From: a virus
Taxonomy: Duplodnaviria > Heunggongvirae > Uroviricota > Caudoviricetes
DNA length: 64,000 nucleotides
Reading direction: 5' to 3' (one strand)
IMG/VR virus record: IMGVR_UViG_3300042322_000140
Coordinates: 228-64,227 of that record
Shown here: positions 1 through 64,000 of the stretch, piece by piece
Layout of the letters: each line of letters opens with the position of its first letter
Numbering within the stretch: the stretch's first letter is position 1
Translations under genes and position numbers: made by a program
The notes under the pieces: generated by a model
What the model was told of the DNA's origin: nothing
The model's database searches: none
What the model saw: only the letters and a program-made list of their open reading frames with translations

Positions 1-141
1 TAGGAGCTTATTAATGAGCCCTTTTAATGCCTTTTTTACTTGGCAAACTACGCCAATAACAAAGGTTATAAGAAAGACAAAGTATACTGTTACATTTAAA
101 ACAGAAAATTCAGAGTATAAACTAACACTAAAAAAAGAATA

Positions 142-441
142 ATGACAGAAGAAGAATCATTAGCACAAAGTTATTTATTAGAAGAAGATGACGAAAATGA
201 CAACTATAGCCCATATTGTCCAGTTTGTACTGGTTGTGGAGAGTCTGGTTGTTGTAGTCCTACTTATTGCGATCCGGACAATATTAATTGTCAATACCCA
301 AAGACGTATACCGAGGACCTTAAATTAGGTTATCGTACATTTGAAAGATTTTGGGATTTATTAGAAGAGAATCAATGGTTTGGTAAAAAAGAAGAATTTA
401 TGAAAATCTATGATGAACAATTAGATATTAGGTTTAAATAA
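142..441 (+). CDS. Hypothetical phage protein with Cys cluster (possible metal binding)
   Basis: 99-aa ORF, A-rich start context, CPVCTGCGESGCC..C cluster; 1 nt from next ORF. Confidence 0.6.
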   Translation: MTEEESLAQSYLLEEDDENDNYSPYCPVCTGCGESGCCSPTYCDPDNINCQYPKTYTEDLKLGYRTFERFWDLLEENQWFGKKEEFMKIYDEQLDIRFK

Positions 442-442
442 T

Positions 443-856
443 ATGGAAGATAATAAAATAATAGTTCATAGCCAAGTTACTTGTCTAGAATGTAAAGAGG
501 TTTTGATTAGTCAACATAGGCATGATTTTAAAACATGTAGTTGCCCAAATGAAACTATGATTGATGGTGGTAGTGCTTATGTAAGATTTGGTGGAAAAGA
601 TTTATCAAAAGTTGAAACTTTTACAGTATTTGATACTGACGACTTTAAATTTGTTCGTAGATATGCTTCTCGTGGTGGTCGTGGAGTTGATGGTAGAGAG
701 CCCTTGACTTGGACTAAGTTATGTGATATGAATGATGAGTGGTTACAAGCTGTATTAATCTATTATCCTGAAGGTACAGATAACGACCATTTAAAACTTA
801 TAAGAAAAGAAATTGAATACCGTAAAGAAACTAGACACAATGGAAAAAACGTATAA
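443..856 (+). CDS. Conserved phage Zn-binding hypothetical protein
   Basis: CxxC...HRHDFxxCxC...IDGG pattern recognisable from many phage proteins. Confidence 0.65.
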   Translation: MEDNKIIVHSQVTCLECKEVLISQHRHDFKTCSCPNETMIDGGSAYVRFGGKDLSKVETFTVFDTDDFKFVRRYASRGGRGVDGREPLTWTKLCDMNDEWLQAVLIYYPEGTDNDHLKLIRKEIEYRKETRHNGKNV

Positions 857-1292
857 AAAAGTAGGTAAAAGATATGTTGAGATAGAGCAAAGGGTATCTT
901 TAAATCAAGAGCTTGTATTAGGTTGTGCCTTTAGATATGCACTAGGTAGAGCTACTTATGTAGTTGGGGCCGTTTGTGAAGAACTTGTAAGGCTTGAGCC
1001 AATTCTAGGTGATAATTTTAAATCTAGGATAGCTAAAGAAATTCAAGAGTATCAAGACGAACATGGTAAGGCCGGTTGGGATTTTGATAATGATGAATGG
1101 AACTATGTAAAATGGTTTTATACCCCTAGCAGAAGATTTATCTTAGAAGCTAACTTTTACAAAACTGATGATTGGGAAGAAGTTGAGGCTTTTAGGAGTG
1201 ATGAGTTAACAGAAGATGGAGAGCACATATACTACCCAGTAGGTAATAAAAATGGTTACTACCATACAGTAAGAAACGTAAGAAATAAATAA
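840..1292 (+). CDS. Hypothetical phage protein (CAFRYALGR motif)
   Basis: ORF track 813..1292; second ATG at 840 reduces overlap with the upstream gene; CAFRYALGRxTY motif seen in phage hypotheticals. Confidence 0.6.
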   Translation: MEKTYKKVGKRYVEIEQRVSLNQELVLGCAFRYALGRATYVVGAVCEELVRLEPILGDNFKSRIAKEIQEYQDEHGKAGWDFDNDEWNYVKWFYTPSRRFILEANFYKTDDWEEVEAFRSDELTEDGEHIYYPVGNKNGYYHTVRNVRNK

Positions 1293-2188
1293 TGACAAAC
1301 ATATCCTTTTTTTATTACCCGGCAGATGTAACAATACCTAAACCTTTAGGTAAAGTAAACTTTAAGCAATTTTTACGAGCTAACAAGAACCCAAGTTCTG
1401 ATATTAGTGGTATTTTTGATTTAATTTCTGCTGCTACTATTGTGGGGGATATGGGGCTAAAACATGAGCTTAAGTCAAAACTCTATTACTTTACACCTTG
1501 TGTACAAACAGATGGTAATGGTCGTTGTTATGCAAATATAACTGGGTTTACTGGGCTAATGGTTCTAGACTTTGATAAGTTACCGGATGCACCAGCCTTT
1601 AAGCAGTTTTTGTTTGATGCTGTGCCTAGTATAGTTGCAGCTTATTTGTCACCTAGTAAAAAAGGATGTAAGTTTATTGTTAAAATACCTGTGTGTAAAA
1701 CTACAGACGAGTTCAAAAGTTACTTCTATGGTATGGCATATTTTTTAGATAAGTATGAAGGCTTTGACCCCTCTACCCAAAACTGTATCTTACCTTTGTA
1801 CTTGTCAATTGACCCTGATTTATTGTATAGAGATAATCCAGAGACTTGGGCTAAAAGAGGTACTAAGATAGATGAATTTAAGCCTTATGTTGGAGAGATA
1901 GAAGTCTTAGAAAATGTTAGCGAAAAAGACAAGAATAAGGTTAAAACTATGTTAACAAGGTCTATGGAAAAAATTGTAGACTCTGGCCACTATATTGTGA
2001 GATCAACAGCTTTATGTGCTGGAGGTTATGTAGCAAGTGGTTATTTAACAAGAGAAGAGGCAGAAGACTTGCTTTTCGGTCTAATAGAGGACAACAGTTA
2101 CTTACAAAAAAATGTAAGAGGTTACAAAATGACCACAAAAGAAATGATAACAAAGGGTATGACAGGCCCATTATATTTAAAAGAGTAA
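1292..2188 (+). CDS. BT4734-like/VirE N-terminal (AEP primase-polymerase-like) protein with C-terminal helical PriCT-like region
   Basis: YFTP..., TGLMVLDFD, AYLSPSKKGCKFIV, FDPSTQN...YLSIDPD match BT4734-like N-terminal domain motifs. Confidence 0.7.
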   Translation: MTNISFFYYPADVTIPKPLGKVNFKQFLRANKNPSSDISGIFDLISAATIVGDMGLKHELKSKLYYFTPCVQTDGNGRCYANITGFTGLMVLDFDKLPDAPAFKQFLFDAVPSIVAAYLSPSKKGCKFIVKIPVCKTTDEFKSYFYGMAYFLDKYEGFDPSTQNCILPLYLSIDPDLLYRDNPETWAKRGTKIDEFKPYVGEIEVLENVSEKDKNKVKTMLTRSMEKIVDSGHYIVRSTALCAGGYVASGYLTREEAEDLLFGLIEDNSYLQKNVRGYKMTTKEMITKGMTGPLYLKE

Positions 2189-2191
2189 TAT

Positions 2192-2323
2192 ATGAGAAAA
2201 AATAATTTTATATTTGATTGTTTACTATTTCAAAGCAAAGATAGATTACATATCTTTTTAGGCATTTGGGTATGGTTGCAATTTATAATTGGGGTGCTTG
2301 AAATACTTATAAGCCATGAATAA
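2192..2323 (+). CDS. Small putative membrane peptide (43 aa), below ORF-track cutoff
   Basis: Hand translation MRKNNFIFDCLLFQSKDRLHIFLGIWVWLQFIIGVLEILISHE; one hydrophobic stretch; starts 3 nt after the previous stop. Confidence 0.4.
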   Translation: MRKNNFIFDCLLFQSKDRLHIFLGIWVWLQFIIGVLEILISHE

Positions 2324-2483
2324 AAAAGATTTTTACAGAAAAGATTATTTAACATACAAAAAAAAGTACAATCTTTTATGTAATATGGAGCCAATAAATT
2401 TAATTTGTTTGGAAAAACCGAATATTAGTAGTACTTTTGCAAAACAAATAGTAATAACCGAAATAAAAAAGAATGGAAATTAA
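2316..2483 (+). CDS. Possible small hypothetical ORF (55 aa)
   Basis: Hand translation MNKKDFYRKDYLTYKKKYNLL...; overlaps both neighbours by a few nt; also contains a promoter-like motif. Confidence 0.3.
   Translation: MNKKDFYRKDYLTYKKKYNLLCNMEPINLICLEKPNISSTFAKQIVITEIKKNGN
2408..2439 (+). promoter_or_regulatory. Bacteroidota sigma70-type promoter (-33 TTTG / -7 TACTTTTG)
   Basis: TTTG at 2408-2411, 20-nt spacer, TACTTTTG at 2432-2439, 33 nt upstream of the phosphoesterase ATG. Confidence 0.7.
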
Positions 2484-3708
2484 CAAAAAAAGATTACAAG
2501 AGCTCTATGAGCAAGAACAAAGTAAAACATTAGCCGCTAAGGCTTATTGTGAAGAAGTTGGAATTGTTTATGATGAGACATTTCGTAAAAAAGCAAATTC
2601 TTATATACTTAAATCAGAACGTGGTTTAGATGAAGATTTAGATAATACTACAGATACTGATACAAATCAGTATGAAAAAATATCTTCTCTGTCGGCCTTA
2701 AAGGAAGACGGTACTATTATGAGTATAAAAGAATATTGTGAATTTTATAAAATCCCTTTTAATGATGTAAGGACTTATAAGTTAGTTACACACACTGGTA
2801 AAGGTGCTTATTATAATATAGCCTCTAATCAAATTGAGGGTGGCCATATGGAGGCTTTCCATAAAAAAATACTAGAGGATATTGCAAATATCCCTAACAA
2901 ACCAAAAACAATAAATAGAGTTGGTACAGATGATCTCAAATTAGATGATGAGCATTTATTTGTAATAGATCCAGCAGATGTTCACATTGGAAAATTAGCT
3001 AAAAGTTTTGAAACAGGAGAAGATTATGATAACCAGATTGCAGTTCAAAGAGTTCGTGAAGGTGTCGAAGGTCTTCTTACTAAAGCCAAGGGTTTTAGGA
3101 TTGATAAAATTTTGTTTGTTGGAGGTAATGATATTTTGCATATTGATACACCTAAAAGAACCACTACTTCAGGTACTGACCAAGATACTGATGGTATGTG
3201 GTATACCAACTTTCTGATTGCAAAAGAGCTTTATATTGAGATCTTGAATAGACTTGTTAAAGTTGCAGACGTACATTTTGTATTCAATCCTAGTAACCAC
3301 GATTACACTCATGGCTTCTTTTTAGCTGATGTAATACAAACTTATTTCAAAGACTGTAAGAATATCACTTTTGATTGTTCTATCGCTCACAGAAAGTATT
3401 ATAGATATGGATCTAACTTAATTGGTACCACTCATGGTGACGGTGGTAAAATGGATAACTTGCCTTTAACCATGGCTCATGAAAGTCCAGATTGGGGTGC
3501 TTGTAAACATAGGTATATTTATATACACCATTTTCACCATAAGATCAGTAAAGATTATATGAGTGTATGTGTAGAAGCTTTGAGAAGCCCATCGGGTACA
3601 GACTCCTGGCACCACAGAAATCAATACCAGCACGCCCCAAAGGCGATTGAAGGCTATATACATCACCCATTACATGGTCAGATTGCCAGACTAACACATT
3701 TATTTTAG
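2473..3708 (+). CDS. Calcineurin-like metallophosphoesterase
   Basis: Ordered motifs DPADVHIG, GGNDILH, NPSNHD, THGD, HHFHH. Confidence 0.8.
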   Translation: MEINKKRLQELYEQEQSKTLAAKAYCEEVGIVYDETFRKKANSYILKSERGLDEDLDNTTDTDTNQYEKISSLSALKEDGTIMSIKEYCEFYKIPFNDVRTYKLVTHTGKGAYYNIASNQIEGGHMEAFHKKILEDIANIPNKPKTINRVGTDDLKLDDEHLFVIDPADVHIGKLAKSFETGEDYDNQIAVQRVREGVEGLLTKAKGFRIDKILFVGGNDILHIDTPKRTTTSGTDQDTDGMWYTNFLIAKELYIEILNRLVKVADVHFVFNPSNHDYTHGFFLADVIQTYFKDCKNITFDCSIAHRKYYRYGSNLIGTTHGDGGKMDNLPLTMAHESPDWGACKHRYIYIHHFHHKISKDYMSVCVEALRSPSGTDSWHHRNQYQHAPKAIEGYIHHPLHGQIARLTHLF

Positions 3709-3716
3709 TTTATTGT

Positions 3717-3756
3717 AAAAAAATACCCCCTTGGATTTTGTCCTTGGGGGTTTTTT
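3717..3756. terminator. Probable bidirectional intrinsic terminator between convergent gene blocks
   Basis: ACCCCC...GGGGGT stem with inner GGA/TCC pairs, A-run on the left and T-run on the right. Confidence 0.65.
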
Positions 3757-3762
3757 AATTTA

Positions 3763-6700
3763 TTATTCTTCTTCTGATATTTCTGCCCAGCCTCCTTCTT
3801 TTAGATCATTTTCATCTATAAGGATAGCTATTGGTATTAATGACTCATCTTTATTATAGTAGTCATATGTATCTCTCAAAGATTTAAGGTTACCGGCATT
3901 CCATAAATCAAATGTAGGTTTTGCTCCAGTAACGTTCTTCAAGAAGTATATTTGTTGTTTTGTCATACCTTTAAACCTACCTCTATCTTCTACTTCTGTG
4001 TCGAATGCTCTGGTGATGTTAAATAAGTTTTCTAATTTTTGTACTCCTACTAGAGGCTCTTTTACAGAACTATAAAATTCACCAATTACCCCAAACTGTG
4101 TTGAAGATGTTTCTGTGGTTACCCTTTCTAACATATAAGCCGCAAATTGTGCTGCCCACATATCTTCTTCATCATCTGCCCAGTGTCCAACTCCAATTGT
4201 TAATAAAAACAATACTGAAAGGAATGCAAAATCAACCATTACTCTCCTGATGTTTTCTCTTTGTACATCATCACCATTTAAGTACTGGCTTTTTAGTTCA
4301 CCTAATGCAGATTTCATACCTCCTTTTTGTAAACCGTTGTTAAAATTTTGTACAAAAAAGTTATAAACTGAGAAGTAAGTACCCTCTTCCATTTGACCGG
4401 TTTGTAGGTTTAAGTGTCTTCTCTTGAACCTATTTGCTGCAGATATAGCTAACCACCCTTTGTGTGTCATTGCAAATCTACCTAGTACGTCTCTTTGCAT
4501 AGAGGTTCTTTCCTCGTTGGTAATCATACCATCAATTCTTTCTACAACTTTCTTTAATTTAGTTATAACCCCAATCTCAATGTTTCTAAAATCTTTTTGA
4601 AACTGCTCATCGTTAGTTCTACCCATATCTCTAGCTAAACTATCATAGTCATAAGCTACTGTTCCGTCTTTTGGTGACATGTAGTTGTACAGGGTTTTAT
4701 CTCTAAGTAAGTCCCATTGATTTGCCAGGTCTTTTTTAGTAGCTGACGGATTTACTGTTTTATATAAGGATTCAAATTTTTTAGAATCTACTAATTTACC
4801 TTCATATATTCTAAATCCATATAACTGAGAAAGCATTGCTTTAGACAAAGGTGCAAAGTTACCTGCTGTGTGTAGTATATACTTTGATTTAGCTAATACT
4901 CTAGGCCCTTTTGAGTACATAGAGTTTTCAAATTTATTACTTAAATCAAATACACCAAAATATTCTCCATATATAGATAGCTTAGATTTTGAGTCTATTT
5001 CTAAACTTTCCTTCATTGCAGGAAAAGCTATCTTTCTAAACTCTTTTGAAGCTAAATTCATAGATCCAGAATCTACATACTGACCAACATATTTTTCTAT
5101 AATCATAGATGCCTCAGCTGTAAGCCATGAAGTAACTGGTACTACAACATTCAATGCAAGAGAGTTATCTCTAATAAGTTTATGCAACATATTTATTATC
5201 TTAGTTACATCAATTTGCCCTAGTACTGGTACAGTTACTCTCCAGTTTTTTCTTTCTTTTATACCAAATAAATTATGGTCGTAGTAAGATTGAAACATTT
5301 TGTAAGTGTTTGTAGATGTAGCATCTTTACCTTCTGGATAAGCTCTCTTTAAAACTAAATCATTAAGTGTAGCAAACTCAGAGAATCTTTCTTTTCTAGC
5401 TTTATATAACTGAGATTGTTGTGCAAATAACATAGAGCTATAGAATAAATCTGTAGATACGTCTGTTTCTTCTTCTAATTTTTTCAAAAAGTACTTCGGT
5501 ATAATTTTCATGTTTGTTGCTTTTACTAAAGCCTCTCCCTCTACTTCTTCACCAAATGCTTGCTCATCTACTCTAAATCTAACAGCATCTCTCCACCACT
5601 CTTTTATAGTCCCTCTTTTACCTTTTATTAAATCATTAGCTTTTTCTAGGCCGGTTTTTGAAACTTGTGGTGCTAAGTATAAGTTGTGTGTACCTAGTTC
5701 CCCATAAGATCTTAAACTTTCTCTTTGGAACTCCATGTATTCCTTGTACAAACTAAATAGTTTTTGATTAGTTGTAGCTTGAATATTGCCTTCATTATCT
5801 AATATAGGGTTATTGTCAGCGTCTAACACAGGTCTAAAAAGGTCTACGAAGTTTTTATTCAAGTACTTACTAAGTTTAGGTTGTTTAGAACCACCTTCAA
5901 AATCCTCTTTGTAATTTGGGTTCTTAAACTTAATTTCCCCCATTTCGTAGTAAGAAAAATTATTACTAACTTTTACATCTCTTCTTTTGTTTAGCTCTGT
6001 TACTAATGTATACACATTCTGATTTCCATTTTTTAATTGGTCGTAAAAGTTTTGTAAACCTACTGGGGCAAATGCTTTATAATAAGGTGCTAATTTTGTC
6101 TCTGCATATTTTAATTTTGCTGCTGGAATATCATCCTTATTTAATTCAGACAATTCGTTTATCCCCACAGTTCTTAGTATTAATGCTTTGTGTCCCTCTG
6201 ATACTCTTAACCCTTTTAATACATCATCTAAAGCGTCTGAAAATTGTCTTGCTTTCTTAGCATTTTCAACTGTCATATTTTCAAGAGCAAATTTGTATTT
6301 GCCTTCAGCAGTTGTTATTCTTGCGTCAGCTAACATATCGTAGTAAGACTGATTAGGCGTAGACTCAGAAACTCTATTCTCCTCTGTACCTAGACTAACT
6401 TTATCTTTAAATATAGTGTATAGCTCTACGGCCATTCTGTCTATTTCTTCAGATAATTCTATAACTTTACTTCTTTGTTGCGTTGACATTTCTTCAGCCA
6501 TCGTGTTAGTAAAGTTTCTAGAGTCTTGGTATTGTTTTAATATAGATTTTCTAGATTGTAGTTTGTCTTTATAAGATTTTATTTTCTCTATCCAAGCTTG
6601 CTCTGAATTTGGGTCTTGGCTATATGAATCTATATAAGTCATCATGCTTTCTGATACATCAAAGTTATTCCAGAAATCATTAGAAAAACCTACGCTTGAG

Positions 6701-9486
6701 TTTAATATAAAAAATTCAACTGCTGCTTCTCTACCTTCTTCTAATTCAATCTTTTGAAGCTCTTCTAGAAATTTAGGTGCAAGTTTTTCAATATCTATTT
6801 TTTGCCCACCAGAAAGTCTTGCCTCTTCTTGCTTCTCAGCTAAAAAAGCTTGGTCTAATTTATTTATTTCAAAAGCTATCTTAGCCTCCTCACTTACAAC
6901 TCCTTGAAGTTCATAGTATATTCCAGATACTTCTATAGAGTTTTCAGATGGGTTTTCAACTGGTTTTAGACCTGTTTTAATATCCCCAAAACTTTCGAAT
7001 AAAGATTTTAAACTTTTTCTTTTTAAGTTTATAGCATCTAATTCATACTTATCTTGAGATGTGTACCTTGGTAAACCTTTTTCATTTTTAACTCTAGACA
7101 TAAGACTACCTAAGTCTGTAGACAATAGTCTAAGCTCTGTTTTAGTAGTGTCACTTATTCCAAGTTTTTCATATTTATCATCTCTATTTTGATAATAATC
7201 TTCTGTAAAACTTCTCTCCACTCTTGAATTAACTGCATCATTAACTTCTTTTTCATAAGCTTTTTCTGCTGCCTCATCTGTTATTTTTGGTAAGTCGTAG
7301 CTTTTTATACCCTTTATTATATCTTCGTCAGACATTGCTGTACCGCTATGAATCTTATAAGCTTGTAACTTTATATCTGTAATGTCTTTTTCAAAAGCGT
7401 TAAAATCATATAAACTTGTTACATAACCTCCTTTTTCCATAAATTTAGGTAGGTCAGCTTCTGTAAAACCAAGTTTACGAATTGTATCTTGAAACTGTTT
7501 TGCTCTTACTAAATAGCTTTGTTCTGCATCTAGAGTCATATCTGCAATAACACTCCCTAAAATATTAAGTAGTGGATCATGTGCATGTGTGATTTGACCA
7601 AATGCTGAATAAAATAATTGTGTATCTCTAGTAGCAGTAGTAACTGCATCTCTTAGTTTTTGTCTAACTTCGTCATCAAAACTGTGTCTTATCATTAACC
7701 TGTCTATGATTCTGTCTAGTACATCATTTTGTACGTTATCTGCAGCCCCGGTTACAGCTGATACTTTTACAACAACTGCGTTAATATCATTTACAATATC
7801 TGCTAAATCTGCATCCTCTTTTGATAGGGCTACTAATCTAGATAATACTGGTACAATGTTATCTTTCAAGCCTTGTAATACAATACCCTCTTCATTAGAT
7901 AAAGTCTCACCTCTTCTTTTAGATGTTTCAATAGCTGTAGATACATAGTCTGCTTGTCTTTTTGCTAAAGATATTAAGTCAAGTATTGAGCTTTTTGTAA
8001 TAGCTTTATCTAATGCTGAGTTTAACATCTGTATACTAGCTGCAGATCCTCTACCGGCATTTCTAAGACTTCTTTCTTGGTCAAGTAATGATTTTACCAG
8101 TCTTTTTACAATAACATTCTTAGTATCAAGAACCACGTTTCCGCTTGCTTGTTGCTGATACATTCTAAAAGTCTTAGTTTTAGTTTTGTCTAAGTTTAAA
8201 TACTTATTTACATCTTTGGTTAATAGCAAGTCCTCTACTTTTACCGTTAGTGCCTCTAAGTCAGTATAGAATGTATCCTTTACAACTACAGAATTAAAAA
8301 ACTTACCTAAAAGCTCAAAAATTCTTTCTATTATTGTTTTGTGTATTTCTGTTTTACCCTCTGTATTAAATCTTTCTTGTATAGCTTTTGCCAGTTCTTT
8401 ACCTAATATCTCTCTTCTAACTAAGTTTTCAACTTGTTCAGTAGACATACTTGGGTTTTCTCTTGTGTACAATTCTCTATAAGATTGTGAAAATTCTACA
8501 TAAGAACTGGTTTTGTTTATATTTCTTAATAGGCCCTCTATCTCAGCATCATCCCAAGTTTCAACTATGAAGTGTGAAGTCTCTTCTGCTAATCCATCAA
8601 TAGTCATCAGACCATCTTTGAATGCAATTACTTGTCTAGATACATCTAATAATGCTTGAGCTGATGGATCAACACCATTTCTAATATTATAGCTATTTAT
8701 GTAGCTGTTTATAGATGTCACCTTGACACCCATACTGTTTAAAAGATCCAAAAGATTCATTTTTAAAGACTCTTCATTAGTGTTCAAAGACTCTGTTGAG
8801 ATACCTGATGGTAATGCATCTTTTACTGCATTGTTTATCATAAGCTCTACAGCTTCATCTTTACTAACAGACTTTTCTAACTCTCTTAGAGTAGTAGCCC
8901 TGAAGTCTTCTAAAGACATTGATTTATTACCTACTTGTACTTTATTCTTGTTGTTCAGTAATTCAATTCTACCGTCTTTGTAGATCTTAAAGTTCTTTCT
9001 GTTTAGGTTGGTTTTGGCTTCCTCCTTTATGATCTGTTCATTTACTATTTGTAATGGCCCATGGTTACCAGCTGCTTGGTGGTAAGTTTTTCCATTTTCT
9101 ATTATTTTTTGATCAGAAAGAATATCACTTTTGATCATGTTGTTTATAAACCCTTCATAGCTAGCCGGGTTTGTGTTTGAAGACACTGAAACTAGGTTTT
9201 TAAACGTGTTTTCAATACCCATACCTATCTGTATATCCCCTCCTGCTGAGTTCTGTAAAGCTTCTTTGTAAGAATTGAACGTCACACCTTTATCAGAAAT
9301 AAAAGTGATAGGGCTTTGGTCGTTTATTTTTTCTGAATAAACATTTTTAAAAATAGACAAAGCTTCTTCTAAACTTTCTACATGTGGAAGTCTAGCTATT
9401 TGTTTGAATAGTCTACTTTCTTTACCTTCTAGGTCAAAAACGTTTTTTATACTACCGTTTTTATTATAATTAATCGTACAGCTCAT
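3763..9486 (-). CDS. Giant virion ejection/cargo protein C (1907 aa), crAss-like
   Basis: Last of three giant ORFs; LAEETSHF zincin-like motif; GRFAMTHKGW...EEGTY C-terminal motif; hydrophobic helix near C-terminus; only Cys is at residue 3. Confidence 0.7.
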   Translation of the reverse strand: MSCTINYNKNGSIKNVFDLEGKESRLFKQIARLPHVESLEEALSIFKNVYSEKINDQSPITFISDKGVTFNSYKEALQNSAGGDIQIGMGIENTFKNLVSVSSNTNPASYEGFINNMIKSDILSDQKIIENGKTYHQAAGNHGPLQIVNEQIIKEEAKTNLNRKNFKIYKDGRIELLNNKNKVQVGNKSMSLEDFRATTLRELEKSVSKDEAVELMINNAVKDALPSGISTESLNTNEESLKMNLLDLLNSMGVKVTSINSYINSYNIRNGVDPSAQALLDVSRQVIAFKDGLMTIDGLAEETSHFIVETWDDAEIEGLLRNINKTSSYVEFSQSYRELYTRENPSMSTEQVENLVRREILGKELAKAIQERFNTEGKTEIHKTIIERIFELLGKFFNSVVVKDTFYTDLEALTVKVEDLLLTKDVNKYLNLDKTKTKTFRMYQQQASGNVVLDTKNVIVKRLVKSLLDQERSLRNAGRGSAASIQMLNSALDKAITKSSILDLISLAKRQADYVSTAIETSKRRGETLSNEEGIVLQGLKDNIVPVLSRLVALSKEDADLADIVNDINAVVVKVSAVTGAADNVQNDVLDRIIDRLMIRHSFDDEVRQKLRDAVTTATRDTQLFYSAFGQITHAHDPLLNILGSVIADMTLDAEQSYLVRAKQFQDTIRKLGFTEADLPKFMEKGGYVTSLYDFNAFEKDITDIKLQAYKIHSGTAMSDEDIIKGIKSYDLPKITDEAAEKAYEKEVNDAVNSRVERSFTEDYYQNRDDKYEKLGISDTTKTELRLLSTDLGSLMSRVKNEKGLPRYTSQDKYELDAINLKRKSLKSLFESFGDIKTGLKPVENPSENSIEVSGIYYELQGVVSEEAKIAFEINKLDQAFLAEKQEEARLSGGQKIDIEKLAPKFLEELQKIELEEGREAAVEFFILNSSVGFSNDFWNNFDVSESMMTYIDSYSQDPNSEQAWIEKIKSYKDKLQSRKSILKQYQDSRNFTNTMAEEMSTQQRSKVIELSEEIDRMAVELYTIFKDKVSLGTEENRVSESTPNQSYYDMLADARITTAEGKYKFALENMTVENAKKARQFSDALDDVLKGLRVSEGHKALILRTVGINELSELNKDDIPAAKLKYAETKLAPYYKAFAPVGLQNFYDQLKNGNQNVYTLVTELNKRRDVKVSNNFSYYEMGEIKFKNPNYKEDFEGGSKQPKLSKYLNKNFVDLFRPVLDADNNPILDNEGNIQATTNQKLFSLYKEYMEFQRESLRSYGELGTHNLYLAPQVSKTGLEKANDLIKGKRGTIKEWWRDAVRFRVDEQAFGEEVEGEALVKATNMKIIPKYFLKKLEEETDVSTDLFYSSMLFAQQSQLYKARKERFSEFATLNDLVLKRAYPEGKDATSTNTYKMFQSYYDHNLFGIKERKNWRVTVPVLGQIDVTKIINMLHKLIRDNSLALNVVVPVTSWLTAEASMIIEKYVGQYVDSGSMNLASKEFRKIAFPAMKESLEIDSKSKLSIYGEYFGVFDLSNKFENSMYSKGPRVLAKSKYILHTAGNFAPLSKAMLSQLYGFRIYEGKLVDSKKFESLYKTVNPSATKKDLANQWDLLRDKTLYNYMSPKDGTVAYDYDSLARDMGRTNDEQFQKDFRNIEIGVITKLKKVVERIDGMITNEERTSMQRDVLGRFAMTHKGWLAISAANRFKRRHLNLQTGQMEEGTYFSVYNFFVQNFNNGLQKGGMKSALGELKSQYLNGDDVQRENIRRVMVDFAFLSVLFLLTIGVGHWADDEEDMWAAQFAAYMLERVTTETSSTQFGVIGEFYSSVKEPLVGVQKLENLFNITRAFDTEVEDRGRFKGMTKQQIYFLKNVTGAKPTFDLWNAGNLKSLRDTYDYYNKDESLIPIAILIDENDLKEGGWAEISEEE

Positions 9487-9506
9487 ATTTTTTTATTATT
9501 ATAATG

Positions 9507-9538
9507 CAAAATTAGTATTTTTATTTGTCATATCCAAA
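9507..9538 (-). promoter_or_regulatory. Bacteroidota sigma70-type promoter for giant C
   Basis: Minus strand TTTG-N20-TAATTTTG, 20 nt upstream of ATG 9486. Confidence 0.75.
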
Positions 9539-9544
9539 TACATT

Positions 9545-9574
9545 AAAAAGTTAAGGCTACTTTTCAGCAGCCTT
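9545..9574 (-). terminator. Intrinsic terminator after giant B
   Basis: Minus-strand RNA AAGGCUGCU-GAAA-AGUAGCCUU followed by AACUUUUU. Confidence 0.7.
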
Positions 9575-9580
9575 TTCTTA

Positions 9581-12500
9581 TTATTGACAGTTGAAATATT
9601 CATCGTCTATCTGTTTTAATTCTTCTTTAGAATAGTAATTTTTTGATGTCTTAAACACCTCTGGGCTATTTTCCAGGTATTGGTACTTGTTAAAGTTTAC
9701 ATCTGACAAAGGTTTTTCTATACCAGTTAGTTTAAAGTTAGGGTCTACTGAAGGCAGTTTGTTGTAAAACTTAACGTTCCCTGCTTCGTATATCATTTCA
9801 AAAACCCCTTGTGTTGTTCTTACAAATGTATCTGTTTCATTCTTTACAGCTAATACCCCATCTTCTATGTATCTGTAATCTCCGGATATTTTCTTAGCAC
9901 TTTCAGGATTATTTGCAAAAAACTCTCTTTGGCTTGTTTGGCTGTCATAGTCTTCAAATACTAACTCTTCTGATGTCATTCCTAAATTCAAATTCTTAGA
10001 TATTGCATCGTAGTCTGCCAAGTCTTTTTCAAATTCTAATGGGATAGACATTATTGCTTCCTCTTTAGATAAAGGGTCTTTTTCTACTAATTCTATTCCT
10101 TTTCCTGTAACCTTGAAGTACTTATTGTTTGTCTCTAGTATAAATCTATTGAAGTCTTTTACAAACTCTGTAACCAAATACTCTGGGCTAGATATTACAC
10201 TACCTAAACTATCTGTTGATACTTTTATAGGAGTCACTACTAATGGGAAGCCAAAGAACTTTTTATACAAATATATCTTAGCCAGCTTATCAGGGTCTAC
10301 TTCGTAATCTGCTACTTCAAGATTTGTTACTTCTTTTTCTACAAAGCTTCTTAAGTCTTCAATATTAGCTACTTCATCTGGTAACATTTCAGGATACTCT
10401 AGCATTGTATCGTAAAGCTCCTCTAAGCTCTGCTCCTCTGTTTGTCTATAAATATCCCCTTGCTTTTTGACTAAACCAAAATTATCAAACATTTGATACT
10501 CCGACATATCTGATTCAACAACTGTATCAAATTCATTATCTGTTTCTATTACAGCTGATTCTTCTGTGCTTGTATCAAATAACTCTTTATAAATAGTAGA
10601 GTAGTTAATTATATTTTCCTCAGTTGGTCCTGTTTCTAGTAGATTTTCCATAGCGTCTAAAAACGCAAGTATATCTTCTCTACTATGAGATAACACTTTA
10701 GTAGGAATGTCTCTTAGGTCAATACCGTTTGTCATAGCTTTCTTTTTAATAGAGGCTAATAATTTTACTACTGCATTAGGGTTTTCGTCCCAAACTTCTT
10801 CAGAAAACTCTTCGTTTATATATCTAATTTCCTCAGATAATTTAGAATTTTCTTCGTCAATCAATGTATTAGCTACAATGTTTTCTATGTCTTCTGCCTT
10901 ATCAACTAACACCCCGTCTTTTGTAACCTTTATATTAACTAATTTATGATTCTTAGCTATATTATCTACTGAAGATTTAAAGTTAGAGTCTTTTGCATAT
11001 TTATTGCTAAGATCTGGTAACAAATTATCTGAGATCTCTTCTTCAGAAATACCAGCTATATCTCTAGCTAACTCTGCTTCAACTATAAATGGGTTTGCTA
11101 TTTCTTGTTTTCCAAATATGTTTAAGCTTGTTCCAGTAAGTGTTATAAAGTTTTTATTGTATTCTATCTCAAAAGGTTCTGTATTTTTTAATTTTAAATA
11201 AGCTTCTTTTATACTTCTTTGTAAGTCTAATGAGCTCATTATTTTTGTTGCCTCATACTTATTAAACACCCCACCTCTTTGTAAAGATACTAAATTAAAA
11301 GATATAATACCAGATTTTGTAATAGCACTTTCTAATTTTTCTAAAAGCTCCGATGAAGAGTTTACTCCAAGTGCCATAGCTGCATTTCTTGCAACAACTT
11401 GGTCCTCTAATGATAAAGACTCTGTAGAATTATTTTTAAATTGCATCAAATCTTTAATCGAAGGCTCTCCGTTTTCATCATAACCATTTGGTGCAAGCTT
11501 TCTCGCTGGTCTTTGCATTTCAAAATCAGATGTCTTTTTATACCCAAGTGATGTGTAGAACTTTTCAAGTCCGGCATTAGTAGTGTTTTTATCTCTACTA
11601 GAAATAGTCAATACTGTACTTTTACCTATTGAGTCTGTGTATTTTAAAGCTGTATTAAAAGCTTCTCTTGCTCTACCCTGGCCTCTAAATTCTTCTGGTG
11701 TTTCTACCAATTCCATTTCTATTTTGCCAGTAGGTTTTTCAGTAATTGGGTTTACTTCATTTCTAAAATAAACTTTACTTCCATTTACATCTGCAACCAT
11801 TCTTTCTCCAGCACTTTTTATGTTTAGTTCAGAGACCCAAGAAGGTAATAATCCTACTTTTTGTTCTGCAAAACTCATCATATCATATACTTGGTTAGTC
11901 AAGATTTTAGCTCCCTCTGTATCACCATTTCTTCTAAGTACTCTAGCTTTATCTCTTAATTCGAAAGCTTTGTCGTTTACTCCAGAGAAATTAACCCAAG
12001 AGTTTTGACCTCTAGTCTCAGTTGTCATGGCAAGTCTAGCTAATGGAGAGTACATTCTAGAGTGTATATTCCATGCGTTTTCTTCTCCTAATGCACCAAA
12101 ACCATTTCCAAATTTAGCATGCCCAAAGAAATCGTGTACAAATCTAAATATGTCATTTGCTAATAAAGGCTCCCCATTTACATCTTTAAACTTAGTCTTT
12201 TGTAAAAGTGGGTTGTCTTTTCTTTGTTGAGCTGTTATAGCCTCATCCCCAAATCCAGACTCCGTTGAGAAAATCTTCATACGCTTATTACCACGTAAGT
12301 CAGCTATCATGTCGGCAGAGTTTTCATACGGCTCCGAATTATTTATCTCTGGTTTGTAACCATAGCTTAGTATTTTTTTATACTGGTCTACAGTCTCTTT
12401 TACCATAGCTTTGTAAGCCGCTTTTGTTTTAGTATCGTTTGGTGTAGGTTGCATCTTATCAAACTCAGCTGCTATACTTTTGCTATTTTCTTTATTTAAT

Positions 12501-15500
12501 TCCTTTATCGGTTCTATTGCATCAATGCTTATACCTTTCTCTAACATGTATTCATCAGCTATTTTTGATGCGTCCTCTAAAGGTGCATTAAATAACTTAT
12601 TACCATCTACTATAGAAAAGTTTACATAGCTGTCAGAATCATTAAATCTCTTTTTGGCTTCTTGGCTTTTCTCATATACTTCTCTAAAGTCTCCAAAATA
12701 CATATTTTTGACTCTTGCATAAGCACGTATGATATTCATACCACCAAAAGTTCCGGCATCTAAATGCACAGGTTTTCCGTCTTTTATGCCCCAATTAGCA
12801 ATATCTCCTAAATCACCATAGATTATGTCGTAGTTTAAATACTCTTCTAATCCATAGTTTTTAAGTACTTCAACCAAGTCTGGGTTTTTAGTATCAAAGT
12901 CTGCTTGACTATATCTGTATAGTTCCATAAGCATTACCTCTGCATCTTCTGTACCATATTGTTCACCATTCACTATGTTGTATATAGGAATTTGATCATT
13001 TGGTTCAAGTTGAGTTAACTTTTCAGCTATAACATAATTAAGGCCAGTTTCATAAACTTGTGGAAGGACACCTTTACTTATAAGCTCTTCATTACCTTCT
13101 TGCATGTTTTGAGCTAGTCCTCTGGCATTATTTGCTACTTTTAGCACCTTACCCTCACCTAAATCAAAAACAACTCTGTCAGAGCCTTGAGATAACTTTA
13201 CTAAGTTTGGTATATCAAATCTATCTCTTGCTACTTGGTTTACGTCATATTTATACCTAAGATAAGTACTATCTATACCTAGATTTTTTTGCATTCTGGA
13301 TCCAGATAATAATTCAGTGGCAGATGCTGATCCAAACTCTGCTAGTGTCATTGCTGATACTTGTTCAGCTGTGTAGTTTGATAACCCAACTGCTGCTTTT
13401 ATAGCACCCCAAACACTTTTTAACCACTCGCTTAAGCTTCCTTTTTTATTGCTTAACAATAATTTAGCCCCTTGATCACCTATTACTTGTGCAAGGACTT
13501 CATTATTAAACTCTTCTGAACCTTCTTCTAGATCTGGTTGTGTGTTTTTTACAATATCTATGTATTGTTGAGCTTCTTCTTTATTTTTTTCAACAAGAGA
13601 TAGTCCAGATTTATATATGTCTTCTCTGTTTTCTTTTAGCCAATCTAGATGTAAATGTCCAAATTCATGTATTGGTGTATCTAACCCCATTACATCGTTG
13701 TTCAAGTACACATCTCCTCTATAAGTAAAACCTGCAGTACTTAGTTTTATACCTTTTTCTAATAACTGTTTGCTAAATTTAATATCTTTGTTTATAGGCT
13801 CAACTAAAGTTTTATCTTTTATTGCAAATACAATTTGTCCTTTGTTACCTATATCTTCTCCTTTTATAATTTTTGCATTTTCTACTTCTTTTATAAAAGC
13901 GTCAAGTTCTTCTTTAGGTAATTCTATTCCTTCTGCTAGTAAAGAGTATCTAATTCTAGTTTTCCACTCTTTTAAATCAGATAGATTGTCTTGGTGAACT
14001 GTTAATAAACCTTGGCCAAAACCTACTTTTTCTACTCCCCATCTTTTATTCCAATTATCTAGGTCTAAAATATCTGGGCTTTTGATTTTAAATTCTTCTA
14101 TATTTCTACCAAAAACTCCGGCATATTTTTTTTGTACAGCAAAGTATTGTGTACCTTTATAGTTTGAATCAAACTCTCCATTTATGCCTCTGTATACTGC
14201 AGGTAAAGATTCTATTTTATATTCTCTTATTAAAGCTGCTGCTTCTTCTTTTACTTCTTGTTCTGTTGAGTTTTCTGATAAGTATACCTCTAAATATGAA
14301 CCATCCACTAAATTAACTTCCCAGAAGTCTTCTTCTGTGTTAAAAAATAAAGAGTCTACATCTTCTTGTGACATAGTTACTTGCTTAGCTATTTTTGAAT
14401 CTAAACCAAGGTTTACTAACTTAGCCTCTATCTGAGAGTTAGTCATTTGGAATACATTATTAGCTAACCCACTTAGTTCTAGCTTAGATATAATCTCTTG
14501 TGTTATCTCATTCTTAGAAGTCTCACTCAAGCTTTTAGAAAACATAGGTATAGACGACTTTAACTCAGAACGCATCTTATTTGTTATCTCAATATAAGGC
14601 TGTTCTGCTAAAGTCAGTTTGTCTGCGTTTATTTCTTGTGGTACATATTTTTCAAAATACTTTCTAGCTCCCCCTGCTGTGTTATCTAAGTCTGAATTAG
14701 ATAGTGTTTCTTCATCAACATACTCTACAAATTCTCCATTAACTCTTAAAACAAATCCATCCTCTTCTTCTGTAATTTCTACATTAGATTTTTCTGCAAA
14801 GTTAACTGTTTCTAATTTAGCATCTTTGTCAAATCTTTGAGCTTCTTTTTGTGCTACTTTTGTTACAATATTGTCATAGAAAGATTTCATACCTTCTCCA
14901 CCTACTTCTAGGTCTAAGCCTGAGTACTCTTTACCTTGACCAGTTGACTTTAAGTCTCTTATTTCATCTAAGTCATTTACTACTTTTTTTGCAAACTCTT
15001 TCCCAAAAAAAGATTCTAATTCTGCATCATCTCTTACACCTTTTGCACTTAAAATTTTACCGTCTTTTTTTACCTCGGCATTATATTTAAACAAACTACT
15101 TCCAGCATAGCTTATCTCTATAGCATCTACTTGATTAGATAAACTATACATACTAGAAGATTGCTGTCCTGTAGCAAAAGCTACACCACTGTACCCCTCT
15201 TGTGCTGCCATTTGTAAAACACGTCTTGTAGCTAAGCCAACCCATTGATCAGTATTTTTATAAGGCATTTCTTGTAAGCCAGACTGATCAATATCAATAA
15301 TATCTCTTTTTGCAGCAGCTATTTGTCTTTCTAAAGGTGTTACTTTTGAGTAGTAGTCTTGTATTACTCTAAAACCTTCTTGTTCAACACTTGGTAGATC
15401 TTCTACCCCAATAGTATTTTCAAGACTTTTTCTAAAATCTAATTCGTTTGCTCTTCTTTCTATAGTTGTATCAGCAACCTCTTTAGAGCCATAGTAGTTA

Positions 15501-16990
15501 TTTTGTCCTGATACTTGTCCATCAACATATATTCTATAATCTCCATTGTTCTCTTTTACTGCTTCTACTCCTGTAGAATCACCTAACTTTTTACCAAAAG
15601 AGTTTACAGATTTAGCTATAGTTACATTTCCATACTCATCAATATTTGTAGTATAGCCTTTACCATCATTATAAATAACTCTCTGATAAGCATCCTTATC
15701 TATTTTTTTCTCTTCTTTAATCTTTAAAAGCTCCTCTGTTAAAGCTTTATATTTAGCTAATGCTATATCATTTTTAATTTGTAATTTTCTATCAGTAAAA
15801 CCTATCTTACGACCAGCTTGTGCCCAATCAGATTGTATCTCATTTACTACCAAAACTTTATCACCATTTGGTAAACCTTTCTCGTTTAACCTTATGTGAG
15901 CCAAAATATTACCTTCATCCCAATGAGATGATTTATACTCTTCCTTAATATAAGGTGTTAAGTTATTTCCGATAGCTACTTTATCTCCAAAAATCTGGTT
16001 TATTTTTTCTATTTCTGTTCTTATTCTTGCATGTTCTTCTCTTTGTTCCTGGGTTGGTGCCTGCCCAAAGGGTATACTTAGTATAAGTTTTTTTTCAGAT
16101 ATTTTTATTGATTTATATTGCTCAATTGCAGAATTTAATTTAGTGTCTGGCATCGTCAATAATATCTCTCTATAGTTTTCTCCCCCCTTTAGTTGATAAC
16201 CTTGGTATTTTACATCTCCATCTTCTCTGTCTAATACTTCTTCAATTGCTGCTTTTTTTGCATTTTCTTGTGCACTATAATAATCAAAGTTTTCATCAAA
16301 AGTATCTTCATCTGTTAAACCTATTTGGTCTAGTGTTATATAAGGCATAATTAAATTACCTTGGCCGGAGTACTTTATGTTAAACCCATTACCGTCAAAC
16401 TCTGCGTCTAAGTCATTAATGTCTATTTCAGGCTTACCCTTACTAACATCAACAATGCTAATTTGATTTGATTTAATATAATCTTCTACAACAGAAGCTG
16501 GTATGTTACCTGCTCTAGTATTGTTTTCTGCTACATAGCTGTTTAAATAATCTGCAAGTCCTATCCACTCAAGTTCTTGATTTACATTTTTTACTCCACC
16601 ATTCTTTTGTGTGTCTGTAAGCTGTTTTAACCAACCTTGTGTGTTTTTGGGATTTAAGTCAGTCAAATTGTTGATAGCAGACAAAGCATTTGAAAAGTAA
16701 GTACTATCTGGAGCTATTCTACTAAACTTTACAGCGTCTAGATTTGTTGCTAAATCTTTTTCAGATTTAACTAAATTGTTTACTCTATTTTTTATAGATG
16801 TAACTTTTGCTTTCACCATATCCTTGAAGTCTTCAACTTCAGTCAAGGCATAAAGATTTAAGGCGGTCTTTTTATTACCGCCTGTTATATTCACTAATGT
16901 ATCAAATAATTTACTTCTACTGCCATTTGCAGCTTCCACAAAATCAATATCCCCATTCTCGTCTTTATAAATTCTACATTTTAAGCTCAT
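9581..16990 (-). CDS. Giant polyvalent virion protein B (2469 aa): EIQSD-type domain, ART-like, zincin, kinase-like, HDFFGH domain, GNAT
   Basis: Motifs ELEWIGL/GGENYREILL/EIQSDW, VYRG..YFA..YA, TPIHEFGH..NEVLA, KVLKV..YGDLGDIANWG..HLDAG, FVHDFFGH..GEENAW..ETRGQNSWVN, EFRGQG..LEKFYTSLGY. Confidence 0.75.
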   Translation of the reverse strand: MSLKCRIYKDENGDIDFVEAANGSRSKLFDTLVNITGGNKKTALNLYALTEVEDFKDMVKAKVTSIKNRVNNLVKSEKDLATNLDAVKFSRIAPDSTYFSNALSAINNLTDLNPKNTQGWLKQLTDTQKNGGVKNVNQELEWIGLADYLNSYVAENNTRAGNIPASVVEDYIKSNQISIVDVSKGKPEIDINDLDAEFDGNGFNIKYSGQGNLIMPYITLDQIGLTDEDTFDENFDYYSAQENAKKAAIEEVLDREDGDVKYQGYQLKGGENYREILLTMPDTKLNSAIEQYKSIKISEKKLILSIPFGQAPTQEQREEHARIRTEIEKINQIFGDKVAIGNNLTPYIKEEYKSSHWDEGNILAHIRLNEKGLPNGDKVLVVNEIQSDWAQAGRKIGFTDRKLQIKNDIALAKYKALTEELLKIKEEKKIDKDAYQRVIYNDGKGYTTNIDEYGNVTIAKSVNSFGKKLGDSTGVEAVKENNGDYRIYVDGQVSGQNNYYGSKEVADTTIERRANELDFRKSLENTIGVEDLPSVEQEGFRVIQDYYSKVTPLERQIAAAKRDIIDIDQSGLQEMPYKNTDQWVGLATRRVLQMAAQEGYSGVAFATGQQSSSMYSLSNQVDAIEISYAGSSLFKYNAEVKKDGKILSAKGVRDDAELESFFGKEFAKKVVNDLDEIRDLKSTGQGKEYSGLDLEVGGEGMKSFYDNIVTKVAQKEAQRFDKDAKLETVNFAEKSNVEITEEEDGFVLRVNGEFVEYVDEETLSNSDLDNTAGGARKYFEKYVPQEINADKLTLAEQPYIEITNKMRSELKSSIPMFSKSLSETSKNEITQEIISKLELSGLANNVFQMTNSQIEAKLVNLGLDSKIAKQVTMSQEDVDSLFFNTEEDFWEVNLVDGSYLEVYLSENSTEQEVKEEAAALIREYKIESLPAVYRGINGEFDSNYKGTQYFAVQKKYAGVFGRNIEEFKIKSPDILDLDNWNKRWGVEKVGFGQGLLTVHQDNLSDLKEWKTRIRYSLLAEGIELPKEELDAFIKEVENAKIIKGEDIGNKGQIVFAIKDKTLVEPINKDIKFSKQLLEKGIKLSTAGFTYRGDVYLNNDVMGLDTPIHEFGHLHLDWLKENREDIYKSGLSLVEKNKEEAQQYIDIVKNTQPDLEEGSEEFNNEVLAQVIGDQGAKLLLSNKKGSLSEWLKSVWGAIKAAVGLSNYTAEQVSAMTLAEFGSASATELLSGSRMQKNLGIDSTYLRYKYDVNQVARDRFDIPNLVKLSQGSDRVVFDLGEGKVLKVANNARGLAQNMQEGNEELISKGVLPQVYETGLNYVIAEKLTQLEPNDQIPIYNIVNGEQYGTEDAEVMLMELYRYSQADFDTKNPDLVEVLKNYGLEEYLNYDIIYGDLGDIANWGIKDGKPVHLDAGTFGGMNIIRAYARVKNMYFGDFREVYEKSQEAKKRFNDSDSYVNFSIVDGNKLFNAPLEDASKIADEYMLEKGISIDAIEPIKELNKENSKSIAAEFDKMQPTPNDTKTKAAYKAMVKETVDQYKKILSYGYKPEINNSEPYENSADMIADLRGNKRMKIFSTESGFGDEAITAQQRKDNPLLQKTKFKDVNGEPLLANDIFRFVHDFFGHAKFGNGFGALGEENAWNIHSRMYSPLARLAMTTETRGQNSWVNFSGVNDKAFELRDKARVLRRNGDTEGAKILTNQVYDMMSFAEQKVGLLPSWVSELNIKSAGERMVADVNGSKVYFRNEVNPITEKPTGKIEMELVETPEEFRGQGRAREAFNTALKYTDSIGKSTVLTISSRDKNTTNAGLEKFYTSLGYKKTSDFEMQRPARKLAPNGYDENGEPSIKDLMQFKNNSTESLSLEDQVVARNAAMALGVNSSSELLEKLESAITKSGIISFNLVSLQRGGVFNKYEATKIMSSLDLQRSIKEAYLKLKNTEPFEIEYNKNFITLTGTSLNIFGKQEIANPFIVEAELARDIAGISEEEISDNLLPDLSNKYAKDSNFKSSVDNIAKNHKLVNIKVTKDGVLVDKAEDIENIVANTLIDEENSKLSEEIRYINEEFSEEVWDENPNAVVKLLASIKKKAMTNGIDLRDIPTKVLSHSREDILAFLDAMENLLETGPTEENIINYSTIYKELFDTSTEESAVIETDNEFDTVVESDMSEYQMFDNFGLVKKQGDIYRQTEEQSLEELYDTMLEYPEMLPDEVANIEDLRSFVEKEVTNLEVADYEVDPDKLAKIYLYKKFFGFPLVVTPIKVSTDSLGSVISSPEYLVTEFVKDFNRFILETNNKYFKVTGKGIELVEKDPLSKEEAIMSIPLEFEKDLADYDAISKNLNLGMTSEELVFEDYDSQTSQREFFANNPESAKKISGDYRYIEDGVLAVKNETDTFVRTTQGVFEMIYEAGNVKFYNKLPSVDPNFKLTGIEKPLSDVNFNKYQYLENSPEVFKTSKNYYSKEELKQIDDEYFNCQ

Positions 16991-17010
16991 TTTTCTTAGT
17001 TTATTTTATG

Positions 17011-17042
17011 CAAAATTAGTACTTTTTTTTGTAAAAACCAAA
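17011..17042 (-). promoter_or_regulatory. Bacteroidota sigma70-type promoter for giant B
   Basis: Minus strand TTTG-N20-TAATTTTG, 20 nt upstream of ATG 16990. Confidence 0.75.
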
Positions 17043-17059
17043 TTTGTTAACTATTTTTA

Positions 17060-20000
17060 TTAACAAGGTTCATTTTTAGCATCATCAACATCAGATTGTT
17101 GATCTGTATTTAGTCTAAAATACTCATCTATTAAGGATTGTACTAAAGGGTGATCTGATAAATCAGACTCTTGTGTTGTAAGAGCTTCATCAAGTAACAT
17201 CATCTTATTAAAGATCTCTGTTGCTTTTTCTAAGCTTAGGTTTCCAGTAGCTATAGCATCTGAGTACCAATCCCTTTTTATTTCTACCATTTTGTCTAAG
17301 TTTATGATTGGCTTAGGTGAAGATAGTGGATTGTTTTCTATGTCTATCGCTAAAGAAGCTTCTGATACTAAATTCTCTTTTGTGTGTTCTGTTGACATCC
17401 ATGTAGATACATCTACTGTTTGTTTTACTTTATTTAGGTCACTTATTGCTCTTAGTAACGGTTCAGAAAAATTCCCATTCATGTCAACTAAAGTCTGTGC
17501 GTCTTCTCCAACATGGTATAAATTATAAGAGGCTGGAGATAGTCCATTTACTGCTAAAGTTTGATTGAACTCTAAAACTGCAGATCCTAAATTTTCAGTC
17601 TCCATTAACTTTTGTACTGCTGTGTCCCCTGCATTTGATGCCAACTCTTTTAATTGTATTGGGAAAGCTACTAAGTATTTACCTTGATTAAATATAATTA
17701 CTGGTAACCCAGTTTTGTTAAGGTGATTACTTATGTAATCTTTTCTTACATTTTTAGTGTTACCTTTAAGTACTAATTTTCCATCTTGTATATAACCGTA
17801 GTCAACAACAGCTTTTGGAGAAATATCAAAATACTTTATAGTACCACCTTCCATATTAAAGTTTGGTACACCTAAAAAGACATGTTTAATAAAACTTTCT
17901 TTTGGTAATTGTATGTCTATATCTGCTTCAGTTCCTAATCCTTTCTCTTTTACTATTTTTAAAGCCTCTTCTCTAATAAGTAAGAACTCTGAGCTTTGGC
18001 TAGTATTGTAGTTAGCTTTTAGATCACCAAATTTTCTACCTCTAACATCTGATACGTTAATCTTAAGTTGGTCTGATAATAATTTTTCTATCTTTAGAAC
18101 TTCCGGAGACATTTTACCATCTTGGTCTATCATTACATCTCTGTCTTCAAGATCTTGTATAGCCTCTTGGTATTCTAGAATTATCTTTTGATTATACTCA
18201 TCGGTCAAATCTAGACTAAAGGTTACAGTGTCTCCAGGTACCATGTTGTAAAGCTCCATAGGTGAATAATCACTAGAGTCTTTAAAGTCTGTCTCCATTA
18301 TCTCCCCCGTTTCATTGCTATAAACTGGCGAATACCCTGAATCTTTAGTAAAAGAGTTTTCCATGTAACCCATGTTAGCCTCTCTTAATACTTGCTCAAC
18401 CTCTGATCCTTTTTTTATAGTTAGGCTTCCACCTTTATCTATAATTATAGTAGCTGTATTACCGTCTCTGAATGTTAAGACAAATGTAGCACCGTACTTA
18501 ACATTTTCAGCAACTTCTTGTATTGATATGTCTTTTGCTGTGTTTGGTACAGTTACTGTTTTATTATTAACAACTTCTGTTTGTACAAAAGCTACTGTAT
18601 CTGCTAAATCCACTCTTGACAATAAGCCAGGAAGTGTCAAATGAGATATTGTAGTTCCAAATTTATTTCTGTTTATAAATACATTTTGGTAAACTTGTAA
18701 TACTTCTTCATTTCTAATAGCTTCCCCTGAATCGGTTTCTTTTGGCTCTTTCTTGGATATATTTACAATCTCTGTTTCAGTAAGTTCACTATTTATCTTA
18801 GGGTCTACAAACTGATTTACTATAATATCTTGTAATAACATATCACTTATAGATATACCAGTATCATTAGCTACATTTTCTAGTAACCTCCAATTAGCTA
18901 ATCTTTCGTTAAGCTCTTGTAATCTTTTTATCTCTGCTTTTTTCAAAGAAGGTCTTGTAGTTGGTGTTAGCCTATTCCAAGTATAAGGGCTTTTAAAAGA
19001 TATTGTTTTATTGTCAATCTTAGGGTCTGCTAAAGCTCTTATTGCTAAGTCTTCGTACTCATCTAACTCTTCCTCTGTCATCATAACAGGTACATCTGTA
19101 CCATAATAGTCTAAAAGGTATGGACTGTTTTTGATCATGTCTACAACAGTTTCTTTTATAGTCTTCTTTCGAACTTCTTTTTTGGTTGTCTGACCATTTT
19201 TAGGTGCATATTTCTTTTCAATAGCGTCTAACTTAGCTTTTCTTTCTTTTTCAAGGCTTTCTGTACTATTAGAACTATTTCCACCAACAAGATTCATCCT
19301 ACCGTTTGAGAAAGTAGCTAAATTAAATGATGGTGGTATTCTTATACCTGCATCATTTGGGCTAACTGCCATTATATGTTCCATCACAATATCTCCAAAA
19401 TACTTATTTATATTAAGATTTTGAGTATTTATACTATTTGGGAAACCCATTATTACTAACTTGGTAGCTCCTCTATGATTTATTTTACCGTCTATTAAAG
19501 CCTCTATTGAATTATATAAACCCTCTTTTGTAGTATTTACATTTGTGGTCCCTTCTGCCGAAGGTCCTGTATTAAGACCTGTTTTAAGTATCCCTTCTAG
19601 TGTTACTTCAGATGTTGTAAGATGTGATAAAAAGAAGAAGTCGTCTGGTAAACTTTCGATTCTATCTTTTAATTCTTTCTTGAGATTATCTTTTTCTTCT
19701 TTTGATAACTTGTTAAAGTCTTCTATATTTTGTATAGATGTACTTGGGGTATCAGAGTTTGATATTTTAGAATCATACTCATCATTTACTTTTTGTATTT
19801 CTGCTTGTTTTTTAGCTTCTTTTTCTTCTATTGTAGGCTTATTTATTTTAGCACCTTTTTCGTTATCAATAACTTCTTTTACTGGTTCTAAATTCTCTAA
19901 CCCTTGTACTATTGTATCTTCTGCTCTTTCTATAGAGCTTTCTGATAGCCCTCTTAAAAATTCTACAGTTATGTCGGTAGAGTTCTTGCCTCTTCCTAGT

Positions 20001-22639
20001 TCTGATACAATGTTTCTTCTTCCTCTAGCTCCTAATGTTGTATCAGAAAGTTGTCTAGATAAGTCTGCGTATCTTTTAAAGGCAGTTATTGACTTACCGT
20101 ACTCGCTTATTAATTTTTGTAATTGGGCCCCTTTTTGTGGGTCTACTTCACTAAATGATGCGGCTAGTTCTCTTACTTGTTTTAAAGTTCTTTCTCTATT
20201 TCTTATACTTTGTGCACTAATCAAAACATCATCAACATTCTTACCAAATGGGTTTTTCATGTTGGCTGTTTTTATCAGCATTGTATATTCTTTTGTTAAG
20301 GACTCTATGTTTTTATCTATCTCAGATATTCTAGATCTTATACCATCAGCTTTTGATAAAAATTCTTTTTTGGCATCTGTATCCACTGTTCCAAAAAGTG
20401 TCTTCTCTACTTCTTTATATTCTCTTTCTAGAGTTTCTTTTTCTCTATCTAGAACTTTTAATTCTTTCTCTTTCTTTGTAGCTTCTTTTTTAGTATCCTT
20501 ACTGGCTTTTAAAAGAATATCTTCTATGTTAAGAGTGTCAGACATCTCTTGACCTAAAATAGTCTCTCCAGTCTTCTGTTTTATAGCTGTTAATAAGTCG
20601 TTAGAAAAGTCATGTACTTTTTCTCCAAGAGTTAATTCATAAGCAACAGCATCTTTTACTTGGCTCATATTAAGACCTAAGTCTTTGAACTCTTCTTTTT
20701 CATTTTTTGTAAAATCTTTACCTAATATATACTCGGTATAATTTCTATTTTTCTCGTAAGATTTAGCTGTAGATTTATACTCCTTTACTAACTTTTCTTT
20801 TATATCTTCTGCCCCTTTTTCATCAACTCCGTACTCTTTCATAAGAACATCATTACCAATATTTCTAATACCAGTTTCTGTTCTTTCCATACTTTCATCT
20901 AGATAATCTAGGTTAAGTGCATGCGAGGCTTGAGCGATAATTGCTGATTGTCTAGCTAATTCCCCTCCTGTAAAATCTCCTTTTTTTGCAGCTTTGTCTG
21001 CACTTTGGTTAGCAGCTTGTACTCTACCAGAGTAGGCTAATGTTTCAGCCATGTTGTTAGGTGAATAGTACTTATCATAAAAGTCTACTACTTGGTTTGC
21101 TTTTATTTCTTCCCCTTTTAATTCACCTTTTAAACTACCATAAGTTTTCATATTAATACCAGTACCTGTAAGTAAACCTACAATCATACCGATACCAACT
21201 TCTTTCATCCCCTCTTTGGTACCATAAGTGTCAGATAACCCTTGTGTAAAAGCATCTCCAACATCCATAGTTGTACCTAAATACTTAGGGTCATATGTAG
21301 AGTTTATCCAATTTTTAGCAGTATTTGTTCCAACAGATTGCATACCTTCTTCCCATACTCCTTCTATAAGTGGACTTTTACCAATACCCCAAGAGTATTT
21401 GGCTACATTTTGTAATTTGCTAGCTGTTTTTGCTACCATTTTACCTGCTGACTCTTCTACCCCTATTCCAAAAAGCTTAGAATTAGCCCATTTAGATGAG
21501 GCTGAAAGTGGGCTTTTCATATCAAAAAGTCTACCTATAGTCATAAAATTACTTGAGCCTACAATTGCTAAGTTGAATCCGTACAAAGAGTTAGCAGAAG
21601 ATGTTAAATTATTGTTGAAATCTTGTAACTCTTCTTCACTAGGCTTTCTTCCGTTTTTTGTTTCAAAACTTTCTTCAAAGTTATCCTTCATTTCTCGTAT
21701 ATAATTACGAGCTTCCATACCTGCTTCAAATCCTGCAGATGTATATGTAAACCTAGCTACGTTAGCAAACTCTCCTGCTTTACCAAAAGCCGTTGCCATT
21801 TTTGTAGGTAATTTTGCATTTAGGTAAGTTTTTAATATTGGCTGTGATGCTAAAGCTTTAGCTTTAGACATTTCCCCATATGCTTTTAATCCTTTAGCTA
21901 TTTTTGCCTCTGCTCCTAAAATTCTAGTAACTTTTGGAGCTAATCTAGCAGCAGCTGTCCCTAAAGACATACCTCCTGTGGCCCAAGCCCATATAGCCTC
22001 TGAACCTATCGCTGATACTGTAAAAGCAGCACCACCTAATACGTCCTTGGCCCAAAAATTTGCTGTACCCATTGACTCAAAAAACCCCATATCTCTCTCT
22101 TCTTGAGAAACATAGTTTGGTAATTTGTAGTCTAATTTTTCATTTAAGTCATCTAAGTAGTTTGAAAAATCATTATCATAAGTTGCTCTAAAGCTTCCTT
22201 CTTTTATACCTTCATAAATACCGTCTACTACTCCTATTGTACCTCCTACTATTCCTGTACCTACTTGTCCAGCAAATTTAGTTATACCATTTAACCATTT
22301 CTCACTTGTACTTTGATTAGCTGCTGCATATTCTGCATTATCTCTTCCTGCTTTATATGTTGGAAATCTTGCTATGTAGCTTCCATCTCCTAATTTACCA
22401 TAAGCTTCCTCTACGTTATAGTTCTTTTCTTCCAGAGAACCTCTATAATCAGAACGCATACCAGTGTTACCCCAAAGACCGTTGTCTGGGGTAAACCATT
22501 CTGGATTTTGCGTAAACTTTTTGCCAGTAGTATAAGAGGTTCTTATACTGTCCATTACTTGATTAATTTGAGGATCTTGGCTTTTTCCTAAAGAGGATTC
22601 AACTGCTTGTCTCCCTAATTCTGCTGGGTTAAAATCCAT
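17060..22639 (-). CDS. Giant virion ejection protein A (1859 aa), probably membrane-inserting
   Basis: N-terminal Gly/Ala-rich hydrophobic segments, long coiled coils; only Cys is the C-terminal residue; first of three giant genes. Confidence 0.65.
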   Translation of the reverse strand: MDFNPAELGRQAVESSLGKSQDPQINQVMDSIRTSYTTGKKFTQNPEWFTPDNGLWGNTGMRSDYRGSLEEKNYNVEEAYGKLGDGSYIARFPTYKAGRDNAEYAAANQSTSEKWLNGITKFAGQVGTGIVGGTIGVVDGIYEGIKEGSFRATYDNDFSNYLDDLNEKLDYKLPNYVSQEERDMGFFESMGTANFWAKDVLGGAAFTVSAIGSEAIWAWATGGMSLGTAAARLAPKVTRILGAEAKIAKGLKAYGEMSKAKALASQPILKTYLNAKLPTKMATAFGKAGEFANVARFTYTSAGFEAGMEARNYIREMKDNFEESFETKNGRKPSEEELQDFNNNLTSSANSLYGFNLAIVGSSNFMTIGRLFDMKSPLSASSKWANSKLFGIGVEESAGKMVAKTASKLQNVAKYSWGIGKSPLIEGVWEEGMQSVGTNTAKNWINSTYDPKYLGTTMDVGDAFTQGLSDTYGTKEGMKEVGIGMIVGLLTGTGINMKTYGSLKGELKGEEIKANQVVDFYDKYYSPNNMAETLAYSGRVQAANQSADKAAKKGDFTGGELARQSAIIAQASHALNLDYLDESMERTETGIRNIGNDVLMKEYGVDEKGAEDIKEKLVKEYKSTAKSYEKNRNYTEYILGKDFTKNEKEEFKDLGLNMSQVKDAVAYELTLGEKVHDFSNDLLTAIKQKTGETILGQEMSDTLNIEDILLKASKDTKKEATKKEKELKVLDREKETLEREYKEVEKTLFGTVDTDAKKEFLSKADGIRSRISEIDKNIESLTKEYTMLIKTANMKNPFGKNVDDVLISAQSIRNRERTLKQVRELAASFSEVDPQKGAQLQKLISEYGKSITAFKRYADLSRQLSDTTLGARGRRNIVSELGRGKNSTDITVEFLRGLSESSIERAEDTIVQGLENLEPVKEVIDNEKGAKINKPTIEEKEAKKQAEIQKVNDEYDSKISNSDTPSTSIQNIEDFNKLSKEEKDNLKKELKDRIESLPDDFFFLSHLTTSEVTLEGILKTGLNTGPSAEGTTNVNTTKEGLYNSIEALIDGKINHRGATKLVIMGFPNSINTQNLNINKYFGDIVMEHIMAVSPNDAGIRIPPSFNLATFSNGRMNLVGGNSSNSTESLEKERKAKLDAIEKKYAPKNGQTTKKEVRKKTIKETVVDMIKNSPYLLDYYGTDVPVMMTEEELDEYEDLAIRALADPKIDNKTISFKSPYTWNRLTPTTRPSLKKAEIKRLQELNERLANWRLLENVANDTGISISDMLLQDIIVNQFVDPKINSELTETEIVNISKKEPKETDSGEAIRNEEVLQVYQNVFINRNKFGTTISHLTLPGLLSRVDLADTVAFVQTEVVNNKTVTVPNTAKDISIQEVAENVKYGATFVLTFRDGNTATIIIDKGGSLTIKKGSEVEQVLREANMGYMENSFTKDSGYSPVYSNETGEIMETDFKDSSDYSPMELYNMVPGDTVTFSLDLTDEYNQKIILEYQEAIQDLEDRDVMIDQDGKMSPEVLKIEKLLSDQLKINVSDVRGRKFGDLKANYNTSQSSEFLLIREEALKIVKEKGLGTEADIDIQLPKESFIKHVFLGVPNFNMEGGTIKYFDISPKAVVDYGYIQDGKLVLKGNTKNVRKDYISNHLNKTGLPVIIFNQGKYLVAFPIQLKELASNAGDTAVQKLMETENLGSAVLEFNQTLAVNGLSPASYNLYHVGEDAQTLVDMNGNFSEPLLRAISDLNKVKQTVDVSTWMSTEHTKENLVSEASLAIDIENNPLSSPKPIINLDKMVEIKRDWYSDAIATGNLSLEKATEIFNKMMLLDEALTTQESDLSDHPLVQSLIDEYFRLNTDQQSDVDDAKNEPC

Positions 22640-22640
22640 A

Positions 22641-25265
22641 TTACTGCATTAATTTTATGTACTTATCTATGTTTTTTGGCTCGTATTTTATACTCTTTAA
22701 AAGAGCATCCGATATAAATATCTGAGGTTGGTATCTTATTAGATAAGATGTATCTTCTTCTAAATATCTCATACCTAAATCTTTTTCCCAAACTACTCCT
22801 CCATTTTTATCTTTTACTGTAGTTGTCCATCCACCATCTTGTGAGCTGGCTTCTACTGTAAAATCATCTAAGTTTTTACTTAATAATTCTGTAAATGAGT
22901 CTATTTTTTCTTCTGGTATTTGCTTGTATAAAGTACCTTTGAAAACATCCTCTACACCTTTTTTTGTTATGTAGTTTATAGGAGGTACTTCAAAACCTCT
23001 TTGTGTATTAGCAGGCATGTTGTTTATAGTAGTACCTATCTTATTTATAGTAGTTCTCTTTGACATCTCTATAAACTGAGGTTTTGTAAAAGGTTTTACT
23101 TTTACATTAGTGTTTTCTGCATCTACTCTATCGCTGCTATTGATATATTTTGATAACTCTATGTATGCTGCATCTTTAGAATCTACTATAACTGTTGGTT
23201 TCTTTTTGAAGTATCCTCCTTCTTTATTATCTGAAAAACCTGCATTTTGAGTAATAGTTATACTGTTATCTTTATTTTTATAAAAAGATATAGGTTTTTC
23301 TTTATCAAAAATATTACCTTCCTCTGTTTGTGGTATCTTATTCAAAACACTTTCAACAGCCGCTTTTCCTGATATTGTGCTTACATTTGGTGTTTTAAAA
23401 TATGAAGAGCTGCCTTTTATATCTGCATTAGCTTTTTCTAAAGAGTCCTTTTTTAAATCTTGTCTTATAAAATTGGTAGTAAGAGTGTATACGTTTTGAG
23501 TTGTTAGCCCGTTTAATACGTTAGCAAACTCCTCTAGTTTTTTACTGTCCTTTGCTAGTACCGATTTTATATTTTTTATACCCCCATTGGCTTTTAAGAA
23601 TTTATCTGCTTTCTGGTAAGCTGCCCATCTTTCTGCTGCATGATCTTCAAATAAATCAGATTGTCCGTCTCTACCTGCTGTTGACATTTCGTCTTCTAAT
23701 GAAGTAATATACTTGTCTGGGTCTTCATTAAATACAGAAGTTAGACTTTTAGTTTTTGTACTATTGTACTCTTTTGAGTACTCACTTCTTTTTATATCTA
23801 AATTGGCAACTTTTTTAGCTATCTCTGGGTGTATGTTAGCCATACCTGAGTTATTAAAAGCTGATTGCATAGATGCAGACAATGAGTTTTTAGCTGCTAA
23901 GTCTTTGTTAATAACTTGACCTTTAGCATTGTAACCTCTTTTCTTCATCTCCTCAGCATAATGATTTTTAGCATCAATAGGTGTCTTATCACTATTAACA
24001 GCACTACTTATCGTAGTGTTAAATTCTTTATTTGTATTTTCATATAACTTTTTTAAGTTATCAAAAGGATCAAAGTCTTCAGCTAGATCACCTTCCATAG
24101 GTGACTCAGAGTAAGCCGCCATATTTGCTGCACCGGGTTGTCCAGGTGTACTGGCCCCATACTCTTTTTGCATTTTTGCTCTATGTTCTTCGTCTTCTCT
24201 TTGGTTCTTTTGTATGTCTAAATCTAAGTCTTGTTTTGCGAAATAATATTCGTCTTTTTTAGTTTCTATAGACCACTTAGCTTGTGCCATATCAGCTATA
24301 CCTCTTTTCCAAGACTCTCTTTCTAAAAAATATCCTAGGCTCTCTGGGTCGTCTTTTTTTAGACCTGAAAATGTAGAGTCCATAATTTTTCTTTGTTCTT
24401 GATAAGCATCGTATCTAGCTTTTGCTTCGGATCTATCTGATTCTGATAAAGCTGTATTGTCTTTAGCTATACCTTCTGCTTTTATATTCGCATCAATATC
24501 CTTATAAGAGGCTTCTTTGTACATATCTACAGATTTATTTGCCTCTTCTATATTATCTTTATACTTTGCCCAGCCGTTTATTTTTAGCTGTTCGTTTTCT
24601 TTAGATGTTAGTATATTAGGCATGTACTTGAATATCTCTTCTTGTGTCAAACCTTTGATTGTTCTTTCTATTAACTGACCAGGATTATTTGGATCTGGCA
24701 TAGATAATTTTTGCTCTCCTCTTAGATCCTTTAACTCTTTGATTTTATCCAAAGCTGTTTTTGTTACGTCTGTATATGGAGAGTAGCTTAGGCTACCTAA
24801 GTTATCTGTACCCCCTGCCATATAAGCATCAAAACCCCCTTTGCTTAAAGCATAAGCATGGTTTGCTGCATTGTAACTTTCAGGCTTTTTCTCTTTTACT
24901 TCTTTTATTTCAGAGTTAAACTGATATATTGATTGTGAGTTTGCTATTTGTTGTCTTACTTTTCCATCAATAGCTGATCCTATATAAGATGTTATCTGTC
25001 TAGCTACCACATTATCTGTTAAGTCTACGTTTGCATTAGCATCAACCATAGCAAGTAACCCCTGGAGTTTTTCTCCAAGGTATTTTTTATCTTCGGGTCT
25101 TACCAGAGGTACGCTAGTTATTTTTGCAACAAGCTCGTCCATTTTAGCTAAGTTTATATCAAACTTCTGTTGCATGCTACTTTGTATAGCTCCTAAATAC
25201 TTTATTGTGTTCCCTATTGGTATAGGTGAACCATAATTAATAGGTGTTGAATATGCGTTTGCCAT
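22641..25265 (-). CDS. Virion cargo/ejection protein (874 aa)
   Basis: Helical Cys-free protein between the cargo cluster and the giants; stop 1 nt before the start of giant A. Confidence 0.55.
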   Translation of the reverse strand: MANAYSTPINYGSPIPIGNTIKYLGAIQSSMQQKFDINLAKMDELVAKITSVPLVRPEDKKYLGEKLQGLLAMVDANANVDLTDNVVARQITSYIGSAIDGKVRQQIANSQSIYQFNSEIKEVKEKKPESYNAANHAYALSKGGFDAYMAGGTDNLGSLSYSPYTDVTKTALDKIKELKDLRGEQKLSMPDPNNPGQLIERTIKGLTQEEIFKYMPNILTSKENEQLKINGWAKYKDNIEEANKSVDMYKEASYKDIDANIKAEGIAKDNTALSESDRSEAKARYDAYQEQRKIMDSTFSGLKKDDPESLGYFLERESWKRGIADMAQAKWSIETKKDEYYFAKQDLDLDIQKNQREDEEHRAKMQKEYGASTPGQPGAANMAAYSESPMEGDLAEDFDPFDNLKKLYENTNKEFNTTISSAVNSDKTPIDAKNHYAEEMKKRGYNAKGQVINKDLAAKNSLSASMQSAFNNSGMANIHPEIAKKVANLDIKRSEYSKEYNSTKTKSLTSVFNEDPDKYITSLEDEMSTAGRDGQSDLFEDHAAERWAAYQKADKFLKANGGIKNIKSVLAKDSKKLEEFANVLNGLTTQNVYTLTTNFIRQDLKKDSLEKANADIKGSSSYFKTPNVSTISGKAAVESVLNKIPQTEEGNIFDKEKPISFYKNKDNSITITQNAGFSDNKEGGYFKKKPTVIVDSKDAAYIELSKYINSSDRVDAENTNVKVKPFTKPQFIEMSKRTTINKIGTTINNMPANTQRGFEVPPINYITKKGVEDVFKGTLYKQIPEEKIDSFTELLSKNLDDFTVEASSQDGGWTTTVKDKNGGVVWEKDLGMRYLEEDTSYLIRYQPQIFISDALLKSIKYEPKNIDKYIKLMQ

Positions 25266-25285
25266 CTTTATCTTTATAATTTATG

Positions 25286-25317
25286 CAAAATTACAAATTT
25301 TATTTGTATCCTGCAAA
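25286..25317 (-). promoter_or_regulatory. Bacteroidota sigma70-type promoter
   Basis: Minus strand TTTG-N20-TAATTTTG, 20 nt upstream of ATG 25265. Confidence 0.75.
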
Positions 25318-25326
25318 TTAATTAAA

Positions 25327-27435
25327 TTATTTTTTCTTCTTAAATCTACCACCAAACTTACCTACAGTAGTTTTTTCTTTAGCTTTTTTCTCTGCCTCCG
25401 TAGCATTTACGTTAGTTATACCATATGGATTTATTAAGCTATCTACTTGTCCTGCATAATCTTTTTGCGTTTCCGGTTTATAATTTATCCTGTATGTACC
25501 ATCGCCTTGTAGCTGTACTTGTTTGTTTAATGCGTTTTGTGCATTTGCACTAGCTACTGCGTCCCAATTAGTATACTGATCATTAAACCTAGTGTTTCTA
25601 AGATTTTGCCAATCGTTTTCATAATTAGCTAAACCTTTGTATGTTCTAGCTTCATAACTCAATGCATTTTGGTTTTCTGCCATTTGTTCAGCATCACCTA
25701 TCTTAGCATTGTAAATATCTGCTGTATTTTGTGCTTGATTATTGAATCTATTTGCCTCTGTTATTGCACTTCCTGCAGCTGCACCTTGATTTGCTGTTAG
25801 GCCTATATTTGCTGCTGCTCTTTGTGCGTCAGACATTCCAGATAAATTCTGTTGTGCTGCTACTACTGCTCTATCTGTCTCCATTATTTTTTGTGTTGGA
25901 GATATATAGTTAGGTTCTATTCTATTTAACCTAGTAGCAACTTTTAAAGCTGGATTTAATGTAGGTGTTTGGTAGATTCTTTGTGGTAAACTAAGAAAAT
26001 CATAGTTCACAGTTCTACTTAAATCTAAACCTGGTGGATCTTTTGGTGTTTCTTTAATTGGTTCTTGTTTAACATTAAACTGATTAATTGCATAATCTGC
26101 GTTAGTTTCCCCAACTTGTTTTTCTACATCTGTAACATTCTTTAAACTCTCTGTTGACAATTTATCTCTTAGAGGTGATGTTTTTAATTGTCTTAATGTA
26201 AATATACCGTTATCATTTAAGAACTTCTTATCTTCAGGTGTTACTAGATTCATACCCATAGAGTATCTACCTGATGTAAATTGTCCAAGTTTTGAATCAA
26301 ATCCTCTAGCTATTTCTTTTTCATTAAATGTTTGATTAGTCAAGTAATCTTGTGCTTGTTTTACAGCATCCTCTCCATAAACACTTGCGTTACTTATTAT
26401 GTTTTGTGCAGAAGCCGCCATTCTATCATTCATTTTTGATTGAAGTGAGCCTATTACTTTTTGTTGAGTGTTTAACTTAACATTATTTTTGAACTTTAGA
26501 TTACCTCTATTATCAATCTCTACATTCTCTTTAAGAGTGTCGTCTGAGTAAACTAAATCTGGGAAGTTTCTATAAAGTTGTTGTAATGCTTCTTGTGCAC
26601 TTTCTACATCTCCATAAGCTTCTACTCCTGTTTTTTGTTTCTCTCTTTTTCTAGTACTAAATTTATTTTCTCCTAGTGCAGTTTTTTTCTCTCCTGTTAT
26701 TGTTTTTTTGAACTTTCCTGCAGTTTGGTATTTAGGTAAGTCTTTTAATAATTTAGCTGCTTTTTCTTCGCTTATGCCATACTTATTTGCTAATTCAACA
26801 ATACCTCCATTTTCCATTTTATAATCTGTAGAGTCTTTTTCTTTACTCTCTTCTTGTATTTGGAACATTATATTAAACATCATTTCTCTATCTTTTTCGA
26901 TAGGTTTTTTACTTTGTGCTTGTTTATATAATTGTTTTGATAAGTAGTCTGAATTAAGGTCAGAAGTCTTTTTATCTTTAATTTTTAACTTTTGGTCTTT
27001 CATCATGCCCATTAGTTTTTCTAATTCTGCATTTATTTTATCAAGACCTGTTTTTGAATTAAATCTATCTAGTATTTTGGCGTAAGTGTCTGTAGCTTTT
27101 GCTGGTAACCCTAGCTCTTTATTTACTTTTCTAGCAACATCTGCTCCAATTTTTAAATGGTCACTTAATATTCTAGTACCGTCCTCTAGTGCTACTGGCA
27201 TACCTCCTTTTTCGTGAGTTTTACCTTGGGCTTTTCTTATACCTTGTGAATCAAATATGTATTCTCCACCTTCAATTTCAGCGTTTGGTTCTACCATAGG
27301 TTTCTTACTATCTAAGGCAAACTGGTATTCCCCAGTAAGTGCCTTGAACAAATCTTTCTTCTGGCCACCTTCTGCAAAGAATAGGTTTTCAAAAACTTCT
27401 TTTGGTATTGATATTTTATTCGAACTCGACATCAT
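25327..27435 (-). CDS. Virion cargo protein (702 aa), crAss-like cargo type
   Basis: NAEIEGGE...GKTHEKGG...GTRILSDHLK motif; Q/N/A-rich C-terminal helix; basic tail KFGGRFKKKK. Confidence 0.55.
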   Translation of the reverse strand: MMSSSNKISIPKEVFENLFFAEGGQKKDLFKALTGEYQFALDSKKPMVEPNAEIEGGEYIFDSQGIRKAQGKTHEKGGMPVALEDGTRILSDHLKIGADVARKVNKELGLPAKATDTYAKILDRFNSKTGLDKINAELEKLMGMMKDQKLKIKDKKTSDLNSDYLSKQLYKQAQSKKPIEKDREMMFNIMFQIQEESKEKDSTDYKMENGGIVELANKYGISEEKAAKLLKDLPKYQTAGKFKKTITGEKKTALGENKFSTRKREKQKTGVEAYGDVESAQEALQQLYRNFPDLVYSDDTLKENVEIDNRGNLKFKNNVKLNTQQKVIGSLQSKMNDRMAASAQNIISNASVYGEDAVKQAQDYLTNQTFNEKEIARGFDSKLGQFTSGRYSMGMNLVTPEDKKFLNDNGIFTLRQLKTSPLRDKLSTESLKNVTDVEKQVGETNADYAINQFNVKQEPIKETPKDPPGLDLSRTVNYDFLSLPQRIYQTPTLNPALKVATRLNRIEPNYISPTQKIMETDRAVVAAQQNLSGMSDAQRAAANIGLTANQGAAAGSAITEANRFNNQAQNTADIYNAKIGDAEQMAENQNALSYEARTYKGLANYENDWQNLRNTRFNDQYTNWDAVASANAQNALNKQVQLQGDGTYRINYKPETQKDYAGQVDSLINPYGITNVNATEAEKKAKEKTTVGKFGGRFKKKK

Positions 27436-30268
27436 AGTTTCCTGTTTTTTTATTGTATGTATAGTTTTTTATTGTCTTACCTTTCATCATAGATAAATAC
27501 TCTCCACCATTTTTCATCATTGGCTGACCTTCTTCTGGACCTTCCATTTCTGTTTCTCCTCCTTGTATCTCTTGTAATAACTCTTGTATCATCTGTATTG
27601 CCTGTTCTTCTGGCATACCCATTTGTACTAATTGTTGTAAGATTTGCTTAGGATCAGCTCCTTGTTTCAAAGCTTGTTCTACTTGTGATTCAATTTGTTC
27701 CATGTTTGGAGTTTCTCCTTCTGCACCTTCATTTTCACCTTCCATTTGTTCATCCATCATCTCTCCACCTTCTTGGTAACTTCCTTGGTACCCTAGTTGC
27801 ATACCTGCTTTGTTATTTTCATACCAGTTTGGTTTTTTATTTTGAACCATTCTAGACATAGTGGCTAAGTTCCCAGATCCTACATTAGCTAAGTTTGAAC
27901 TGTATTTTTTATTTTGTTGTTCTTTAAAAAGTTGATCCATAGCGGATAGGTTTCCAGAGCCCACTTTAGCTAAGTTTGCAGCGTATTGTGAATCTTTCAT
28001 ATCTTGATTATCTTTTTCAGCTTTGGCTATAGCCTCTCTGTAATCTCCACCTTCTTGGTAGTAACCGCCTTTCCTTAGCTGTGGTGTTCCTTGTGGTGCT
28101 TCTTGTTGACCACCTTGCATTTGCTCCATAACCATTTGGATTACTTGCGTAGCTTGCTCTTCTGGAATACCTGCTTGTACTAATTGTTGTAGTATTTCTT
28201 GAGGGTCTGCCCCTTGTTGTAACATACCTGCAACTTGTTGTACTATAGCTTGCATTTGATCTCCTCCTGCTTGCTCTTCTTGTGGATTACCCATCATCAT
28301 TTGCCCTCCTTCTATTTCTGGTTGCATACCTCCGTCTTGGTAACCTAACATTTTAGGAGCAGCTTGCCCTAATCTTTGTGTTCCTTGAGTGATAAAACCT
28401 GCGGCTCTAGGTGCAGCAGCTTCTCCAATACCTATAGGCATTGCTTCAAATGTTGTGTAAGGAGATGCAGATAATACTGCAGCAGCATTAAGTGTAGCTT
28501 TAGGTACTAGCTTTAATCCCATCTTAGTTTTATTTTTTAATTTTTCAGATGCAGATAATGTAGGATTGTACCTATTAGCCATTACTTGTTTTCTGTATCC
28601 TTCAGATGTTTCACTTTCTGGAGTATTTGGATTAAGCCATGCTTTAAAATCTCCGAAAGCTTTGCTAGGATTAGCCATGTAATATAAAGGTAGTTCAAGA
28701 CCTAATTGATCATCATATTCTGCTTGAGATCTCTTAGCATCTAATTCTCTTTGGTAGCTACCTCTTGTGTCTTGTTTAAGCTCTGGACCTTTAGGTCTTT
28801 TAGACATATCATATCCTTTAGACTTCCAAAAATCTTCAAGTGTCATTGATTTTTCAGCAGGTGCTACTTTTGCTTTTGCTTTAGGTGTAGCTTTACGCTG
28901 TACCGGTTTAGGTGTTGTAGCAACTGGTGCCTTTCTTAAATTCTCTTTTTTAAACTTCTCACTTTTTAGTTCTGATAAAAGTTTTGTATTATCTTTTGAT
29001 GATCCATCTGTATAACCTAATCTCTTAGCTTCAGACCATGGCATACCTGTTTTTTCTACCCAAGTATCTCTGGCTGAACCTTCATCATACGATGTCTTAG
29101 CTGCACTTTCAGTTTTTGGTACAGATTTGTATCCTTCAGCTTCAAGTTGATTTTTAAACCCGTAGTATGTGTCTTTGTCCATACCTTCTTCATACCAATC
29201 TGTGGCAACTTTTGGCTCTTCCTGTGGACCAAATACTGGGTTTCTAGCTGCTATTTCTGCTTCTACTCTAGCTGAATTTGGGTACTTGTTGATCATATCA
29301 TCTTCGTAACCCATTTCCTCTTCCCCACCTTCTTGGTAATAACCACCATACCTATTCATTTCAAGCGGTCTATCTTCCCCTGTCATGTTTTTTCTTTGCT
29401 CTTCAGCATAATCCTTCATGACTTGATTTTGTCTTTTTTGAGCACCCATTCCTTGTAAGAAAGATTTTGTACCTTTCAATAAAGAGAGTGCTGCACCCCC
29501 AACAGTGGCTCCTATATTTCCATTGGCTGCACTCTTACCAGTAAAAGTAAGTGCATCATCTAAGCCCACGTCTCCATAAGGGTTTACAAATTGAGTTGTA
29601 CCCATTCCTGGAGTTTCTACTTTTTTTCTAGCTGCAGCTCCTCCATCGTCAGTTGGTTTTAGTTGCTCATCTTCTGTAGACATACCCATGTACATTTTAT
29701 TGTAATCAGGTTTGTCAGTACCTAAAGCGTTACTTTGTGCTTCTTGTGTCGGAGATTGTCCAAAATTAGTTTGCATCCCAGCTGGATTATTCTGATACCA
29801 GTTAGGTGTAGGTGTTGGTGAAGCTTTAGGCAATGGTTGGCCATATTGATCTAACTCTGCAGTTCCTGCAAATTGATATTTTGGTAATTGCGTACCACCC
29901 ATTTCATGCTTTTGGTTCCACATAGAGTAAGCAATTGCTATTGCCTGTTTTTGTGGACGGCCCTCTTTCATCAAGATTCCTATTTTTTCACTAATCCAAT
30001 CTTGTTTCATACCACCATCTTTATAAGCTTTAGTTTCCGCTACATAGCTTGCCCCTCCAAATTTGTAGTCTTGGCCTGGCTCCATATATGTAGGTTCATC
30101 CATTGCCATACCATTCTGGTCTAATGGTTGACCATATAATGGATATGGTGTGTTTCTCATTGTTATGTCTTCACTAGGTATATAGTTTATTGGATTACTT
30201 TCAGAAGCATATCCAGGAGTATAACCTGTGTTGTTTATAAGCTTAGATGTTTTTTTGTATTTTCTCAT
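27416..30268 (-). CDS. Modular low-complexity virion cargo protein (950 aa) with repeated YQxGG motifs
   Basis: Six [YF][QK]xGG motifs, duplicated QGADP modules, KQAIAIAYS module, one hydrophobic segment. Confidence 0.6.
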   Translation of the reverse strand: MRKYKKTSKLINNTGYTPGYASESNPINYIPSEDITMRNTPYPLYGQPLDQNGMAMDEPTYMEPGQDYKFGGASYVAETKAYKDGGMKQDWISEKIGILMKEGRPQKQAIAIAYSMWNQKHEMGGTQLPKYQFAGTAELDQYGQPLPKASPTPTPNWYQNNPAGMQTNFGQSPTQEAQSNALGTDKPDYNKMYMGMSTEDEQLKPTDDGGAAARKKVETPGMGTTQFVNPYGDVGLDDALTFTGKSAANGNIGATVGGAALSLLKGTKSFLQGMGAQKRQNQVMKDYAEEQRKNMTGEDRPLEMNRYGGYYQEGGEEEMGYEDDMINKYPNSARVEAEIAARNPVFGPQEEPKVATDWYEEGMDKDTYYGFKNQLEAEGYKSVPKTESAAKTSYDEGSARDTWVEKTGMPWSEAKRLGYTDGSSKDNTKLLSELKSEKFKKENLRKAPVATTPKPVQRKATPKAKAKVAPAEKSMTLEDFWKSKGYDMSKRPKGPELKQDTRGSYQRELDAKRSQAEYDDQLGLELPLYYMANPSKAFGDFKAWLNPNTPESETSEGYRKQVMANRYNPTLSASEKLKNKTKMGLKLVPKATLNAAAVLSASPYTTFEAMPIGIGEAAAPRAAGFITQGTQRLGQAAPKMLGYQDGGMQPEIEGGQMMMGNPQEEQAGGDQMQAIVQQVAGMLQQGADPQEILQQLVQAGIPEEQATQVIQMVMEQMQGGQQEAPQGTPQLRKGGYYQEGGDYREAIAKAEKDNQDMKDSQYAANLAKVGSGNLSAMDQLFKEQQNKKYSSNLANVGSGNLATMSRMVQNKKPNWYENNKAGMQLGYQGSYQEGGEMMDEQMEGENEGAEGETPNMEQIESQVEQALKQGADPKQILQQLVQMGMPEEQAIQMIQELLQEIQGGETEMEGPEEGQPMMKNGGEYLSMMKGKTIKNYTYNKKTGNYDVEFE

Positions 30269-30284
30269 TATATTTTTATTAATT

Positions 30285-32483
30285 TTATTTTCTACTAAAT
30301 AACTTTCTTCCTAAAAACTCTGCATCTTTTCTATTTTTTGAGTCTATAACTATAGTTGTATCTCCTTTTTTAAACCTATCTGTTAAATAATTAATATCCG
30401 GTTTTCTACAGTTAACACAGCCATAGCTAGCATATCTATTTTTTGCCTCTTGTGAGTATAGTGGATTTCTGTTCTTAAAATCATATGTTACATGCAATGC
30501 TACGTCTTTTGATTTTGGTGCTGGTTGTCCAAAAGCTGGTATAGGGTTTATCCTAAAACCTGGTTCTCCATATATATCAGCTTTAGGGTCCATTACATAT
30601 GCACCTACAGGTGTTCCCCTAGATTCTGGGTGTGTTTCTAAATAGTGAACGCCCCTATTATTAACGTTTTGATCCGGGTTTAAGGCTGTTAATACTGGAA
30701 ATGTTCTTGTCACTACTCCATCTTCTACTACATAACTAGTATTACTTCTCTTATCTGTAATAACTCCATTTTGTAGGTTTTGAGTGTTCCCAATATTACC
30801 TGTTATAAAATCATTAAATATATCTAACCCACTTCTATTTGATAAAGGACTCCTGTTTTCTTTATTTAATTTGTTAACTGTTTTGGTATCATTTTTAGCC
30901 TTTCTTATAGGTGCAGCAACAGATTTTTTAGTTACAGGTGGTTTTCTATCCCATAGTGGGTTAATAGGCACTTGAGGAAAAAACTCATTAGTATTTTCTG
31001 TATCCATTTTTTTATTACTTTTTATTTTAAAATTTTTGTCTTTTAGTTGGCTTAGTAACTCTATATTAGAATCTCTTGAGCCGTCTGTATAACCTAATCT
31101 CTTAGCTTCAGACCAAGGGAGTCCTGTTTTTTCTACCCAGTTATCTCTTGCTGAGTTATGGTCAAAATTACCCCCTTCTTGGAATTGTTCTTGAGGAAAC
31201 ATTATGTTTTGTTTTTTTTCCACTGCTGGATGTCTTGTAGTTCTTTCCCATTCATCTGCTTCTTGCCATGTTTTAAAAGGGCCTCCTAAGTGCTCTCCTG
31301 TTTTTTTAAATTCTTCAATAGGATCTGCTAATGGTTTACCATATTTAAAACTAGGAATCAAATAAGCTGGTTCTCCATTTTCTCCACCTATAGACATAGC
31401 TAATTCAGAACTAGGTTCAGCATAAGGTATTCTATACCCTTCTGGTAACTTTTCGCTAGTTGGTTGTAAGAAAGTTAGACTTCTGCCGCCAGTTTGGTAT
31501 TTTGACACCTTGGTTACACTTTTGCCTGTACTTTGTCCACCACATTTATGGCAGTTATACATATCTTTTTCCGTAGATTCAGATTTGTCCCATGACCAAC
31601 CACAGTTAGTACACTCTACTTCTCCTTCTATCTCTCCCCCATCTTTGTAAGCTGGCTCTTGTGGTATTTGGTTTTGGAGTTGCTCGTATTGTATAGCTTC
31701 GTAATTAGGTAATTCTATCTGTGGTACTTGGTAAAACGATGAGTCTAATCCGCTATCTTGTTGTTGTTGTTGTTGAATTTGCTGTTGTTGCTCTTCTTGT
31801 TTTTGTCTTAAGGCTGTAGCTTGGTTTTGTTTAGTTTGTAATTCTGCTAAAAAATCTTTTTCTTTTTGTTTTTGTAATAGCTCTGCCTTTGCTTGCTGTG
31901 CTTCTATTTCTTCTTTAGTAGTACCTATCTCTGGAGCTGTTATGTTTGCTCCTGGATCTGTAAATAAATTCATTGACATATCTGATTCATCCTCGTAATC
32001 ATAGTTTTCAGATGCAGATGGTTTTAGACTCATTTTTTTAGATAGCCAATTTTTTACAAAACCTACGCTTTTACCTTGTACAAAAGGATTATCATGTATT
32101 GCTCTAGTTGACATTACATCTGAAATTGGTCTGTTATCTGCTGTTTTATACAATTTTTTATAACCAACAGCCCCTAAAAAATGAGCCCCATACAAATCTG
32201 CATGGGTTGGCTCTATACCTAAGTTTTTTTTAAGGTAGCTTATATTACTATTAGTAAATCTAACAGCTGCTTCTTGCTGTAGTTTTGTATTAAATCTGTC
32301 TTTCCAGTCATAGCCTAAGCCTGTCCATGTATCCTTTGTAAACTGGTAAAGTCCAGATGCACTTCCAAATGGGTTTTCTGCATACTTCTTCCCTGCACTT
32401 TCTGAACCCCTTACTTTTGCAAAGTAGTTTGTCAAATCGTTTTCAAGTTTTTTTACTTTCCCTGTTTTATCTTCTATGTACAT
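30285..32483 (-). CDS. Virion cargo protein: N-terminal lytic transglycosylase, Zn-ribbon, C-terminal L,D-transpeptidase (YkuD-like)
   Basis: GSES..ASGLYQFT..TW..YGAHFLG (lysozyme-like/SLT); CTNC..CHKC; ALH-x21-SYGCVN. Confidence 0.75.
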   Translation of the reverse strand: MYIEDKTGKVKKLENDLTNYFAKVRGSESAGKKYAENPFGSASGLYQFTKDTWTGLGYDWKDRFNTKLQQEAAVRFTNSNISYLKKNLGIEPTHADLYGAHFLGAVGYKKLYKTADNRPISDVMSTRAIHDNPFVQGKSVGFVKNWLSKKMSLKPSASENYDYEDESDMSMNLFTDPGANITAPEIGTTKEEIEAQQAKAELLQKQKEKDFLAELQTKQNQATALRQKQEEQQQQIQQQQQQDSGLDSSFYQVPQIELPNYEAIQYEQLQNQIPQEPAYKDGGEIEGEVECTNCGWSWDKSESTEKDMYNCHKCGGQSTGKSVTKVSKYQTGGRSLTFLQPTSEKLPEGYRIPYAEPSSELAMSIGGENGEPAYLIPSFKYGKPLADPIEEFKKTGEHLGGPFKTWQEADEWERTTRHPAVEKKQNIMFPQEQFQEGGNFDHNSARDNWVEKTGLPWSEAKRLGYTDGSRDSNIELLSQLKDKNFKIKSNKKMDTENTNEFFPQVPINPLWDRKPPVTKKSVAAPIRKAKNDTKTVNKLNKENRSPLSNRSGLDIFNDFITGNIGNTQNLQNGVITDKRSNTSYVVEDGVVTRTFPVLTALNPDQNVNNRGVHYLETHPESRGTPVGAYVMDPKADIYGEPGFRINPIPAFGQPAPKSKDVALHVTYDFKNRNPLYSQEAKNRYASYGCVNCRKPDINYLTDRFKKGDTTIVIDSKNRKDAEFLGRKLFSRK

Positions 32484-32518
32484 GTATTTATATAAATCTA
32501 TTCTAGTTATATTAGTGG

Positions 32519-32549
32519 CAAAATTAAGAAAAATTATTTAATTTACAAA
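32519..32549 (-). promoter_or_regulatory. Bacteroidota sigma70-type promoter for the cargo operon
   Basis: Minus strand TTTG-N19-TAATTTTG, 35 nt upstream of ATG 32483; a second TAATTTTG at 32546-32553. Confidence 0.65.
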
Positions 32550-32554
32550 ATTAG

Positions 32555-33487
32555 TTAAATATCTGACTCATTGAGAGTGAACTTTAAAGCTATGCTATAT
32601 CTACTATCTTTGTCGTATGTAATTCTGTTTAAGAACCAATCCCCTACCATTCTTTCAAGAAGTGCTTTTCCTTTAAAGCTTACAGCATTTGTGTTTACAA
32701 ACTTATCTATTTGATTTTTGTCCTGTAATAAAAATGGAATGTTATTAGTATTGCTCTTTACTCTATTGTAGAAGTAGTCGTAGTTCCATTTAAAACCATC
32801 TGGGTTAGTTATCATAATATCCTGTGTACCGTTTGTGTTAGTTTTAGGATAGTTTCTTGAATTAGCCGTTTTTGTTTTCTCCGGTATTAGGTTAATATTT
32901 CCTGAACATACAATATTATTGTATATCATAGACTTATTAAATGTTAATCCTATACTAGTAGCATAATCATACTCATTGTGGTATCTTTTTGCCTCTGTCC
33001 ATATTTGGACATTGTTCAATGTCTTAGTTACAAATTCTTCTTTTATTGGGTACTCTACTGTAAATGGTTGTTTTTTACCGTAGAATACTTGGTAAGATTT
33101 GTTTGTTAATAAGTGAGACCATAGACCAAATTCTGAGTAGTCTGGGGTTACATTCATACCTGTTTGGAAGTACTTATTATGATTTATATAATAGTTTGGC
33201 TCAAATCCATAAAAACTCATCCAGGAACCTAATACTGGAGAGTAAGCAATTGTCCAAGATACATCCTCAAAATCTGTTGGGTTTACCTCTACTGGTACTA
33301 CTATATTAGTTATTATTGGATCCACTACATCCAGACAGTTGCAGTGTGCGTTCCCGTTTTGTGTTAATACAAGTGTGCACCCTTCAGGGCACTGAATATC
33401 TGTTAGTACAGTTATCTTTGTGCATTCCTGAAATGGAAACGCTTGTATTGGTGTTAATTCATATCCTTCTGGGCAAGTACAATTCAT
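32555..33487 (-). CDS. C-terminal part of crAss-like tail muzzle/stabilisation protein as a separate gene
   Basis: VSWTIAYSP...WMSFYGFEPNYY and GDWF motifs typical of the muzzle C-terminus; N-terminal CPxG(Y) hairpins. Confidence 0.6.
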   Translation of the reverse strand: MNCTCPEGYELTPIQAFPFQECTKITVLTDIQCPEGCTLVLTQNGNAHCNCLDVVDPIITNIVVPVEVNPTDFEDVSWTIAYSPVLGSWMSFYGFEPNYYINHNKYFQTGMNVTPDYSEFGLWSHLLTNKSYQVFYGKKQPFTVEYPIKEEFVTKTLNNVQIWTEAKRYHNEYDYATSIGLTFNKSMIYNNIVCSGNINLIPEKTKTANSRNYPKTNTNGTQDIMITNPDGFKWNYDYFYNRVKSNTNNIPFLLQDKNQIDKFVNTNAVSFKGKALLERMVGDWFLNRITYDKDSRYSIALKFTLNESDI

Positions 33488-33498
33488 TTTCTATATTT

Positions 33499-35406
33499 TT
33501 ATGTTGTTACTGCTGTAAAACTTAATGGTACCATACTTCCAGATGATATATCTGGTGTAAAGGTATGTGTGCCTGCTGCTAGTGGTGTGCCTAATGCTGT
33601 AAGTGTAATTGTTTGTACACCGGTTCCTGCAAATACTCCTGTGCCTCTAAATGTTACTCCATTCGCACTTGCAATAATATCATATGAACCTACACTTAAA
33701 CCTGTTCCTAAACTTGTTACAGTTACTGTAAGAGATTTTGTTACACCGGTTGTTATTGCTACTCCTGCTGACATAGTTCCTGTTTGTGCCCCCCAAATTA
33801 GTGCTGAAGCAATAGTACTCTTACCTCCAGTTGATGGTTGTAGTACTCTTGGTGCTGCTGATGGATTACATGGATTAATTTCAAGGATCTTATCTCCAAT
33901 AATACCTTGATATACACGAGTTGTCCCTACAAAAAATTCTAATCCTACTACACCTGAGTGTTGGTCATAATATTGATTTGGGGCAGTCCCTAATACATTT
34001 GTTCCTCTTAACCTAATTTTTAAAGTCCCTACCCCAGAAGGTAATCCATTACCTATTGCTAATATTTCAGCAGCACTATATGTTATAGAAGATTGTCTTG
34101 CACCTGCTGCTGCCATATGTGTTGAGGGATCATCCCAATTAGCTATTGGTATAGGGCCACCGCCAGCATTATTCATATTTGCTATACCTACTGGTATACC
34201 GTTTGTCATAAATTCAAACCTTGCTCTGTTACAAGTATGTCCTGATGCAGAACTTAGTGCCCATTGTGGGTTTAGTGTGCCTCCAGGAACTGTGACAACT
34301 CCTATTAAACTACCGTCTAATCTTTGAAAAGTAGGAGTTGATAAAGCTCCAGCTGTTCTTGTCATATTTATTATATTAGCAGAACTTGTGACTGTTATTC
34401 CAAGACTTAATAGTCCTGCAGAATGTGTAGTAACAAAAGTTGCAGCTGTTTGTGTTAAGTCTACATTAAACTCTATAAAGTAGATATGTGATTCATCATA
34501 TCTAACTTCTGCTGATCCATCTGTCCCTGATAAAGTTATTGAGTGGTTAGTTGTTGCATTTGTATACTGCGAGCCTATTCCATCGTAAACTACTCTAGCT
34601 GTAAGTGCTGCTAAACATGTAGTTACTGTTGCTCCTACATTCACTACGTAGTTAAGGTTAGTTGTACAACCGTTTGGTGCAGTTGCTTGTATGTGGTATG
34701 TTACTACTCCTGCTACTGATGCTGTCAATGTGTTTGATATTGTTGTACCTGAACCAGCTATTGCACCAGTTATTGTGCCAGGAGATGTTACAGTCCATGT
34801 AAATGTTGTCCCTGGTAATCCACTGCTAATAGCTATATTTACTGTAGCTCCACTTGCTATTGCTTGTGGTGAGCTAGGTGTTACTATTATATCTGGGACT
34901 GTATTTACTGTGACTATTACTTCAACTGGCTGCCCTTGGCATTGGCTAGATATTTCAAAAGGTGTTATAGTATAAGTTACTGTACCTAATCCTGTTAATG
35001 TTTGTGCTATTACGCTACTATTACCTGATGAAGCCCCCATTACTCCTGATTGAACAGCGGTCCATGTGTAAGCAATCCCAGATTCTGTACTTGCTAATGC
35101 TATATTTGTTGCAGATCCACTACAAATAGTTTGCGGACTTGCAAATACGTCTGCTGTACATACACAAGTTGCTGCTACAATTTCTATAAGTGTACATGTG
35201 TCAAGATTTGGGTCATACGTATATCCATCTGGGCATAAGTCTAGGCCCTGTGTAATTATTTGACAATACCCACCAACTAACTCATACCCATCTGGACAGG
35301 TTGTTATTGTGCATGACGGGTATATTGAGTCTATGTATTCACAAAAATATTCTCCTCCTATTTGTACTAGAGTTCTTCCCTCTAAGCATGTGCATGATTC
35401 TGCCAT
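33499..35406 (-). CDS. Tail-tip adhesin-like protein with CPxGY hairpins and two PKD-like Ig domains
   Basis: CPDGY x2; QTICSG..YTWT..VTYTITP repeats; C-terminal NGVTFRGTG..ITLTALGTP..GTHTFT domain of Flavobacteriaceae surface-protein type. Confidence 0.6.
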   Translation of the reverse strand: MAESCTCLEGRTLVQIGGEYFCEYIDSIYPSCTITTCPDGYELVGGYCQIITQGLDLCPDGYTYDPNLDTCTLIEIVAATCVCTADVFASPQTICSGSATNIALASTESGIAYTWTAVQSGVMGASSGNSSVIAQTLTGLGTVTYTITPFEISSQCQGQPVEVIVTVNTVPDIIVTPSSPQAIASGATVNIAISSGLPGTTFTWTVTSPGTITGAIAGSGTTISNTLTASVAGVVTYHIQATAPNGCTTNLNYVVNVGATVTTCLAALTARVVYDGIGSQYTNATTNHSITLSGTDGSAEVRYDESHIYFIEFNVDLTQTAATFVTTHSAGLLSLGITVTSSANIINMTRTAGALSTPTFQRLDGSLIGVVTVPGGTLNPQWALSSASGHTCNRARFEFMTNGIPVGIANMNNAGGGPIPIANWDDPSTHMAAAGARQSSITYSAAEILAIGNGLPSGVGTLKIRLRGTNVLGTAPNQYYDQHSGVVGLEFFVGTTRVYQGIIGDKILEINPCNPSAAPRVLQPSTGGKSTIASALIWGAQTGTMSAGVAITTGVTKSLTVTVTSLGTGLSVGSYDIIASANGVTFRGTGVFAGTGVQTITLTALGTPLAAGTHTFTPDISSGSMVPLSFTAVTT

Positions 35407-35417
35407 TTTTTATTCTT

Positions 35418-38400
35418 TTAAAAATTTCTTATTGCTCTTACTCTACTTCCATTTCCTCCTTGACCGTTTGGTTGTTGTGGTCTTAGAGACCCTGCTGGTG
35501 TAGTATTGTAGTTATAAAATTGTATATTATAAGCTAAAGTGCTAGATGGAACTCTGCTTGAAGTCCAATAGTGAGATCTTCTTGTATCTCCATCTGTTGC
35601 AAAGTTTCCTATTACTGCCATATTTTGCCAAACTTTATATAATTCATCTGCACTTGGTAAATACCAGTCCGTATAACCCCCACCTGTATAGTCTACACAA
35701 AGTTGTGCTGCGTAGTCTGTTGAAGTTGTAGATGTTGTGTAGCCAAAAGTTGAAAATAACAAATTTGTATTTGCTAATCCTGAACCAAAAGTGGTAGGTA
35801 GAGGAGATGGTAATGGGACTGTTGGAGAAAATGTTGTCATACCTAAGCCTGCTGTTAATCCTGGCACTCCTATTGTTGGTAAATCAAATTCTGTGACTAC
35901 TAATCCATGGCATCCTGAACTATCTAGGTGAAAGATAATTCCTCCTTGATGACTATCTCCAATTGCTAAGGTACATACTTCTGCTAATACTTGAAAGCTT
36001 ACAGTAGCTGTGTCACAATTTGTTAGGTTTAAATTTTCACATACTTGGTATGTTAAACTATGTGCTCCTATTGGTACTCCTACAGAAACAACTACATCAT
36101 TTCCTGATAGTGTAATTCCAGTGTCGGTTGATGATACAAAACTTACTGTTACATTTGCAGGTATTACTGCTGCTCCATTTAAGGTGTCATTTGTAAGTAC
36201 ATTTGTAAATGTTGTACCTCCTATTGCATCTGTTATATTTATTCCTGTTTCATCATTTGCTACTATTGGTGCACTATTTACTACTGCAGTTGCTACTGCA
36301 GTATCACAGTTTGTTGGATTAGCTATCTCACAAATTCCGTATGTTAATGTGTACGATCCTGGAGGTGTTCCAGCAGCTACCAATACGCTATTTCCAACAA
36401 GTGTTACGCCAGGATTGGTAGAAGATACAAAACTAGTTGTTACTTGTGCTCCTGTAACTGGTAATCCATTAAGAGTATCGTTTACTAATACATTTGGTAC
36501 TGATGTTCCTCCAGCTGCTACCGTTAATGGTACTCCTGTATTATCATTTGCTACTATTGGCACACTGTTTACTAATACTGAAACTGTTCCTATATCACAA
36601 TTTGATGGGTTTGCTACTTCACATATTCTATATGTTAATATGTATGATCCTGGAAGTGTCCCTGGAGCTACTACAACACTATTTCCAACAAGTGTTACAC
36701 CAGGATTGGTAGAAGACACAAAACTAGTTGTTACTTGTCCTGATGATATTGCTACTCCATTTAGTGTGTCGTTTATCAATACATTTGCAAATGCTGTTCC
36801 ACCTGATATACTAGTTAGTGGTGTTCCTATATCGTCATTTGCTAAAATTACTGCATTATTAACTAATATATTGACATTAGCAGTATCACAGTTTGTTGGA
36901 TTAGCTATCTCACATATTCTATATGTTAACGTGTACAATCCAGACGGTGTTCCTGGAGCTACTACAACGCTATTTCCAACAAGTGTTACGCCAGGATTGG
37001 TAGAAGACACAATTGTTGTGTTTACTTGTGTAGAAACTACAGGTAACCCCTCTAATGTGTCATTTACTAGAACATTTGCTACAGATGTTCCACCAGATAT
37101 TGAAACTACTGGTGTACCTGTATCATTTGTTGCAATTATTTCTGGTAATGGACAATTTGCTGGTACTCTAACTAATTTGTCGCACATAGAAGTTTCTATA
37201 TTGTATGTATATCCAGGTGGACAATTTGTAGTTGTTTCTGGGTCACAGCATTTTGTTACGTTGTAAACAAATCCTTGTCCTTCAATATACTCTATACATG
37301 GGTTTTTAGGGATATAATCTTTCTTAGTTATAAAAACTCTTCTGTATCTACTATCCCACCCCATTGTAAGCCCAAGGCCATTATATGGATTGTCTATATC
37401 TACATTTGGTAGGTAGTTTAACATTTTGAATGGTAGGTGTTCTTTAAACCAGTTTCTCATTCCACTAGCTTTGTCTCCTGCCATAGCAGATATTTCTATC
37501 ATACCTTCGCCATTTGATGGTACCATCAATACTTGCCCTCTTTTTGCATCTGCGAAAAAGTGTCCAAATTCATTTGAAACAAAAGTGGAATTTTGCGTTC
37601 CTCCATAGCCTAACCTAGTGTTATGGAAAGATGTAGATCTTCTTTGGAAGAAGGAGTTTCCTCCAAGTAATGACATTACTGGACTAGATCCATCATCTAC
37701 TTTGCTATCTACTTTGTTATATAATACAGATGTATTTGCAAATCTAGCTAAAATAGCTTGACCTTCAATATCAATTATATCTTTTAATTTTCCATAATTT
37801 GAAGGAAACTCAAAAATATCCAATGGTCTATATATTAACCATGGATCGTATAAAGAGTTCTCTGTACTATCTGGTAAGCTAGCTATTATACCATTTGGCA
37901 TATCTTGAGTACACTCATTAAATGATCTTTCGTAAGTATCTGTAAGTGTTCTTCTTCTAGTCAAAGATATTTGTTTTGAATACTCTGAGTTATATAAGAA
38001 CACATTAGGCTCTCTTATAGATACTTTTTCTTCTTGTGTCCAATCTCCTAAATCTCCTACTAGTGGATAAAACTTTCTATTTGATTCTTTTCCTGCATAT
38101 CTGTAATTAGTATTTATTCTAGTTTCAGATAAAAAATTAGTTATACCATAGTAGTATAAATAGAATTTAGAGGGGCTTGTAATATAATTTCCTGAAGATG
38201 CAAGATTATCAAATATGTAGTCGCTATCAATGTCTGGAAAATTTGAGCCAGCATTAGAAAAATCTTTATTTTGCTCATAGCTGCAATAGAATTGAGGATT
38301 TCTGCCTATGTTACTATAAAAAAAGTAATTGTAAGGTGTTAAATCTGCTTGTTTCATTGCAGTAACTAAAAATAGTGGCATTTTTCTTTTTAGGGTGTGC

Positions 38401-41400
38401 CTTGAGATATAAGTATCCCCACCAAATATTGGTAAACATCCTGAAGTTGCATTTCTAAGATTTCCTACATATCCTGTAGATAGCCATTTTATAGAGCTTA
38501 TAGTTCCATATTGAGTAGGTAAATAATTTTTTATTGCAACATATGGTGATGCTATATTTCTTACTATCTCTGGGCTTCTCCCTGCTCCACCAAATCCGGA
38601 TGCTGATTGATAAGTAATACTTGCATCCGCACCTTTATCATATATTCTATAATTATTAATACTAGCAGTAGGATAAGTAATAGGCATATCTCCAAAGGAT
38701 AGCAATACAGATCTTTCTCTATCAATATTATTAACATTTAATCTTTCTCCGGTTACTTCATTTGTTGTAACAAGTCTTCCGTCATTCAAGTATTTTGCAA
38801 TATGCAGTCCTCTTAATTTATTCCCATTTAACCCAGGATCTAGCATGTAGTTATAGTAACCATCTGCATAATAATAGTATGCAAAATTCTGTGGGCTACC
38901 AAAATCTCTAAATATTTTTAACCATTGGTATCTATATTCAGCATGTTTATAGATTAATGCTTCTGCTGTGCCAAATATAGCAACGATTCCTGCTGATATG
39001 AATGCTGGAAGTCCTATACTAGTACCTACAACAAATCCACCCATAAACCAAACTTGTGCATTAGATGTAATCTCAGCTACTTTTATTAGTATTTCTCCTG
39101 CTACTTCTATTGTAGCTAAAAAGTTTGCAAGACTTCTTGCTGCAGGTGATAAGATTACCCATTTAGGGTGTCCCTGGACTTCATCAAAATGACCTCTTGA
39201 GTTTCCAAACATGTAACCTTGAATACTAAGCTCTGAGGGTAGTCCTTGTCTATAGTAGTCTGTCTCTGGTGAATGAAATGTGTAATTTCTATTTGATACT
39301 CCAAAAGTTACTCCATTTTCAGTACTTTGATCTTCTTCTAGGTTTAATAAGTCATTTTGGTAACTATTAAATGGGTAGTTTGAATAGTATACTGTTTTTG
39401 TGTGTTCTTTGTATTTTCTCATATCATACAAAAGACCAGAAGCTACTACTCCTCTATCTAAAGAGATGTCTCCTCTGAATACTTCATATCCTGATATTTT
39501 ACTTCTATCACTTTGTGTCAACAATCCATTAACTACGGCTATGTCTAAAAATGCACTTATTAAGTTCTCATCTATTGTTATACCCAATGGAAATATCAAA
39601 CTACTACCAAATGGGCTTTGTTGTTTATTTGACATAAACGGTGCTAAGTCATTGTCTGGGAATTTGAAATGTCTTATATTAGCACAAGTAAAGTTAGCAT
39701 TATTATTTAAAATATAACTACCATTAGCTACAGCATCTACAAATATATCCTCAAATTTTGTTCTTATATCTATTGGTATTAAGTTCTGAGGTATTACTAA
39801 ATCTCTAGAGTCATAAAGTTCTGGATTATCTGGGTATGTTTCTTCACTCTCCCAATAAGCAAACTCTCCTTTTCTATATGGTACAGCATTGCAGCTTTGT
39901 ACTACTGGCTGTTGAAAAGTACATGTCGCTGTAGCTATTATCTTTTTGTCAAATCTAATAGAATCCCAAGTTACATCTACTCTACTGTACTCTATATCTC
40001 TTTGAGTTACAGTATAACAGCTAGTTGTTGGCATGGATATGTACACTAATGCATTATTAGTATTAAAAAATGAAATATCTGTATCAATTGTTCTGCTTAC
40101 TATTGGGCAATCTACTACTACATAATATTTTTTGCTTGTCAGCCACCCATTTGTTATAATTGGTGCTACTACTCCTAATGAATCTGTTATCTTTAAGCCA
40201 TTTGGTGCTATACTTGAATCTTTTTCTAGAAGAAATGTCATTCCATCTGCTACTGTAATTATCTTTGAATAAATAGCTGTTGTGTCTGAGCAACTTTTGA
40301 ATATAGAAACTCTTAGCTGTGTAACTGGACCTAATGTGTCTTGTGGTGGTGTTGCCTTATCTTTACTTATATCAAGTAAAAATCTAGTTTTAGTTCCAAT
40401 TTCTCCCTTGAACCAAAGTGCTCCTTTATGTATTTTATTAGTAAAGTTTCCAGATATTCCACCAATATGAGGTATTTTAGAAGTATATAAATTATTTACT
40501 GTTGAGCTTATGTAGTAGTTATTAAAAGATGCCGCATTATAATTATCATTAGCGTTTGCATAAGTAGCTATTGCTACAGGATAATTACAATCTTCATTTT
40601 CAAAATCAGAGTCTCTTAATCTAACTGGGACTTCTTGGTTATTCCAAGTATCTTGTACTAATGTTCCTGGAGTAAATCCTAATGGATTAGTTGGATCTTG
40701 TTGTGGTGTACCTGTTGTTGAGTTTGTCTTATATATAGTGCAGGTTTTTGGCATTTTTATCCTTAGATACTCAGAGGGGAATACTTTTTCTATCTTTGTA
40801 GCCGCTTCATTTACAATATCTCCAACTACTACCTCTGTTTCTAATGTAGGTACATCACACTCTAACCCATCAAAAATATCTGTTTCACAACCTACTGCAG
40901 TGTAATTTCCATTTATTGCTGTACATATATCAGTTCCTTCGAATGCAACCGGGCAATCTGCTTTATGTTCTTCTATATACTGTGCTAATCCTACATATTC
41001 TGTTTCTTCTATATCTATAGAAAACATGTCTTGAGTTACATTATATACCCCTTCTACAATACAAGTTTTTGTTAAACTTTCTGTTACTGGTACTGTTTGT
41101 ATATCTACTCCTTCACATATAGAACCTGGTTCAGAAAAAGCGGTGTTATAAAATTGCCATTTTTGATTTCTGTTTACTGAATTACATGATTGTATGTTTT
41201 TTATTATCGAGTCTACATCATCATTTATACCATTGCCACTTTCATCTACTACTAGATCCTTTTCTCCTGGTATAGCAAATCTGCTTATTAATGGAAATAA
41301 AGCTGTTTCGTATCCTCCATCTAGAAAAAATCTTATAGATAATGGTACAACTTCGTCTCTATTATAGCCTAAAAACTTAGAGCTTAAGACTCCATTTTCA

Positions 41401-42653
41401 TATAAGCTTTCAGGTGCCATGTGTGTTTGCCATTGTACAAACTCTCCTAATAAATTTATTACTGGCTGTAAGTTTATTTCTTTTTTTTGTGTAATTCCAT
41501 ATTGGAATAGTATATTATTAGAAGCTGTAAGTCCTTCTGCTTTTTCTATATTTAACTGATCTATTAATAGTTTATCAAAACTTGTAGCTACTTTATTTTG
41601 TTCCGTAGTATAAACTACAGTATTATCATTAATTGTGTGTAGACCTTCTATAAAATACCTAGATGCTCCCTCTATATCTGCTGTTTGTATTACAGCAACT
41701 TTGTAGTGAGAATAAGTCTTATCTAGGTCACTTACTTCTAGTCTTATGGCTAAATTTGTTCTACTTGCTAAGTCTTTTTGTTCTAGTATCCTATTGTTTT
41801 TATCAAATATTGATATTGGATTTGTTATAGAATAGTATGGTGATATTTCATTACCTGCTGCATCTGAATAAGCTATTAAAAACTCATATACTCCCATTTG
41901 TAACCTGCCTCCTAGTTCTATAGTAGCTGGTTCAATCTTAGGTATATTAAAAAGTTTAAATATTCTTAACTCGTTGTAATTGATACAAGGTGTAGTTACA
42001 TTTACATCACAAGGTACATTTTGATCGTAGTATTTCCCATTATAAAGATCTGTGATATTTATGTGTCTTGGTGGATTATTATTATCTGAAAAATATATAT
42101 TTTTACCACATTTTTCATTTTTGATAACTATCTTTTTTATTGGGTAGTTTATATCAAAGTTAAATCCTGATCCAGGAACAAAAGGCATACAAAGATTAGT
42201 GTTAACGTCTAAGTATCCATCTGCATCTGTCAGGAGTGTGGTGTATGTTTGTAGTGGTAATTGTGTTAGTGTCTCTAATGGCTCCGCAAGTTGATTTGCT
42301 TTGTTACAGTTATCACAGTCTACTAATATATCTGATACATCATTTGTATTTTGATTATCCTCTATAACGCCAAATTCCCCTACATGTGTAGTGGGATTTA
42401 CTAAGAAAAAGAATGTAGAGTTTGAGTCAATATCATTTTCAAACCCTATAACTTTAAACCCTAGTTTAAATTTAGAAGCTAGTATATTAGACTTTTCGTT
42501 TGTTAAATTTAAGCTATTACCAGATTCGTTTTCTACGTTTGCATTATATGCATGTGTATATTGAACGTCTGTTAATTGCGAAGGGTGGGTGTCTTTTTCC
42601 ATACCCGTCTTAGCAAAACTTAAATTTACTTTCTTATTCTGTTGTTGTGCCAT
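35418..42653 (-). CDS. crAss-like tail muzzle/stabilisation protein (N-terminal and central part) fused to four Ig-like repeats and a DUF1566-like C-terminal domain
   Basis: YFSDNNNPPRHINI, GYNRDEVVP, IRHFKFPDN, FHSPE, FGGDTYISR, WFKEHLPF, GWDSRYRRVFITKKDY; then repeats; C-terminal GGIIF..DWYLPSADEL..YWTSS..VRAIRNF. Confidence 0.7.
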   Translation of the reverse strand: MAQQQNKKVNLSFAKTGMEKDTHPSQLTDVQYTHAYNANVENESGNSLNLTNEKSNILASKFKLGFKVIGFENDIDSNSTFFFLVNPTTHVGEFGVIEDNQNTNDVSDILVDCDNCNKANQLAEPLETLTQLPLQTYTTLLTDADGYLDVNTNLCMPFVPGSGFNFDINYPIKKIVIKNEKCGKNIYFSDNNNPPRHINITDLYNGKYYDQNVPCDVNVTTPCINYNELRIFKLFNIPKIEPATIELGGRLQMGVYEFLIAYSDAAGNEISPYYSITNPISIFDKNNRILEQKDLASRTNLAIRLEVSDLDKTYSHYKVAVIQTADIEGASRYFIEGLHTINDNTVVYTTEQNKVATSFDKLLIDQLNIEKAEGLTASNNILFQYGITQKKEINLQPVINLLGEFVQWQTHMAPESLYENGVLSSKFLGYNRDEVVPLSIRFFLDGGYETALFPLISRFAIPGEKDLVVDESGNGINDDVDSIIKNIQSCNSVNRNQKWQFYNTAFSEPGSICEGVDIQTVPVTESLTKTCIVEGVYNVTQDMFSIDIEETEYVGLAQYIEEHKADCPVAFEGTDICTAINGNYTAVGCETDIFDGLECDVPTLETEVVVGDIVNEAATKIEKVFPSEYLRIKMPKTCTIYKTNSTTGTPQQDPTNPLGFTPGTLVQDTWNNQEVPVRLRDSDFENEDCNYPVAIATYANANDNYNAASFNNYYISSTVNNLYTSKIPHIGGISGNFTNKIHKGALWFKGEIGTKTRFLLDISKDKATPPQDTLGPVTQLRVSIFKSCSDTTAIYSKIITVADGMTFLLEKDSSIAPNGLKITDSLGVVAPIITNGWLTSKKYYVVVDCPIVSRTIDTDISFFNTNNALVYISMPTTSCYTVTQRDIEYSRVDVTWDSIRFDKKIIATATCTFQQPVVQSCNAVPYRKGEFAYWESEETYPDNPELYDSRDLVIPQNLIPIDIRTKFEDIFVDAVANGSYILNNNANFTCANIRHFKFPDNDLAPFMSNKQQSPFGSSLIFPLGITIDENLISAFLDIAVVNGLLTQSDRSKISGYEVFRGDISLDRGVVASGLLYDMRKYKEHTKTVYYSNYPFNSYQNDLLNLEEDQSTENGVTFGVSNRNYTFHSPETDYYRQGLPSELSIQGYMFGNSRGHFDEVQGHPKWVILSPAARSLANFLATIEVAGEILIKVAEITSNAQVWFMGGFVVGTSIGLPAFISAGIVAIFGTAEALIYKHAEYRYQWLKIFRDFGSPQNFAYYYYADGYYNYMLDPGLNGNKLRGLHIAKYLNDGRLVTTNEVTGERLNVNNIDRERSVLLSFGDMPITYPTASINNYRIYDKGADASITYQSASGFGGAGRSPEIVRNIASPYVAIKNYLPTQYGTISSIKWLSTGYVGNLRNATSGCLPIFGGDTYISRHTLKRKMPLFLVTAMKQADLTPYNYFFYSNIGRNPQFYCSYEQNKDFSNAGSNFPDIDSDYIFDNLASSGNYITSPSKFYLYYYGITNFLSETRINTNYRYAGKESNRKFYPLVGDLGDWTQEEKVSIREPNVFLYNSEYSKQISLTRRRTLTDTYERSFNECTQDMPNGIIASLPDSTENSLYDPWLIYRPLDIFEFPSNYGKLKDIIDIEGQAILARFANTSVLYNKVDSKVDDGSSPVMSLLGGNSFFQRRSTSFHNTRLGYGGTQNSTFVSNEFGHFFADAKRGQVLMVPSNGEGMIEISAMAGDKASGMRNWFKEHLPFKMLNYLPNVDIDNPYNGLGLTMGWDSRYRRVFITKKDYIPKNPCIEYIEGQGFVYNVTKCCDPETTTNCPPGYTYNIETSMCDKLVRVPANCPLPEIIATNDTGTPVVSISGGTSVANVLVNDTLEGLPVVSTQVNTTIVSSTNPGVTLVGNSVVVAPGTPSGLYTLTYRICEIANPTNCDTANVNILVNNAVILANDDIGTPLTSISGGTAFANVLINDTLNGVAISSGQVTTSFVSSTNPGVTLVGNSVVVAPGTLPGSYILTYRICEVANPSNCDIGTVSVLVNSVPIVANDNTGVPLTVAAGGTSVPNVLVNDTLNGLPVTGAQVTTSFVSSTNPGVTLVGNSVLVAAGTPPGSYTLTYGICEIANPTNCDTAVATAVVNSAPIVANDETGINITDAIGGTTFTNVLTNDTLNGAAVIPANVTVSFVSSTDTGITLSGNDVVVSVGVPIGAHSLTYQVCENLNLTNCDTATVSFQVLAEVCTLAIGDSHQGGIIFHLDSSGCHGLVVTEFDLPTIGVPGLTAGLGMTTFSPTVPLPSPLPTTFGSGLANTNLLFSTFGYTTSTTSTDYAAQLCVDYTGGGYTDWYLPSADELYKVWQNMAVIGNFATDGDTRRSHYWTSSRVPSSTLAYNIQFYNYNTTPAGSLRPQQPNGQGGNGSRVRAIRNF
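35977..37140 (-). repeat. Four tandem 291-bp (97-aa) Ig-like repeats
   Basis: Matching blocks at 36100, 36391, 36682, 36973 (period 291); protein consensus ANDxxGxP..GGT..NVLxNDTLNG..SSTNPGVTL..YTLTYxICExxNPxNCD. Confidence 0.9.
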
Positions 42654-42664
42654 TATGGTTTTTC

Positions 42665-43528
42665 TTATAAGTTAGGAAACATTCTTTCGAATCTGTTTGT
42701 CTCTTGGATCATTTTCATCTTTAGCTTATCCTGCCAGTTTCTCCCAAGACCTTCGAATTTAACCTGCGTCATTGCAAGCCCAAAGTATTCTCTTTCTTGT
42801 TGTTTTATATAAGTTAGTTTATTTATTAGATTAACATCATCGTCATTCATCCATAAACCCTCTAATATTTTTCTCTTTACAAAGTACATCAAGTACTCTT
42901 GTAAACTTACTACATCCGGTATATAAAGGTCCCCAGTTTCGTCTGATGGGATTGCGTTATACTGCATGTATATGTGGCCCTTCTTAAAGTTAGCTTGTAT
43001 CTTATTGCCAAGGATGTTTATTTCATGCTCTGCAGAGTTTGTAAGCTGCTTTTGTAGGTTCTTGCAACCTGGACTGCAATATTCTTTTTTTATGCCCTTA
43101 GTAAGCTTTAAAATAATTGGGTTTGTATATCTAAAGTTTATAACAGTATTGTTATAGTACTTTTTCTCAATGATTTCTTTATAGCTTGTCTTTGTATGTG
43201 AATTAGATTGATTATCCCAAGTATAGGTATTCTCTATCTTTTGTGTGTAGTATTGTGAATCTTGTACGTCTTGTCTTGTACCTTTTTCAAACTCGTGGCT
43301 ATCTTCTGTACATTTTACAGCTAAGTGTAAACTCCAAAAATCTTCTGGTAAATCAACTTGGCCATTCTCTACTTCTAATACTTTTTCTGTAAGTGTAGTA
43401 ATGTTAGCACCAAATCTTTTTAGTTCACTTTTTATCCATAGATTAACTGACCTATAATCTATAAGTCCAGCTTCATCATATTGTCTTAGGTCTGAAAGTA
43501 TTTCTGCTATTAGCTGCTTTCTAGTCAT
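42665..43528 (-). CDS. Tail tubular/ring protein (crAss-like)
   Basis: 287 aa directly upstream of the muzzle gene, as in crAss-like gene order; ring-protein-like size. Confidence 0.55.
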   Translation of the reverse strand: MTRKQLIAEILSDLRQYDEAGLIDYRSVNLWIKSELKRFGANITTLTEKVLEVENGQVDLPEDFWSLHLAVKCTEDSHEFEKGTRQDVQDSQYYTQKIENTYTWDNQSNSHTKTSYKEIIEKKYYNNTVINFRYTNPIILKLTKGIKKEYCSPGCKNLQKQLTNSAEHEINILGNKIQANFKKGHIYMQYNAIPSDETGDLYIPDVVSLQEYLMYFVKRKILEGLWMNDDDVNLINKLTYIKQQEREYFGLAMTQVKFEGLGRNWQDKLKMKMIQETNRFERMFPNL

Positions 43529-43537
43529 AGTTTTTTA

Positions 43538-44080
43538 TTATAAGTCATTACCTTTTTTCCTTGCTTTTCCAAAAAATAATGATGCGTTAAATGTATATTT
43601 TTTACCTGCTTTCAAACTGTCACATAATGCTTTTTTTACCTTTCTTGAAAAGCTGTAATCAAATACCCATGTCTTGAATATGTTATCTGATTCTATAGGA
43701 ACAAAAGCTATGTTGTATATTTTATTGTCTGTTCTAGGGTTAAGTTTTATCGAACCATCTTTTGGGTTATGTGAACTTCTATTGTCCATCTCTTGTATTA
43801 TTCCGAAATAACCAAGGCCGTCTACAAATACCCCTCCTGATGTCGATGTTATTTTTTCTCCTACTATCTCATAGAACTTAGATATTATTTTGCCATGCTC
43901 TATGTAGTTTTGAACGTCTTCTAAGTTTGCTAATTTAGAGTTGTCTCTATAATACTGATAAGCTTTATAGTCTCTTAACGAAAAGCTGCCTCCAAGATCC
44001 CCTATAGATTTTTTTCTTCCTCTGTTTCTAAAAATGTACTTGAAGGCTTCCTTAGTAAATGGTTTACTAGGTTTCCTCAT
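43538..44080 (-). CDS. IHF/HU-like DNA-binding protein (crAss-like)
   Basis: Basic protein with GVFVDGLGYF motif, lying between two ring-protein genes as in crAss-like phages. Confidence 0.55.
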   Translation of the reverse strand: MRKPSKPFTKEAFKYIFRNRGRKKSIGDLGGSFSLRDYKAYQYYRDNSKLANLEDVQNYIEHGKIISKFYEIVGEKITSTSGGVFVDGLGYFGIIQEMDNRSSHNPKDGSIKLNPRTDNKIYNIAFVPIESDNIFKTWVFDYSFSRKVKKALCDSLKAGKKYTFNASLFFGKARKKGNDL

Positions 44081-44082
44081 AT

Positions 44083-44751
44083 CTATTTCTCGTTATTGTT
44101 TAGATTAGGGTTTTCGTCAGCCGGTACCTGTTTTTTCATAGCTACCTCTTTTACTGTCTCTGCTATTATCAGCTCTTCTAGTTTATCTGGTACTATAAAT
44201 TCATAGTCCCATAGGCTTTTACATCCTGGTGTACTACAAGCAGAAACATTATCAATATCATCTAAATCTAATGTTAAAAGATATAAGTTTACTATTTCTA
44301 TCTCTGTGTCGATTAGGTATAAGTACCCATCCTTTACATAATAGTTTATATAGTCTGTTCCTGATACTCTATTTTTATCCCTTCTGTATTGTGAAGGTGT
44401 AGTTGGCTTAAACTCTTTTTCTTCATCTACAGTAGTCACTTCTTTTAGTGTGCTACCATATCTGCTATAAATAAGTTTAGGCAGTTTCTTTTTTGATTTC
44501 ATTATAGAATTGCATTTTCTAAATTCTATAATATCACATTTTACAGCTTCAATTCTTTCTAATTCGAAACAATCTAGCGTTTTATAAATGTTATCTTCTC
44601 TAAATAAGCTTCTATCATTAAGTTTTTGAGATATGTAAAACATAGATTTTTGTTTACCTACATGTAGGATATATCTACGTGAAATCCTATCATCCTTAGA
44701 TAATGCGTTTAGCCCATTTATTACTCTTGATGTAAATTCTGAATTAGTCAC
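44083..44751 (-). CDS. Tail ring protein (crAss-like); probable GTG start at 44751
   Basis: YYVKDGYLYL motif. The ORF-track start (44868) runs through a terminator and a promoter, so the real start is probably GTG giving MTNSEFTSR (222 aa). Confidence 0.55.
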   Translation of the reverse strand: MTNSEFTSRVINGLNALSKDDRISRRYILHVGKQKSMFYISQKLNDRSLFREDNIYKTLDCFELERIEAVKCDIIEFRKCNSIMKSKKKLPKLIYSRYGSTLKEVTTVDEEKEFKPTTPSQYRRDKNRVSGTDYINYYVKDGYLYLIDTEIEIVNLYLLTLDLDDIDNVSACSTPGCKSLWDYEFIVPDKLEELIIAETVKEVAMKKQVPADENPNLNNNEK

Positions 44752-44771
44752 TTTTGTACGGTTTAAGTTTA

Positions 44772-44803
44772 CAAAATTAGTAAAAATTTTTATGTTTACC
44801 AAA
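44772..44803 (-). promoter_or_regulatory. Bacteroidota sigma70-type promoter for the ring/muzzle operon
   Basis: Minus strand TTTG-N20-TAATTTTG, 20 nt upstream of GTG 44751. Confidence 0.7.
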
Positions 44804-44810
44804 TTAGTTA

Positions 44811-44838
44811 AAAAAAAGAAAAGGGGCCGAAGCCCCTT
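44811..44838 (-). terminator. Intrinsic terminator with UUCG tetraloop
   Basis: Minus strand AAGGGGC-TTCG-GCCCCTT followed by TTCTTTTTTT; a second weaker hairpin AAGAGG/CCTCTT at 44855-44877. Confidence 0.85.
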
Positions 44839-44889
44839 CTCACCCAACAGAAAAAAGAGGAAAACCAAAAACCTCTTATCGTTAATATT

Positions 44890-45168
44890 TTATTTTGGTG
44901 AATCAAACAATGCAACTGATGCTGCTATGCCTGTCATGTCCCTTACTCCCCAGTAGTCTTTAAGCAAAACTAGTCTTAGATGTGAGACTTTTCTTTCAAA
45001 GTCATCTAATCTTGTTTGCGGTTGTCCTCCTTTTAATATTTCAGTGTACTCACTATCTAAGTGTGTCTTTAAGACCAATAAGTTGTTATACTCATTGTCT
45101 ACTTCTGGTTGTGTTTTTATTGGTATATTCATAACTACCCCGTCTATTATTACTTCTCTTGTTTCCAT
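44890..45168 (-). CDS. Hypothetical protein, possibly fibre-associated
   Basis: 92-aa ORF 2 nt downstream of the fibre gene stop. Confidence 0.5.
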   Translation of the reverse strand: METREVIIDGVVMNIPIKTQPEVDNEYNNLLVLKTHLDSEYTEILKGGQPQTRLDDFERKVSHLRLVLLKDYWGVRDMTGIAASVALFDSPK

Positions 45169-45170
45169 AT

Positions 45171-47192
45171 CTATGCTAATAAGATTTTTACTGGTACTCC
45201 GTTAATTACTACATTCCATACTTTTGTGGAAGTGTTTGTTTCTGTTACTATTGCCCCTGCTGGGGATGCTGCTGAACCAACTACAAATTGATTACTTCCT
45301 GTTGCTCCTGCAAATGCTCCTAATACTACACAATCACTAAAATCTGTTGCTGATGCAAAGTGTCCTATTACTGTGTTTCTATCTCCAATAACGCTGGTCC
45401 ACATTGCTCTACTTCCAATTGCTATATTTGCAAAGTTTGCTGCTCCTTGCCCAGCTGCCCCAAAGCCAATACCTATATTTTCAGAGCCGTTTGTTGTAGC
45501 TGCTAGTGCTGAGTCTCCAACTGCAACATTCCAGTTTCCGTCTGTTAATTGTGATATAGCTGACGATCCTATGGCTGTGTTTCCTGTTCCTATACCTACT
45601 GGCGGTGATCCAGGAAAACCATTTCCACCTCCCCACGCAGCTGCATTACCCATAGCTGTATTGAAGCTTGCGTCTACTCCAGCTAAAGCTAGGAAACCAT
45701 TGCCTACTGATCCGTCTTTTGTTTGATATATTAGGGTACCATTACCTATTGCATGGTTTTGTGCCCCTATAGTATTAAATTGAAGTGCTGCAAAACCAAG
45801 TGCCATATTTTCATGTCCGGTTGTTGTTAACTGTGCTGCTCTAAAACCAACTGCTACATTATGACCTTGTTGACCAGAATTGTGAGAGAGTAGAGCTTGA
45901 AAACCAGCTGCTACATTTGTGTAGTTGTTTCCTCCACCTCTACCAACAGTCAGTAAGTTTACTTGTATATCTCCATTAACGTCTAAGATTTTAGCTGGTG
46001 TTGGTACACCTATTCCTACAAATCCTGCTGGAGTTATAAGAACTTTCTCAGAACCGTTTGTAAAAAATCTTATTGGGTTAGCCCCGGCTTGGCTTATTAT
46101 CAATCCATTTGTCTTTTCAGAACTAGAGTTTACCCAGCTTGTAGAAGGCCAAGATGCGTGTGTAGAAGGGTAACTTCTTAAGTCAATACCTCCTTCACCA
46201 GTATTGCTAAATGCTCCTGTAAATGAGTAAGCTGCTGTACCTGTATTTGTATTTCTTGACACTATACCGTCTGCTGCATTTGTGTTTGCATCTACAACAA
46301 GTTTAGCAGTAGGGTTTATATTATTAATACCTACGTTTGTGCCGTTATCAAATATAGAAGAGTTCCCTAATGTATGAATGCCTGTAAATTTAGATACATA
46401 GTTTACTGTACCTGTTGCTTCTGCTAAATTAGCTGATAATGTAATATCAATGTCACTAATTCCTTCAGTTACTGTTACTCTAGAGTCTGTAGATTTTATT
46501 TTTCTTAGTAGAAAGACTTCACTATTTCCTAAAAAAGCTGATGATTTATACACTGAAGCTCCAGTTCCATCATTATTTATAGAGTACGTATACTGATTAT
46601 TTTTTACAAATTGCTCTAACAATGTATCGTCTAGATCTAAAGAGATGTCTGATGCATTTTCAGATACTAATAATTTAAGATCAGATGAGTTTATCTTTCT
46701 AAAGTTAAAAGTTACATTATTACCAACTGTAGTTGAATTTTTATATGAGCTAGACCCTGTACCAATATTAGCTGCAGCATATGTAATTTGATTAGCTTGT
46801 ACAAATTGCCCTAGTACCGTAGTATTTATGCCTATTTCAACTTCTTTATTGTCTGTAGATAATCCTACAGTTAGTATTGTATTTGTAGGTGTTATAGATC
46901 TTATTTCTTTTCTTCCTATTCCATCAACTCCTTTATATACTCTGGTACCTGCTCCTACACTTATAAGACTAAATGAATTTGCTAGTTGGGTTGATAAGTC
47001 ACAAAGATATGTGTCAAGTTGAGAGAAAGCTTCTGTCATAAGAGTTCCTCCTAATATTTCTGTACATGGTAAGTCTTCACCAGTATACTGTATGCAATCT
47101 GTACTTAAGTCTTTTATAGGACAAGCACAGTCATTTGGTACACAACTAGAACAAACCGAACTAGTTGTTATTGTATTTCCGCAGTTACACAT
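45171..47192 (-). CDS. Tail fibre protein with Cys-rich N-terminal module and C-terminal YadA-head-like (NxAxGxxAL) repeats
   Basis: CPIKDLSTDCIQYTG; repeated NVAVG/NTAIG/NIAIG units. Confidence 0.7.
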   Translation of the reverse strand: MCNCGNTITTSSVCSSCVPNDCACPIKDLSTDCIQYTGEDLPCTEILGGTLMTEAFSQLDTYLCDLSTQLANSFSLISVGAGTRVYKGVDGIGRKEIRSITPTNTILTVGLSTDNKEVEIGINTTVLGQFVQANQITYAAANIGTGSSSYKNSTTVGNNVTFNFRKINSSDLKLLVSENASDISLDLDDTLLEQFVKNNQYTYSINNDGTGASVYKSSAFLGNSEVFLLRKIKSTDSRVTVTEGISDIDITLSANLAEATGTVNYVSKFTGIHTLGNSSIFDNGTNVGINNINPTAKLVVDANTNAADGIVSRNTNTGTAAYSFTGAFSNTGEGGIDLRSYPSTHASWPSTSWVNSSSEKTNGLIISQAGANPIRFFTNGSEKVLITPAGFVGIGVPTPAKILDVNGDIQVNLLTVGRGGGNNYTNVAAGFQALLSHNSGQQGHNVAVGFRAAQLTTTGHENMALGFAALQFNTIGAQNHAIGNGTLIYQTKDGSVGNGFLALAGVDASFNTAMGNAAAWGGGNGFPGSPPVGIGTGNTAIGSSAISQLTDGNWNVAVGDSALAATTNGSENIGIGFGAAGQGAANFANIAIGSRAMWTSVIGDRNTVIGHFASATDFSDCVVLGAFAGATGSNQFVVGSAASPAGAIVTETNTSTKVWNVVINGVPVKILLA

Positions 47193-47221
47193 TTTTTATG
47201 TTTTTTTAGTTATTAATATTT

Positions 47222-47590
47222 TTATGGACAACAGTTTGTTTGGATGTCTACTACGTCTAATTGAAGTTGAGCTACTATACCTTGTAAAGTTATAATATCT
47301 GTTTGTGCAGTTAGCATTGCATTTTGTAAGTCTAAGACTTGTCCTTGTAACGCTAGTATTTGAGCTGCTTGAACTGCGTTCTCTTCTTCTAGTTGTGTTG
47401 TTCTAGTATTATTACTCTGTAGAGATAATACCATAGCTTGTATGACTGCTGTTAAATCTTCATTTGGGTCTATAAACAAGTATGTAATAGCTTCTGGATA
47501 GAATATACAGTTTGTTGATGTATGTACTCCACCACAAGGATCTACTTGTTGGTTTAGTATCGGTATGTTTGTTTGGCTACATGTTCCCAT
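47222..47590 (-). CDS. Short fibre/hub-like structural protein with coiled coil
   Basis: CGGVHTSTNCIFY module followed by heptad coiled coil. Confidence 0.5.
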   Translation of the reverse strand: MGTCSQTNIPILNQQVDPCGGVHTSTNCIFYPEAITYLFIDPNEDLTAVIQAMVLSLQSNNTRTTQLEEENAVQAAQILALQGQVLDLQNAMLTAQTDIITLQGIVAQLQLDVVDIQTNCCP

Positions 47591-47592
47591 AA

Positions 47593-48036
47593 TTACGGTG
47601 TTGGTGTTTGAGTGTTATCTAATAAGTATTGTAGTAGTTGTCCTAATGTAGTTATTGGGGTGCTACAAGCATCTAGTATACCAGTTAAGTCTACACAGTC
47701 TGTGATAATTTTATCACATATTGCTTCGTTTTCTAGATAGGTTACTCTGTCCTTTAAGTTACATATTTCTTCTTCGTATTTTATTAATACGTTTTTTACA
47801 ATTGTTTTTCCACCTTCTTGTACGTAAGTCAAGCAATCATTACCTAAAGCTGATAAATCAATTTCTGATTTAATACCACCTACTAAATTGTATAGGTCTT
47901 CTGTTGTTTCTTCTATTGTAATGCACTCCTGACCTACCAAGCTTGAAAATGCTGGTACCTCTAGTTCGTAGTAAGTACATGTGGCATAAGTTTTTTCACC
48001 ACACATGTGTTTAATTTTGTTTCCGCAATTTTTCAT
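47593..48036 (-). CDS. Cys-rich fibre/hub-like structural protein
   Basis: CGEKTYATCTYY module, short coiled coil. Confidence 0.5.
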   Translation of the reverse strand: MKNCGNKIKHMCGEKTYATCTYYELEVPAFSSLVGQECITIEETTEDLYNLVGGIKSEIDLSALGNDCLTYVQEGGKTIVKNVLIKYEEEICNLKDRVTYLENEAICDKIITDCVDLTGILDACSTPITTLGQLLQYLLDNTQTPTP

Positions 48037-48167
48037 CCTTGTCCTCGATTTAGTTTTAAATAATTTTTTGATGTTTTTAGTTTAGAAGTTTTGCTTTTTG
48101 CGTGTACTCCTGGTCTTTTTACTTTAGGTTTAGCTTCAAATGATGCTGTGTTAGTTTTTACTGCCAT
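48033..48167 (-). CDS. Small basic peptide (44 aa) missed by the ORF track
   Basis: Hand translation MAVKTNTASFEAKPKVKRPGVHAKSKTSKLKTSKNYLKLNRGQG; TGA overlaps next ATG (ATGA); A-rich start context. Confidence 0.7.
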   Translation of the reverse strand: MAVKTNTASFEAKPKVKRPGVHAKSKTSKLKTSKNYLKLNRGQG

Positions 48168-48189
48168 TTTTTATTTTTTATTATAATTA

Positions 48190-48699
48190 TTATCCTTTAC
48201 AAGGGCTTATTTCTTGTAGTCCACTCTTAGGAGAGTAAAATCCAACATAGGTATTATCTGATATTTTACCTTCATATTCAATAGGTTGTTTTAAATCTTC
48301 GTCTACGTAAATAAAAGCAGCCTTTGAAAAATCATCATTGTCTAAATAAAACTCTCCTATCTCTTTACCAAAACAGTCGTTAAAAATAAAAACTGCCCTT
48401 TTTCTGAGTCTTATGTCAGGTCTTTCTATTAATAGAATGTCTATCGGGAGTATTACACCTGCCATTAGTTCTTCAAAAGTAGCTCCTGTTACTACTATTT
48501 TACTACGGAATAGTATGGCGTAAGGTAGGGTTATAAAATTGCCGCTTGGTATACTATCTGCTTGTGTTGTACTTTCTATATTTCTTAGATCGTAATAGAT
48601 TATTGCTTTGTCTGCTGTTGTAAAACGGTCTTGTGTTTGTACTTCTGTCTGTGTGGCAGTTCCTGCATTCGTCTCTAAGAATTGTATGTTATATGTCAT
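48190..48699 (-). CDS. Hypothetical protein
   Basis: 169-aa ORF tiling the operon. Confidence 0.5.
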   Translation of the reverse strand: MTYNIQFLETNAGTATQTEVQTQDRFTTADKAIIYYDLRNIESTTQADSIPSGNFITLPYAILFRSKIVVTGATFEELMAGVILPIDILLIERPDIRLRKRAVFIFNDCFGKEIGEFYLDNDDFSKAAFIYVDEDLKQPIEYEGKISDNTYVGFYSPKSGLQEISPCKG

Positions 48700-48711
48700 T
48701 TTATTATTTTT

Positions 48712-49131
48712 TTAGCAATAGCTCCAACTAATTCCTTGATCTGTCAATACAGTTGAAGGACTGTCTATTTCCCAAGTATTGTAAACATTAGTATCAAACA
48801 TTGGTTCATAATACAAGTACTCGTACCAGAAATTGGTTACATCAATCATCACAAAATATAGTGGGCCACTCCCATTTGTAGCATAATAAAGTCCGTCATT
48901 CCCTGTGTAAATATCCCAGTAATCATAGTTACAAGGGTCTCCTGCGTAGAATGAATTAAAGTAAGTATAAGTTACTTCACCTCCTGAACTATATCCGTAA
49001 AACTCACTAACACTATCAGGAGTGGAGAATCCAGCTGAGCTTGACATGTTTCTTAGGGAATAGGGTGTACCTGCTCCTAACTCACTTGCTATTGCTGAAA
49101 AACTTAATTGTCCACTCCCTGGTAATGCCAT
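48712..49131 (-). CDS. Tail-fibre-associated small protein (possible receptor-binding tip)
   Basis: MALPGSGQLSFSAIASELG..S..EFYGYS N-terminus typical of genes following S74 fibres; aromatic-rich C-terminus. Confidence 0.55.
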   Translation of the reverse strand: MALPGSGQLSFSAIASELGAGTPYSLRNMSSSAGFSTPDSVSEFYGYSSGGEVTYTYFNSFYAGDPCNYDYWDIYTGNDGLYYATNGSGPLYFVMIDVTNFWYEYLYYEPMFDTNVYNTWEIDSPSTVLTDQGISWSYC

Positions 49132-49135
49132 AATA

Positions 49136-49522
49136 TTACTTTGCTGATGTTTTTTGAGCTGGTTCTACTGCCGGTTCAACAACTGGTTCTACAACAACTT
49201 CTTCTGTTGCCCAAGGCAAAGTAGGTTGTTTAATTACTTTAGCATCAATCTGCTTTTGTATTTGATTGTTTACATGCTCTTCATAAGAATCTACTACTAC
49301 TGACTTAATCCAGCCTAGTATTAACTCTTCTGTTAATTCTGTGTAAGGTACAAAATTTTCTGCATCAATAGATGATTGCGGAAACGGTGTAGCTCCTACG
49401 AACTTACCTTCGTTTCCTTCTGAATCTGTTCCAATTTTTTCCCAGTACGTTTGTACTACTGCGTTTTCGACTTCTGTTGTATCCAAAGTCTTCACTCCTG
49501 TGATTTTCCAAGTGTATTCCAT
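49136..49522 (-). CDS. Tail-fibre-associated conserved protein
   Basis: YTWKI..V..YW..G..G.T.F..FVPY.ELTEE.ILGWI pattern common downstream of phage fibres. Confidence 0.55.
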   Translation of the reverse strand: MEYTWKITGVKTLDTTEVENAVVQTYWEKIGTDSEGNEGKFVGATPFPQSSIDAENFVPYTELTEELILGWIKSVVVDSYEEHVNNQIQKQIDAKVIKQPTLPWATEEVVVEPVVEPAVEPAQKTSAK

Positions 49523-49530
49523 TTTGTTTG

Positions 49531-52500
49531 TTATTTAGTTATTAATTTGTTTACTAATTCTTTTAATTCTTCTATTTGTTTTTGTTGTTCTTTTACTGCT
49601 TCGAATAATACAGCTACTGCGTTTTGGTATTTTACAGCTTTAGTGTTATCTTCATTTGTAACTACTAATTCTGGAAATTCTACTTCTAGCTCTTGTGCTA
49701 TAAATCCTATATTGTTTTTTTCTCCACTGTCAATTCTGTCGTATAAGACTCCTCTTGAATTATTAATTCTTTCTAGTACATTTTCAATTGGTCTTATATT
49801 TTCTTTTACCGATTGATCTGAATATGCTACAATGTCATAGTCTGCGTAAATTGAGACATTGCTGACTTGTTGTGTTACTCTTAGTGGATGAGATGCTGTA
49901 TTGCTTGAGCCAATTGTTATTCTAGATGTAGAAGATACGTTATCTATATGAAAAGATAATGCTGTTCTAGGTCTAAATTGTATAGCACCATTTGTGGTGT
50001 TATTATTTAGTATGTCCATATAACCACTAGAGAACATATTAATGCTACCACTGTATGCACCTGAAAACATATTTACTCCTGCTATTGCTTGAGCTCCTGT
50101 ATTAGTATTTGTTATAGTTATACCACTTTGATAAGTTGCATCATTAAAGCTTATACTAAGTCTGTTTAAAACACTTGTACTAGCTGGATCTATATAATAT
50201 GCAGTATTGGTTCTTTCATAGAATATATTAAATCTGGCACCATTACCAAGAACATCTTGAGCTGTTCCTGCAGGGCTACCTGCGTAAAAAGAGGATGTTG
50301 TATAAACCGATCCATAATAAACTCCTACAGATGGATTACCATAACTGTTTGCAAACTGTAGACCTATTGTATCTGAGCCGGATTGTACAACTACTTTACT
50401 TGCTAAATTTGCAGCAGTTGTTGAATCAGCTGGGTTTATATAGTACGCTGTATTATTTGAGTCGTAAAATATTGGTGCTCTAAGAGAATCATTAGATTGG
50501 AAAAATCCTGTTTTACTTTGATTTGAACCTCCAGAACCAATTGCAGTTTCCCATGCTTGAAATGAACCAGCTCCATTATAACTTCTAAACCATAAGTTGT
50601 TATCATAGTAACTCATTGCCATTTGAAATCCATGGTAGTTACTTTGATTACTGTGTCTTACATTTATTGAGTTATACCAAGTACTACTAGGCCAGTTTGA
50701 ACCTCCACCATCATTCTCATAAAAACCACTATTTCTCCAATCATTAGCATTATTATGAGAAGCTATTAAAGAATTAGTTGTCATCCAATCCGGTTTACTT
50801 GATACATTAGTCCAAGCTACTGCACTTGCTGAACCAGCATTACCAGTAATGTTTCCAGATATAGTGTTAGCTACTGTTAATCCAACTAAGTTAGAGGTAC
50901 TAGTAGGATCTATAAAATAACCAGTGTTATTTGAATCATAGAATATAGGAGCTCTCATATCATCTCTTGATCTAATAGAACCTGAGATAGCTGCTAAGAA
51001 ACTACCATTTTCTGTAACAAGTAATCCATGTGTATTTAAGTTTCCTGCAACTCCTCCAGCATTTGGGTGAGACCAGGCCATACCATAAAGGTTACCAATA
51101 GAAGTCCCATCTGCAGGAAGAATATAAGCTTCTCCCATTGAAAAGACTGCTTGGTATCTAATAGAACTATATAACCCAACTTGTCCATAACCAAAATTTG
51201 TGGCAACTATATTATCACTATGATATAGCTTAGATATATTTGAAGTTAAATTAGGGTCTATATAAAAGCCAGTATTATTTGAGTCATAGAATACAGGTGC
51301 TCTAAAATCACCACTTGTCTGATATGTACCAGTACCACCTGTTTTTGAAGTAAGTGAGTCAAAAGTGTGTGTATGAGAAACAGCAGCTGCGTAAGTTCCT
51401 ACATTACTTGAATCTAATACAGTTCTCCATGCTTGCCATGTTCCACTATTTTTACCTCTTATTGCTATTTGGCCAGATCTAAAATCTCCTGCTATTTGAT
51501 GTTGCCAAGCTGAGCTATATGCTTGAGAGTATAATGCTCCGTCTGTAGCGTTTCCTGTAAAGTTTGGTACACCTGCTGTATAATAAGTAATACCATTACT
51601 TTCTAAGGTATCCGCATTTATGGCTGAGTTAGAACCTGTGTTTCTAAAAGGCATCCCATCAATTTGATCAGCACTTGTAGCTGTGGCTGCATTACCTGAT
51701 ATGTTTCCTGTAATTGTATTTGTAACAGTTAGTCCAAGTAAATTGCTTGTTGAAGCAGGATCTAAGTAATAGGCTGTATTGTTTGTATCATAATATATTA
51801 AAGCATACAATGCACCTCCCCCATTTACATTGACCCCATATACAGCTGGATATTGCCAAGGATTCCAAGTGCCTGCATCTCCATTTCTTGTTCTAAATGT
51901 TATTCCATAGCCTCCACTGCTATAAGGTGCATTGAATTGTAAACCATATCCTCCAGCCTCAATGTGTGCTAAAGGTCCACTATACGGAGCATTGTTTGCA
52001 TATGTAAATCCAGATTTACTGCCTGCTATTGTATTTGCATCATATCCTGGATTAGTTACCCATCCATCATACCACCTGTTTGTAGCTGCTGTTGCATATC
52101 CTGCAGAAGCATGGTTACCCCATGAGTAAGCTGTATTCCAGTTAGTAGAATTATCTGTAAAAGGTAATACATAAAAGTTAGCATTAGTAGCCCCTGTATA
52201 ACCAAGATCAGCTAATGTCATCGTTCTAGTTGTAATGTTTGTTACACTACCTATTGCATCTGAAGTAAACACGTCAATTACTTGTGCTCCTGATGTATCA
52301 ATATTTCTTGCTGTATAAGCAGGATGAGTATACACCGTATTTGTGTCTGTAGAGGATATTGTTACAACTCCTCCGGCCCCGTAGCTTAGTGATACATTTG
52401 TTCCTGCAACTAAATCTAATGAACCATTAGAGGTAATTGTAGTTCTTTGTACACCGTTAGTTTTTAAATTCCAGTATTGGTAGTTATCATAGGGGTGTGT

Positions 52501-55500
52501 ATGTGAGGCTAGTGCAAAAGCTGAAGCATGGTTACCATCTAATAAGTCAGCGTCTAATCCACTTCCTGAACCATCGTTACCTGCATGCCAAACAATACTA
52601 TTATCCCAATACAATACACCATTAGTTCTCATCTCTAAAAACTTACCGACTGTGCCACTAATATGAAATGCAATACCTGTTGTTGTTGTACTATAAGATT
52701 CAGTCCATATAGCTGCTGTTGTGTAGTCGTTGTCTGCTTGAGCTTTTCTAGACTTTATTGTATTATCAGCTATTAATAAGCTTAAACTACTTGTCCCGTT
52801 TGGGTTTGTGTAATAAGCAGTATTATCTGAATCGTAGAATATTGGAGCTCTAAAATCACCACTTGTCTGATATGTACTTGTACCACTACTCTTAGAAGTC
52901 AAAGAATCAAAAGTGTGAGTATGAGAAGTTGTAGCCGCAAAAGATCCTATGTTAGCTGAGTGAATTACTTCTCTCCAACCACTGTATTGATCATTGTCCC
53001 ATTGTGTCTTAAAATAAAAGTTTCCAGTGTGTGAACCCCAAAGTTGAAAACCAAAATTAGTACCTCGCAAACTTAACATTCCACCATAATTGTAACCCCC
53101 TGGAGGATTAGACCAGCTTCCTGTGTCACCTATTTGATCAAATCTTACAGTTCCTGCTGTAGATTGTAAGGTTTGAAAATCTCCACTTGTAGAATAGCCT
53201 CTATATAATCTAGGATCTGTGTAAGTGGTGTAGTTATCTGCATGTAATAAATTATGTGTACCTGTATTGTTTGTAAAAGTACCATTACCTCTAATGTAAG
53301 AGCTGTACCCTAAAGTATTAGAACCTATGTATACACCATAAGATGAGTTCCAACCTATACTATCTGCCATAACATCAGAAGTTATCCATGTAGATGTTTG
53401 AGAACCAAATGATAAATCTCCTGCTAAGTTTAACGCATTTAAGTTAGAAGTACTAGCAGCATCAATATAATAACCAGTATTGTCTGTATCATAAAATATT
53501 GGAGCTCTAGAACTTCCACTAGCTGTTACTATACCTGTAAAAAAAGCTCCTTCACTAGCAAATGAAATTCTGTGATAAACAGAACCATTATTTTTTATGA
53601 CTAAATGATGTCCATAACCATTTCCATAAGAGTAACCTAATCCATACATATTAGCTAATGGCCAAGACTCTCCAATGGTCCAAATAACTTTGTCATTAGT
53701 TCCATTTATATTATAGTCTCCCATAAGACCTCCACTATTGTTACTAACTAAGTAATCTGAATAAGTGAATCTTCCTGCTAAATTACCTGTATTTAAATTA
53801 GAACCTCCATCTGGATTTAGATAATATGCTGTATTATTTGAATCATAAACTATAGGGGCTCTGAAATCTCCACTTGTTTGATAAGTTCCTGTACCCCCTG
53901 TTTTTGAAGTTAGAGAGTCAAATGTGTGTGTATGGTTTGCAGCTGCTGCATAGTTTCCTATATTAACATCTGTGATATATCTTTGCCATCCTTGCCATCC
54001 TGCAGCATAAGAGGCAGTTCTGTACCAAGAGCCTCCAGTAGAATCAAAGTACACTTGACTTGCAACGTGTCCGATTTTACTGTAGTATTCCAATACTGTG
54101 CCATAGTCATCTCCTAATCCTGTGCCATTAAAATAATTGTCCCACATCTTAACAGACATAGGTTCTGTATTTCTAGGGGCAGTTGCTGGATTAAAATTAG
54201 TAGAAGGAAATAGTAATTGATTTACTGTAAATAGGTTTGTATTACTAGTAGATGCAGGATTTACATAGTAGCCTGTGTTATCTGAATCATAGAATATAGG
54301 AGCCCTAAAATCACCTACTGCTTCTGAATATGTTCCATTTAATAAAACTCTTCCTAAAGTATTTCTAATAGAAAAGTCAGTGTCTAATGCAGAGCCAAAT
54401 CCTTCCCAAGCCGTTTCTGCACCACTTGTGTTTCTATAAGAAATATAACCAACTTGGGCCGCCCCAGAACTGTCGGTGTCTTGTATTACTAAAGCTGGAG
54501 ATATAGATTGTACTTGTATTGAAGTACCTAGTACGGTGTCGAAACGAGAAATAAAAGCTGGGTTTACATAATAGCCTGTATTGTCCGAATCATAAAATAT
54601 AGGTGCTCTAAAATCACCAGAAGTTTGGTAAGTCCCTGTTCCTAATGTTTTATTTGTTAAGTTGTTAAAATCAACACTCCCTGCAGAAGTGGCTGATCCT
54701 GTTATACTTATTGGCCATGTCCCTGTTGCGTTAGTACCATCTGTGAATGAAATGTCTTTATATGAAGAGTATGCTGTAGCTGAACCATAAGTTTGCTGCC
54801 ATATTCTCATTCCAATTGCATCCTTTCTAAACATAACTAAATTGTCAAGCCCTCCAGAAGCATCTTGATAACTTCTCATATGTAAGAAGTCTGCATAAGG
54901 GCCTGAGTTATTATTATTCCAAGATGTAAAGCCAAACTTTAATCTATTTGCTGCTAACTCACTTGGAGAAATTGTTCTGTTATCTTCTGATATTAGTGTT
55001 CCAGAATAACCCGATATATTTGTTACAGATGTTAGGTAAGTATTTGAATCTACAGTTCCATCTGCCTTTAAAAATTGTGAAGCTGTTCCTCCTGCCTTAA
55101 CAAACTTATTAGCTGTTATATCATATAGATTTGATGAAGCTGCTGGATCTAGATAATAATTTGTATTATCTGAATCGTAAAATATAGGTGCTCTCATATC
55201 TGCAGTTGCAGTTAAACTTCCACCACTAGAGAGAGTCATTTTTTGACTTCCATTTATTGAAAATAGGTAGCCACTTAAGCTTTGTCCATATGTTGGATTA
55301 AACTCTAATTGATGAGCTGTATTTACTTTAAAAACAGACAACACAAGTCCGTCAGCTCTTTTGCTTAAAAATTGTGCGTTATTATCTATTATTATGTTTC
55401 CTCCAGAAACAACTAATTTTGCATAGTTTGGGTCTGTAGTTGTGCCTATTAATACGTTTGTACCATTATCATATACTAAGCTATTTCCTAATGTAGTTGA

Positions 55501-56223
55501 TCCTGTAAATTTTGATAAATAGTTTGTTGTACCATTTGCATTAGCTGGAGTATACCCTAACCATCCTGCAATAGTTTTATTAACCCACAGTGTACCATTA
55601 AATCCTAAGATGTGTCCATTTATAGGAGTTGTAGTTTTTAGATCTACATCATGTAATTCATCAAGTTCAAAACCATTTTGTACTTTAACAAATATTTCAC
55701 CACTATTTAAGTTTACTCTTGTAACAATACCAATGAAAACTAAATGGGTAGGTGCGTAAGGTTTATTAATTAATCCATAAATAAGATTACCTCCTGTCCC
55801 TAACCAAACAGGATCTCCTGCTGTAGCTCCAATTGTATTTAGTCCTGCAAGTAAACCTTCTGATACAACATTTGCAAAACCGTTTATTGCAACAGTTGCG
55901 TCAAGTAATCCCATTGTTTTACTTGACGTTGCCTCTGAAGTATTTGATGCCAAAGAAGCAAGCATATTTGTGCCATCTGCTCCGGATATATAGATAGCTT
56001 GACCTTTGTTTATAGCGACTGCTGCTTTTACTACATGCTGTAGTCTAGCTGCTGGTGCTCCTACATCTACGCCTAAATCAGATAACATTTCTGCACCTGT
56101 TCTGTACTTAACTAGGCCGCCATCAGATACAAGAAACTTATCTGTATCTGTAGTGGCATTAGCTATACTTCCAATTGTGGTAGTGCCTTTTATATCAAGG
56201 TTTGAATATATTTTTTGCGACAT
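49531..56223 (-). CDS. Long tail fibre (2230 aa) with C-terminal intramolecular chaperone (peptidase S74)
   Basis: AYSD..VKENI..IGFIAQELE..PELV..V.Y..L.EAVKEQQ..I; 11 RAPIFYDS-type repeats; HxH motifs. Confidence 0.85.
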   Translation of the reverse strand: MSQKIYSNLDIKGTTTIGSIANATTDTDKFLVSDGGLVKYRTGAEMLSDLGVDVGAPAARLQHVVKAAVAINKGQAIYISGADGTNMLASLASNTSEATSSKTMGLLDATVAINGFANVVSEGLLAGLNTIGATAGDPVWLGTGGNLIYGLINKPYAPTHLVFIGIVTRVNLNSGEIFVKVQNGFELDELHDVDLKTTTPINGHILGFNGTLWVNKTIAGWLGYTPANANGTTNYLSKFTGSTTLGNSLVYDNGTNVLIGTTTDPNYAKLVVSGGNIIIDNNAQFLSKRADGLVLSVFKVNTAHQLEFNPTYGQSLSGYLFSINGSQKMTLSSGGSLTATADMRAPIFYDSDNTNYYLDPAASSNLYDITANKFVKAGGTASQFLKADGTVDSNTYLTSVTNISGYSGTLISEDNRTISPSELAANRLKFGFTSWNNNNSGPYADFLHMRSYQDASGGLDNLVMFRKDAIGMRIWQQTYGSATAYSSYKDISFTDGTNATGTWPISITGSATSAGSVDFNNLTNKTLGTGTYQTSGDFRAPIFYDSDNTGYYVNPAFISRFDTVLGTSIQVQSISPALVIQDTDSSGAAQVGYISYRNTSGAETAWEGFGSALDTDFSIRNTLGRVLLNGTYSEAVGDFRAPIFYDSDNTGYYVNPASTSNTNLFTVNQLLFPSTNFNPATAPRNTEPMSVKMWDNYFNGTGLGDDYGTVLEYYSKIGHVASQVYFDSTGGSWYRTASYAAGWQGWQRYITDVNIGNYAAAANHTHTFDSLTSKTGGTGTYQTSGDFRAPIVYDSNNTAYYLNPDGGSNLNTGNLAGRFTYSDYLVSNNSGGLMGDYNINGTNDKVIWTIGESWPLANMYGLGYSYGNGYGHHLVIKNNGSVYHRISFASEGAFFTGIVTASGSSRAPIFYDTDNTGYYIDAASTSNLNALNLAGDLSFGSQTSTWITSDVMADSIGWNSSYGVYIGSNTLGYSSYIRGNGTFTNNTGTHNLLHADNYTTYTDPRLYRGYSTSGDFQTLQSTAGTVRFDQIGDTGSWSNPPGGYNYGGMLSLRGTNFGFQLWGSHTGNFYFKTQWDNDQYSGWREVIHSANIGSFAATTSHTHTFDSLTSKSSGTSTYQTSGDFRAPIFYDSDNTAYYTNPNGTSSLSLLIADNTIKSRKAQADNDYTTAAIWTESYSTTTTGIAFHISGTVGKFLEMRTNGVLYWDNSIVWHAGNDGSGSGLDADLLDGNHASAFALASHTHPYDNYQYWNLKTNGVQRTTITSNGSLDLVAGTNVSLSYGAGGVVTISSTDTNTVYTHPAYTARNIDTSGAQVIDVFTSDAIGSVTNITTRTMTLADLGYTGATNANFYVLPFTDNSTNWNTAYSWGNHASAGYATAATNRWYDGWVTNPGYDANTIAGSKSGFTYANNAPYSGPLAHIEAGGYGLQFNAPYSSGGYGITFRTRNGDAGTWNPWQYPAVYGVNVNGGGALYALIYYDTNNTAYYLDPASTSNLLGLTVTNTITGNISGNAATATSADQIDGMPFRNTGSNSAINADTLESNGITYYTAGVPNFTGNATDGALYSQAYSSAWQHQIAGDFRSGQIAIRGKNSGTWQAWRTVLDSSNVGTYAAAVSHTHTFDSLTSKTGGTGTYQTSGDFRAPVFYDSNNTGFYIDPNLTSNISKLYHSDNIVATNFGYGQVGLYSSIRYQAVFSMGEAYILPADGTSIGNLYGMAWSHPNAGGVAGNLNTHGLLVTENGSFLAAISGSIRSRDDMRAPIFYDSNNTGYFIDPTSTSNLVGLTVANTISGNITGNAGSASAVAWTNVSSKPDWMTTNSLIASHNNANDWRNSGFYENDGGGSNWPSSTWYNSINVRHSNQSNYHGFQMAMSYYDNNLWFRSYNGAGSFQAWETAIGSGGSNQSKTGFFQSNDSLRAPIFYDSNNTAYYINPADSTTAANLASKVVVQSGSDTIGLQFANSYGNPSVGVYYGSVYTTSSFYAGSPAGTAQDVLGNGARFNIFYERTNTAYYIDPASTSVLNRLSISFNDATYQSGITITNTNTGAQAIAGVNMFSGAYSGSINMFSSGYMDILNNNTTNGAIQFRPRTALSFHIDNVSSTSRITIGSSNTASHPLRVTQQVSNVSIYADYDIVAYSDQSVKENIRPIENVLERINNSRGVLYDRIDSGEKNNIGFIAQELEVEFPELVVTNEDNTKAVKYQNAVAVLFEAVKEQQKQIEELKELVNKLITK

Positions 56224-56246
56224 GTTGGTTTTAGTCTATTGGGTTA

Positions 56247-57908
56247 TTAGTCAATTTTTTGAACTAACGCTCTTACTGGATTTGTTGGTGCAGTTATAAA
56301 TGTTACTGTAACTGCGAATGGAGTGGTCATTGATCTAGCTATATCTGCATAAATTACTTCTCCATTAATAGTGTCAAATAGTTGTACTATTACATCTGAT
56401 GTACCTAATCCATGTGCTACTGTTTGTGCACCAACTGTTGCTGTTAGTGTGACAGCGTATGAATCTGCTGCTGCTTGGTTTGCAATGTAAGTTGCAAGAG
56501 TTGCTGGAGTTACAGCTCTAACTGTATCTGTACCTGCGTTTACCTCTGCTTGTGTTGCTAACTCGATTACTCCGACTGCTGTTTCTGATGCATTATTTGC
56601 TGCAATTGTGAAAGCTTTTGCTGTACCTGATGAAGTATCTGTTATAGTTATACCATTTCCTTGTGTAAGTGCTATACTTGTTACAGTGGCATCTCCTGAA
56701 ATAGGTATGTTATAAAAAGTTGTTCCATCATTTGTGAAAGTCCATCTATCTGTAGACTCATTCCACACTAAGGATACATTTGTTAACGTGCCTCTTTCTA
56801 TTTCAATACCTCCATTTTCAGTTGGTGCTGATCCGGTGTAGTTGCTGTTTAATGTGATTATATTATCAGCAAGGTTTATAGTCTCTGTATTTACTGTAGT
56901 AGTAGTTCCACTTACTGTTAAATCTCCAGATATGATTACATTATTTGAGAATGTTTTATCTCCTGCAAAAGTTTGCCCATTTGTTGTAACAACCCCTGAT
57001 GCTGTAGCAGATGCTGATGGTATTGCTGCGTATGGTACTGCTGACATACCAACTCCTGTTAAAGACCCTGTAGGCCCTGCTGTAGTTCCCCCGGTCCATG
57101 CGAATGCTGTAGGGTACCAGTTAGTATCTAAATTTGCTGGTAATGTAAGAGTTAAGTTACTCTTTGTTACAAGGTGTCCTTGTGCGTCATATGTAACATA
57201 AGGTACAATAAAGGTTCCACCATAAGCTAGGGTTCTTGTTACGCCTGTATCACCAAAGTTACTTGCTGTTACAGCATTAGAGTGGTTAAAAGTTGTACCA
57301 GATAATGATAAACCAGTACCTGCTGTATAAGTTGTATTTGTGTCTGTAGATGCTATTGTTATAGTATCTGTTGTATCGTTTGTTGTTATAGTTACGTTTG
57401 ATCCTGCTACTAATGTTAATGTGTCATTATTAGAGTCCGCTACTACTGTATTTTGTCCTGCTACTGCAAAGTTTTTGAATATGTTTTGTGAAGATCCAAG
57501 ATCTGTATTTGTTACTGTAACTGCTCCTGTAGCACTGTTTACTGATATTCCAGTACCTGCTATTATTGATGTGACGGATGCTGTACCTCCTGTGATATAG
57601 TCATAAAGTAAGTCTGAAGTTACAAGCCCTGTTCCTCCGTTAGTAACTGTTGATGCAATATCTAAAGCTAACGATACTGCTCCAGTTGTTCCACTTGTTA
57701 CTGTTAATTGTGAGGTTGTTGATGCAACACTTGTAATATCACCTACTGGTGTCCAGTTTGCTCCATCATGTATGTAAAGTTTTTTATCACCTACTGAAGA
57801 GTTATAATAAATTTGCCCCTCTACGCCTGTTGGGGGTGTTCCTAGTGGGTGTATTACAGCATTCTGTAATTGATTTTTGCTTAAGTCAATGTGAGCTAAA
57901 AATTTCAT
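56247..57908 (-). CDS. Tail fibre/structural protein
   Basis: Thr/Gly-rich beta segments; GTTTTVNT..ADNIITLN..GGIEIERG; ASETAVGVIELATQAEV..RAVTP fibre repeat. Confidence 0.65.
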   Translation of the reverse strand: MKFLAHIDLSKNQLQNAVIHPLGTPPTGVEGQIYYNSSVGDKKLYIHDGANWTPVGDITSVASTTSQLTVTSGTTGAVSLALDIASTVTNGGTGLVTSDLLYDYITGGTASVTSIIAGTGISVNSATGAVTVTNTDLGSSQNIFKNFAVAGQNTVVADSNNDTLTLVAGSNVTITTNDTTDTITIASTDTNTTYTAGTGLSLSGTTFNHSNAVTASNFGDTGVTRTLAYGGTFIVPYVTYDAQGHLVTKSNLTLTLPANLDTNWYPTAFAWTGGTTAGPTGSLTGVGMSAVPYAAIPSASATASGVVTTNGQTFAGDKTFSNNVIISGDLTVSGTTTTVNTETINLADNIITLNSNYTGSAPTENGGIEIERGTLTNVSLVWNESTDRWTFTNDGTTFYNIPISGDATVTSIALTQGNGITITDTSSGTAKAFTIAANNASETAVGVIELATQAEVNAGTDTVRAVTPATLATYIANQAAADSYAVTLTATVGAQTVAHGLGTSDVIVQLFDTINGEVIYADIARSMTTPFAVTVTFITAPTNPVRALVQKID

Positions 57909-57923
57909 AATTTTAGTGGTTTT

Positions 57924-58283
57924 TTAGTTTAGATAAGCTTTCCCTGAAAAGGTTGCTTGGAATCTTATTGTTATTTTATTTGTACTATTGTACTCAATGT
58001 CTCCTATGACTACGCTATCTCCTGAATCTACTATGAATGCTGCTACAAACTTACCTAAGTTGTGTTGTATTTCCCATACATTAGATGCGGCTAATTGTGT
58101 ATGCACATAGTTTTTATCACCCACTACTGTACCCTCATTGTCTATTAGTGGTACAGGTATCCCGTTTAAATCTGTGATGTATGTTGTTACATCTTGTTCT
58201 CCAGTGTCCTTTACATAGTATACTGAATTTGGTCTTGGGTTAGCAGGTAAAACTTTTACTTTATAATGTTTTACTTCTTGCAT
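57924..58283 (-). CDS. Small tail/structural protein
   Basis: YVHTQ..ASNVWEIQHNLG..F...FSGKAYLN C-terminal pattern. Confidence 0.55.
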   Translation of the reverse strand: MQEVKHYKVKVLPANPRPNSVYYVKDTGEQDVTTYITDLNGIPVPLIDNEGTVVGDKNYVHTQLAASNVWEIQHNLGKFVAAFIVDSGDSVVIGDIEYNSTNKITIRFQATFSGKAYLN

Positions 58284-58284
58284 G

Positions 58285-58632
58285 TTACCATTCTAGTTTT
58301 TCCCAATCACAACATTCGTTGCTCATTGAGTTTAGTTGATCAATACCGTATGGTATATCGTATAATTTAAAATCCTTAATTTTTATCTTGTATTTAGATC
58401 CCTCTAAATCACCATTAATTTTTTTAAATACCCAGTCAATTAATTCACACTCATCTGTACAAAGTATATTGTAAAACATTTGAGAGTGTTTTAATTTGTC
58501 TCTATCTAATGTATTGCCTACCCCAAACTTTTTGTTTAGGTAGTACAAGTCAGCATTAACTAGTATGTCTTTTTCAAATTTGTCAAAGTAGTTTTCCTGA
58601 CTTAGTTCTAAGTAGTTTTCTTGTCCTGCCAT
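58285..58632 (-). CDS. Hypothetical structural protein
   Basis: 115-aa ORF tightly packed in the tail operon. Confidence 0.45.
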   Translation of the reverse strand: MAGQENYLELSQENYFDKFEKDILVNADLYYLNKKFGVGNTLDRDKLKHSQMFYNILCTDECELIDWVFKKINGDLEGSKYKIKIKDFKLYDIPYGIDQLNSMSNECCDWEKLEW

Positions 58633-58633
58633 T

Positions 58634-59182
58634 TTATATACAGTCTAAACATTCTCCTAATCCTTTTAGTATTGATTTTGCTTCAGAAAAGAAACGATCT
58701 GCTTTTACAAAATCGCCTAGTTTTGCGTGTGATTTGGCTACTTTTATTAACCAGTCAACATCGTATAATTTTTCTCGGAAAGCTTTATCATTCTTAGAGT
58801 ATTCAAAGCCATGTTTTACCATGACTTTTGAAAGCTCTAATTCTGTTCTATCTGTTTTTAAGTAGTATTTAGTTTTTTCGAAATTACTATACCCACTTTT
58901 TAAAACTATTGTATAAACCCCGTCTGGTAAATCTGCATAAACTTCATCTTTACAGTCGTTTGTAAAACAAGTTATACCAAGGTTGTGGCTATTATAAGCA
59001 TTTATTGCCTTTTTCTTAAATGTAAAAACTAGTGCTCTTTTTGATCCAGGTAAAGTAATTAGTATATTTGCAGGTAATGTTTCTGCGTGTACCCAATCAC
59101 TATTATCCCCTATCCAAAGGGTTTGGACTGTAGATTGAATTACATCAAAGTCTATTTTTATTTCTCCTATTACTTGTGCCAT
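58634..59182 (-). CDS. Hypothetical structural protein (Ig-like plus helical tail; possible ring protein)
   Basis: ITLPG..DLPDGVYTIVL beta-sandwich-like pattern; position in tail operon. Confidence 0.45.
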   Translation of the reverse strand: MAQVIGEIKIDFDVIQSTVQTLWIGDNSDWVHAETLPANILITLPGSKRALVFTFKKKAINAYNSHNLGITCFTNDCKDEVYADLPDGVYTIVLKSGYSNFEKTKYYLKTDRTELELSKVMVKHGFEYSKNDKAFREKLYDVDWLIKVAKSHAKLGDFVKADRFFSEAKSILKGLGECLDCI

Positions 59183-59202
59183 TGGTTTTTATTTTTTAAT
59201 TT

Positions 59203-60642
59203 TTATACTACTGCTGTTGCTGGCATTGTAAACCACTCTCCTATATTTGTTCTTAGGTAAATTGTTGGTCCACCGGAAATATTAGGAAATAATATTTTAC
59301 ATCCTATAGGCCAATAAGCTGTAGATAAACTTGTTAGTGTAGCTAAAGTTGGTGTTGTACTGCTATAATCTACAATGGTATCTCTTGCTCTATCTTCAGT
59401 TAACCTAAACAAAGTTGTGCTGTTTGTACCAGAGTCTTCTTTTAACAGTAAATAATATGAATTAGATTTTAAGTCCACACTACTGTTACCATTAACATTC
59501 TCATTTAATATTGAAAAGTTAACATCAAAGTTACTTGTATTTTTTAAATATATAGCTCTACCTATTCTAGGTGTCTCTGTTAACTTTATTCCTTTACCTC
59601 CAGCTGAAGCAAAAATTCTTACAAACCCAACTCCTGAAAAGTTAGTTGGTGTATCATTAGCTGTCACTTGTGTAGAAGACCCACTAAAACCCATAAGTTT
59701 TGAAGTCCAAGTACTCAAACCAGTTTTTATATAAGCTGTTGCTCCATTTAATATGTTAGGACAATATACTGTAAGTCCTATAATATTAAAGTAGTCAGGG
59801 TATGCGTTATTTAACAGTGTATCGTTTAAAGTTGTAGTTGTAGTATTTACAGCTACAAGAGGGTATGTTGTACCATTACCATGAGCTTTTCCACCAATTA
59901 AGACAGGAGATCTTTGTAATGCTTCAACAGCCCAGAAATTTGTCCCTAAAGAAGTAAATTTATAATACTGGTTAAACTCTACTTGTAATTGAGAGGTGCT
60001 TGTGTTGTATGTAGTTGCAAGAGTAGCACCTAATCCATGAGCATATATATAAGAGCTGTTACCATTACCACTAGATACTATGATTTCTTTACCTACTACA
60101 GTTGTATTTGGTAAAATAAACATGCTCCCTGAGCCTGCACCTAGTTGTAAAATGTTTATGTCATTGCTTAACACAGCTGGTGATCCGTTAACTCCACCAA
60201 AAATTAAACCTTGAGTCTTAACTGGTGCTGTACCTGCTGGTCCTTGAGGTCCTTCTGGTCCTTGTGCTCCTACTGCTCCTGCTTGCCCTTGTGCTCCTTG
60301 TGCTGCTAATAAAGCCCAGTGTACTGTATCGGTTTCTGGGTCGGTATTGCCTGTTCCTGTTACTGGAGAAATACAAAACCAAGATGCTCCATTAAATGCA
60401 ACTGCATCATCTGCAGCATATGCTGTATCTGCATCCCATAAACCTTGCCATTCTAAACCTGCTGGTCCTACTGGCCCTAAAGCTCCTTGAGGCCCTGCTG
60501 GTCCTTGTATACCTTGTGGTCCTGCTGGTCCTTGGTTAGATCCTAGATTATCTACTACTTTTGATAAAGCATCTACTTCTTCTGGTAATCTCCACCAATT
60601 TACTTTTGGCTCTAATGGGAATTTATTTTTTTGACTTTTCAT
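59203..60642 (-). CDS. Collagen-like fibre protein with an embedded putative carbohydrate-binding module
   Basis: Two Gly-X-Y runs flanking WQGLWDADTAY..DAVAFNGASWFC..P..D..HW. Confidence 0.7.
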   Translation of the reverse strand: MKSQKNKFPLEPKVNWWRLPEEVDALSKVVDNLGSNQGPAGPQGIQGPAGPQGALGPVGPAGLEWQGLWDADTAYAADDAVAFNGASWFCISPVTGTGNTDPETDTVHWALLAAQGAQGQAGAVGAQGPEGPQGPAGTAPVKTQGLIFGGVNGSPAVLSNDINILQLGAGSGSMFILPNTTVVGKEIIVSSGNGNSSYIYAHGLGATLATTYNTSTSQLQVEFNQYYKFTSLGTNFWAVEALQRSPVLIGGKAHGNGTTYPLVAVNTTTTTLNDTLLNNAYPDYFNIIGLTVYCPNILNGATAYIKTGLSTWTSKLMGFSGSSTQVTANDTPTNFSGVGFVRIFASAGGKGIKLTETPRIGRAIYLKNTSNFDVNFSILNENVNGNSSVDLKSNSYYLLLKEDSGTNSTTLFRLTEDRARDTIVDYSSTTPTLATLTSLSTAYWPIGCKILFPNISGGPTIYLRTNIGEWFTMPATAVV

Positions 60643-60653
60643 TTTTTTGTTTT

Positions 60654-61130
60654 TTAAAATAGTTTATATTGAATAATTAATCCCCAACTAGCTTTTTCTG
60701 TGCTTCTTATACTATAATTTAGTCCTGTTGACCATTTACTGTATTCGAGTAGTAAGTTTCCATATGCTGTAATACTTGATGTAGATAACTCATTCGATCT
60801 TACACCGGCATACCCATGGAACTCTATTTTTTTAGGCTTGTTAAGTATCTCGTTTTGTACTTGTATGAAATCTTTTTGGCCAGATATTATATCACTGTTG
60901 ATTGATACTTGGTTTTCAAGATTTATAACTACCTTTTGTAAATTTAATATTCTTTTGTCTTGTTCTTTTACAAGCTCCTTGCAAGAGTCATACTTTACTA
61001 AGTCTATTGCTGTAAGTCTAGCCTCTCTTTCTGATAATACAACTATACTATCTTTCTTCTGAGTATCTATCTGTGAAAAACTTTTGCAACCCACTAATAG
61101 TAAGACTATCAATAACTTTAATTTGTACAT
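60654..61130 (-). CDS. Putative o-spanin (lipoprotein)
   Basis: MYKLKLLIVLLLVGC lipobox-like signal, coiled coil, overlaps the upstream single-TM gene in the lysis cassette. Confidence 0.6.
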   Translation of the reverse strand: MYKLKLLIVLLLVGCKSFSQIDTQKKDSIVVLSEREARLTAIDLVKYDSCKELVKEQDKRILNLQKVVINLENQVSINSDIISGQKDFIQVQNEILNKPKKIEFHGYAGVRSNELSTSSITAYGNLLLEYSKWSTGLNYSIRSTEKASWGLIIQYKLF

Positions 61131-61380
61131 ACTCTTTTTCTTTTATTTTTTTTATCCTTGTTACTATAACTGTATCTATTTTTCTAAGTTCTTCTTCTTC
61201 CTTTTTGTAAGTTGTGGCTTTTTTTTCTAGCCTCTCTATCTTAACTTTTAGAACTTCTGACTCTTTTATTAGTTGATCTCTTTTAGTTTGGTACAGTACT
61301 GTTGAGAGTACCCATACAACAATTAATGCCGACCCTAGCCATTGCTCTTTAAAAAAATTTAATATCTTAATAGTGTTCAT
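61048..61380 (-). CDS. Putative i-spanin
   Basis: Single N-terminal TM helix then coiled coil; follows the endolysin. Confidence 0.6.
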   Translation of the reverse strand: MNTIKILNFFKEQWLGSALIVVWVLSTVLYQTKRDQLIKESEVLKVKIERLEKKATTYKKEEEELRKIDTVIVTRIKKIKEKEYVQIKVIDSLTISGLQKFFTDRYSEER

Positions 61381-61382
61381 CT

Positions 61383-61847
61383 TTAATTTTTAATTTGGAA
61401 ATGCATCCAATCATAATTCTTTTCTCTCCCTAAGGATTCAAAACCATGTTTATAAAATATATCAATCATTTTTTTGTATTCCGGTCTTGCAAATCTTGCA
61501 GTCTTTGATGTCTCTTTTAATGTATTTCTTGCCGGGTCTAAATCTATTGCTATCCCCCAAGAGTGTGTTGACCAAGCTGACCCACCTCTCATTTTTCTGT
61601 AGTTAAAACATCCTCCGAAAAGGTCTATGCCTAATTCTACTATTTTTTCATAGCCGTATTCTTTTAATAATTCGTTAAAAACTGCTATAAAATTATCTGC
61701 TACTAGACTATGGCACATCATTATCTTAACTTTAGTGTCTGTGTCCCAAGCTAATCTCATTGGATAAGGTAAAGTTATCTTTACTAAATATCCTTTTCCT
61801 GTTTCGTTTGGTGTACCGTACTTTTTTGTTATTTGTGCTGTTGTCAT
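61383..61847 (-). CDS. Endolysin, peptidase M15 family
   Basis: [16 protein letters not shown]...DWMHFQ Zn-peptidase motifs. Confidence 0.85.
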
Positions 61848-61849
61848 TT

Positions 61850-62278
61850 TTATTTTAATTCGTCTATATCGTCTTTTAGTTCTTTTGATCTCCTTAATAA
61901 AACTTTAAGTTTTTGGAAAATATCAATTTTAAAAGCCGCTTCAAAATTTTCTTTCATACTAGTTAGCTCAATAAATATTATTACTATTGCTATAACTTTT
62001 GTAAAAAAGAAAGGTATGCTAAACCATATTTTAAAAAATTCACCTAATAAAAACTTATCTATTGTATACAGTAGTAGTATAGCAGATTGATATAACACAA
62101 ACTTTGATACAATATTACTTAATTTTCTTGATGTAACTTTATCTTTTATCATAATAGCTTTTGCTATTCCAAGAATTGTATCTAAGGCGATAGCTACACC
62201 AACTGCAATTAGTATTCCTGAAACAGGTGCAAAAAATACCAATAGTGATGTAATTACATATGTTATATAAATTTTCAT
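61850..62278 (-). CDS. Holin
   Basis: Three hydrophobic helices, [19 protein letters not shown]; directly upstream of the endolysin. Confidence 0.75.
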
Positions 62279-62315
62279 TATTTTTTAATTATTCTACTAT
62301 GTAGGGTTAGATTAT

Positions 62316-62344
62316 AAAAAAAAGGGAGGAGTATTCTCCTCCCT
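62316..62344 (-). terminator. Intrinsic terminator after the capsid-associated gene
   Basis: Minus strand AGGGAGGAG-AATA-CTCCTCCCT followed by a T-run. Confidence 0.85.
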
Positions 62345-62357
62345 AATTAATTTTAGT

Positions 62358-64000
62358 TTATGCTCTTACTGGATAAGCTTCCACTGTAGGCAAGCTTGCC
62401 GCTGTAGCTAATGCGTTAACTAACGCTTCAACTCCTGCATATTTACATGCATCTACAAGTACGTGGTAGTCGATGTTCTCTACTACTTCTCCTGAGAATG
62501 ATTGTGCAAATCTATTTGTTCTAATTCTAATAGAATAGTCTACGTATTGTATTGTAGGTTTTAAGTGTGACTCTTGACCTAACACTAATTTACCGTAGTT
62601 ATTTCCTGCTAATCTTTGACGATTTTCAAAATATACTCTAGTACGCTCTTCTAAATCGTAAAATTGACCTCCCATTGCTTCTGGCTCAGTTCCAATAGAA
62701 AGTGCTTTTACTGCAAATCTACCGTTACTTCCTGCACTGAAAGATTCTGAAACCATTCCAGGTGCTGCGTTTGCAACAGATATTCTTGTAGAAGAATATA
62801 CGAATGGTAAATCATCTCTGTATTCTTCTGATCCTGCAAGTATATTAACTTTAGATTTTAAGTGAATACCCATTTTTGCTACACCAGAATAACTTACTGC
62901 CGCTGCTTCCCAATTTACTCCATTGAATGGTGTTGGTGCTTCTGCTGTAAATAAGTCTCTTAATAGTGGAGAACACTCTTCACATACAACAGTTGATAAC
63001 ACTGTAGTAGTGTAAACTGTTTGGCATGCTGCAGATGTTCCTGTTACAATTGTTAATTCTGGATATGCTGCTACAATTTCTGCAGTTTTAGGGTCTCCAC
63101 AGTTATCATCTGCTAATTGAATAGTAAATGTTTTTTCAACTGCGTTGCAAGTTCCTGATTCTGCCCATACAATAGCTGTAGTTGTTCCAGTACAATCTGG
63201 ATCCCCAGCACAATCATGCCCTTGGATCGAAATTGTTTGTGAAAAATTTGCCAATACTGTAGTAGCTGGTGCTAAGATTACATATGTAGAAGCTCCTCCT
63301 GCATAAGATTCTCTTTTTACTAAATGTGCTGGGTACTGTGCTTGTACTAAAGCCAATGCACTAGAATTTCCTGTATCTTGTACTGTTAAGCTGAAGAATG
63401 AAAACTCATTACCTATTGCTACAGTTGTTACGTTTGTGCTGTTTACTGGAGTAATATCAATATATTCAGTAATTGGAACTCCTCCTACTAAAGTGATTTC
63501 TTTTAATCTTTCTACTCCTTTTTCAACAATTTCATGCATTGTAAAAGTACCTGTATTTGGTGCCTCTAAGTAAAGTTTTACTGTAACTTTAGCTTCTGGG
63601 TAACCTAACATACCGATAGCGTCTCCAGATAATGTAATATCAATTACTTCATTATCTCCATTGCTTAATACGATTGCTGTATCATTATTGATACCATCGT
63701 AACCAATGATAAACTCATCTACAGAAACCCCTAATTTTGGAGCGTTTACTCTAATGTCTACAATCTCTGAAAGTTTGAAAGGCATTGAAGAATATGCTTT
63801 GTTAGATTGAGAACGAGTTGGTGTTAAAGGTGCGATACCTAATTTTAACTCGAATAATCTGTCTTTTGGAGTTGCTGGGAAAGTGTTTACTACCGCCATA
63901 CCTAATGCAGATGGTGTAGCTCCTTTATCAACAATACCAAACTGTCCTTTTGCTAATCTTGTAGAATAGCCATTATTCATTACTAAACCTTCGTTAGTTA
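62358..64000 (-). CDS. crAss-like capsid-associated structural protein (5' partial; frame open to the window edge)
   Basis: At least 540 aa, Ala/Thr/Val-rich, followed by a strong terminator; upstream codons ..TNEGLV stay open to 64000. Identity (auxiliary vs major capsid) not resolvable by eye. Confidence 0.5.
   Translation of the reverse strand, partial: TNEGLVMNNGYSTRLAKGQFGIVDKGATPSALGMAVVNTFPATPKDRLFELKLGIAPLTPTRSQSNKAYSSMPFKLSEIVDIRVNAPKLGVSVDEFIIGYDGINNDTAIVLSNGDNEVIDITLSGDAIGMLGYPEAKVTVKLYLEAPNTGTFTMHEIVEKGVERLKEITLVGGVPITEYIDITPVNSTNVTTVAIGNEFSFFSLTVQDTGNSSALALVQAQYPAHLVKRESYAGGASTYVILAPATTVLANFSQTISIQGHDCAGDPDCTGTTTAIVWAESGTCNAVEKTFTIQLADDNCGDPKTAEIVAAYPELTIVTGTSAACQTVYTTTVLSTVVCEECSPLLRDLFTAEAPTPFNGVNWEAAAVSYSGVAKMGIHLKSKVNILAGSEEYRDDLPFVYSSTRISVANAAPGMVSESFSAGSNGRFAVKALSIGTEPEAMGGQFYDLEERTRVYFENRQRLAGNNYGKLVLGQESHLKPTIQYVDYSIRIRTNRFAQSFSGEVVENIDYHVLVDACKYAGVEALVNALATAASLPTVEAYPVRA

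Follow-up and report, generated by a model that had tools for sequence, protein, structure and literature searches.

How podoviruses pass a megadalton protein cargo through a tail of a few nanometres, and in what order, has yet to be settled for the most abundant phages of the human gut. The locus described here raises it in a particular form, since three separately encoded giant proteins carry cysteine (Cys) exclusively at the ends that face one another. The window analysed is a stretch of 64,000 nt (positions 228–64,227 of the IMG/VR record IMGVR_UViG_3300042322_000140) belonging to a Caudoviricetes genome of 128,227 bp. Three consecutive giant genes, here designated A, B and C (Table 1), lie in it downstream of the tail/muzzle genes and of small cargo genes, in the same order as in phi17:2 gp043–gp036 and phi14:2 g070–g065.

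Table 1. Coordinates of the giant genes, their Cys codons and neighbouring features (nt positions in the window)
Feature	Position	Strand	Size or residues	Remarks
Giant A	17060–22639	(-)	1859 aa	Homologue of phi17:2 gp039, crAss001-genus gp47 and phi14:2 g067
Giant B	9581–16990	(-)	2469 aa	Variable middle link
Giant C	3763–9486	(-)	1907 aa	Homologue of phi17:2 gp036
A Cys1859 (TGT)	17063–17065	(-)	Residue 1859	Sole Cys of A and its last residue
B Cys5	16976–16978	(-)	Residue 5	Cys at residue 3–5 kept in B homologues
B Cys2468	9587–9589	(-)	Residue 2468	Penultimate residue of B
C Cys3	9478–9480	(-)	Residue 3	Sole Cys of C
B junction module	16811–16978	(-)	Residues 5–60	Cys first; module HMM E 7e-20
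C junction module	9313–9480	(-)	Residues 3–58	Cys first; module HMM E 6e-26
Promoter-like motif TACTAATTTTGCAT	17008–17021	(-)		Upstream of B
Promoter-like motif TACTAATTTTGCAT, second copy	9504–9517	(-)		Upstream of C
HEFGH (zincin-type HExxH) motif	13655–13669	(-)	B residues 1108–1112	Found by regex
Three Cys-free ORFs upstream of A	22641–30268	(-)	874, 702 and 950 aa	

Translation by script confirmed to the codon the Cys positions given for A, B and C in the first-pass annotation, as well as its statement that the 874-aa protein upstream of A is Cys-free; internal Cys, named beforehand as a possible refutation, were absent from all three giants. Altogether, A, B and C contain four Cys in 6235 residues, against ≈65 expected from the genome background (mean of 1.04% Cys, calculated on the ORFs of at least 150 aa outside the giant block of the 128,227-bp genome), and their Cys frequency (0.06%) is thus far below the proteome level. 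Random placement would bring all four Cys to within five residues of the four facing ends with a probability of ≈1e-10 by simple arithmetic, (20/6235)^4, and the pattern is kept in relatives (see below), indicating that it is not due to chance. The free outer ends, namely the N-terminus of A and the C-terminus of C, are devoid of Cys in the window, in agreement with what had been claimed, and also in the homologues, with no Cys within eight residues of these ends in any of 112 A and 83 C proteins.

BLASTP related A to phi17:2 gp039 (E 1e-97) and Kehishuvirus gp47 (E 7e-12), and the C-terminal ≈500 aa of B (residues 1956–2468) to phi17:2 gp038 (E 8e-26), and the C-terminal part of C is homologous to gp49 of the crAss001 genus (E 4e-19) and to phi14:2 g065 (E 4e-6). 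A and C being homologous to gp47/g067 and gp49/g065, respectively, the outer members of the crAss-like cargo block match, with an identity to the Crassvirales proteins of 20–24% over partial stretches only (tblastn). A and C also matched PHROG 32390 and PHROG 37651 (virion structural protein), respectively. No match was retrieved by searching the sequences of A, B and C against Pfam and PDB, nor did the phage collection yield one when the region was compared with it by megablast. A, B and C occupy the place of crAss001 gp47/gp50/gp49 and of phi14:2 g067/g066/g065. In crAss001, gp47, gp49 and gp50 are packaged cargo and must partly unfold to exit (PMC10172136), and MS/MS is the basis of the virion protein annotation that the homologues in phi17:2 and phi14:2 bear; most likely, A, B and C are giant proteins packed in the virion and injected.

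Among named phages, phi17:2 and phi4:1 are the closest to this one; they belong to the Caudoviricetes genus Lightbulbvirus, which has no order assigned, and are classified outside Crassvirales; with its classified relatives outside the order, this phage was not placed within it. B shows no detectable relation to the crAss virion RNA polymerase gp66/gp50, either by BLASTP or by hhalign (probability <1%), no match for gp66 was found anywhere in the genome of this phage, and the catalytic motif DFDxD, present in phi14:2 g066 and Kehishuvirus gp50, occurs neither in A, B or C nor elsewhere in the 128-kb genome. The middle protein of this block is not recognisable as the crAss polymerase.

The Cys arrangement had been regarded as a feature of one trio; on the contrary, it is a rule across the crAss-like assemblage, kept by hundreds of relatives. 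A Cys is located within eight residues of the C-terminus in 110 of 112 A homologues, at the C-terminus in 67/68 B homologues and at residue 2–5 in 82 of the 83 C homologues, the single C exception being an assembly gap, with MSCNIN found upstream. The interior of the A family has one Cys in 208,008 residues and that of the C family nine in 166,818, and a distant homologue of A lacks Cys altogether. A scan of viral contigs for the locus was performed with a nine-row alignment as query. All seven complete trios from IMG/VR read 1/2/1 for the number of Cys in A, B and C, and two truncated loci agree. The 1/2/1 rule also holds in phi17:2, csAssE-Sib, phi14:2 (g067/g066/g065) and Kehishuvirus (the crAss001 genus), where it is kept though gp47 lies on the opposite strand; the rule is likewise kept in DAC15 and IAS virus, and a two-protein version occurs in p-crAssphage, the commonest human gut phage, and in a cyanophage. 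Several interior Cys are present in these proteins in gut phages, which, like the Cys-free A homologue, speaks against the linked chain. The terminal Cys persist at 22–30% identity and beyond, so the chain reading survived the question of their conservation in homologous trios. To judge from these sequences, the rule reaches beyond Crassvirales, into a clade where a virion RNA polymerase could not be recognised. Since the Cys codons (both TGT and TGC) and the junction layouts (genes overlapping by 17 nt at one extreme, 349 nt apart at the other) vary, selection acts on the residue; a nucleotide-level signal, such as a promoter or a terminator, was ruled out as the cause, the layout being variable (overlap, 349 nt, opposite strands) and the residue constant.

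B and C have in common an N-terminal module of ≈55 residues (hhalign of profiles, probability 97.7%, E 2e-12). In its 34-row alignment, Cys is the sole invariant column, with neither His, Asp, Glu nor a further Cys conserved next to it. A search with the module profile, whose alignment included window and locus sequences only, matched 848 cluster representatives; among the new top matches, 137 of 142 have a Cys in the first six residues, with two more added after correction of a miscalled start. In the AF2 model of the N-terminus of C (mean pLDDT 86), Cys3 is placed just ahead of a strand at residues 4–7. Foldseek comparison of this model with PDB gave nothing at E ≤ 0.001. The best structural match of the C module was 6vr4_B residues 2–95 (Z 5.6). 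A and B both end in tails rich in Asp and Glu; these tails did not show any relation or common motif by hhalign, which leaves the specificity of the pairing unexplained. Co-folding of the C-terminal 200 aa of B and the N-terminal 200 aa of C, supplied as two alignments, scored 0.00 and speaks neither for nor against an interaction.

The giant trio is a single polyprotein in some phages (bioRxiv 10.1101/2020.03.07.982082), and the two cleanest gene fusions have no Cys where the proteins join. The A+B fusion of cr1_1 is Cys-free over its first 4025 aa, and the Lbo-JY46 protein with a C-like C-terminal part has Cys4 as its sole Cys. The B+C fusions of crAss002, cr11_1 and p-crAssphage retain the outer N-terminal Cys, together with scattered interior Cys; no significant internal copy of the module was detected in fusion proteins by the module HMM. 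Both terminal Cys of B are retained among relatives over a five-fold range of length (517–2807 aa), and in a contig without B, A ends in Cys and is directly followed by C, starting MSC, thus leaving exactly one pair. The presence of Cys at the junctions, their absence from the cleanest fused junctions, their retention with a short or missing B and the free outer ends argue that the facing ends meet. Of the reading put forward in the first-pass annotation (pairing by disulfide or metal, ordered threading through the tail, reductive release), this is the part that the junction data support, whereas the bond, the threading and the release are what we infer from it.

On sequence grounds, we consider it somewhat probable that junction disulfides join the cargo proteins A, B and C head to tail. 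The interiors of the three proteins are kept Cys-free, as is known for proteins exiting the capsid unfolded through a narrow tail. Inter-chain disulfides, a type of bond also seen in the tails of crAss001 virions (PMC10172136), would form once the particle has left the reducing cytoplasm, between the C-terminus of A and the N-terminus of B and between the C-terminus of B and the N-terminus of C, with the N-terminal module of B and C possibly holding the incoming tail in place. This would yield a single unbranched chain of ≈6,200 residues running from N to C throughout. Such a chain could pass the tail as if it were one polypeptide, its parts following each other in a set order, and thiol reduction in the host cytoplasm would then separate them. 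The three ORFs upstream of A are outside the chain; those of 874 and 702 aa match PHROGs annotated as virion structural proteins, and their positional equivalents phi17:2 gp040–gp042 are Cys-free too.

Because the joint would be a small standard plug, made of a tail Cys and an N-terminal module, the middle protein could be swapped freely: it is a virion RNA polymerase in Crassvirales, would be a variable effector array (517–2807 aa) in this clade, and is absent in some genomes. As to the general proposal, that in crAss-like phages and their wider kin, p-crAssphage included, a terminal Cys pair replaces a peptide bond and yields a thread of 6,000–8,000 residues, delivered in fixed order and taken apart by reduction in the host, we see the chances as evenly balanced. 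If true, one thread with one polarity would be a simple physical answer to cargo ejection, and would explain both the fusion of the same proteins in some genomes and their splitting in others, and the exchangeable middle protein. A Cys-free giant with Cys at junction ends only and an N-terminal module could also serve as a signature of ejected cargo chains in metagenomes. No published description of such an end-to-end Cys tie was found in the literature.

The reducing state of the cytoplasm in which virions are assembled counts against a disulfide, as does the anoxic habitat of the gut crassviruses. No match for a virus-encoded sulfhydryl oxidase (Erv-type) was found in this genome. A bridge made by a metal ion (zinc, iron or copper), coordinated by the two thiolates of the meeting ends and by other ligands, would be workable in anoxic guts and in the cytoplasm during assembly, predicts an identical junction pattern and is in keeping with the Asp/Glu-rich tails. 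However, each end offers one Cys with no conserved ligand column adjoining the invariant one, His is below 1% in each of A, B and C, and two thiolates are by themselves poorly suited to binding zinc, all of which renders a metal bridge improbable. It is rather unlikely, too, that the terminal Cys bond elsewhere, either to the portal, the tail, an inner-capsid protein or another copy of the same protein, or to a component of the host envelope during ejection. Disulfides do cross-link tail proteins in the crAss001 virion (PMC10172136), and unpaired terminal Cys on upstream proteins of the cargo region, such as p-crAssphage gp47 (Cys856 of 857) and Lbo-JY46 XAI97385 (Cys5), indicate that a terminal Cys can have other partners; nevertheless, such bonding leaves unexplained the constant presence of one C-terminal and one N-terminal Cys per junction, the Cys-free outer ends of the 112 and 83 homologues and the exactly one pair left by the loss of B. 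Catalysis does not depend on the link, given that recombinant phi14:2 gp66 shows activity by itself in the presence of DTT (bioRxiv 10.1101/2020.03.07.982082).

Terminal Cys are also used in intein and ligation chemistry. The junction Cys might accordingly be reactive groups for self-cleavage, for thioester-based ligation to a true polypeptide or for lipid attachment, and zincin-type motifs do occur in the block. Yet the N-terminal Cys stands at residue 2–5 and not at residue 1, it is accompanied by no Pfam match and by no signature of an intein, a sortase or a lipobox, and the cleanest fusions have no Cys at the fused point, so that we regard a role of this kind as very unlikely. Finally, the Cys could be functionless, selection against them being relaxed at disordered ends or the ends being trimmed. 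The last 20 residues of B are indeed modelled at low confidence, but the equally free outer ends have no Cys, Cys3 of C borders a domain that is folded with confidence in the model, and the Cys are near-invariant amid changing surroundings, even at the identities given above; this reading is scarcely credible and, by conservation, close to refuted.

Among the known systems closest to the proposed disulfide-linked chain is the RNA-polymerase-associated cargo block of Crassvirales (crAss001, phi14:2; gp66 = PDB 6VR4), which has the same genome place, after tail and cargo genes, the same terminal-Cys rule and homologous A and C-terminal part of C, but differs in its middle protein, B not being the polymerase here. 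Polyvalent proteins of phages and conjugative elements are giant, multidomain and codelivered with DNA, and are proposed to be cut after delivery from one polypeptide (Iyer et al. 2017, PMC5512222, a paper that nowhere uses the word "cysteine"), whereas here separate polypeptides are seemingly joined. Relatives of B and C carry the LPD23, ART-PolyVal, Kinase-PolyVal, RadC and CCA-adding (PolyA_pol+HD) domains; A, B and C of the window have no Pfam match, only the HExxH motif in B. N4-like ejection proteins (N4 gp50, DEV gp71–gp73) show suppression of Cys (frequency of 0.00075%), a near-absence comparable with that in the interior of the A family, and are reported to be Cys-free including the ends (PMC11445570), unlike the giants described here, which have Cys at the junction ends. 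No sequence relation to the N4-like ejection proteins was found. In diphtheria toxin, clostridial neurotoxins and ricin, a cargo chain is carried on a partner by one disulfide through a pore and freed by cytosolic reduction. These two-chain toxins are an analogy only, being unrelated to A, B and C; their chains come from cleavage of one precursor, whereas the linkage proposed here would connect the ends of as many as three chains with genes of their own.

In the search for a sulfhydryl oxidase, the genome showed only a small thioredoxin/glutaredoxin-like ORF, of a kind common in phages and uninformative. By profile comparison, the HExxH motif of B is weakly matched to the HExxH-bearing region of the fusion protein of Lbo-JY46 (hhalign E 1e-4, probability 54%). 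Exact copies of the promoter-like motif TACTAATTTTGCAT were found only upstream of B and upstream of C.

Script translation of the giant minus-strand ORFs A, B and C, likely encoding packaged and ejected cargo proteins of a crAss-related phage, placed the four Cys codons exactly where the first-pass annotation had located them and agreed with it that the upstream 874-aa protein has no Cys, as also found for the 702- and 950-aa ORFs that lie with it immediately upstream of A. The window covers bases 228–64227 of a 128,227-bp virus record. Since the ORFs of at least 150 aa outside the cargo block of this record average 1.04% Cys, ≈65 Cys would be expected in the 6235 residues of A, B and C, versus the four observed; by our own arithmetic, the chance of four random Cys all falling within 5 residues of the four facing ends is about 1e-10. 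Two other minus-strand ORFs, of 2230 and 553 aa, were likewise wholly Cys-free and their ends match tail-fibre PHROGs, indicating that Cys avoidance in this phage extends beyond the cargo block.

Location of the features and Cys positions in the window (script translation for A, B and C) and in related phages; L numbers are loci of relatives in their own coordinates
Feature	Position	Strand	Description
A	17060-22639	minus	1859 aa; Cys 1859 (last residue)
B	9581-16990	minus	2469 aa; Cys 5 and 2468
C	3763-9486	minus	1907 aa; Cys 3
2230-aa ORF	49531-56223	minus	no Cys
553-aa ORF	56247-57908	minus	no Cys
TACTAATTTTGCAT, exact	9504-9517	minus	14 nt; ~20 nt upstream of C start codon
TACTAATTTTGCAT, exact	17008-17021	minus	14 nt; ~20 nt upstream of B start codon
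TACTAATTTTGCAT, weaker	25283-25296	minus	two mismatches; upstream of 874-aa gene
Thioredoxin/glutaredoxin-like ORF	G000:C1:87070-87306	plus	86 aa; whole record, outside the window
Cellulophaga phage phi17:2 (Lightbulbvirus, 29% identity)			gp039, last residue only; gp038 (517 aa), 4 and 516; gp036, 3 only
phi17:2 junction ORF	L001 19652-20011		119 aa
L021 junction ORF	L021 6810-7058		82 aa
csAssE-Sib			A homologue (2208 aa), last residue only; B homologue (752 aa), 5, 751 and two interior; 281-aa ORF overlapping C-homologue start, 5
phi14:2 (true Crassvirales)			g067, last residue only; g066, 3 and 2179; g065, 3
Kehishuvirus (crAss001 genus)			gp47-like, 2309 of 2310; gp50-like, 5, 1334 and 2404; gp49-like, 5
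DAC15, IAS virus			terminal Cys retained; some interior Cys
cr109_1 (Suoliviridae) cargo block	L023 61-20708		in-frame stops under table 11
p-crAssphage gp47	L027 2858-5431		857 aa; Cys 856 only
Lbo-JY46 XAI97385	L015 2626-4650		674 aa; Cys 5 only

The terminal Cys were conserved in the homologous trios, all seven complete IMG/VR trios showing 1/2/1 Cys in A/B/C with B ranging from 665 to 2584 aa; two more IMG/VR loci are truncated, yet consistent with this pattern. Among 112 cluster representatives of the A family (identity down to 23%), 110 have a Cys within the last 8 residues, the sole one in 109, none has a Cys near the N-end, and the interior holds 1 Cys in 208,008 residues. A Cys at residue 2–5 was found in 82/83 C homologues (sole Cys in 75), with 9 interior Cys in 166,818 residues and none near the C-end in any of the 83. 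As for B, 67 of the 68 matches have a Cys in the last three residues and 53 have one at residue 3–5; a further eight show it at residue 13, their gene calls opening eight codons ahead of the customary MSLKC, and six matches are truncated calls. Among the apparent exceptions, a frameshift-like break divides one A homologue, whose 269-aa tail piece retains the terminal Cys, and an assembly gap cuts through one C homologue, with MSCNIN found upstream; a distant 2914-aa A homologue has no Cys at all, nor does the next ORF. A Cys-free interior was rarely breached: the B homologues P0220 and P0221, in which RadC and further Pfam domains are present, retain the terminal Cys but contain 7–10 interior Cys, all those listed falling within residues ~460–1320.

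Gene fusions were verified by BLAST. In cr1_1 the A+B fusion (4551 aa) has no Cys in residues 1–4025 and one at 4548, and the following protein begins MSIIC. A B+C fusion occurs in crAss002, cr11_1 and p-crAssphage; there the penultimate residue of A is Cys and the fusions begin MSC (in crAss002 provided that translation starts at Met33), with no Cys at their far end; these gut fusions are less clean owing to a few interior Cys. In cyanophage Lbo-JY46 the sole Cys of the A homologue is at its end and the next protein (2748 aa), C-like in its C-terminal part, has Cys4 only. In one contig without B, a Cys lies close to the C-end of A, and C, starting MSC, follows ~340 nt further on. At the junctions, neighbouring genes overlap by as much as 17 nt or lie up to 349 nt apart, and the terminal Cys are encoded by TGT or TGC, thus indicating that the conserved unit is the residue. 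Small unrelated ORFs, containing interior Cys, were observed inside the giant-giant junction of phi17:2 and of L021, so that the rule does not need gene adjacency.

The rule also held in phages far outside the clade (table); in Kehishuvirus the Cys pattern is unchanged although the gp47 gene is encoded on the strand opposite to that of its two partners. In the small sample covered here, no interior Cys occurred in seawater and cyanobacterial phages, versus 1 to about 16 in gut phages. In cr109_1, in-frame stops (up to 70 per gene) occur throughout the cargo block, consistent with the TAG-to-Gln recoding known in some crAss-like phages; once these are read through, the terminal Cys rule holds.

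The N-terminal ≈55 residues of B and C proved to be a homologous module (hhalign probability 97.7%, E 2e-12, Cys aligned), which this phage's genome carries nowhere but at these two N-termini, and Cys is the sole invariant column of its 34-row alignment. A search of 1.84 billion proteins with its profile retrieved 848 cluster representatives, with matches starting almost always at residue 1–4; 137 of the 142 new top matches carry a Cys among their first six residues, a further two gain it on start correction and three are unrelated. The AlphaFold2 model of C residues 1–200 (mean pLDDT 86) places Cys3 immediately before the first strand, and its best structural match among 48,161 solved chains was 6VR4 residues 2–95 (Z 5.6, rmsd 2.9 Å, 69 residues aligned), a match that is weak by the tool's own standard yet points to the corresponding end of the corresponding protein. 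The B C-terminal tail gave a low-confidence model, and no motif shared by the C-terminal tails of A and B was found.

The facing Cys had been proposed to link A, B and C, by disulfide or metal, into one injected chain; the Cys pattern and its conservation support this in part, and the linkage itself is what we infer from them. Cys is absent from the giant proteins that N4-like phages eject, which has been explained by passage through the oxidising periplasm (PMC11445570). Particles of crAss001 have real disulfides in the tail, and their gp47, gp49 and gp50 are packaged cargo requiring partial unfolding to exit (PMC10172136); some phages encode the trio as one polyprotein (bioRxiv 10.1101/2020.03.07.982082). 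The simplest reading of these findings together with the Cys pattern, which we judge somewhat probable, is that interior Cys would be barred to keep stray cross-links from blocking the exit, and that one Cys pair would be kept per junction because it ties the cargo chains head to tail. An end-to-end link would be the one cross-link type still giving a threadable, unbranched polymer, and both the placement of the Cys (at most 5 residues from the N-end and 8 from the C-end) and the constant C-end-to-N-end polarity fit, the former with such a link and the latter with directional threading.

Alternatively, the Cys might be bridged by a metal, form bonds to other partners, serve some other thiol chemistry or have no function. 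Two cargo-region proteins encoded upstream of A, gp47 of p-crAssphage (Carjivirus communis), whose single Cys is penultimate, and XAI97385 of Lbo-JY46, each have a lone terminal Cys with no evident partner, and speak against a strict pairing claim. Full-text literature searches turned up no account of the terminal Cys of these cargo proteins. The window contributes the reach of the rule outside Crassvirales, into a clade without recognisable virion polymerase, the freely variable and dispensable middle link B, and an acceptor end that is a definable, searchable module.

A and C are homologous to the two proteins that open and close the crAss-like cargo block. The middle protein B is not the polymerase: g066 of phi14:2 is the solved virion polymerase, and neither a match to this protein (gp66) nor a DFDxD-type virion RNA polymerase was found in the whole 128,227-bp record (estimated 90% complete). 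B contains an HEFGH motif and shares only its last ~500 aa with phi17:2 gp038. Relatives of B and C carry LPD23, ART-PolyVal, Kinase-PolyVal, RadC and CCA-adding enzyme with HD domains, typical of polyvalent proteins (PMC5512222). The motif TACTAATTTTGCAT, located upstream of B, C and, with two mismatches, the 874-aa gene, includes the Bacteroidota-type TAnnTTTG; allowing no more than 2 mismatches, it occurred 13 times versus 2.3 expected, and it probably serves as promoter for this class of genes. A thioredoxin/glutaredoxin-like ORF was observed elsewhere in the record, and in p-crAssphage an annotated thioredoxin lies near the cargo block.

Follow-up and report, generated by a model that had tools for sequence, protein, structure and literature searches.

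A short N-terminal module and paired terminal cysteines mark candidate junctions between giant virion proteins of crAss-related phages

Three giant proteins, here called A, B and C, are encoded one after the other in the 128 kb genome of a marine, crAss-related phage, and the few cysteines that they contain all lie at the termini that face a neighbouring protein. A short module, in which the N-terminal cysteine is embedded, is common to the N-termini of B and C. What is such a module for? The initial annotation of this locus had proposed a socket that captures the acidic, cysteine-tipped tail of the preceding giant or, alternatively, a shared packaging signal. We analysed a stretch of 64,000 nucleotides from this genome (the window; IMG/VR record IMGVR_UViG_3300042322_000140, positions 228 to 64,227). 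The relevant features are, in the order of transcription:

17060..22639, minus strand: gene A, 1859 aa, first in the series, without the module, one cysteine, homologue of crAss001 gp47
17063..17092, minus strand: tail of A, whose last residue is the only cysteine of A (codon 17063-17065)
17008..17021, minus strand: 14-mer resembling a promoter, upstream of B, with a Bacteroidota -7-like TAnnTTTG
9581..16990, minus strand: gene B, 2469 aa, middle member with a polyvalent-type payload, cysteines at 5 and 2468 only
16820..16990, minus strand: putative junction module of B, residues 1-57, Cys5 codon 16976-16978, HMM E 9e-17 at residues 4-57, genome search E 1e-18
9584..11125, minus strand: C-terminal domain of B, residues about 1956-2468, tblastn and blastp matches to phi4:1 gp037
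9584..9619, minus strand: tail of B, Cys2468 penultimate (codon 9587-9589)
9504..9517, minus strand: promoter-like 14-mer upstream of C, an exact copy of the one before B
3763..9486, minus strand: gene C, 1907 aa, last member, one cysteine (position 3)
9322..9486, minus strand: putative junction module of C, residues 1-55, Cys3 codon 9478-9480, HMM E 7.5e-24

A, B and C are separate genes with stop codons, with intergenic gaps of 69–94 nt and with a promoter-like motif in front of each downstream gene. Allowing up to 2 mismatches, the 14-mer is found 13 times in the window compared with 2.3 expected matches, and its copy upstream of B indicates a putative transcription unit of its own for this gene. 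With megablast, the region matched none of the phage records, and neither a PDB sequence search nor Pfam returned a match for A, B or C (for B, nothing at E < 0.03). At the protein level, A resembles the gp47-like protein of Kehishuvirus 'tikkala' (blastp E 1.5e-12). C is a homologue of phi4:1 gp035, phi14:2 g065 (blastp E 9e-7) and crAss001 gp49; it matches the gp49-like protein of 'tikkala' at E 9e-20, a protein that is 99% identical to crAss001 gp49, and gives tblastn matches to Crassvirales. The family phrog_37651 spans the whole C protein including the module, but is described only as 'virion structural protein'. The gene block is the same as in phi14:2 and crAss001, and the corresponding proteins of crAss-like phages are virion-borne: phi4:1 gp035, gp037 and gp038 as well as phi14:2 g065-g067 are annotated in their records as found by MS/MS, and mass spectrometry identified crAss001 gp47, gp49 and gp50 (PMC10172136).

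The middle protein is where our phage differs. In phi14:2 and crAss001, the slot of B is held by the virion RNA polymerase; B itself is a putative polyvalent payload and lacks the DFDxD motif of the polymerase. The pattern D-[FYLIVM]-D-x-D is absent from A, B and C, whereas g066 (position 1361) and the 'tikkala' gp50-like protein (position 1483) contain it, and blastp with g066 or gp50 against B gave no match. Some stretches of B resemble phage proteins whose annotation reads large polyvalent protein, lysin or RelA/SpoT. The payload domains PF18838, PF18760 and GNAT occur in homologues, long homologues of C included, and PF18760 together with PF18838 in fused relatives. Such domains are those of the polyvalent proteins known from phages and conjugative elements (Pfam LPD, ART-PolyVal); in contrast to these, B is the middle link of a three-protein series with junction features at both ends, and the module itself matches no Pfam family. 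The C-terminal domain of B is the conserved part that always precedes C. It stands alone in phi4:1 as gp037 (tblastn, blastp) and is fused onto the end of A in three loci (L015, L020 and L023, blastp).

We confirmed the gapless match between residues 5–32 of B and 3–30 of C on which the initial annotation was based (10 identities in 28 positions, BLOSUM62 score 42). A score of 42 was equalled in only 1 of 100,000 shuffles (P about 1e-5), and the best among 6087 other 28-mers of A, B and C reached 25. An alignment of merely 28 residues with 10 identities could suggest a chance or compositional likeness of two N-termini in an AT-rich genome. However, the shuffling result, the 340 clusters recovered by the profile at E <= 1e-10 and the confident fold prediction leave this reading with a negligible probability. 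The earlier statement that no similarity is apparent further in has to be revised: in an alignment of 38 relatives, homology covers two helices and ends near residue 55, the first helix being followed by an indel of 2 residues. The module thus measures ~55 aa, and it carries the only N-terminal cysteine of either protein. The cysteine and Ser24 are invariant in this alignment and G21 and L26 nearly so, and C3 is invariant in 21 aligned homologues of C. Many C-type modules contain a conserved histidine (P-H after helix 1), whereas B-type modules have none.

An AlphaFold2 model of the C module (pLDDT 88) has strands at residues 4–7 and 13–17 and helices at 25–31 and 39–55, and the module is confidently predicted to be a compact beta-hairpin followed by two helices. 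Compared with the PDB, this model gave a best Foldseek E of 1.0 and, over 48,161 chains, a best VIA-align Z of 3.6, in line with small domains often having no clear match. The ESM Atlas yielded no usable match for residues 1–57 of C, and a Pfam scan of 38 module sequences returned nothing below E 0.02 and nothing common to them. Internal copies of the fold that lack the cysteine are present in four proteins (P0117, P0149, P0183 and P0248), so that the fold may have another binding role.

Among 1.84 billion proteins, the module profile matches 1160 protein clusters. Within the window, and also in the whole 128-kb genome, the HMM finds B and C only, so that A indeed lacks the module. Its position is close to fixed: all 119 module matches in 81 loci begin at residue 1–4, and in the best 150 of the 1160 clusters the match starts N-terminally, with the exception of two that start at residues 12 and 42. 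Even in a protein with 1.7 thousand payload residues inserted within the module (P0249), the hairpin with the cysteine is still found at residues 1–19. The phi4:1 protein gp037 remains below the HMM threshold, yet has a cysteine at residue 4.

The distribution of cysteines is as peculiar as that of the module. A has one in 1859 aa, B two in 2469 aa and C one in 1907 aa, all at facing termini; the C-terminus of C, which is acidic, is free of cysteine. This amounts to 4 cysteines in 6235 residues, with none in the next three ORFs and a frequency of 0.96% elsewhere in the window. The same accounting holds for relatives. In each of the 74 long module-bearing representatives, the first cysteine is located at residue 2–6; 49 of them have just one cysteine and another 21 just two, of which the second lies at -1 to -3 counted from the C-terminus. 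Of the homologues of A, 80 of 81 contain exactly one cysteine, within the last 6 residues, and their cysteine frequency is 0.053%.

The giant virion proteins of N4-like phages (Schitoviridae gp50/gp71, gp51/gp72 and gp52/gp73) are likewise nearly free of cysteine, and the internal frequency in our proteins (about 0.05%, compared with about 1% in other ORFs) resembles them. Ejected proteins are known to be marked by cysteine suppression, which has been explained by their passage via the oxidising periplasm (PMC11445570). A, B and C show this near-absence over thousands of residues. They depart from N4-type proteins, which have no conserved cysteine whatever, by an invariant cysteine at each facing terminus and by a dedicated N-terminal domain.

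The C-terminal tails are less well defined than the module. Both A and B have acidic C-termini as described by the initial annotation, but acidity is inconsistent in relatives, and it is the cysteine with a short local motif that is conserved. In homologues of A, K-N-[KE]-P-C is the best conserved part of the last 45 residues, and the B-type tails of relatives end in F-x-C-x or similar. Tails often have Asp, Glu or Asn beside the cysteine. Since there is little conservation beyond this, a specific 'plug' is only weakly defined. The 'ID-EYF' shared by the tails of A and B is not kept by relatives. We also compared the last 600 residues of A and B to see whether their C-terminal domains are homologous like the partner modules; the best blastp match (E 0.03 over 16 residues) was not convincing.

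Tails and module are linked at the junctions. The initial annotation made its idea depend on such a link, and the module is indeed tied to a cysteine-ended partner. At 43 of 45 non-redundant junctions, the ORF upstream of the module has a cysteine in its last 6 residues; among background ORFs, the figure is 7 of 85 (Fisher p 1.7e-24). In the two deviating loci, both from gut phages, other ORFs occupy the junction; at one of these, the intervening ORFs include mobile-element-like genes, and a cysteine-ended ORF is located further upstream. N- and C-terminal cysteines occur in matched numbers, as 1+1, 1+2+1 or 1+2+2+1. In phages without B, A ends in cysteine and C then begins with one, and a locus with two B-type proteins in tandem (L026) has both cysteines in each. 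The terminal-cysteine rule is conserved across Crassvirales and also holds in phi14:2 (g067, the RNA polymerase g066 and g065), crAss001 (gp47, gp50 and gp49), DAC15, crAss002 and Suoliviridae, although crAss001 gp50 departs from it by a C-terminal cysteine at -9 and one internal cysteine. The partner gene gp47 of crAss001 lies on the opposite strand and its product is still cysteine-ended, which argues for a coupling between proteins, not between neighbouring genes. Cysteine codons as a nucleotide-level junction signal were discarded: their spacing is variable, both TGT and TGC are used, and the crAss001 partner is on the other strand.

Natural fusions show what happens when a junction disappears. 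Fusion of the three proteins in some crAss-like phages is known (bioRxiv 10.1101/2020.03.07.982082). Where A is fused to the C-terminal domain of B, the product has one cysteine and no module; where a B payload is fused to C, it has one module and one cysteine. At the former junction, the module and both junction cysteines are gone. The giants of Suoliviridae and crAss002 gp33 obey the same terminal-cysteine rule.

These observations suggest, with fair though not high probability, that the module serves as a junction or docking element and pairs with the cysteine-tipped tail of the preceding protein. On this reading, it would mark all but the first member of a head-to-tail series of cysteine-purged virion giants that are packaged and injected. 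The downstream module would recognise the flexible, cysteine-tipped C-terminus of its upstream neighbour, perhaps together with the preceding domain. As soon as the particle meets oxidising conditions, the two lone cysteines would form an intermolecular bond, probably a disulfide; virions of crAss001 are known to contain disulfides (PMC10172136). The product, A-S-S-B-S-S-C, would be a pseudo-polyprotein whose order and 1:1:1 stoichiometry are fixed and which could be threaded through the tail like one chain, and reduction in the host cytoplasm would free A, B and C. A difficulty is that particles are assembled in a reducing cytoplasm and that the habitat of gut crAss phages is anoxic; the disulfide would have to form late or inside the particle.

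A similar ordering logic is known from polyketide and non-ribosomal peptide synthases, in which short C- and N-terminal docking elements set the order of separate giant polypeptides, and in which one and the same assembly line can occur either fused or split. This is an analogy and we claim no homology: sequence and setting are unrelated, and the docking domains bind non-covalently. A literature search with little coverage of subscription journals returned no published account of either the module or the terminal cysteines.

Other explanations are conceivable for parts of this pattern. The T4 capsid-targeting sequence is a short N-terminal element common to several packaged and injected proteins; it comprises about 10 residues, is cut off by the prohead protease and is present on every targeted protein. 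The module could similarly be a capsid-targeting or portal-binding signal, with each terminal cysteine tethered to another virion component such as the portal or an inner capsid protein. Its strictly N-terminal position would be as in known targeting peptides, and record annotations for phi4:1 and phi14:2 list homologues as virion components identified by mass spectrometry. We nevertheless regard this as unlikely, since A is packaged without a module, the cysteine-free cargo ORFs upstream (22641-30268) carry none either, the numbers of N- and C-terminal cysteines always match, and a joint loss of module and cysteines in fusions is unexpected if every protein needs its own address tag. The element also differs from that of T4 in being a folded 55-aa domain that is missing from the first member and coupled to the C-terminal cysteine of a partner. 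The same absences and the fusions disfavour the shared packaging signal of the initial annotation, at least as a general signal; it is possible that B and C are packaged piggy-back on A via the junction.

Two further readings keep the module at the junction or at a protein start but change the chemistry. The facing cysteines might, with nearby acidic or histidine residues, form an intermolecular zinc clasp instead of a disulfide. A clasp would work under reducing or anoxic conditions, and Asp, Glu or Asn beside the tail cysteine and the histidine of many C-type modules could serve it. Each partner, however, contributes only one conserved cysteine, B-type modules lack the histidine, the acidic residues are not conserved and no known metal-binding pattern is present, all of which makes a clasp quite improbable. 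Cysteine is also the nucleophile in inteins and Ntn hydrolases, and an ancestral polyprotein could have been processed by proteolysis or in an intein-like manner, with the cysteines as remnants or signals of this processing and the module as the conserved start of the downstream product. Cleavage of the fused forms into their components has been suggested in print (bioRxiv 10.1101/2020.03.07.982082). We consider processing very improbable: the genes are separate, with their own stop codons, gaps and promoter-like motifs, and the fused forms are devoid of cysteine and module at the former junction. Moreover, the cysteine is found at residue 2–6 after M-x(0-4) and not at residue 1, intein blocks are absent, and 55 aa do not suffice for splicing or hydrolase domains, which take about 100 aa or more.

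The junction module, by comparison, would explain why some phages encode the three proteins in separate genes and others as fusions, and how new payloads such as the polyvalent-type B can join the series as an additional link. Extended to the whole group, it would mean that Crassvirales and their marine relatives link their injected giants, including the virion RNA polymerase, by disulfides set by docking domains, as a redox-cleavable pseudo-polyprotein of fixed stoichiometry that is threaded as one chain and freed by cytoplasmic reduction; we judge the chances of this broader proposal to be evenly balanced. With its 1160 clusters, the module also provides a sequence signature for injected cargo proteins in metagenomes. 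The crAss-like phages are the most abundant viruses of the human gut, and they load and inject about 0.6–0.7 MDa of polymerase-associated protein. The model bears on the order, stoichiometry and release of these injected proteins and can be tested at the bench.

The phage, of whose 128 kb record the window is a part, has the Cellulophaga phages phi4:1 and phi17:2 among its relatives, the Crassvirales being more distant. Its three giant ORFs follow one another head to tail, all on the minus strand, in the chain order A, B, C:

17060-22639, minus strand: gene A, 1859 aa
9581-16990, minus strand: gene B, 2469 aa
3763-9486, minus strand: gene C, 1907 aa

The phi4:1 homologues gp038, gp037 and gp035 are virion proteins by MS/MS according to the record annotation, and residues 1-1092 of C match a PHROG of virion structural proteins, starting at residue 1. 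By blastp, A is the counterpart of crAss001 gp47, and C that of crAss001 gp49 and phi14:2 g065. The slot of the polymerase in the gene order is occupied by B. We searched A, B and C for the DFDxD polymerase motif, which is absent from all three; the chain of this phage thus seems to be missing the virion polymerase that phi14:2 and crAss001 have in the middle slot.

The cysteines of the giants are few and terminal. The sole Cys of A is its last residue, B carries Cys only at residue 5 and at the penultimate position, and the one Cys of C is residue 3. Among 81 A homologues, 80 contain exactly one Cys, always within the last six residues, and the single exception looks truncated; the best conserved stretch in the last 45 residues of A is K-N-[KE]-P-C. 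The C homologues, about 100 in number and reaching down to 24% identity, nearly all carry one Cys only, at residue 2-5. In the three ORFs upstream of A there is no Cys, compared with a mean of 0.96% in the other ORFs of the window. Large Cys-free ORFs are located at 22641-30268 (874, 702 and 950 aa) and 49531-57908 (2230 and 553 aa), adjoining tail and muzzle ORFs with 1.5-6% Cys. Virion proteins of phi4:1 match the former three, which are probably injected cargo as well.

The gapless 28-residue alignment of the B and C N-termini described in the initial annotation is exact as quoted, with 10/28 identities and a BLOSUM62 score of 42. This score was reached by 1 of 100,000 shuffles, and the best among 6087 other 28-mers of A, B and C was 25. 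The absence of the module from A also holds, as its HMM matches nothing but B and C, whether in the window or across the whole genome. The claim that similarity ends there was wrong: 38 aligned N-termini of B-type and C-type proteins, taken from 20 loci and the window, show homology that runs on across two helices as far as about residue 55, interrupted by a 2-residue indel. Among these N-termini the Cys and Ser24 are invariant, Gly21 and Leu26 nearly so. AlphaFold2 predicts for the 57-residue module (mean pLDDT 88) strands at 4-7 and 13-17 and helices at 25-31 and 39-55.

Searched with a profile of the module, 1.84 billion representative proteins yielded 1160 clusters at E <= 0.001, 340 of them at E <= 1e-10. 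Together with the alignment and the shuffle test, this search refutes a chance likeness of the two N-termini. Among the best 150 of the 1160 clusters, the match begins within residues 1-6 in 148 and at residues 12 and 42 in the two outliers; in the 81 loci examined, all 119 module matches begin at residue 1-4. The first Cys lies at residue 2-6 in 74/74 long representatives from the profile search, of which 49 have exactly one Cys and 21 exactly two, the latter of these at -1 to -3 relative to the C-terminus. In longer C homologues (2100-4100 aa) the module remains at the extreme N-terminus, with polyvalent payload domains inserted behind it. In one 3639-aa homologue (P0249) an insertion of B-like payload, about 1700 residues long, splits it: the Cys-hairpin remains at residues 1-19, with the helices at 1738-1772, so it is the Cys and the hairpin that have to be kept at the free N-terminus. 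A few proteins contain a further copy of the fold in their interior, which has no Cys. We also observed a different N-terminus in place of the module in some C homologues (P0041, P0043, P0045, P0046, P0053) and one B-type protein (L026:2470-5694). Here the Cys still comes first, at residue 2-3, followed by G-G-[FL]-D, and the L026 protein again has a Cys-ended protein upstream of it. Possibly this is a further type of junction module.

That the module always lies downstream of a Cys-ended protein was borne out in 43 of 45 non-redundant cases (Cys in the last six residues) and failed in two, against a background of 7/85 ORFs (Fisher p 1.7e-24). The loci had been picked by homology to the body of C, without use of the tails. 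Both unpaired junctions belong to gut-phage loci in which other ORFs occupy the junction; one of the two has a Cys-ended ORF further upstream. The numbers of N- and C-terminal cysteines always match in the loci examined: where B is absent, A ends in Cys and the C that follows it begins with Cys, and where two B-type proteins stand in tandem (L026), each has both cysteines. In gut csAssE-like contigs (L031-L080, e.g. L043 and L063), several kilobases of unrelated ORFs, Bro-N- and HNH-like as judged by eye from the translations alone, separate the B-type and C-type genes; the giants there have 3-4 internal cysteines, more than their marine relatives.

Fusions follow the same logic. At three loci (L015, L020, L023) A and the conserved C-terminal domain of B are united in a single protein, which has one Cys, C-terminal, and no module. 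In P0248-P0250, B-like payload and the body of C stand behind one module with one Cys. The order of parts is that implied by the cysteines, and the pattern indicates that module and junction cysteines are present only at breaks of the polypeptide chain.

The arrangement reaches into the Crassvirales. In phi14:2, g067 (1797 aa) ends in its sole Cys, g066 (the polymerase, 2180 aa) has only Cys3 and Cys2179, and g065 (1421 aa) only Cys3. In crAss001, gp47, whose gene lies on the other strand, has a lone Cys at -3; the cysteines of gp50 are Cys5, an internal one and one at -9; gp49 has Cys5 as its only Cys and just the helical half of the module. The same terminal-Cys rule is obeyed by DAC15, by crAss002 (A-type gp32 and a fused B-C gp33) and by four Suoliviridae with fused A-B giants and a C-type protein, with a few more internal cysteines in this set. 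Within crAss002 gp33 (L092, locus 7270-20007), an internal Met followed by S-C starts a sequence resembling other N-terminal Cys starts; the annotated start probably lies 32 codons upstream of the true one. The giant genes of Suoliviridae cr6_1, cr52_1 and cr109_1 (L085, L086, L087) contain 26-70 in-frame stops under table 11, and the terminal-Cys pattern was read through them. Stop-codon recoding is known in these crAss families, and such stops are expected.

Between the giants we noticed a repeated 14-mer, about 15-30 nt upstream of the start codons of B and C, with a similar copy before the 874-aa ORF:

9504-9517, minus strand: exact 14-mer TACTAATTTTGCAT, before C
17008-17021, minus strand: exact 14-mer, before B
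25283-25296: copy with 2 mismatches, before the 874-aa ORF

It includes a Bacteroidota -7-like TAnnTTTG and, with up to 2 mismatches, occurs 13 times in the window versus 2.3 expected. It is probably a phage promoter, in which case a separate promoter for each giant would follow. Directly after B's stop codon comes an imperfect GC-containing hairpin with a T run behind it (9555-9580, minus strand), which resembles an intrinsic terminator separating B from C.

Several explanations can be weighed against these data. An independent packaging tag, also considered in the initial annotation, is a weaker reading of the module, because A has none, the cysteine counts always match and the module is lost in fusions. 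The facing cysteines might instead form a metal clasp, but each partner offers only one conserved ligand. It is likewise less convincing that they are a processing or intein relic, since the genes have stops, gaps and promoter-like motifs of their own and the junction of fused forms has no Cys. Cysteine suppression itself is already known to characterise the ejected proteins of N4-like phages, where it is ascribed to transit of the oxidising periplasm (PMC11445570). Unlike those proteins, the giants of the window keep a single Cys at each facing terminus, with a dedicated N-terminal domain beside it; provisionally, as subscription journals were thinly covered, this combination appears to be new.

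The most economical reading is that of a junction module: the module of the downstream protein would dock onto the Cys-tipped tail of the preceding one, which would enable a disulfide to form at the junction; docking, the bond, ordered ejection and reductive release are all inferred. Disulfides are present elsewhere in crAss001 virions (PMC10172136). The resulting A-B-C chain would correspond to the fused polyproteins that have been reported in some crAss-like phages (bioRxiv 10.1101/2020.03.07.982082).

Follow-up and report, generated by a model that had tools for sequence, protein, structure and literature searches.

We analysed a 64,000-nt stretch (the window) of a linear, 128-kb phage genome record that is about 90% complete, so that a gene may be missing from it. 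The phage is a marine relative of the Cellulophaga phages phi4:1 and phi17:2, in the 'Epsilon' crAss-like group, and its host is probably flavobacterial. No phages are more abundant in the human gut than crassviruses, and relatives of theirs are common in the sea; to our knowledge, the launch of a crassvirus infection is understood only where the phage injects an RNA polymerase of its own. Three giant genes lie side by side on the minus strand, as do the modules and promoter-like sites located within this block below: giant C (positions 17060–22639; 1859 aa), giant B (9581–16990; 2469 aa) and giant A (3763–9486; 1907 aa). The preliminary description of this DNA had counted three giants; all three are real open reading frames, but the count was incomplete, because two more giants (35418–42653 and 49531–56223) lie in the window.

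By blastp, C, the first link of the block, is a homologue of phi4:1 gp038, crAss001 gp47 and phi14:2 gp67, and A, the last link, is a homologue of phi4:1 gp035 whose C-terminal part resembles crAss001 gp49 and phi14:2 gp65; blastn of the locus against a phage collection gave no match. The gene order C-B-A mirrors g067-g066 (RNAP)-g065 of phi14:2 and is kept in two metagenomic relatives. B is flanked by the cargo giants within a minus-strand structural block, where adjoining cargo genes encode cell-wall enzymes (SLT and YkuD). B was said to sit where crAss-like phages carry the virion RNA polymerase (vRNAP), and indeed it lies between the gp67/gp47-like and the gp65/gp49-like giants, the place of gp66 and gp50. 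In crAss001 the capsid cargo includes gp47, gp49 and gp50 (PMC10172136).

We could not detect a polymerase at this site or elsewhere in the record. The DxDxD motif does not occur in A, B or C, in agreement with the preliminary description, and the DFDxD of the gp66 family, in which all three aspartates are essential (bioRxiv 10.1101/2020.03.07.982082), is thus absent from them. Crassvirus polymerases share only 8–9% identity with cellular RNAPs over structurally equivalent residues (same reference), and since phi14:2 gp66 and crAss001 gp50 themselves match no Pfam or PHROG family, no ready-made family search exists for a crass polymerase. An HMM of the vRNAP core (682 positions, from 117 gp66-type homologues) scored crAss001 gp50, the positive control, at 196 bits, and nothing above 3.1 bits in the whole 128-kb genome, the three giants included. 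PF00623 and Sigma70_r2 were absent from the genome in profile searches whose controls worked; a single-sequence search with gp66, run without a positive control, gave no match, and PF00940 was not detected in a search run without a working control. Fold searches with a model of B aa 870–1850 returned no RNAP. Signatures of crAss-type, T7-type and multisubunit RNAPs were, in sum, undetectable in the ~90% complete genome, and the polymerase block has already been published as missing from the whole Epsilon group (Yutin 2021, PMC7886860). The only DxDxD in any giant, DIDSD at aa 1480 of a 2411-aa muzzle-like protein, was rejected as a chance occurrence, because by our own estimate about one such motif is expected at that size and Asp content and because phi4:1 gp042 is homologous to this protein.

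In place of a polymerase, B is a mosaic of modules, as defined by its open reading frame, its homologues and the module map derived from them. Searches of Pfam, NCBIfam and PHROGs with whole B and ten segments of it gave no family above threshold, the remaining signals being two unnamed PHROGs and sub-threshold GNAT Pfam matches; sequence searches of the PDB with single sequences (B, A, C and the 2411-aa protein) and with the profiles A1 and A2 gave no match. The first large module (14501–16699; aa ~98–830), found in 19 of the 57 B orthologues, contains the EIQSD motif (aa 384–388) by which it had been recognised earlier, and it is a discrete unit that recurs in other polyvalent proteins, being 52% identical to aa 2354–3086 of a 3546-aa protein (P0063). 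It has no Pfam, NCBIfam or Atlas assignment, and an ESM Atlas feature search with it returned unnamed clusters only, at scores below 0.9. The module that follows (13793–14380; aa 871–1066) is present in 23 of the 57 and is gained and lost as one unit among them. Part of it (aa ~927–1067) had been described as ART-like, a reading that our results do not support: ART-PolyVal (PF18760) did not match at E ≤ 10, and no ART fold appeared among the Foldseek and VIA matches, the model being of low confidence over this module. Furthermore, the YRG, YFAV and EEF elements of the proposed unit span only ~30 residues, and EEF is modelled as helical with low pLDDT.

Two further modules carry catalytic-type motifs on folds that are matched weakly. 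The zincin-like metallopeptidase module (13283–13771; aa ~1074–1236; 53 of 57 orthologues) contains HEFGH (1108–1112) and E1164; an alignment of 72 homologous segments shows almost no variation at H1108, E1109, H1112 and E1164, which lends support to the proposed HExxH zincin, and its VIA matches are weak (anthrax lethal factor, Z 5.0; ArdC, 4.1; PPEP, 4.0). The minimal protein-kinase-like module (12671–13243; aa ~1250–1440), which matches phrog_4301, has conserved kinase-like motifs, GEGKVLKV (1278–1285), GDLGD (1392–1396) followed by N1399, and HLDAG (1409–1413). Its top Foldseek matches form a consistent series of kinase-like folds (APH(4)-Ia, TkArkI, APH(2''), OspG, Rio2, Bud32 and CK2), all of them weak (E 0.016–0.25), and VIA aligned the N-lobe only, at Z ≤ 5. 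The kinase-like unit proposed earlier is favoured by motifs and fold series together, while a Pfam search of B with Kinase-PolyVal gave no match; the fold matches of kinase and zincin do not reach significance (E ≥ 0.016; Z ≤ 5.8).

The HDFFGH domain (11831–12613; aa 1460–1720) proved to be a real and highly conserved domain, predicted to be a metal-site enzyme. Over 100 giant polyvalent proteins have segments that are 55–68% identical to it, and it is found in phages infecting cyanobacteria, actinobacteria and Bacteroidota. R1616, H1619, D1620, H1624, E1636, E1637, H1643 and the TRGQNS stretch (1659–1664) are invariant, and most of the model has a pLDDT above 85. The domain has no match in Pfam or NCBIfam, nor by sequence in the PDB; its structural matches are phage proteins only, and among its BFVD relatives the annotations are LPD, ART-PolyVal-like and head-morphogenesis (MuF) fusions. 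The PDB fold match lists bearing on this domain were filled entirely by GNAT. A T7-type motif C, a classical HD hydrolase and an aromatic-hydroxylase iron site were weighed as readings of the HDFFGH motif.

Those GNAT matches belong with the next domain, a mini-GNAT acetyltransferase (11507–11809; aa 1728–1828) present in 55 of the 57 orthologues. As assigned before from the sequence, it is a GNAT, and its fold now confirms this: VIA aligned 91 of 95 residues with AcrVA5 (6iuf) at Z 13.3 and an rmsd of 1.9 Å, many further GNATs followed at Z ~10–11, and Foldseek agreed. The acetyl-CoA-type motif RGQGRA (1769–1774) is retained within this fold, and five GNAT Pfam families match B below threshold (E 0.008–0.06). 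Taken over all units, the preliminary description of B is confirmed in part, with a strength that varies from unit to unit and with the exception of the ART-like unit, and the interpretation it gave is likewise supported in part.

The modules place B among the polyvalent proteins, the class described by Iyer et al. 2017 (PMC5512222), as had been proposed. It joins at least two disparate activities in one chain (GNAT, zincin motif, kinase-like motifs and the metal-site domain), lies in a virion/late-gene neighbourhood and has modules in common with recognised polyvalent proteins. P0063, which carries Kinase-PolyVal, ART-PolyVal and LPD23, aligns with the EIQSD, zincin and HDFFGH modules of B, and the HDFFGH module also aligns with P0086 (LPD38) and P0078 (DUF3293). 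Like the proteins of that class, B is a giant polypeptide with disparate enzyme-type domains (a zincin-like hub, a kinase-like unit, a GNAT) that is encoded among virion late genes and would be co-injected with the DNA. Unlike them, it matches no Pfam PolyVal or LPD family above threshold, the HDFFGH domain, which is its most conserved module, has no family assignment, and its chassis (leader, C-terminal virion module and terminal cysteines) is crassvirus-specific and absent from the description of Iyer et al. (PMC5512222). We compared the 57 orthologues for domain turnover, which had been suggested as a check on the middle giant, and found 18 architectures. The leader, zincin, HDFFGH, GNAT and C-terminal modules are kept while the other modules are swapped; this turnover on a constant frame is newly described here.

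The two ends of B connect it with the virion. Its C-terminal module (9584–11503; aa 1830–2469) is homologous to a virion protein found by proteomics: aa 1956–2468 are 26% identical (E 3e-25) to phi4:1 gp037, the counterpart of the C-terminal fifth of B; on MS/MS evidence, gp037 carries the annotation of virion structural protein. An HMM of this module also matches a 752-aa protein of csAssE-Sib and the C-terminal end of phi4:1 gp038. The gp037 protein, together with that end of gp038, and the csAssE-Sib protein are orthologues of this module and lie in the slot that B has here. Unlike B, with its 2469 aa, gp037 (517 aa) and the csAssE-Sib protein (752 aa) have no enzyme array; the csAssE-Sib protein has the same leader as B, and in phi4:1, unlike in B, the start of the module is placed on the end of the preceding giant.

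At the other end, the first 60 residues (16811–16990) form a leader with Cys5 and SKLFDTL (26–32) that is also found on A-type giants and on crassvirus vRNAPs. An HMM of it matches the N-termini of A (E 1e-4), phi4:1 gp035 and csAssE-Sib proteins, as well as residues 5–48 in over 50 of the 120 vRNAP homologues, with a best E of 4e-7. The matches are short, at ~40 residues, and score modestly, at no more than 23 bits; in the reciprocal search an HMM of the vRNAP leader gave B 18.8 bits, whereas the best decoy reached 10.7 bits. By these comparisons, a leader of ~50 aa is common to B and the crassvirus virion polymerases, a likeness newly reported here. Cysteine occurs in B only near the two termini (Cys5 and Cys2468), a pattern repeated in 114–115 of the 120 vRNAP homologues and also newly reported here, and the C-terminal cysteine is present in 58 of 58 B orthologues. 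The sole cysteine of C is its last residue and that of A is at position 3; in general, first-link proteins have cysteine only at the C-terminal end and last-link proteins only at the N-terminal end.

B and gp66 (PDB 6VR4) or gp50 are alike in gene position, in size, in the homologous leader and in the terminal cysteines. Unlike the polymerases, B lacks DFDxD and does not match the two-barrel core profile; beyond the leader no similarity to gp66 or gp50 is detectable, and the C-terminal module is unrelated by sequence. Since an HMM of this module matches no vRNAP homologue, B and the vRNAPs are linked by leader and cysteines alone. The leader and the two cysteines make the equivalence of the B and polymerase slots stronger than was known to the preliminary description, and because B retains both, cargo in this slot appears to be exchangeable. 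Some vRNAP homologues carry accessory enzymes themselves (NADAR, an AlkB-like oxygenase, a RecD-like helicase).

We consider it probable that the Epsilon phage has kept the first and last crassvirus cargo giants and has replaced the middle-link virion RNAP with the polyvalent effector B. B itself is made up of a polymerase-type leader with its cysteine, a variable string (the EIQSD module, module aa 871–1066, the putative zincin peptidase and the minimal kinase-like unit), a core that hardly varies (the predicted metal-site domain with HDFFGH, of the HDxxGH type, and the mini-GNAT) and a C-terminal virion module ending in cysteine. The leader and C-terminal module with their cysteines would direct packaging and ordered ejection. 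The enzyme modules, possibly after self-cleavage by the zincin, would become active in the host cytoplasm as soon as they have been injected, and there they may modify host proteins or disable defences, and the early genes would be read by host RNAP from abundant Bacteroidota-type promoters. If so, the locus shows the cargo of a polymerase-less lineage in the polymerase socket; the leader and terminal cysteines offer a concrete candidate for the signal by which cargo is packaged and ejected, the middle slot may serve as a natural platform for enzyme swapping, and the predicted HDxxGH metal-site domain becomes a priority for biochemical study.

B might instead be an ejectosome or structural protein whose modules serve the particle, the zincin in maturation or self-processing and the others as aids to envelope penetration or as decayed relics. 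The homologue of the C-terminal module is annotated as a virion structural protein, metallopeptidase self-processing roles were proposed by Iyer et al. (PMC5512222), phi4:1 has just the 517-aa module in the slot, and the adjoining SLT and YkuD enzymes act on the cell wall. However, the catalytic-type residues of the zincin, HDFFGH and kinase-like modules are invariant or nearly so across many lineages, the GNAT retains RGQGRA, unrelated phages have these modules in their own polyvalent proteins, and no substrate in the particle or periplasm is obvious for the kinase, the GNAT or the HDFFGH domain; we regard this reading as unlikely. That B is not packaged at all, being a late cytoplasmic multi-enzyme protein (one modifying host or phage components at assembly, for example) that merely lies inside the structural operon, seems least probable to us. 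B does have its own host-type promoter-like site and a terminator-like hairpin after its stop codon, and the evidence for packaging of full-length B is indirect, coming from gp037 in virions and from the leader and cysteines that B has in common with virion protein gp66. Yet the leader and cysteines, common to B and to proven virion proteins such as gp66, argue for packaging, as do the presence of the C-module homologue in virions, the strict synteny between two cargo giants in relatives, and the fusion of HDFFGH-domain relatives to MuF head-morphogenesis domains.

A phage RNAP may also persist, either beyond recognition (in A, C, the EIQSD module or the C-terminal module) or in the missing ~10% of the genome, with B as an addition. 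Crassvirus polymerases are extremely divergent (bioRxiv 10.1101/2020.03.07.982082), large stretches of A, B and C have no assignment, the record is linear and ~90% complete, and effector-type modules do stand beside the polymerase in some vRNAP homologues. Against this, A, B and C lack the DxDxD whose three aspartates gp66 needs, the core HMM that finds the distant crAss001 gp50 finds nothing here, the cargo block, the constant site of the polymerase, is intact and contiguous, and the whole Epsilon group is without the polymerase block (Yutin et al., PMC7886860). We judge such a persisting enzyme very unlikely.

Going beyond the replacement of the polymerase by B, we tentatively suggest, as a possibility rather than an expectation, that the giants of Crassvirales and of the Epsilon group form an ordered, perhaps disulfide-linked chain in which the middle is an exchangeable socket, and that Epsilon traded away transcriptional autonomy. 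Its marks would be a C-terminal cysteine on the first link, cysteines at both ends of middle links and an N-terminal cysteine on the last link, with the ~50-aa leader marking middle and last links. If this were true, the socket would take a virion RNA polymerase, a polyvalent effector array or a helicase, and the Epsilon lineage would have given up transcriptional autonomy for injected host-reprogramming enzymes. Enzymes that travel in the capsid and enter the host with the DNA, where they start transcription or else modify or disarm the cell, are known from N4 virion RNAP (which also has a zincin domain; PMC5512222), T4 Alt and P1 Dar; their proteins and packaging signals are unrelated to those of B, and unlike them the present system has no polymerase and no confirmed ADP-ribosyltransferase.

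A reliance of early genes on host RNAP would be consistent with the enrichment of Bacteroidota-type promoter-like sites. The motif is AT-rich, and the genome is AT-rich as well; nor does its presence reveal by which polymerase the early genes are transcribed. Of 54 TTG-N17-21-TAnnTTTG sites, 31 are in non-coding DNA, which itself makes up 7.7% of the genome. [quoted passage not shown] At the locus, a motif scan and direct reading of the sequence placed one such site upstream of B (17011–17041; TTG-N19-TAATTTTG) and another upstream of A (9507–9537), the latter preceded by a hairpin and T-run that follow the stop codon of B. Genome-wide, 27 sites lie within 150 nt upstream of a gene on the same strand; 19 of these 27 are on the plus strand, mostly in the small-gene region at 77–125 kb.

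Giants C (17060-22639, 1859 aa), B (9581-16990, 2469 aa) and A (3763-9486, 1907 aa), adjacent on the minus strand and named here in order of transcription, belong to a linear IMG/VR virus record of 128,227 nt (~90% complete), whose minus-strand block of structural and cargo genes makes up the window (bases 228-64,227). Upstream of them the window holds two more giants, a 2411-aa homologue of phi4:1 gp042 (43% identity) and a tail fibre of 2230 aa bearing a Peptidase_S74 chaperone domain. The preliminary description took B for a polyvalent effector array replacing the crAss-like virion RNA polymerase (vRNAP), with host RNAP used instead. Its observations were mostly right, the ART call excepted, and its interpretation is supported in part. 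That polyvalent proteins form a class, and that the polymerase block has been lost, was known before; new here are a leader and cysteine signature common to B and the polymerases, the absence of the polymerase core at profile level, and a measure of how far modules turn over within one fixed socket.

The nearest cultured relatives are the Cellulophaga phages phi4:1 and phi17:2; phi4:1 gp035 matches A over its full length (29% identity) and gp038 matches C. Phage phi17:2 has been assigned to the 'Epsilon' crAss-like group, reported to be without the polymerase block (Yutin et al., PMC7886860). Two members of that block are nonetheless kept in this phage: crAss001 gp47 and phi14:2 gp67 are matched by C in its N-terminal part, and crAss001 gp49 and phi14:2 gp65 by A in its C-terminal part. 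In phi14:2 the gene order is g067, g066, g065, where g066 is the virion RNAP with DFDID at 1361 (bioRxiv 10.1101/2020.03.07.982082). Together with the homologies of C and A, this order places B exactly in the position of the polymerase. The order C-like, B-like, A-like was also found on two metagenomic contigs. In crAss001, gp47, gp49 and gp50 (the vRNAP) are capsid cargo (PMC10172136), and phi4:1 gp037 and neighbouring giants were detected in virions by MS/MS.

As far as sequence can tell, the earlier claim that the three giants contain no RNAP catalytic motif appears correct: A, B and C have no DxDxD. An HMM of the vRNAP core (682 positions, phi14:2 gp66 aa 950-1650, built from 117 database homologues and searched with filters off) scored crAss001 gp50 at 196 bits, and reached ≤3 bits throughout the phage genome and the phi4:1 and csAssE-Sib loci. 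Pfam RNA_pol_Rpb1_2 and Sigma70_r2 were not found in the genome, with working controls for both searches; a T7-type family search and a single-sequence gp66 search of the genome were also empty, neither with a positive control. The Bacteroidota promoter motif TTG-N17-21-TAnnTTTG occurs at 54 sites in the genome, 31 of them in the 7.7% that is non-coding. Twenty-seven sites precede a gene on their own strand by ≤150 nt (19 on the plus strand, mostly among the small genes at 77-125 kb), and B and A each have such a site immediately in front. This pattern fits transcription by host RNAP but is no proof of it. A hairpin with a T-run (window 9540-9580) lies directly 3' of the B stop codon and is followed by the promoter-like site for A, which suggests that each giant is transcribed as a separate unit.

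The first ~60 residues of B are strongly conserved among its orthologues. We ran a leader HMM built from two sequences over 415 ORFs drawn from this genome and from four related loci; below E 1e-3 it matched, besides its two sources, only the extreme N-termini of A, phi4:1 gp035, the 752-aa middle protein of csAssE-Sib and the csAssE-Sib A-homologue. Among 120 vRNAP homologues, residues 5-48 were matched in >50 (best E 4e-7). Reciprocally, an HMM of 115 vRNAP N-termini gave B 18.8 bits (E 3e-5), compared with 10.7 bits for the top decoy among reversed sequences. The leader of the csAssE-Sib A-homologue (L004:23071-29488) is in a separate 286-aa reading frame overlapping the annotated 1885-aa gene, which points to a frameshift, an error in sequencing or a wrongly set start.

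In B, cysteine occurs only at positions 5 and 2468; C ends in its single cysteine, and A has a single one at position 3. The same rule, with cysteine at the C-terminal end only in the first giant, at both ends in the middle one and at position 3-5 only in the last, is seen in phi4:1, phi14:2, crAss001 and two metagenomic relatives, and partly in csAssE-Sib. vRNAP homologues carry an N-terminal cysteine in 115 and a C-terminal one in 114 of 120 cases (median of internal cysteines, 0), and the C-terminal one is present in each of the 58 B orthologues. A limited check of the crassvirus literature found no mention of this rule. We use the pattern only as evidence that B is a link of the kind that the polymerase represents. 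On one metagenomic contig (L005:6859-9930) the C-like giant is separated from the B orthologue by an extra 1023-aa ResIII/SF1-type helicase; with cysteines only at 4 and 1023, its last residue, this helicase has the appearance of a further middle link.

Pfam and NCBIfam gave nothing above threshold on B. Mapping onto B the 506 proteins found with aa 900-1850 revealed sharp boundaries between a leader (aa 1 to ~60-120), an EIQSD module (98-830), a module containing the 'ART-like' unit (871-1066), a zincin module (1066-1288), a kinase-like module (1288-1460), the HDFFGH domain (1460-1720) and a conserved block from 1725 to the end. Some modules recur in proteins of >3000 aa with Pfam Kinase-PolyVal, ART-PolyVal, LPD23, LPD38 or DUF3293, and HD-domain relatives in BFVD are annotated as LPD-containing, ART-PolyVal-like or head-morphogenesis fusions. 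This module sharing bears out the assignment of B to the polyvalent protein class defined by Iyer et al. (PMC5512222).

In an AlphaFold model of aa 1440-1850 (pLDDT 84), the GNAT (aa 1728-1828) matched the anti-CRISPR acetyltransferase AcrVA5 (Z 13.3, rmsd 1.9 Å, 91 residues), followed by dozens of GNATs at Z 10-11; the likeness to AcrVA5 is a predicted fold match at 16% identity and not evidence for anti-CRISPR function. The HDFFGH domain, 55-68% identical across >100 proteins, has R1616, H1619, D1620, H1624, E1636, E1637, H1643 and TRGQNS (1659-1664) invariant in 97/97 sequences, and we read it as a predicted metal-dependent enzyme. It was modelled with confidence, has no sequence relative in the PDB, and matched structurally only phage 'hypothetical' clusters (TM ~0.8). 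The domain (window 11831-12613) occurs in 223 phage records, from phages of cyanobacteria, mycobacteria, Gordonia, Rhodococcus, Streptomyces and Bacteroidota, under conflicting annotations ('lysin', 'RelA/SpoT', 'crystallin motif protein') and with no Pfam family. Zincin residues H1108, E1109, H1112 and E1164 are nearly invariant in 72 aligned homologous segments; the fold matches (anthrax lethal factor, ArdC, PPEP) are weak, Z 4-5. The kinase-like module keeps GEGKVLKV, GDLGD..N and HLDAG among orthologues, and all its top Foldseek matches are kinase-like folds (APH, Rio2, Bud32, OspG, CK2), though weak (E 0.016-0.25). We take its GDLGD..N...DGK...D.G stretch to resemble the aminoglycoside phosphotransferase catalytic region, as a lead only. 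EIQSD is a discrete module, recurrent in other proteins. For the ART assignment, Pfam, Foldseek and other fold searches and motif inspection gave no support.

The domain turnover that the preliminary description had suggested looking for was observed, with 18 architectures among 57 orthologues carrying the C-module, the conserved C-terminal part of B. The leader, zincin (53/57), HD (54/57) and GNAT (55/57) are near constant; EIQSD (19/57), the 871-1066 module (23/57) and the kinase (31/57) vary, and LPD23 or ART-PolyVal is inserted in other orthologues. Some vRNAP homologues (P0154, P0226, P0150) carry NADAR, AlkB-like 2OG oxygenase and RecD-like helicase domains above Pfam cut-offs, and ART-PolyVal just under its own. 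In phi4:1 the slot holds a 517-aa module alone, its start being on the end of gp038. There (L001:11692-19102) the first ~85 residues of the C-module are at gp038 aa 1871-1955 and the remainder is gp037, the genes overlapping by 17 nt, so the module is split or differently attached. A few genes downstream of the phi4:1 cargo block, gp031 (L001:2908-4059) is a PARP-type (PF00644) protein according to the record annotation. In our window, a 732-aa protein (30285-32483) resembles a transglycosylase in its N-terminal region (PHROG match), carries a YkuD L,D-transpeptidase domain at its C-terminal end (Pfam E 6e-10) and is probably a cell-wall-acting cargo protein.

Follow-up and report, generated by a model that had tools for sequence, protein, structure and literature searches.

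A conserved Gly-Gly junction peptide in modular cargo proteins of a marine crAss-related phage and its possible role in processing

In the human gut, no other phages are as abundant as crassviruses. The short junction peptide described here bears on the way in which they load, store and eject their cargo proteins. In crAss001, two pieces of cargo protein 1 (C1, gp45; PDB 7QOG chain M, 7QOI, 7QOJ, 7QOL and 8CKB) have been resolved (Bayfield et al. 2023, PMC10172136): residues 214-245 are in the tail barrel and residues 425-552 are bound at the portal wing. It was proposed that gp45 is a single intact chain which spans the portal and is ejected from N to C terminus in a partly unfolded state (PMC10172136).

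Another protein to be considered is the T5 tape measure pb2, which is cut after R1127 (Linares et al. 2023, PMC10038345). The residues that follow this cut are AEGG, one of just five GG sites in 1219 aa; cleavage thus takes place one residue before [A/Q/K]xGG and not after the Gly-Gly. This is the sole mapped precedent that we were able to verify for the process proposed below. The pb2 protein resides inside the particle, is the first to leave it and acts on the envelope, and the cut separates its hydrophobic stretch from its muralytic domain. Phage lambda gpH contains FATGG and YATGG (residues 733-737 and 778-782) in its C-terminal part, the region that is trimmed when gpH becomes gpH*.

Gly-Gly sites are also known from the adenovirus protease, with (M/L/I)xGG-x, from SUMO and ubiquitin tails and from double-glycine bacteriocin leaders. 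Finally, Iyer, Burroughs, Anand, de Souza and Aravind reportedly described, in 2017, polyvalent proteins of phages and conjugative elements and proposed their processing by embedded peptidase domains; to our knowledge, a conserved junction peptide was not described there.

Cargo genes and their crAss001 counterparts

The window (the whole stretch of 64,000 nt that was presented for analysis) derives from a marine crAss-related phage with a genome of 128,227 bp. We focus on three consecutive genes, which lie on the minus strand together with all their features given below. The first encodes a 732-aa cargo protein (30285..32483) with a lytic transglycosylase (aa ~10-150), a Zn-ribbon, small modules and a YkuD L,D-transpeptidase (aa 574-713); it matches phrog_4067 and PF03734 (E 5.9e-10). 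The second, a 950-aa modular cargo protein (27416..30268), is the counterpart of the N-terminal part of fused C1-type proteins (phi17:2 gp041, P0131, P0132). The third, of 702 aa (25327..27435), is a homologue of the C-terminal two-thirds of phi17:2 gp041 and belongs to PHROG 36695, both of which carry the annotation virion structural protein; at its start it shares 20 nt with the end of the 950-aa ORF.

All three proteins consist of small modules that fold independently and are joined by disordered linkers, and they are probably packed and injected by the phage. The gene order, given by protein length in aa, is 2411/635/310, then 732/950/702, then 874, then three giants, and CrAss_Ring_1 and CrAss_Ring_2 matches are located at 42665-43528 and 44083-44868. 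Homologues of the three giant cargo proteins and of the 874-aa protein are virion proteins. This order parallels crAss001 gp44, gp45, gp46 and gp47-50. The 950- and 702-aa pair fills the slot of gp45, past the muzzle and tail-barrel ring genes and ahead of C2 and the giant cargo block. Here it is split into two genes, and the N-terminal part is larger than in gp45 by about 635 aa of extra modules.

Further, both systems have in common a Gly-rich hydrophobic stretch, a long helical Asn/Gln-rich C-terminal part and a terminal GG followed by a Lys-rich tail. The gp45 protein also contains motif-like copies (AYGG, FAEGG, AFGG twice, FAYGG), mostly as Ala-aromatic-Gly-Gly, whereas Tyr-Gln/Lys-x-Gly-Gly prevails here. 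Each resolved piece of gp45 falls between consecutive motif-like copies, residue 425 being the Ala of AFGG. At the level of sequence, the similarity of the 702-aa family to gp45 is marginal (BLASTP E 1.5; hhalign with 45 homologues, probability 10%, E 0.0032 over 68 columns of the C-terminal helical part). At E <= 10, the portal-bound domain PF25725 (crAss_CARG1) was not matched anywhere in the genome, and a Pfam scan gave no hit for the 702-aa ORF. Matches to the long helix filled the lists of Foldseek and VIA-align, and 7QOG was not among the returns.

The junction peptide and its conservation

The consensus consists of a bulky hydrophobic residue (mostly Tyr or Phe), Gln or Lys (sometimes Ala, Arg or Glu), any residue (mostly Asp or Glu) and Gly-Gly. 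We used a strict pattern, [YF][QK]xGG, and a relaxed one, [YFWMLIV][QKRAE]xGG. The nine strict matches listed by the initial annotation in the 732- and 950-aa ORFs are all in place, as are its variants MKNGG, FAEGG, MENGG, YQTAG and YQFAG. Strict copies number six in the 950-aa ORF, next to three relaxed ones, and three in the 732-aa ORF, as compared to shuffle means of 0.12 and 0.05; none of 20,000 composition-preserving shuffles per ORF reached these counts. The relaxed pattern occurs 8 times in the 950-aa ORF (0.96 expected) and at chance level in the giant ORFs, except for the 1907-aa one (3 against 0.59, P 0.02). The strict motif has no match in any other ORF of the window, which also agrees with its claimed absence from the next four large ORFs (874 + 1859 + 2469 + 1907 = 7109 aa). 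The motif is thus far above chance in the two cargo ORFs. A check of the whole genome had also been suggested: among ORFs of at least 80 aa (about 41,600 aa in 128,227 bp), a single extra strict copy is present in an unrelated 123-aa ORF, at about chance level. The conserved five-residue junction peptide of these cargo proteins is real; we searched the literature for its description and found none.

The motif is limited to cargo genes of the C1 and lysin types, with the muzzle gene on one side and the block of giant cargo genes on the other. It is kept in six close relatives, in 187 homologues of the 950-aa ORF and in gp041 of Cellulophaga phage phi17:2; phi17:2 gp042, the lysin in the corresponding slot, has zero copies. 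Invariant columns are few across 60 homologues, and most motif glycines are among them, while the surrounding linkers diverge. Because Gly codons differ between copies, selection acts on the motif at the protein level. In many homologues the motif is found near protein ends, often behind a short basic leader. Of 1398 sites, 28% have Gln and 14% have Lys at position -2, and Ala, Arg and Glu are found there as well.

The 702-aa ORF carries looser copies, which coincide in position with strict copies of phi17:2 gp041. MENGG (residue 207, 26803..26817), with invariant G210 and G211, takes the place of FQIGG, and YQTAG (residue 236, 26716..26730) that of FQSGG. FAEGG (residue 20, 27364..27378) aligns with an internal FQEGG of the fused P0131; its G23 and G24 are kept in at least 90% of 45 homologues, and the 19-aa leader ahead of it is conserved across the family. 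At the C terminus, KFGG (residues 693-696, 25348..25359) is followed by a basic, Lys-rich tail and is kept in four aligned relatives.

Module boundaries and cassette exchange

It was suggested from the sequence that the motif falls at module boundaries, and AlphaFold models bear this out: of the 12 listed copies, 11 are located in low-confidence linkers (pLDDT below 50) that border on confident modules. In the 732-aa protein, all three strict copies are placed between modules. YKDGG (residue 279, 31635..31649) and YQTGG (residue 329, 31485..31499) directly enclose the Zn-ribbon from its N-terminal and C-terminal side, respectively, and FQEGG (residue 434, 31170..31184) directly precedes the "SARD" module. 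The sole copy within a confidently folded beta domain is YKFGG of the 950-aa protein (residue 68, 30053..30067), which forms a beta-hairpin turn inside the fold. The next copy, YKDGG (residue 82, 30011..30025), is located in the linker preceding the helical KQAIAIAYS module (residues 88-120, 29909..30007, phrog_2423), and the YQFAG variant (residue 131, 29864..29878) comes after it. This module also exists in free-standing proteins of 39-60 aa, which are without the motif, whereas in multi-module proteins the motif is present on both its flanks.

Further along the 950-aa protein, YQEGG at residue 311 (29324..29338) is the second half of a GG-YY-Q-E-GG doublet, in which 60 homologues all share G308, G309 and Y310. 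YQDGG (residue 643, 28328..28342) has invariant glycines and is a hot spot of BLAST break-points. Two copies of the three-helix "QGADP" module follow, the former (residues 669-718, 28115..28264, pLDDT 85-93) with GG on either side and the latter at residues 854-902 (27563..27709, pLDDT 92-94). Between them lie a doublet of LRKGG and YQEGG (residues 731-741, 28046..28078, with YQEGG at residue 737) and another YQEGG (residue 831, 27764..27778). MKNGG (residue 918, 27503..27517), with invariant M918, G921 and G922, precedes a conserved C-terminal module of 28 aa.

The motif marks the sites at which module cassettes come in, drop out or part into genes of their own. For example, YQEGG at residue 311 is the joint where fused relatives run straight into the 702-type part, and in P0131 one motif copy links the equivalents of 950-aa residue 315 and 702-aa residue 20. 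Homologues contain two to five repeats of the QGADP module together with its flanks. In L004 and L006, orthologues of the 732-aa ORF have other N-terminal and C-terminal sequence where the transglycosylase, Zn-ribbon and YkuD modules lie here. Gains and losses of modules map exactly to motif copies, in line with the earlier view that the phage adds or drops modules freely there. Modules flanked by the motif are unrelated to one another (Zn-ribbon, SARD, KQAIAIAYS, a portal-domain-like part and a C-terminal beta module). As in polyvalent proteins, many unrelated small enzymatic or binding modules are combined in one delivered polypeptide, with transglycosylase, Zn-ribbon and YkuD in a single ORF, and cassettes are swapped among relatives, here at motif copies. 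Unlike in polyvalent proteins, no embedded peptidase domains were identified in the 732-, 950- and 702-aa ORFs.

Processing signal or uncut joint

We suggest that the motif is a processing signal, and we assign this best reading a probability of roughly 0.45. As at the T5 tape-measure site, it would be recognized when the proteins undergo limited proteolysis, in the course of particle assembly or afterwards. Cleavage at [Q/K/A]xGG, or one residue upstream, would then release the enzymatic modules and the small helical ones and take off terminal peptides. The original proposal that the 732- and 950-aa ORFs are polyproteins that get cut is plausible. Enrichment, specificity, conservation, linker location, context dependence and the position at cassette joints all speak for processing. 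Features of the T5 site recur as Ala/Gln/Lys-x-Gly-Gly (FAEGG, YQEGG, YKDGG) in low-pLDDT linkers of lysin-bearing cargo, and T5 AEGG is the same core as in FAEGG of the 702-aa ORF and of gp45. The pb2 protein differs in being a siphovirus tape measure with a single copy and Arg before the cut; lambda gpH, with only two copies, belongs to a different protein family. Since the C1 equivalent is split into two genes here, covalent continuity between its parts is dispensable.

The cutting enzyme may be a host protease, as the host is reportedly involved in T5 tail-protein cleavage, or an unrecognised phage domain. As in Gly-Gly protease sites, the segment is flexible and has a hydrophobic or Gln/Arg position ahead of GG, and YQTGG resembles the SUMO tail; compared to the adenovirus consensus, the hydrophobic residue is one position farther from Gly-Gly. 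Unlike in those systems, no cognate protease family, of GG type or of head maturation, was found in the genome. The four families searched, Peptidase_C48, Prok-JAB, C39 and S78 (PF02902, PF14464, PF03412 and PF04586, the last being the HK97-type prohead protease), had no genome match at E <= 1, and the head module contains no recognisable protease. Peptidase_M54 is the only clear protease of the phage, and neither phi17:2 nor crAss001, which both carry the motif, has it.

Several observations count against processing, and an uncut joint is nearly as likely. Under this alternative the proteins stay intact: the motif would be a flexible Gly-Gly hinge with an aromatic/polar "grip", modules would unfold, thread the portal and tail channel and refold singly, and the motif might dock by strand addition on 12-fold rings such as the portal wing or ring proteins. 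The single portal-spanning chain published for gp45 and the protease searches without a match speak for this alternative. Tandem doublets and the copy that forms a turn in the folded beta domain go beyond the needs of simple cut sites, and doublets would suit hinge or avidity roles. Conservation of the leader before FAEGG suggests that the leader itself is retained. If all copies were cut, many peptides of 3-10 kDa would result, which is unusual for a podovirus, and the P1 residue would be Tyr, Phe or Met instead of the Arg of T5 pb2. On the other hand, a plain hinge does not need invariant Gly-Gly with an aromatic at -3 and Gln or Lys at -2 across unrelated modules. Also against an uncut joint are the absence of any copy from the lysin gp042 in the same slot and the retention of the motif 20 aa from the new N terminus after the gene split.

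The remaining explanations have little probability. A general loading signal, which would dock cargo on the procapsid interior or scaffold and have any bearer packaged, could draw on near-terminal copies behind basic leaders, comparable to the T4 capsid-targeting sequence, a short terminal peptide. Such a signal is unlikely because the giant cargo proteins, and also the 874-aa protein, lack the motif in spite of having virion homologues. Moreover, copies are numerous and mostly internal, and the resolved C1 parts of crAss001 are at the portal wing and within the tail barrel, off the capsid wall (PMC10172136), so the initially suggested docking on the capsid lining finds no support as a general loading signal. 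Even less probable is cross-linking, with Gln or Lys at -2 serving as isopeptide donor or acceptor, or Lys accepting from the L,D-transpeptidase of the 732-aa protein, which would tie cargo modules together or to host peptidoglycan. The shares of Gln and Lys at -2, the occurrence of K-type and Q-type copies as doublets and the YkuD domain within the same gene block would agree with it; Ala, Arg and Glu at that position, the mostly Ala-aromatic form in gp45 and the lack of any transglutaminase-like domain among our findings would not. We similarly disfavour, as very improbable, a functionless scar of repeated duplication of linker and module. The repeated QGADP modules would be its best example, yet the flanked modules are unrelated, the glycines stay invariant amid diverging linkers with differing codons, and the motif recurs in phi17:2, with motif-like copies in gp45 and similar ones in T5 and lambda.

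Whether cut or gripped, the junction peptide predicts where this happens in the cargo and delimits cargo modules from sequence, and the processing signal offers a testable alternative to a single gp45 chain threaded through the portal. More tentatively, we suggest that a bulky residue, Ala/Gln/Lys, any residue and Gly-Gly might form a shared "cut here" code of siphovirus tape measures (T5, lambda) and of the first-out cargo of crAss-type podoviruses, read by a host or unrecognised protease and turning C1-type and lysin-type cargo of crassviruses into free modules. Should the T5 and lambda tape measures prove to be linked to it, this would suggest a common processing activity for particle-internal proteins across very different tailed phages. 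Such a code, if true, would also explain why different parts of gp45 appear on either side of the portal.

Distribution and conservation of the Gly-Gly motif

The window covers bases 228-64227 of one phage contig of 128,227 bp. Over their structural genes, this phage and the Cellulophaga phages phi17:2 and phi4:1 (Lightbulbvirus) share about 40% identity, with an epsilon crAss-like phage as a more distant relative. Ring proteins 1 and 2 of the crAss-type tail barrel are encoded (Pfam CrAss_Ring_1 and Ring_2). On the minus strand, muzzle-like ORFs of 2411, 635 and 310 aa are followed by ORFs of 732 aa (window 30285-32483), 950 aa (27416-30268) and 702 aa (25327-27435), then by an 874-aa ORF and the giant cargo ORFs of 1859, 2469 and 1907 aa. 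This order is paralleled in crAss001 by gp44 (muzzle), gp45 (cargo 1), gp46 (cargo 2) and gp47-gp50 (PMC10172136).

The initial annotation listed nine strict [YF][QK]xGG matches in the 732- and 950-aa ORFs together with several variants; all were found in place, and the next four large ORFs (7109 aa) indeed contain none. Neither does any other ORF of at least 150 aa in the window. The enrichment is far beyond composition: 20,000 shuffles of each ORF gave on average 0.12 (950-aa) and 0.05 (732-aa) copies against 6 and 3 observed, and no shuffle equalled the observed number. The residues [YF][QK]x precede 9 of the 22 Gly-Gly pairs in these two ORFs. One more strict match occurs in the rest of the genome, which is about chance level; we set this YQDGG, in a 123-aa ORF near the DNA polymerase gene, aside as a chance match. 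The 1907-aa ORF (window 3763-9486, minus strand) is marginally enriched in the relaxed form [YFWMLIV][QKRAE]xGG (three copies against 0.59 expected, P 0.02). Among the three, LKEGG at residues 1895-1899 lies 12 aa from the C-terminus.

Relatives preserve this pattern. Six close IMG/VR relatives retain the motif in all three orthologous genes, and the sole occurrence in their flanking genes is a conserved WATGG of the first giant. In phi17:2, four [FY]QxGG copies are present in gp041, its C1-type protein, while 27 further genes of the structural module have none. When the 702-aa ORF is aligned with gp041, MENGG falls on FQIGG and YQTAG on FQSGG; the variants listed initially are therefore true degenerate copies. 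Among 1398 distinct Gly-Gly contexts from 120 homologues of the 950-aa ORF, position -3 is Tyr (26%), Met (12%), Phe (9%) or Leu (8%), position -2 Gln (28%), Lys (14%) or Arg (11%), and position -1 Asp/Glu (34%), with Glu, Tyr or Met downstream. In an alignment of 60 homologues with a mean column identity of 26%, the glycines of most copies are among the invariant columns. Nearly all copies use different codons for the glycines, which rules out a DNA-level repeat or recombination linker. The motif is a genuine conserved junction motif at the protein level. In the searchable literature we found no description of YQxGG, FQxGG, YQNGG or similar strings as a phage motif, and phage records gave no close DNA or protein matches to the 950-aa ORF.

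Modules between motif copies

The proposed location at module boundaries is borne out by AlphaFold models. In the 950-aa ORF, the confident units are a beta domain at residues 24-82, one helical module at 88-120 and another, of 60 aa, at 392-451, a pair of three-helix modules (669-718 and 854-902) and a C-terminal helix-hairpin (921-950); in the segments between them pLDDT falls below 50. Of the eight relaxed copies, seven lie in such segments, at module edges; YKFGG at residue 68 is the sole copy within a fold. The 702-aa model (mean pLDDT 76) has low-confidence segments that include 1-25, 200-216, 232-239 and 672-702, exactly the sites of FAEGG, MENGG, YQTAG and KFGG.

The suggestion that modules are added or dropped at the motif also holds, as relatives carry additional modules between two copies. 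BLAST break points cluster at residues 643, 734-740 and 921-924 of the 950-aa ORF. Phi17:2 gp041, crAss001 gp45 and the phage proteins P0131 and P0132 are each encoded by one fused gene, so we consider the C1-type cargo gene to be split here. Where the 950-aa ORF ends, it overlaps the beginning of the 702-aa ORF by 20 nt (window 27416-27435), an arrangement kept in the six relatives. In P0131, the counterpart of residue 315 in the 950-aa ORF is linked through a single motif copy to that of residue 20 in the 702-aa ORF. Two copies that are one elsewhere consequently enclose, in this phage, the gene split, 635 aa of modules and the leader of 19 aa with which the 702-aa ORF starts.

For the helical KQAIAIAYS module (window 29909-30007, minus strand; phrog_2423), an exhaustive search that used residues 60-135 from the 950-aa ORF yielded 77 representative proteins. 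Nine forms that stand alone, 39-60 aa long, have no motif, and their ends match the positions of Gly-Gly pairs in the cargo proteins. In large proteins with this module as their first unit, a motif copy almost always comes next, and often the module itself follows a basic leader that is 8-20 aa long and ends in [YF]KxGG. As judged from these sequences, the motif goes with multi-module context and not with the modules themselves. The KQAIAIAYS module (P0137, P0146, P0148, P0166 and other proteins) is widespread in metagenomes as a free-standing protein of 39-60 aa, and it is also the first one in many large phage proteins. Another cassette is common to two adjacent cargo genes: the helical SARD module of about 45 aa (SARD...PWSEAKRLGYTDGS), present in the 732-aa ORF (aa 440-480, window 31044-31166, minus strand) and in the 950-aa ORF (aa 392-451, window 28916-29095, minus strand; pLDDT above 90).

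Possible functions of the motif

The idea that the motif docks cargo in general is not supported. It is missing from the giants, from the 874-aa protein and from phi17:2 gp042, a different lysin in the slot of the 732-aa ORF; a role as a general packaging tag is therefore unlikely. The single most likely function is in our opinion processing at the motif or beside it, with a probability of roughly 45%. An uncut hinge or handle is a tentative reading that follows close behind.

The only solved relative is crAss001 gp45, to which homology of the 702-aa ORF is based on synteny and common features. Profile and fold comparisons between the two were weak or empty: 7QOG was not among the matches of Foldseek and VIA-align with the 702-aa ORF, and Foldseek returned no matches for the 950-aa model. 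Motif-like copies in gp45 are AYGG ending at 210, FAEGG at 259-263, AFGG ending at 333, AFGG at 425-428 and FAYGG at 559-563, and its C-terminus is GG plus Lys-rich. The protein is resolved only at 214-245 (12 copies, tail-barrel wall) and 425-552 (12 copies, portal wing) (PMC10172136). Each resolved piece falls exactly between consecutive motif-like copies, residue 425 being the Ala of AFGG. Bayfield et al. 2023 proposed a single gp45 chain bridging the portal, as an uncut hinge would allow, and their paper makes no mention of cleavage, a protease or a scaffold (PMC10172136).

We also applied peptide-mass fingerprinting to the MALDI peak lists published for gel bands 1-10 of crAss001 (Shkoporov 2018 supplement), which recovered gp44, gp50+gp47, gp49, gp20, gp26/gp22, gp22/gp25, gp25 and gp23. 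In those of the bands at or above about 60 kDa, gp45 (90.8 kDa) was not above noise. The result speaks weakly against an intact protein of 91 kDa and is compatible with cut gp45, but gp45 would co-migrate with the portal, and this is far from proof.

Tail proteins of other phages count in favor of cutting. Lambda gpH (sequence L014) has FATGG (733-737) and YATGG (778-782) in its C-terminal part, and its C-terminus is GG-rich. The region holding these two copies is where trimming to gpH* takes place. In T5, cleavage of the tape measure pb2 occurs after R1127 (PMC10038345). At this site the Arg precedes AEGG, which holds one of the five Gly-Gly pairs that the 1219 aa contain. Zweig & Cummings 1973 (cited in PMC10038345) speak in their title of host involvement in T5 tail protein cleavage.

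The search for a protease counts against cutting and leaves room for the hinge. The genome gave no matches to C48, Prok-JAB, C39 or S78 (HK97-type) proteases, and no protease is recognisable in the head module. The one clear phage protease is a Peptidase_M54 (archaemetzincin-like) homologue of 193 aa, outside the window at genome 124347-124928 (plus strand; L012:4347-4928; E 5e-12, HExxHxxGxxHC). The nearest relative also has this protein, but phi17:2 and crAss001 do not; it thus does not co-occur with the motif, and we rejected it as the motif's protease. Its gene lies between those for a DnaB-like helicase and a family-A DNA polymerase. A single zincin-type HExxH (HEFGH) occurs at about residue 1108 of the middle giant cargo protein (2469 aa, window 9581-16990, minus strand), with no Pfam family match; for the equivalent block of phi14:2, a zincin-like protease domain has been mentioned (Drobysheva et al., bioRxiv 10.1101/2020.03.07.982082).
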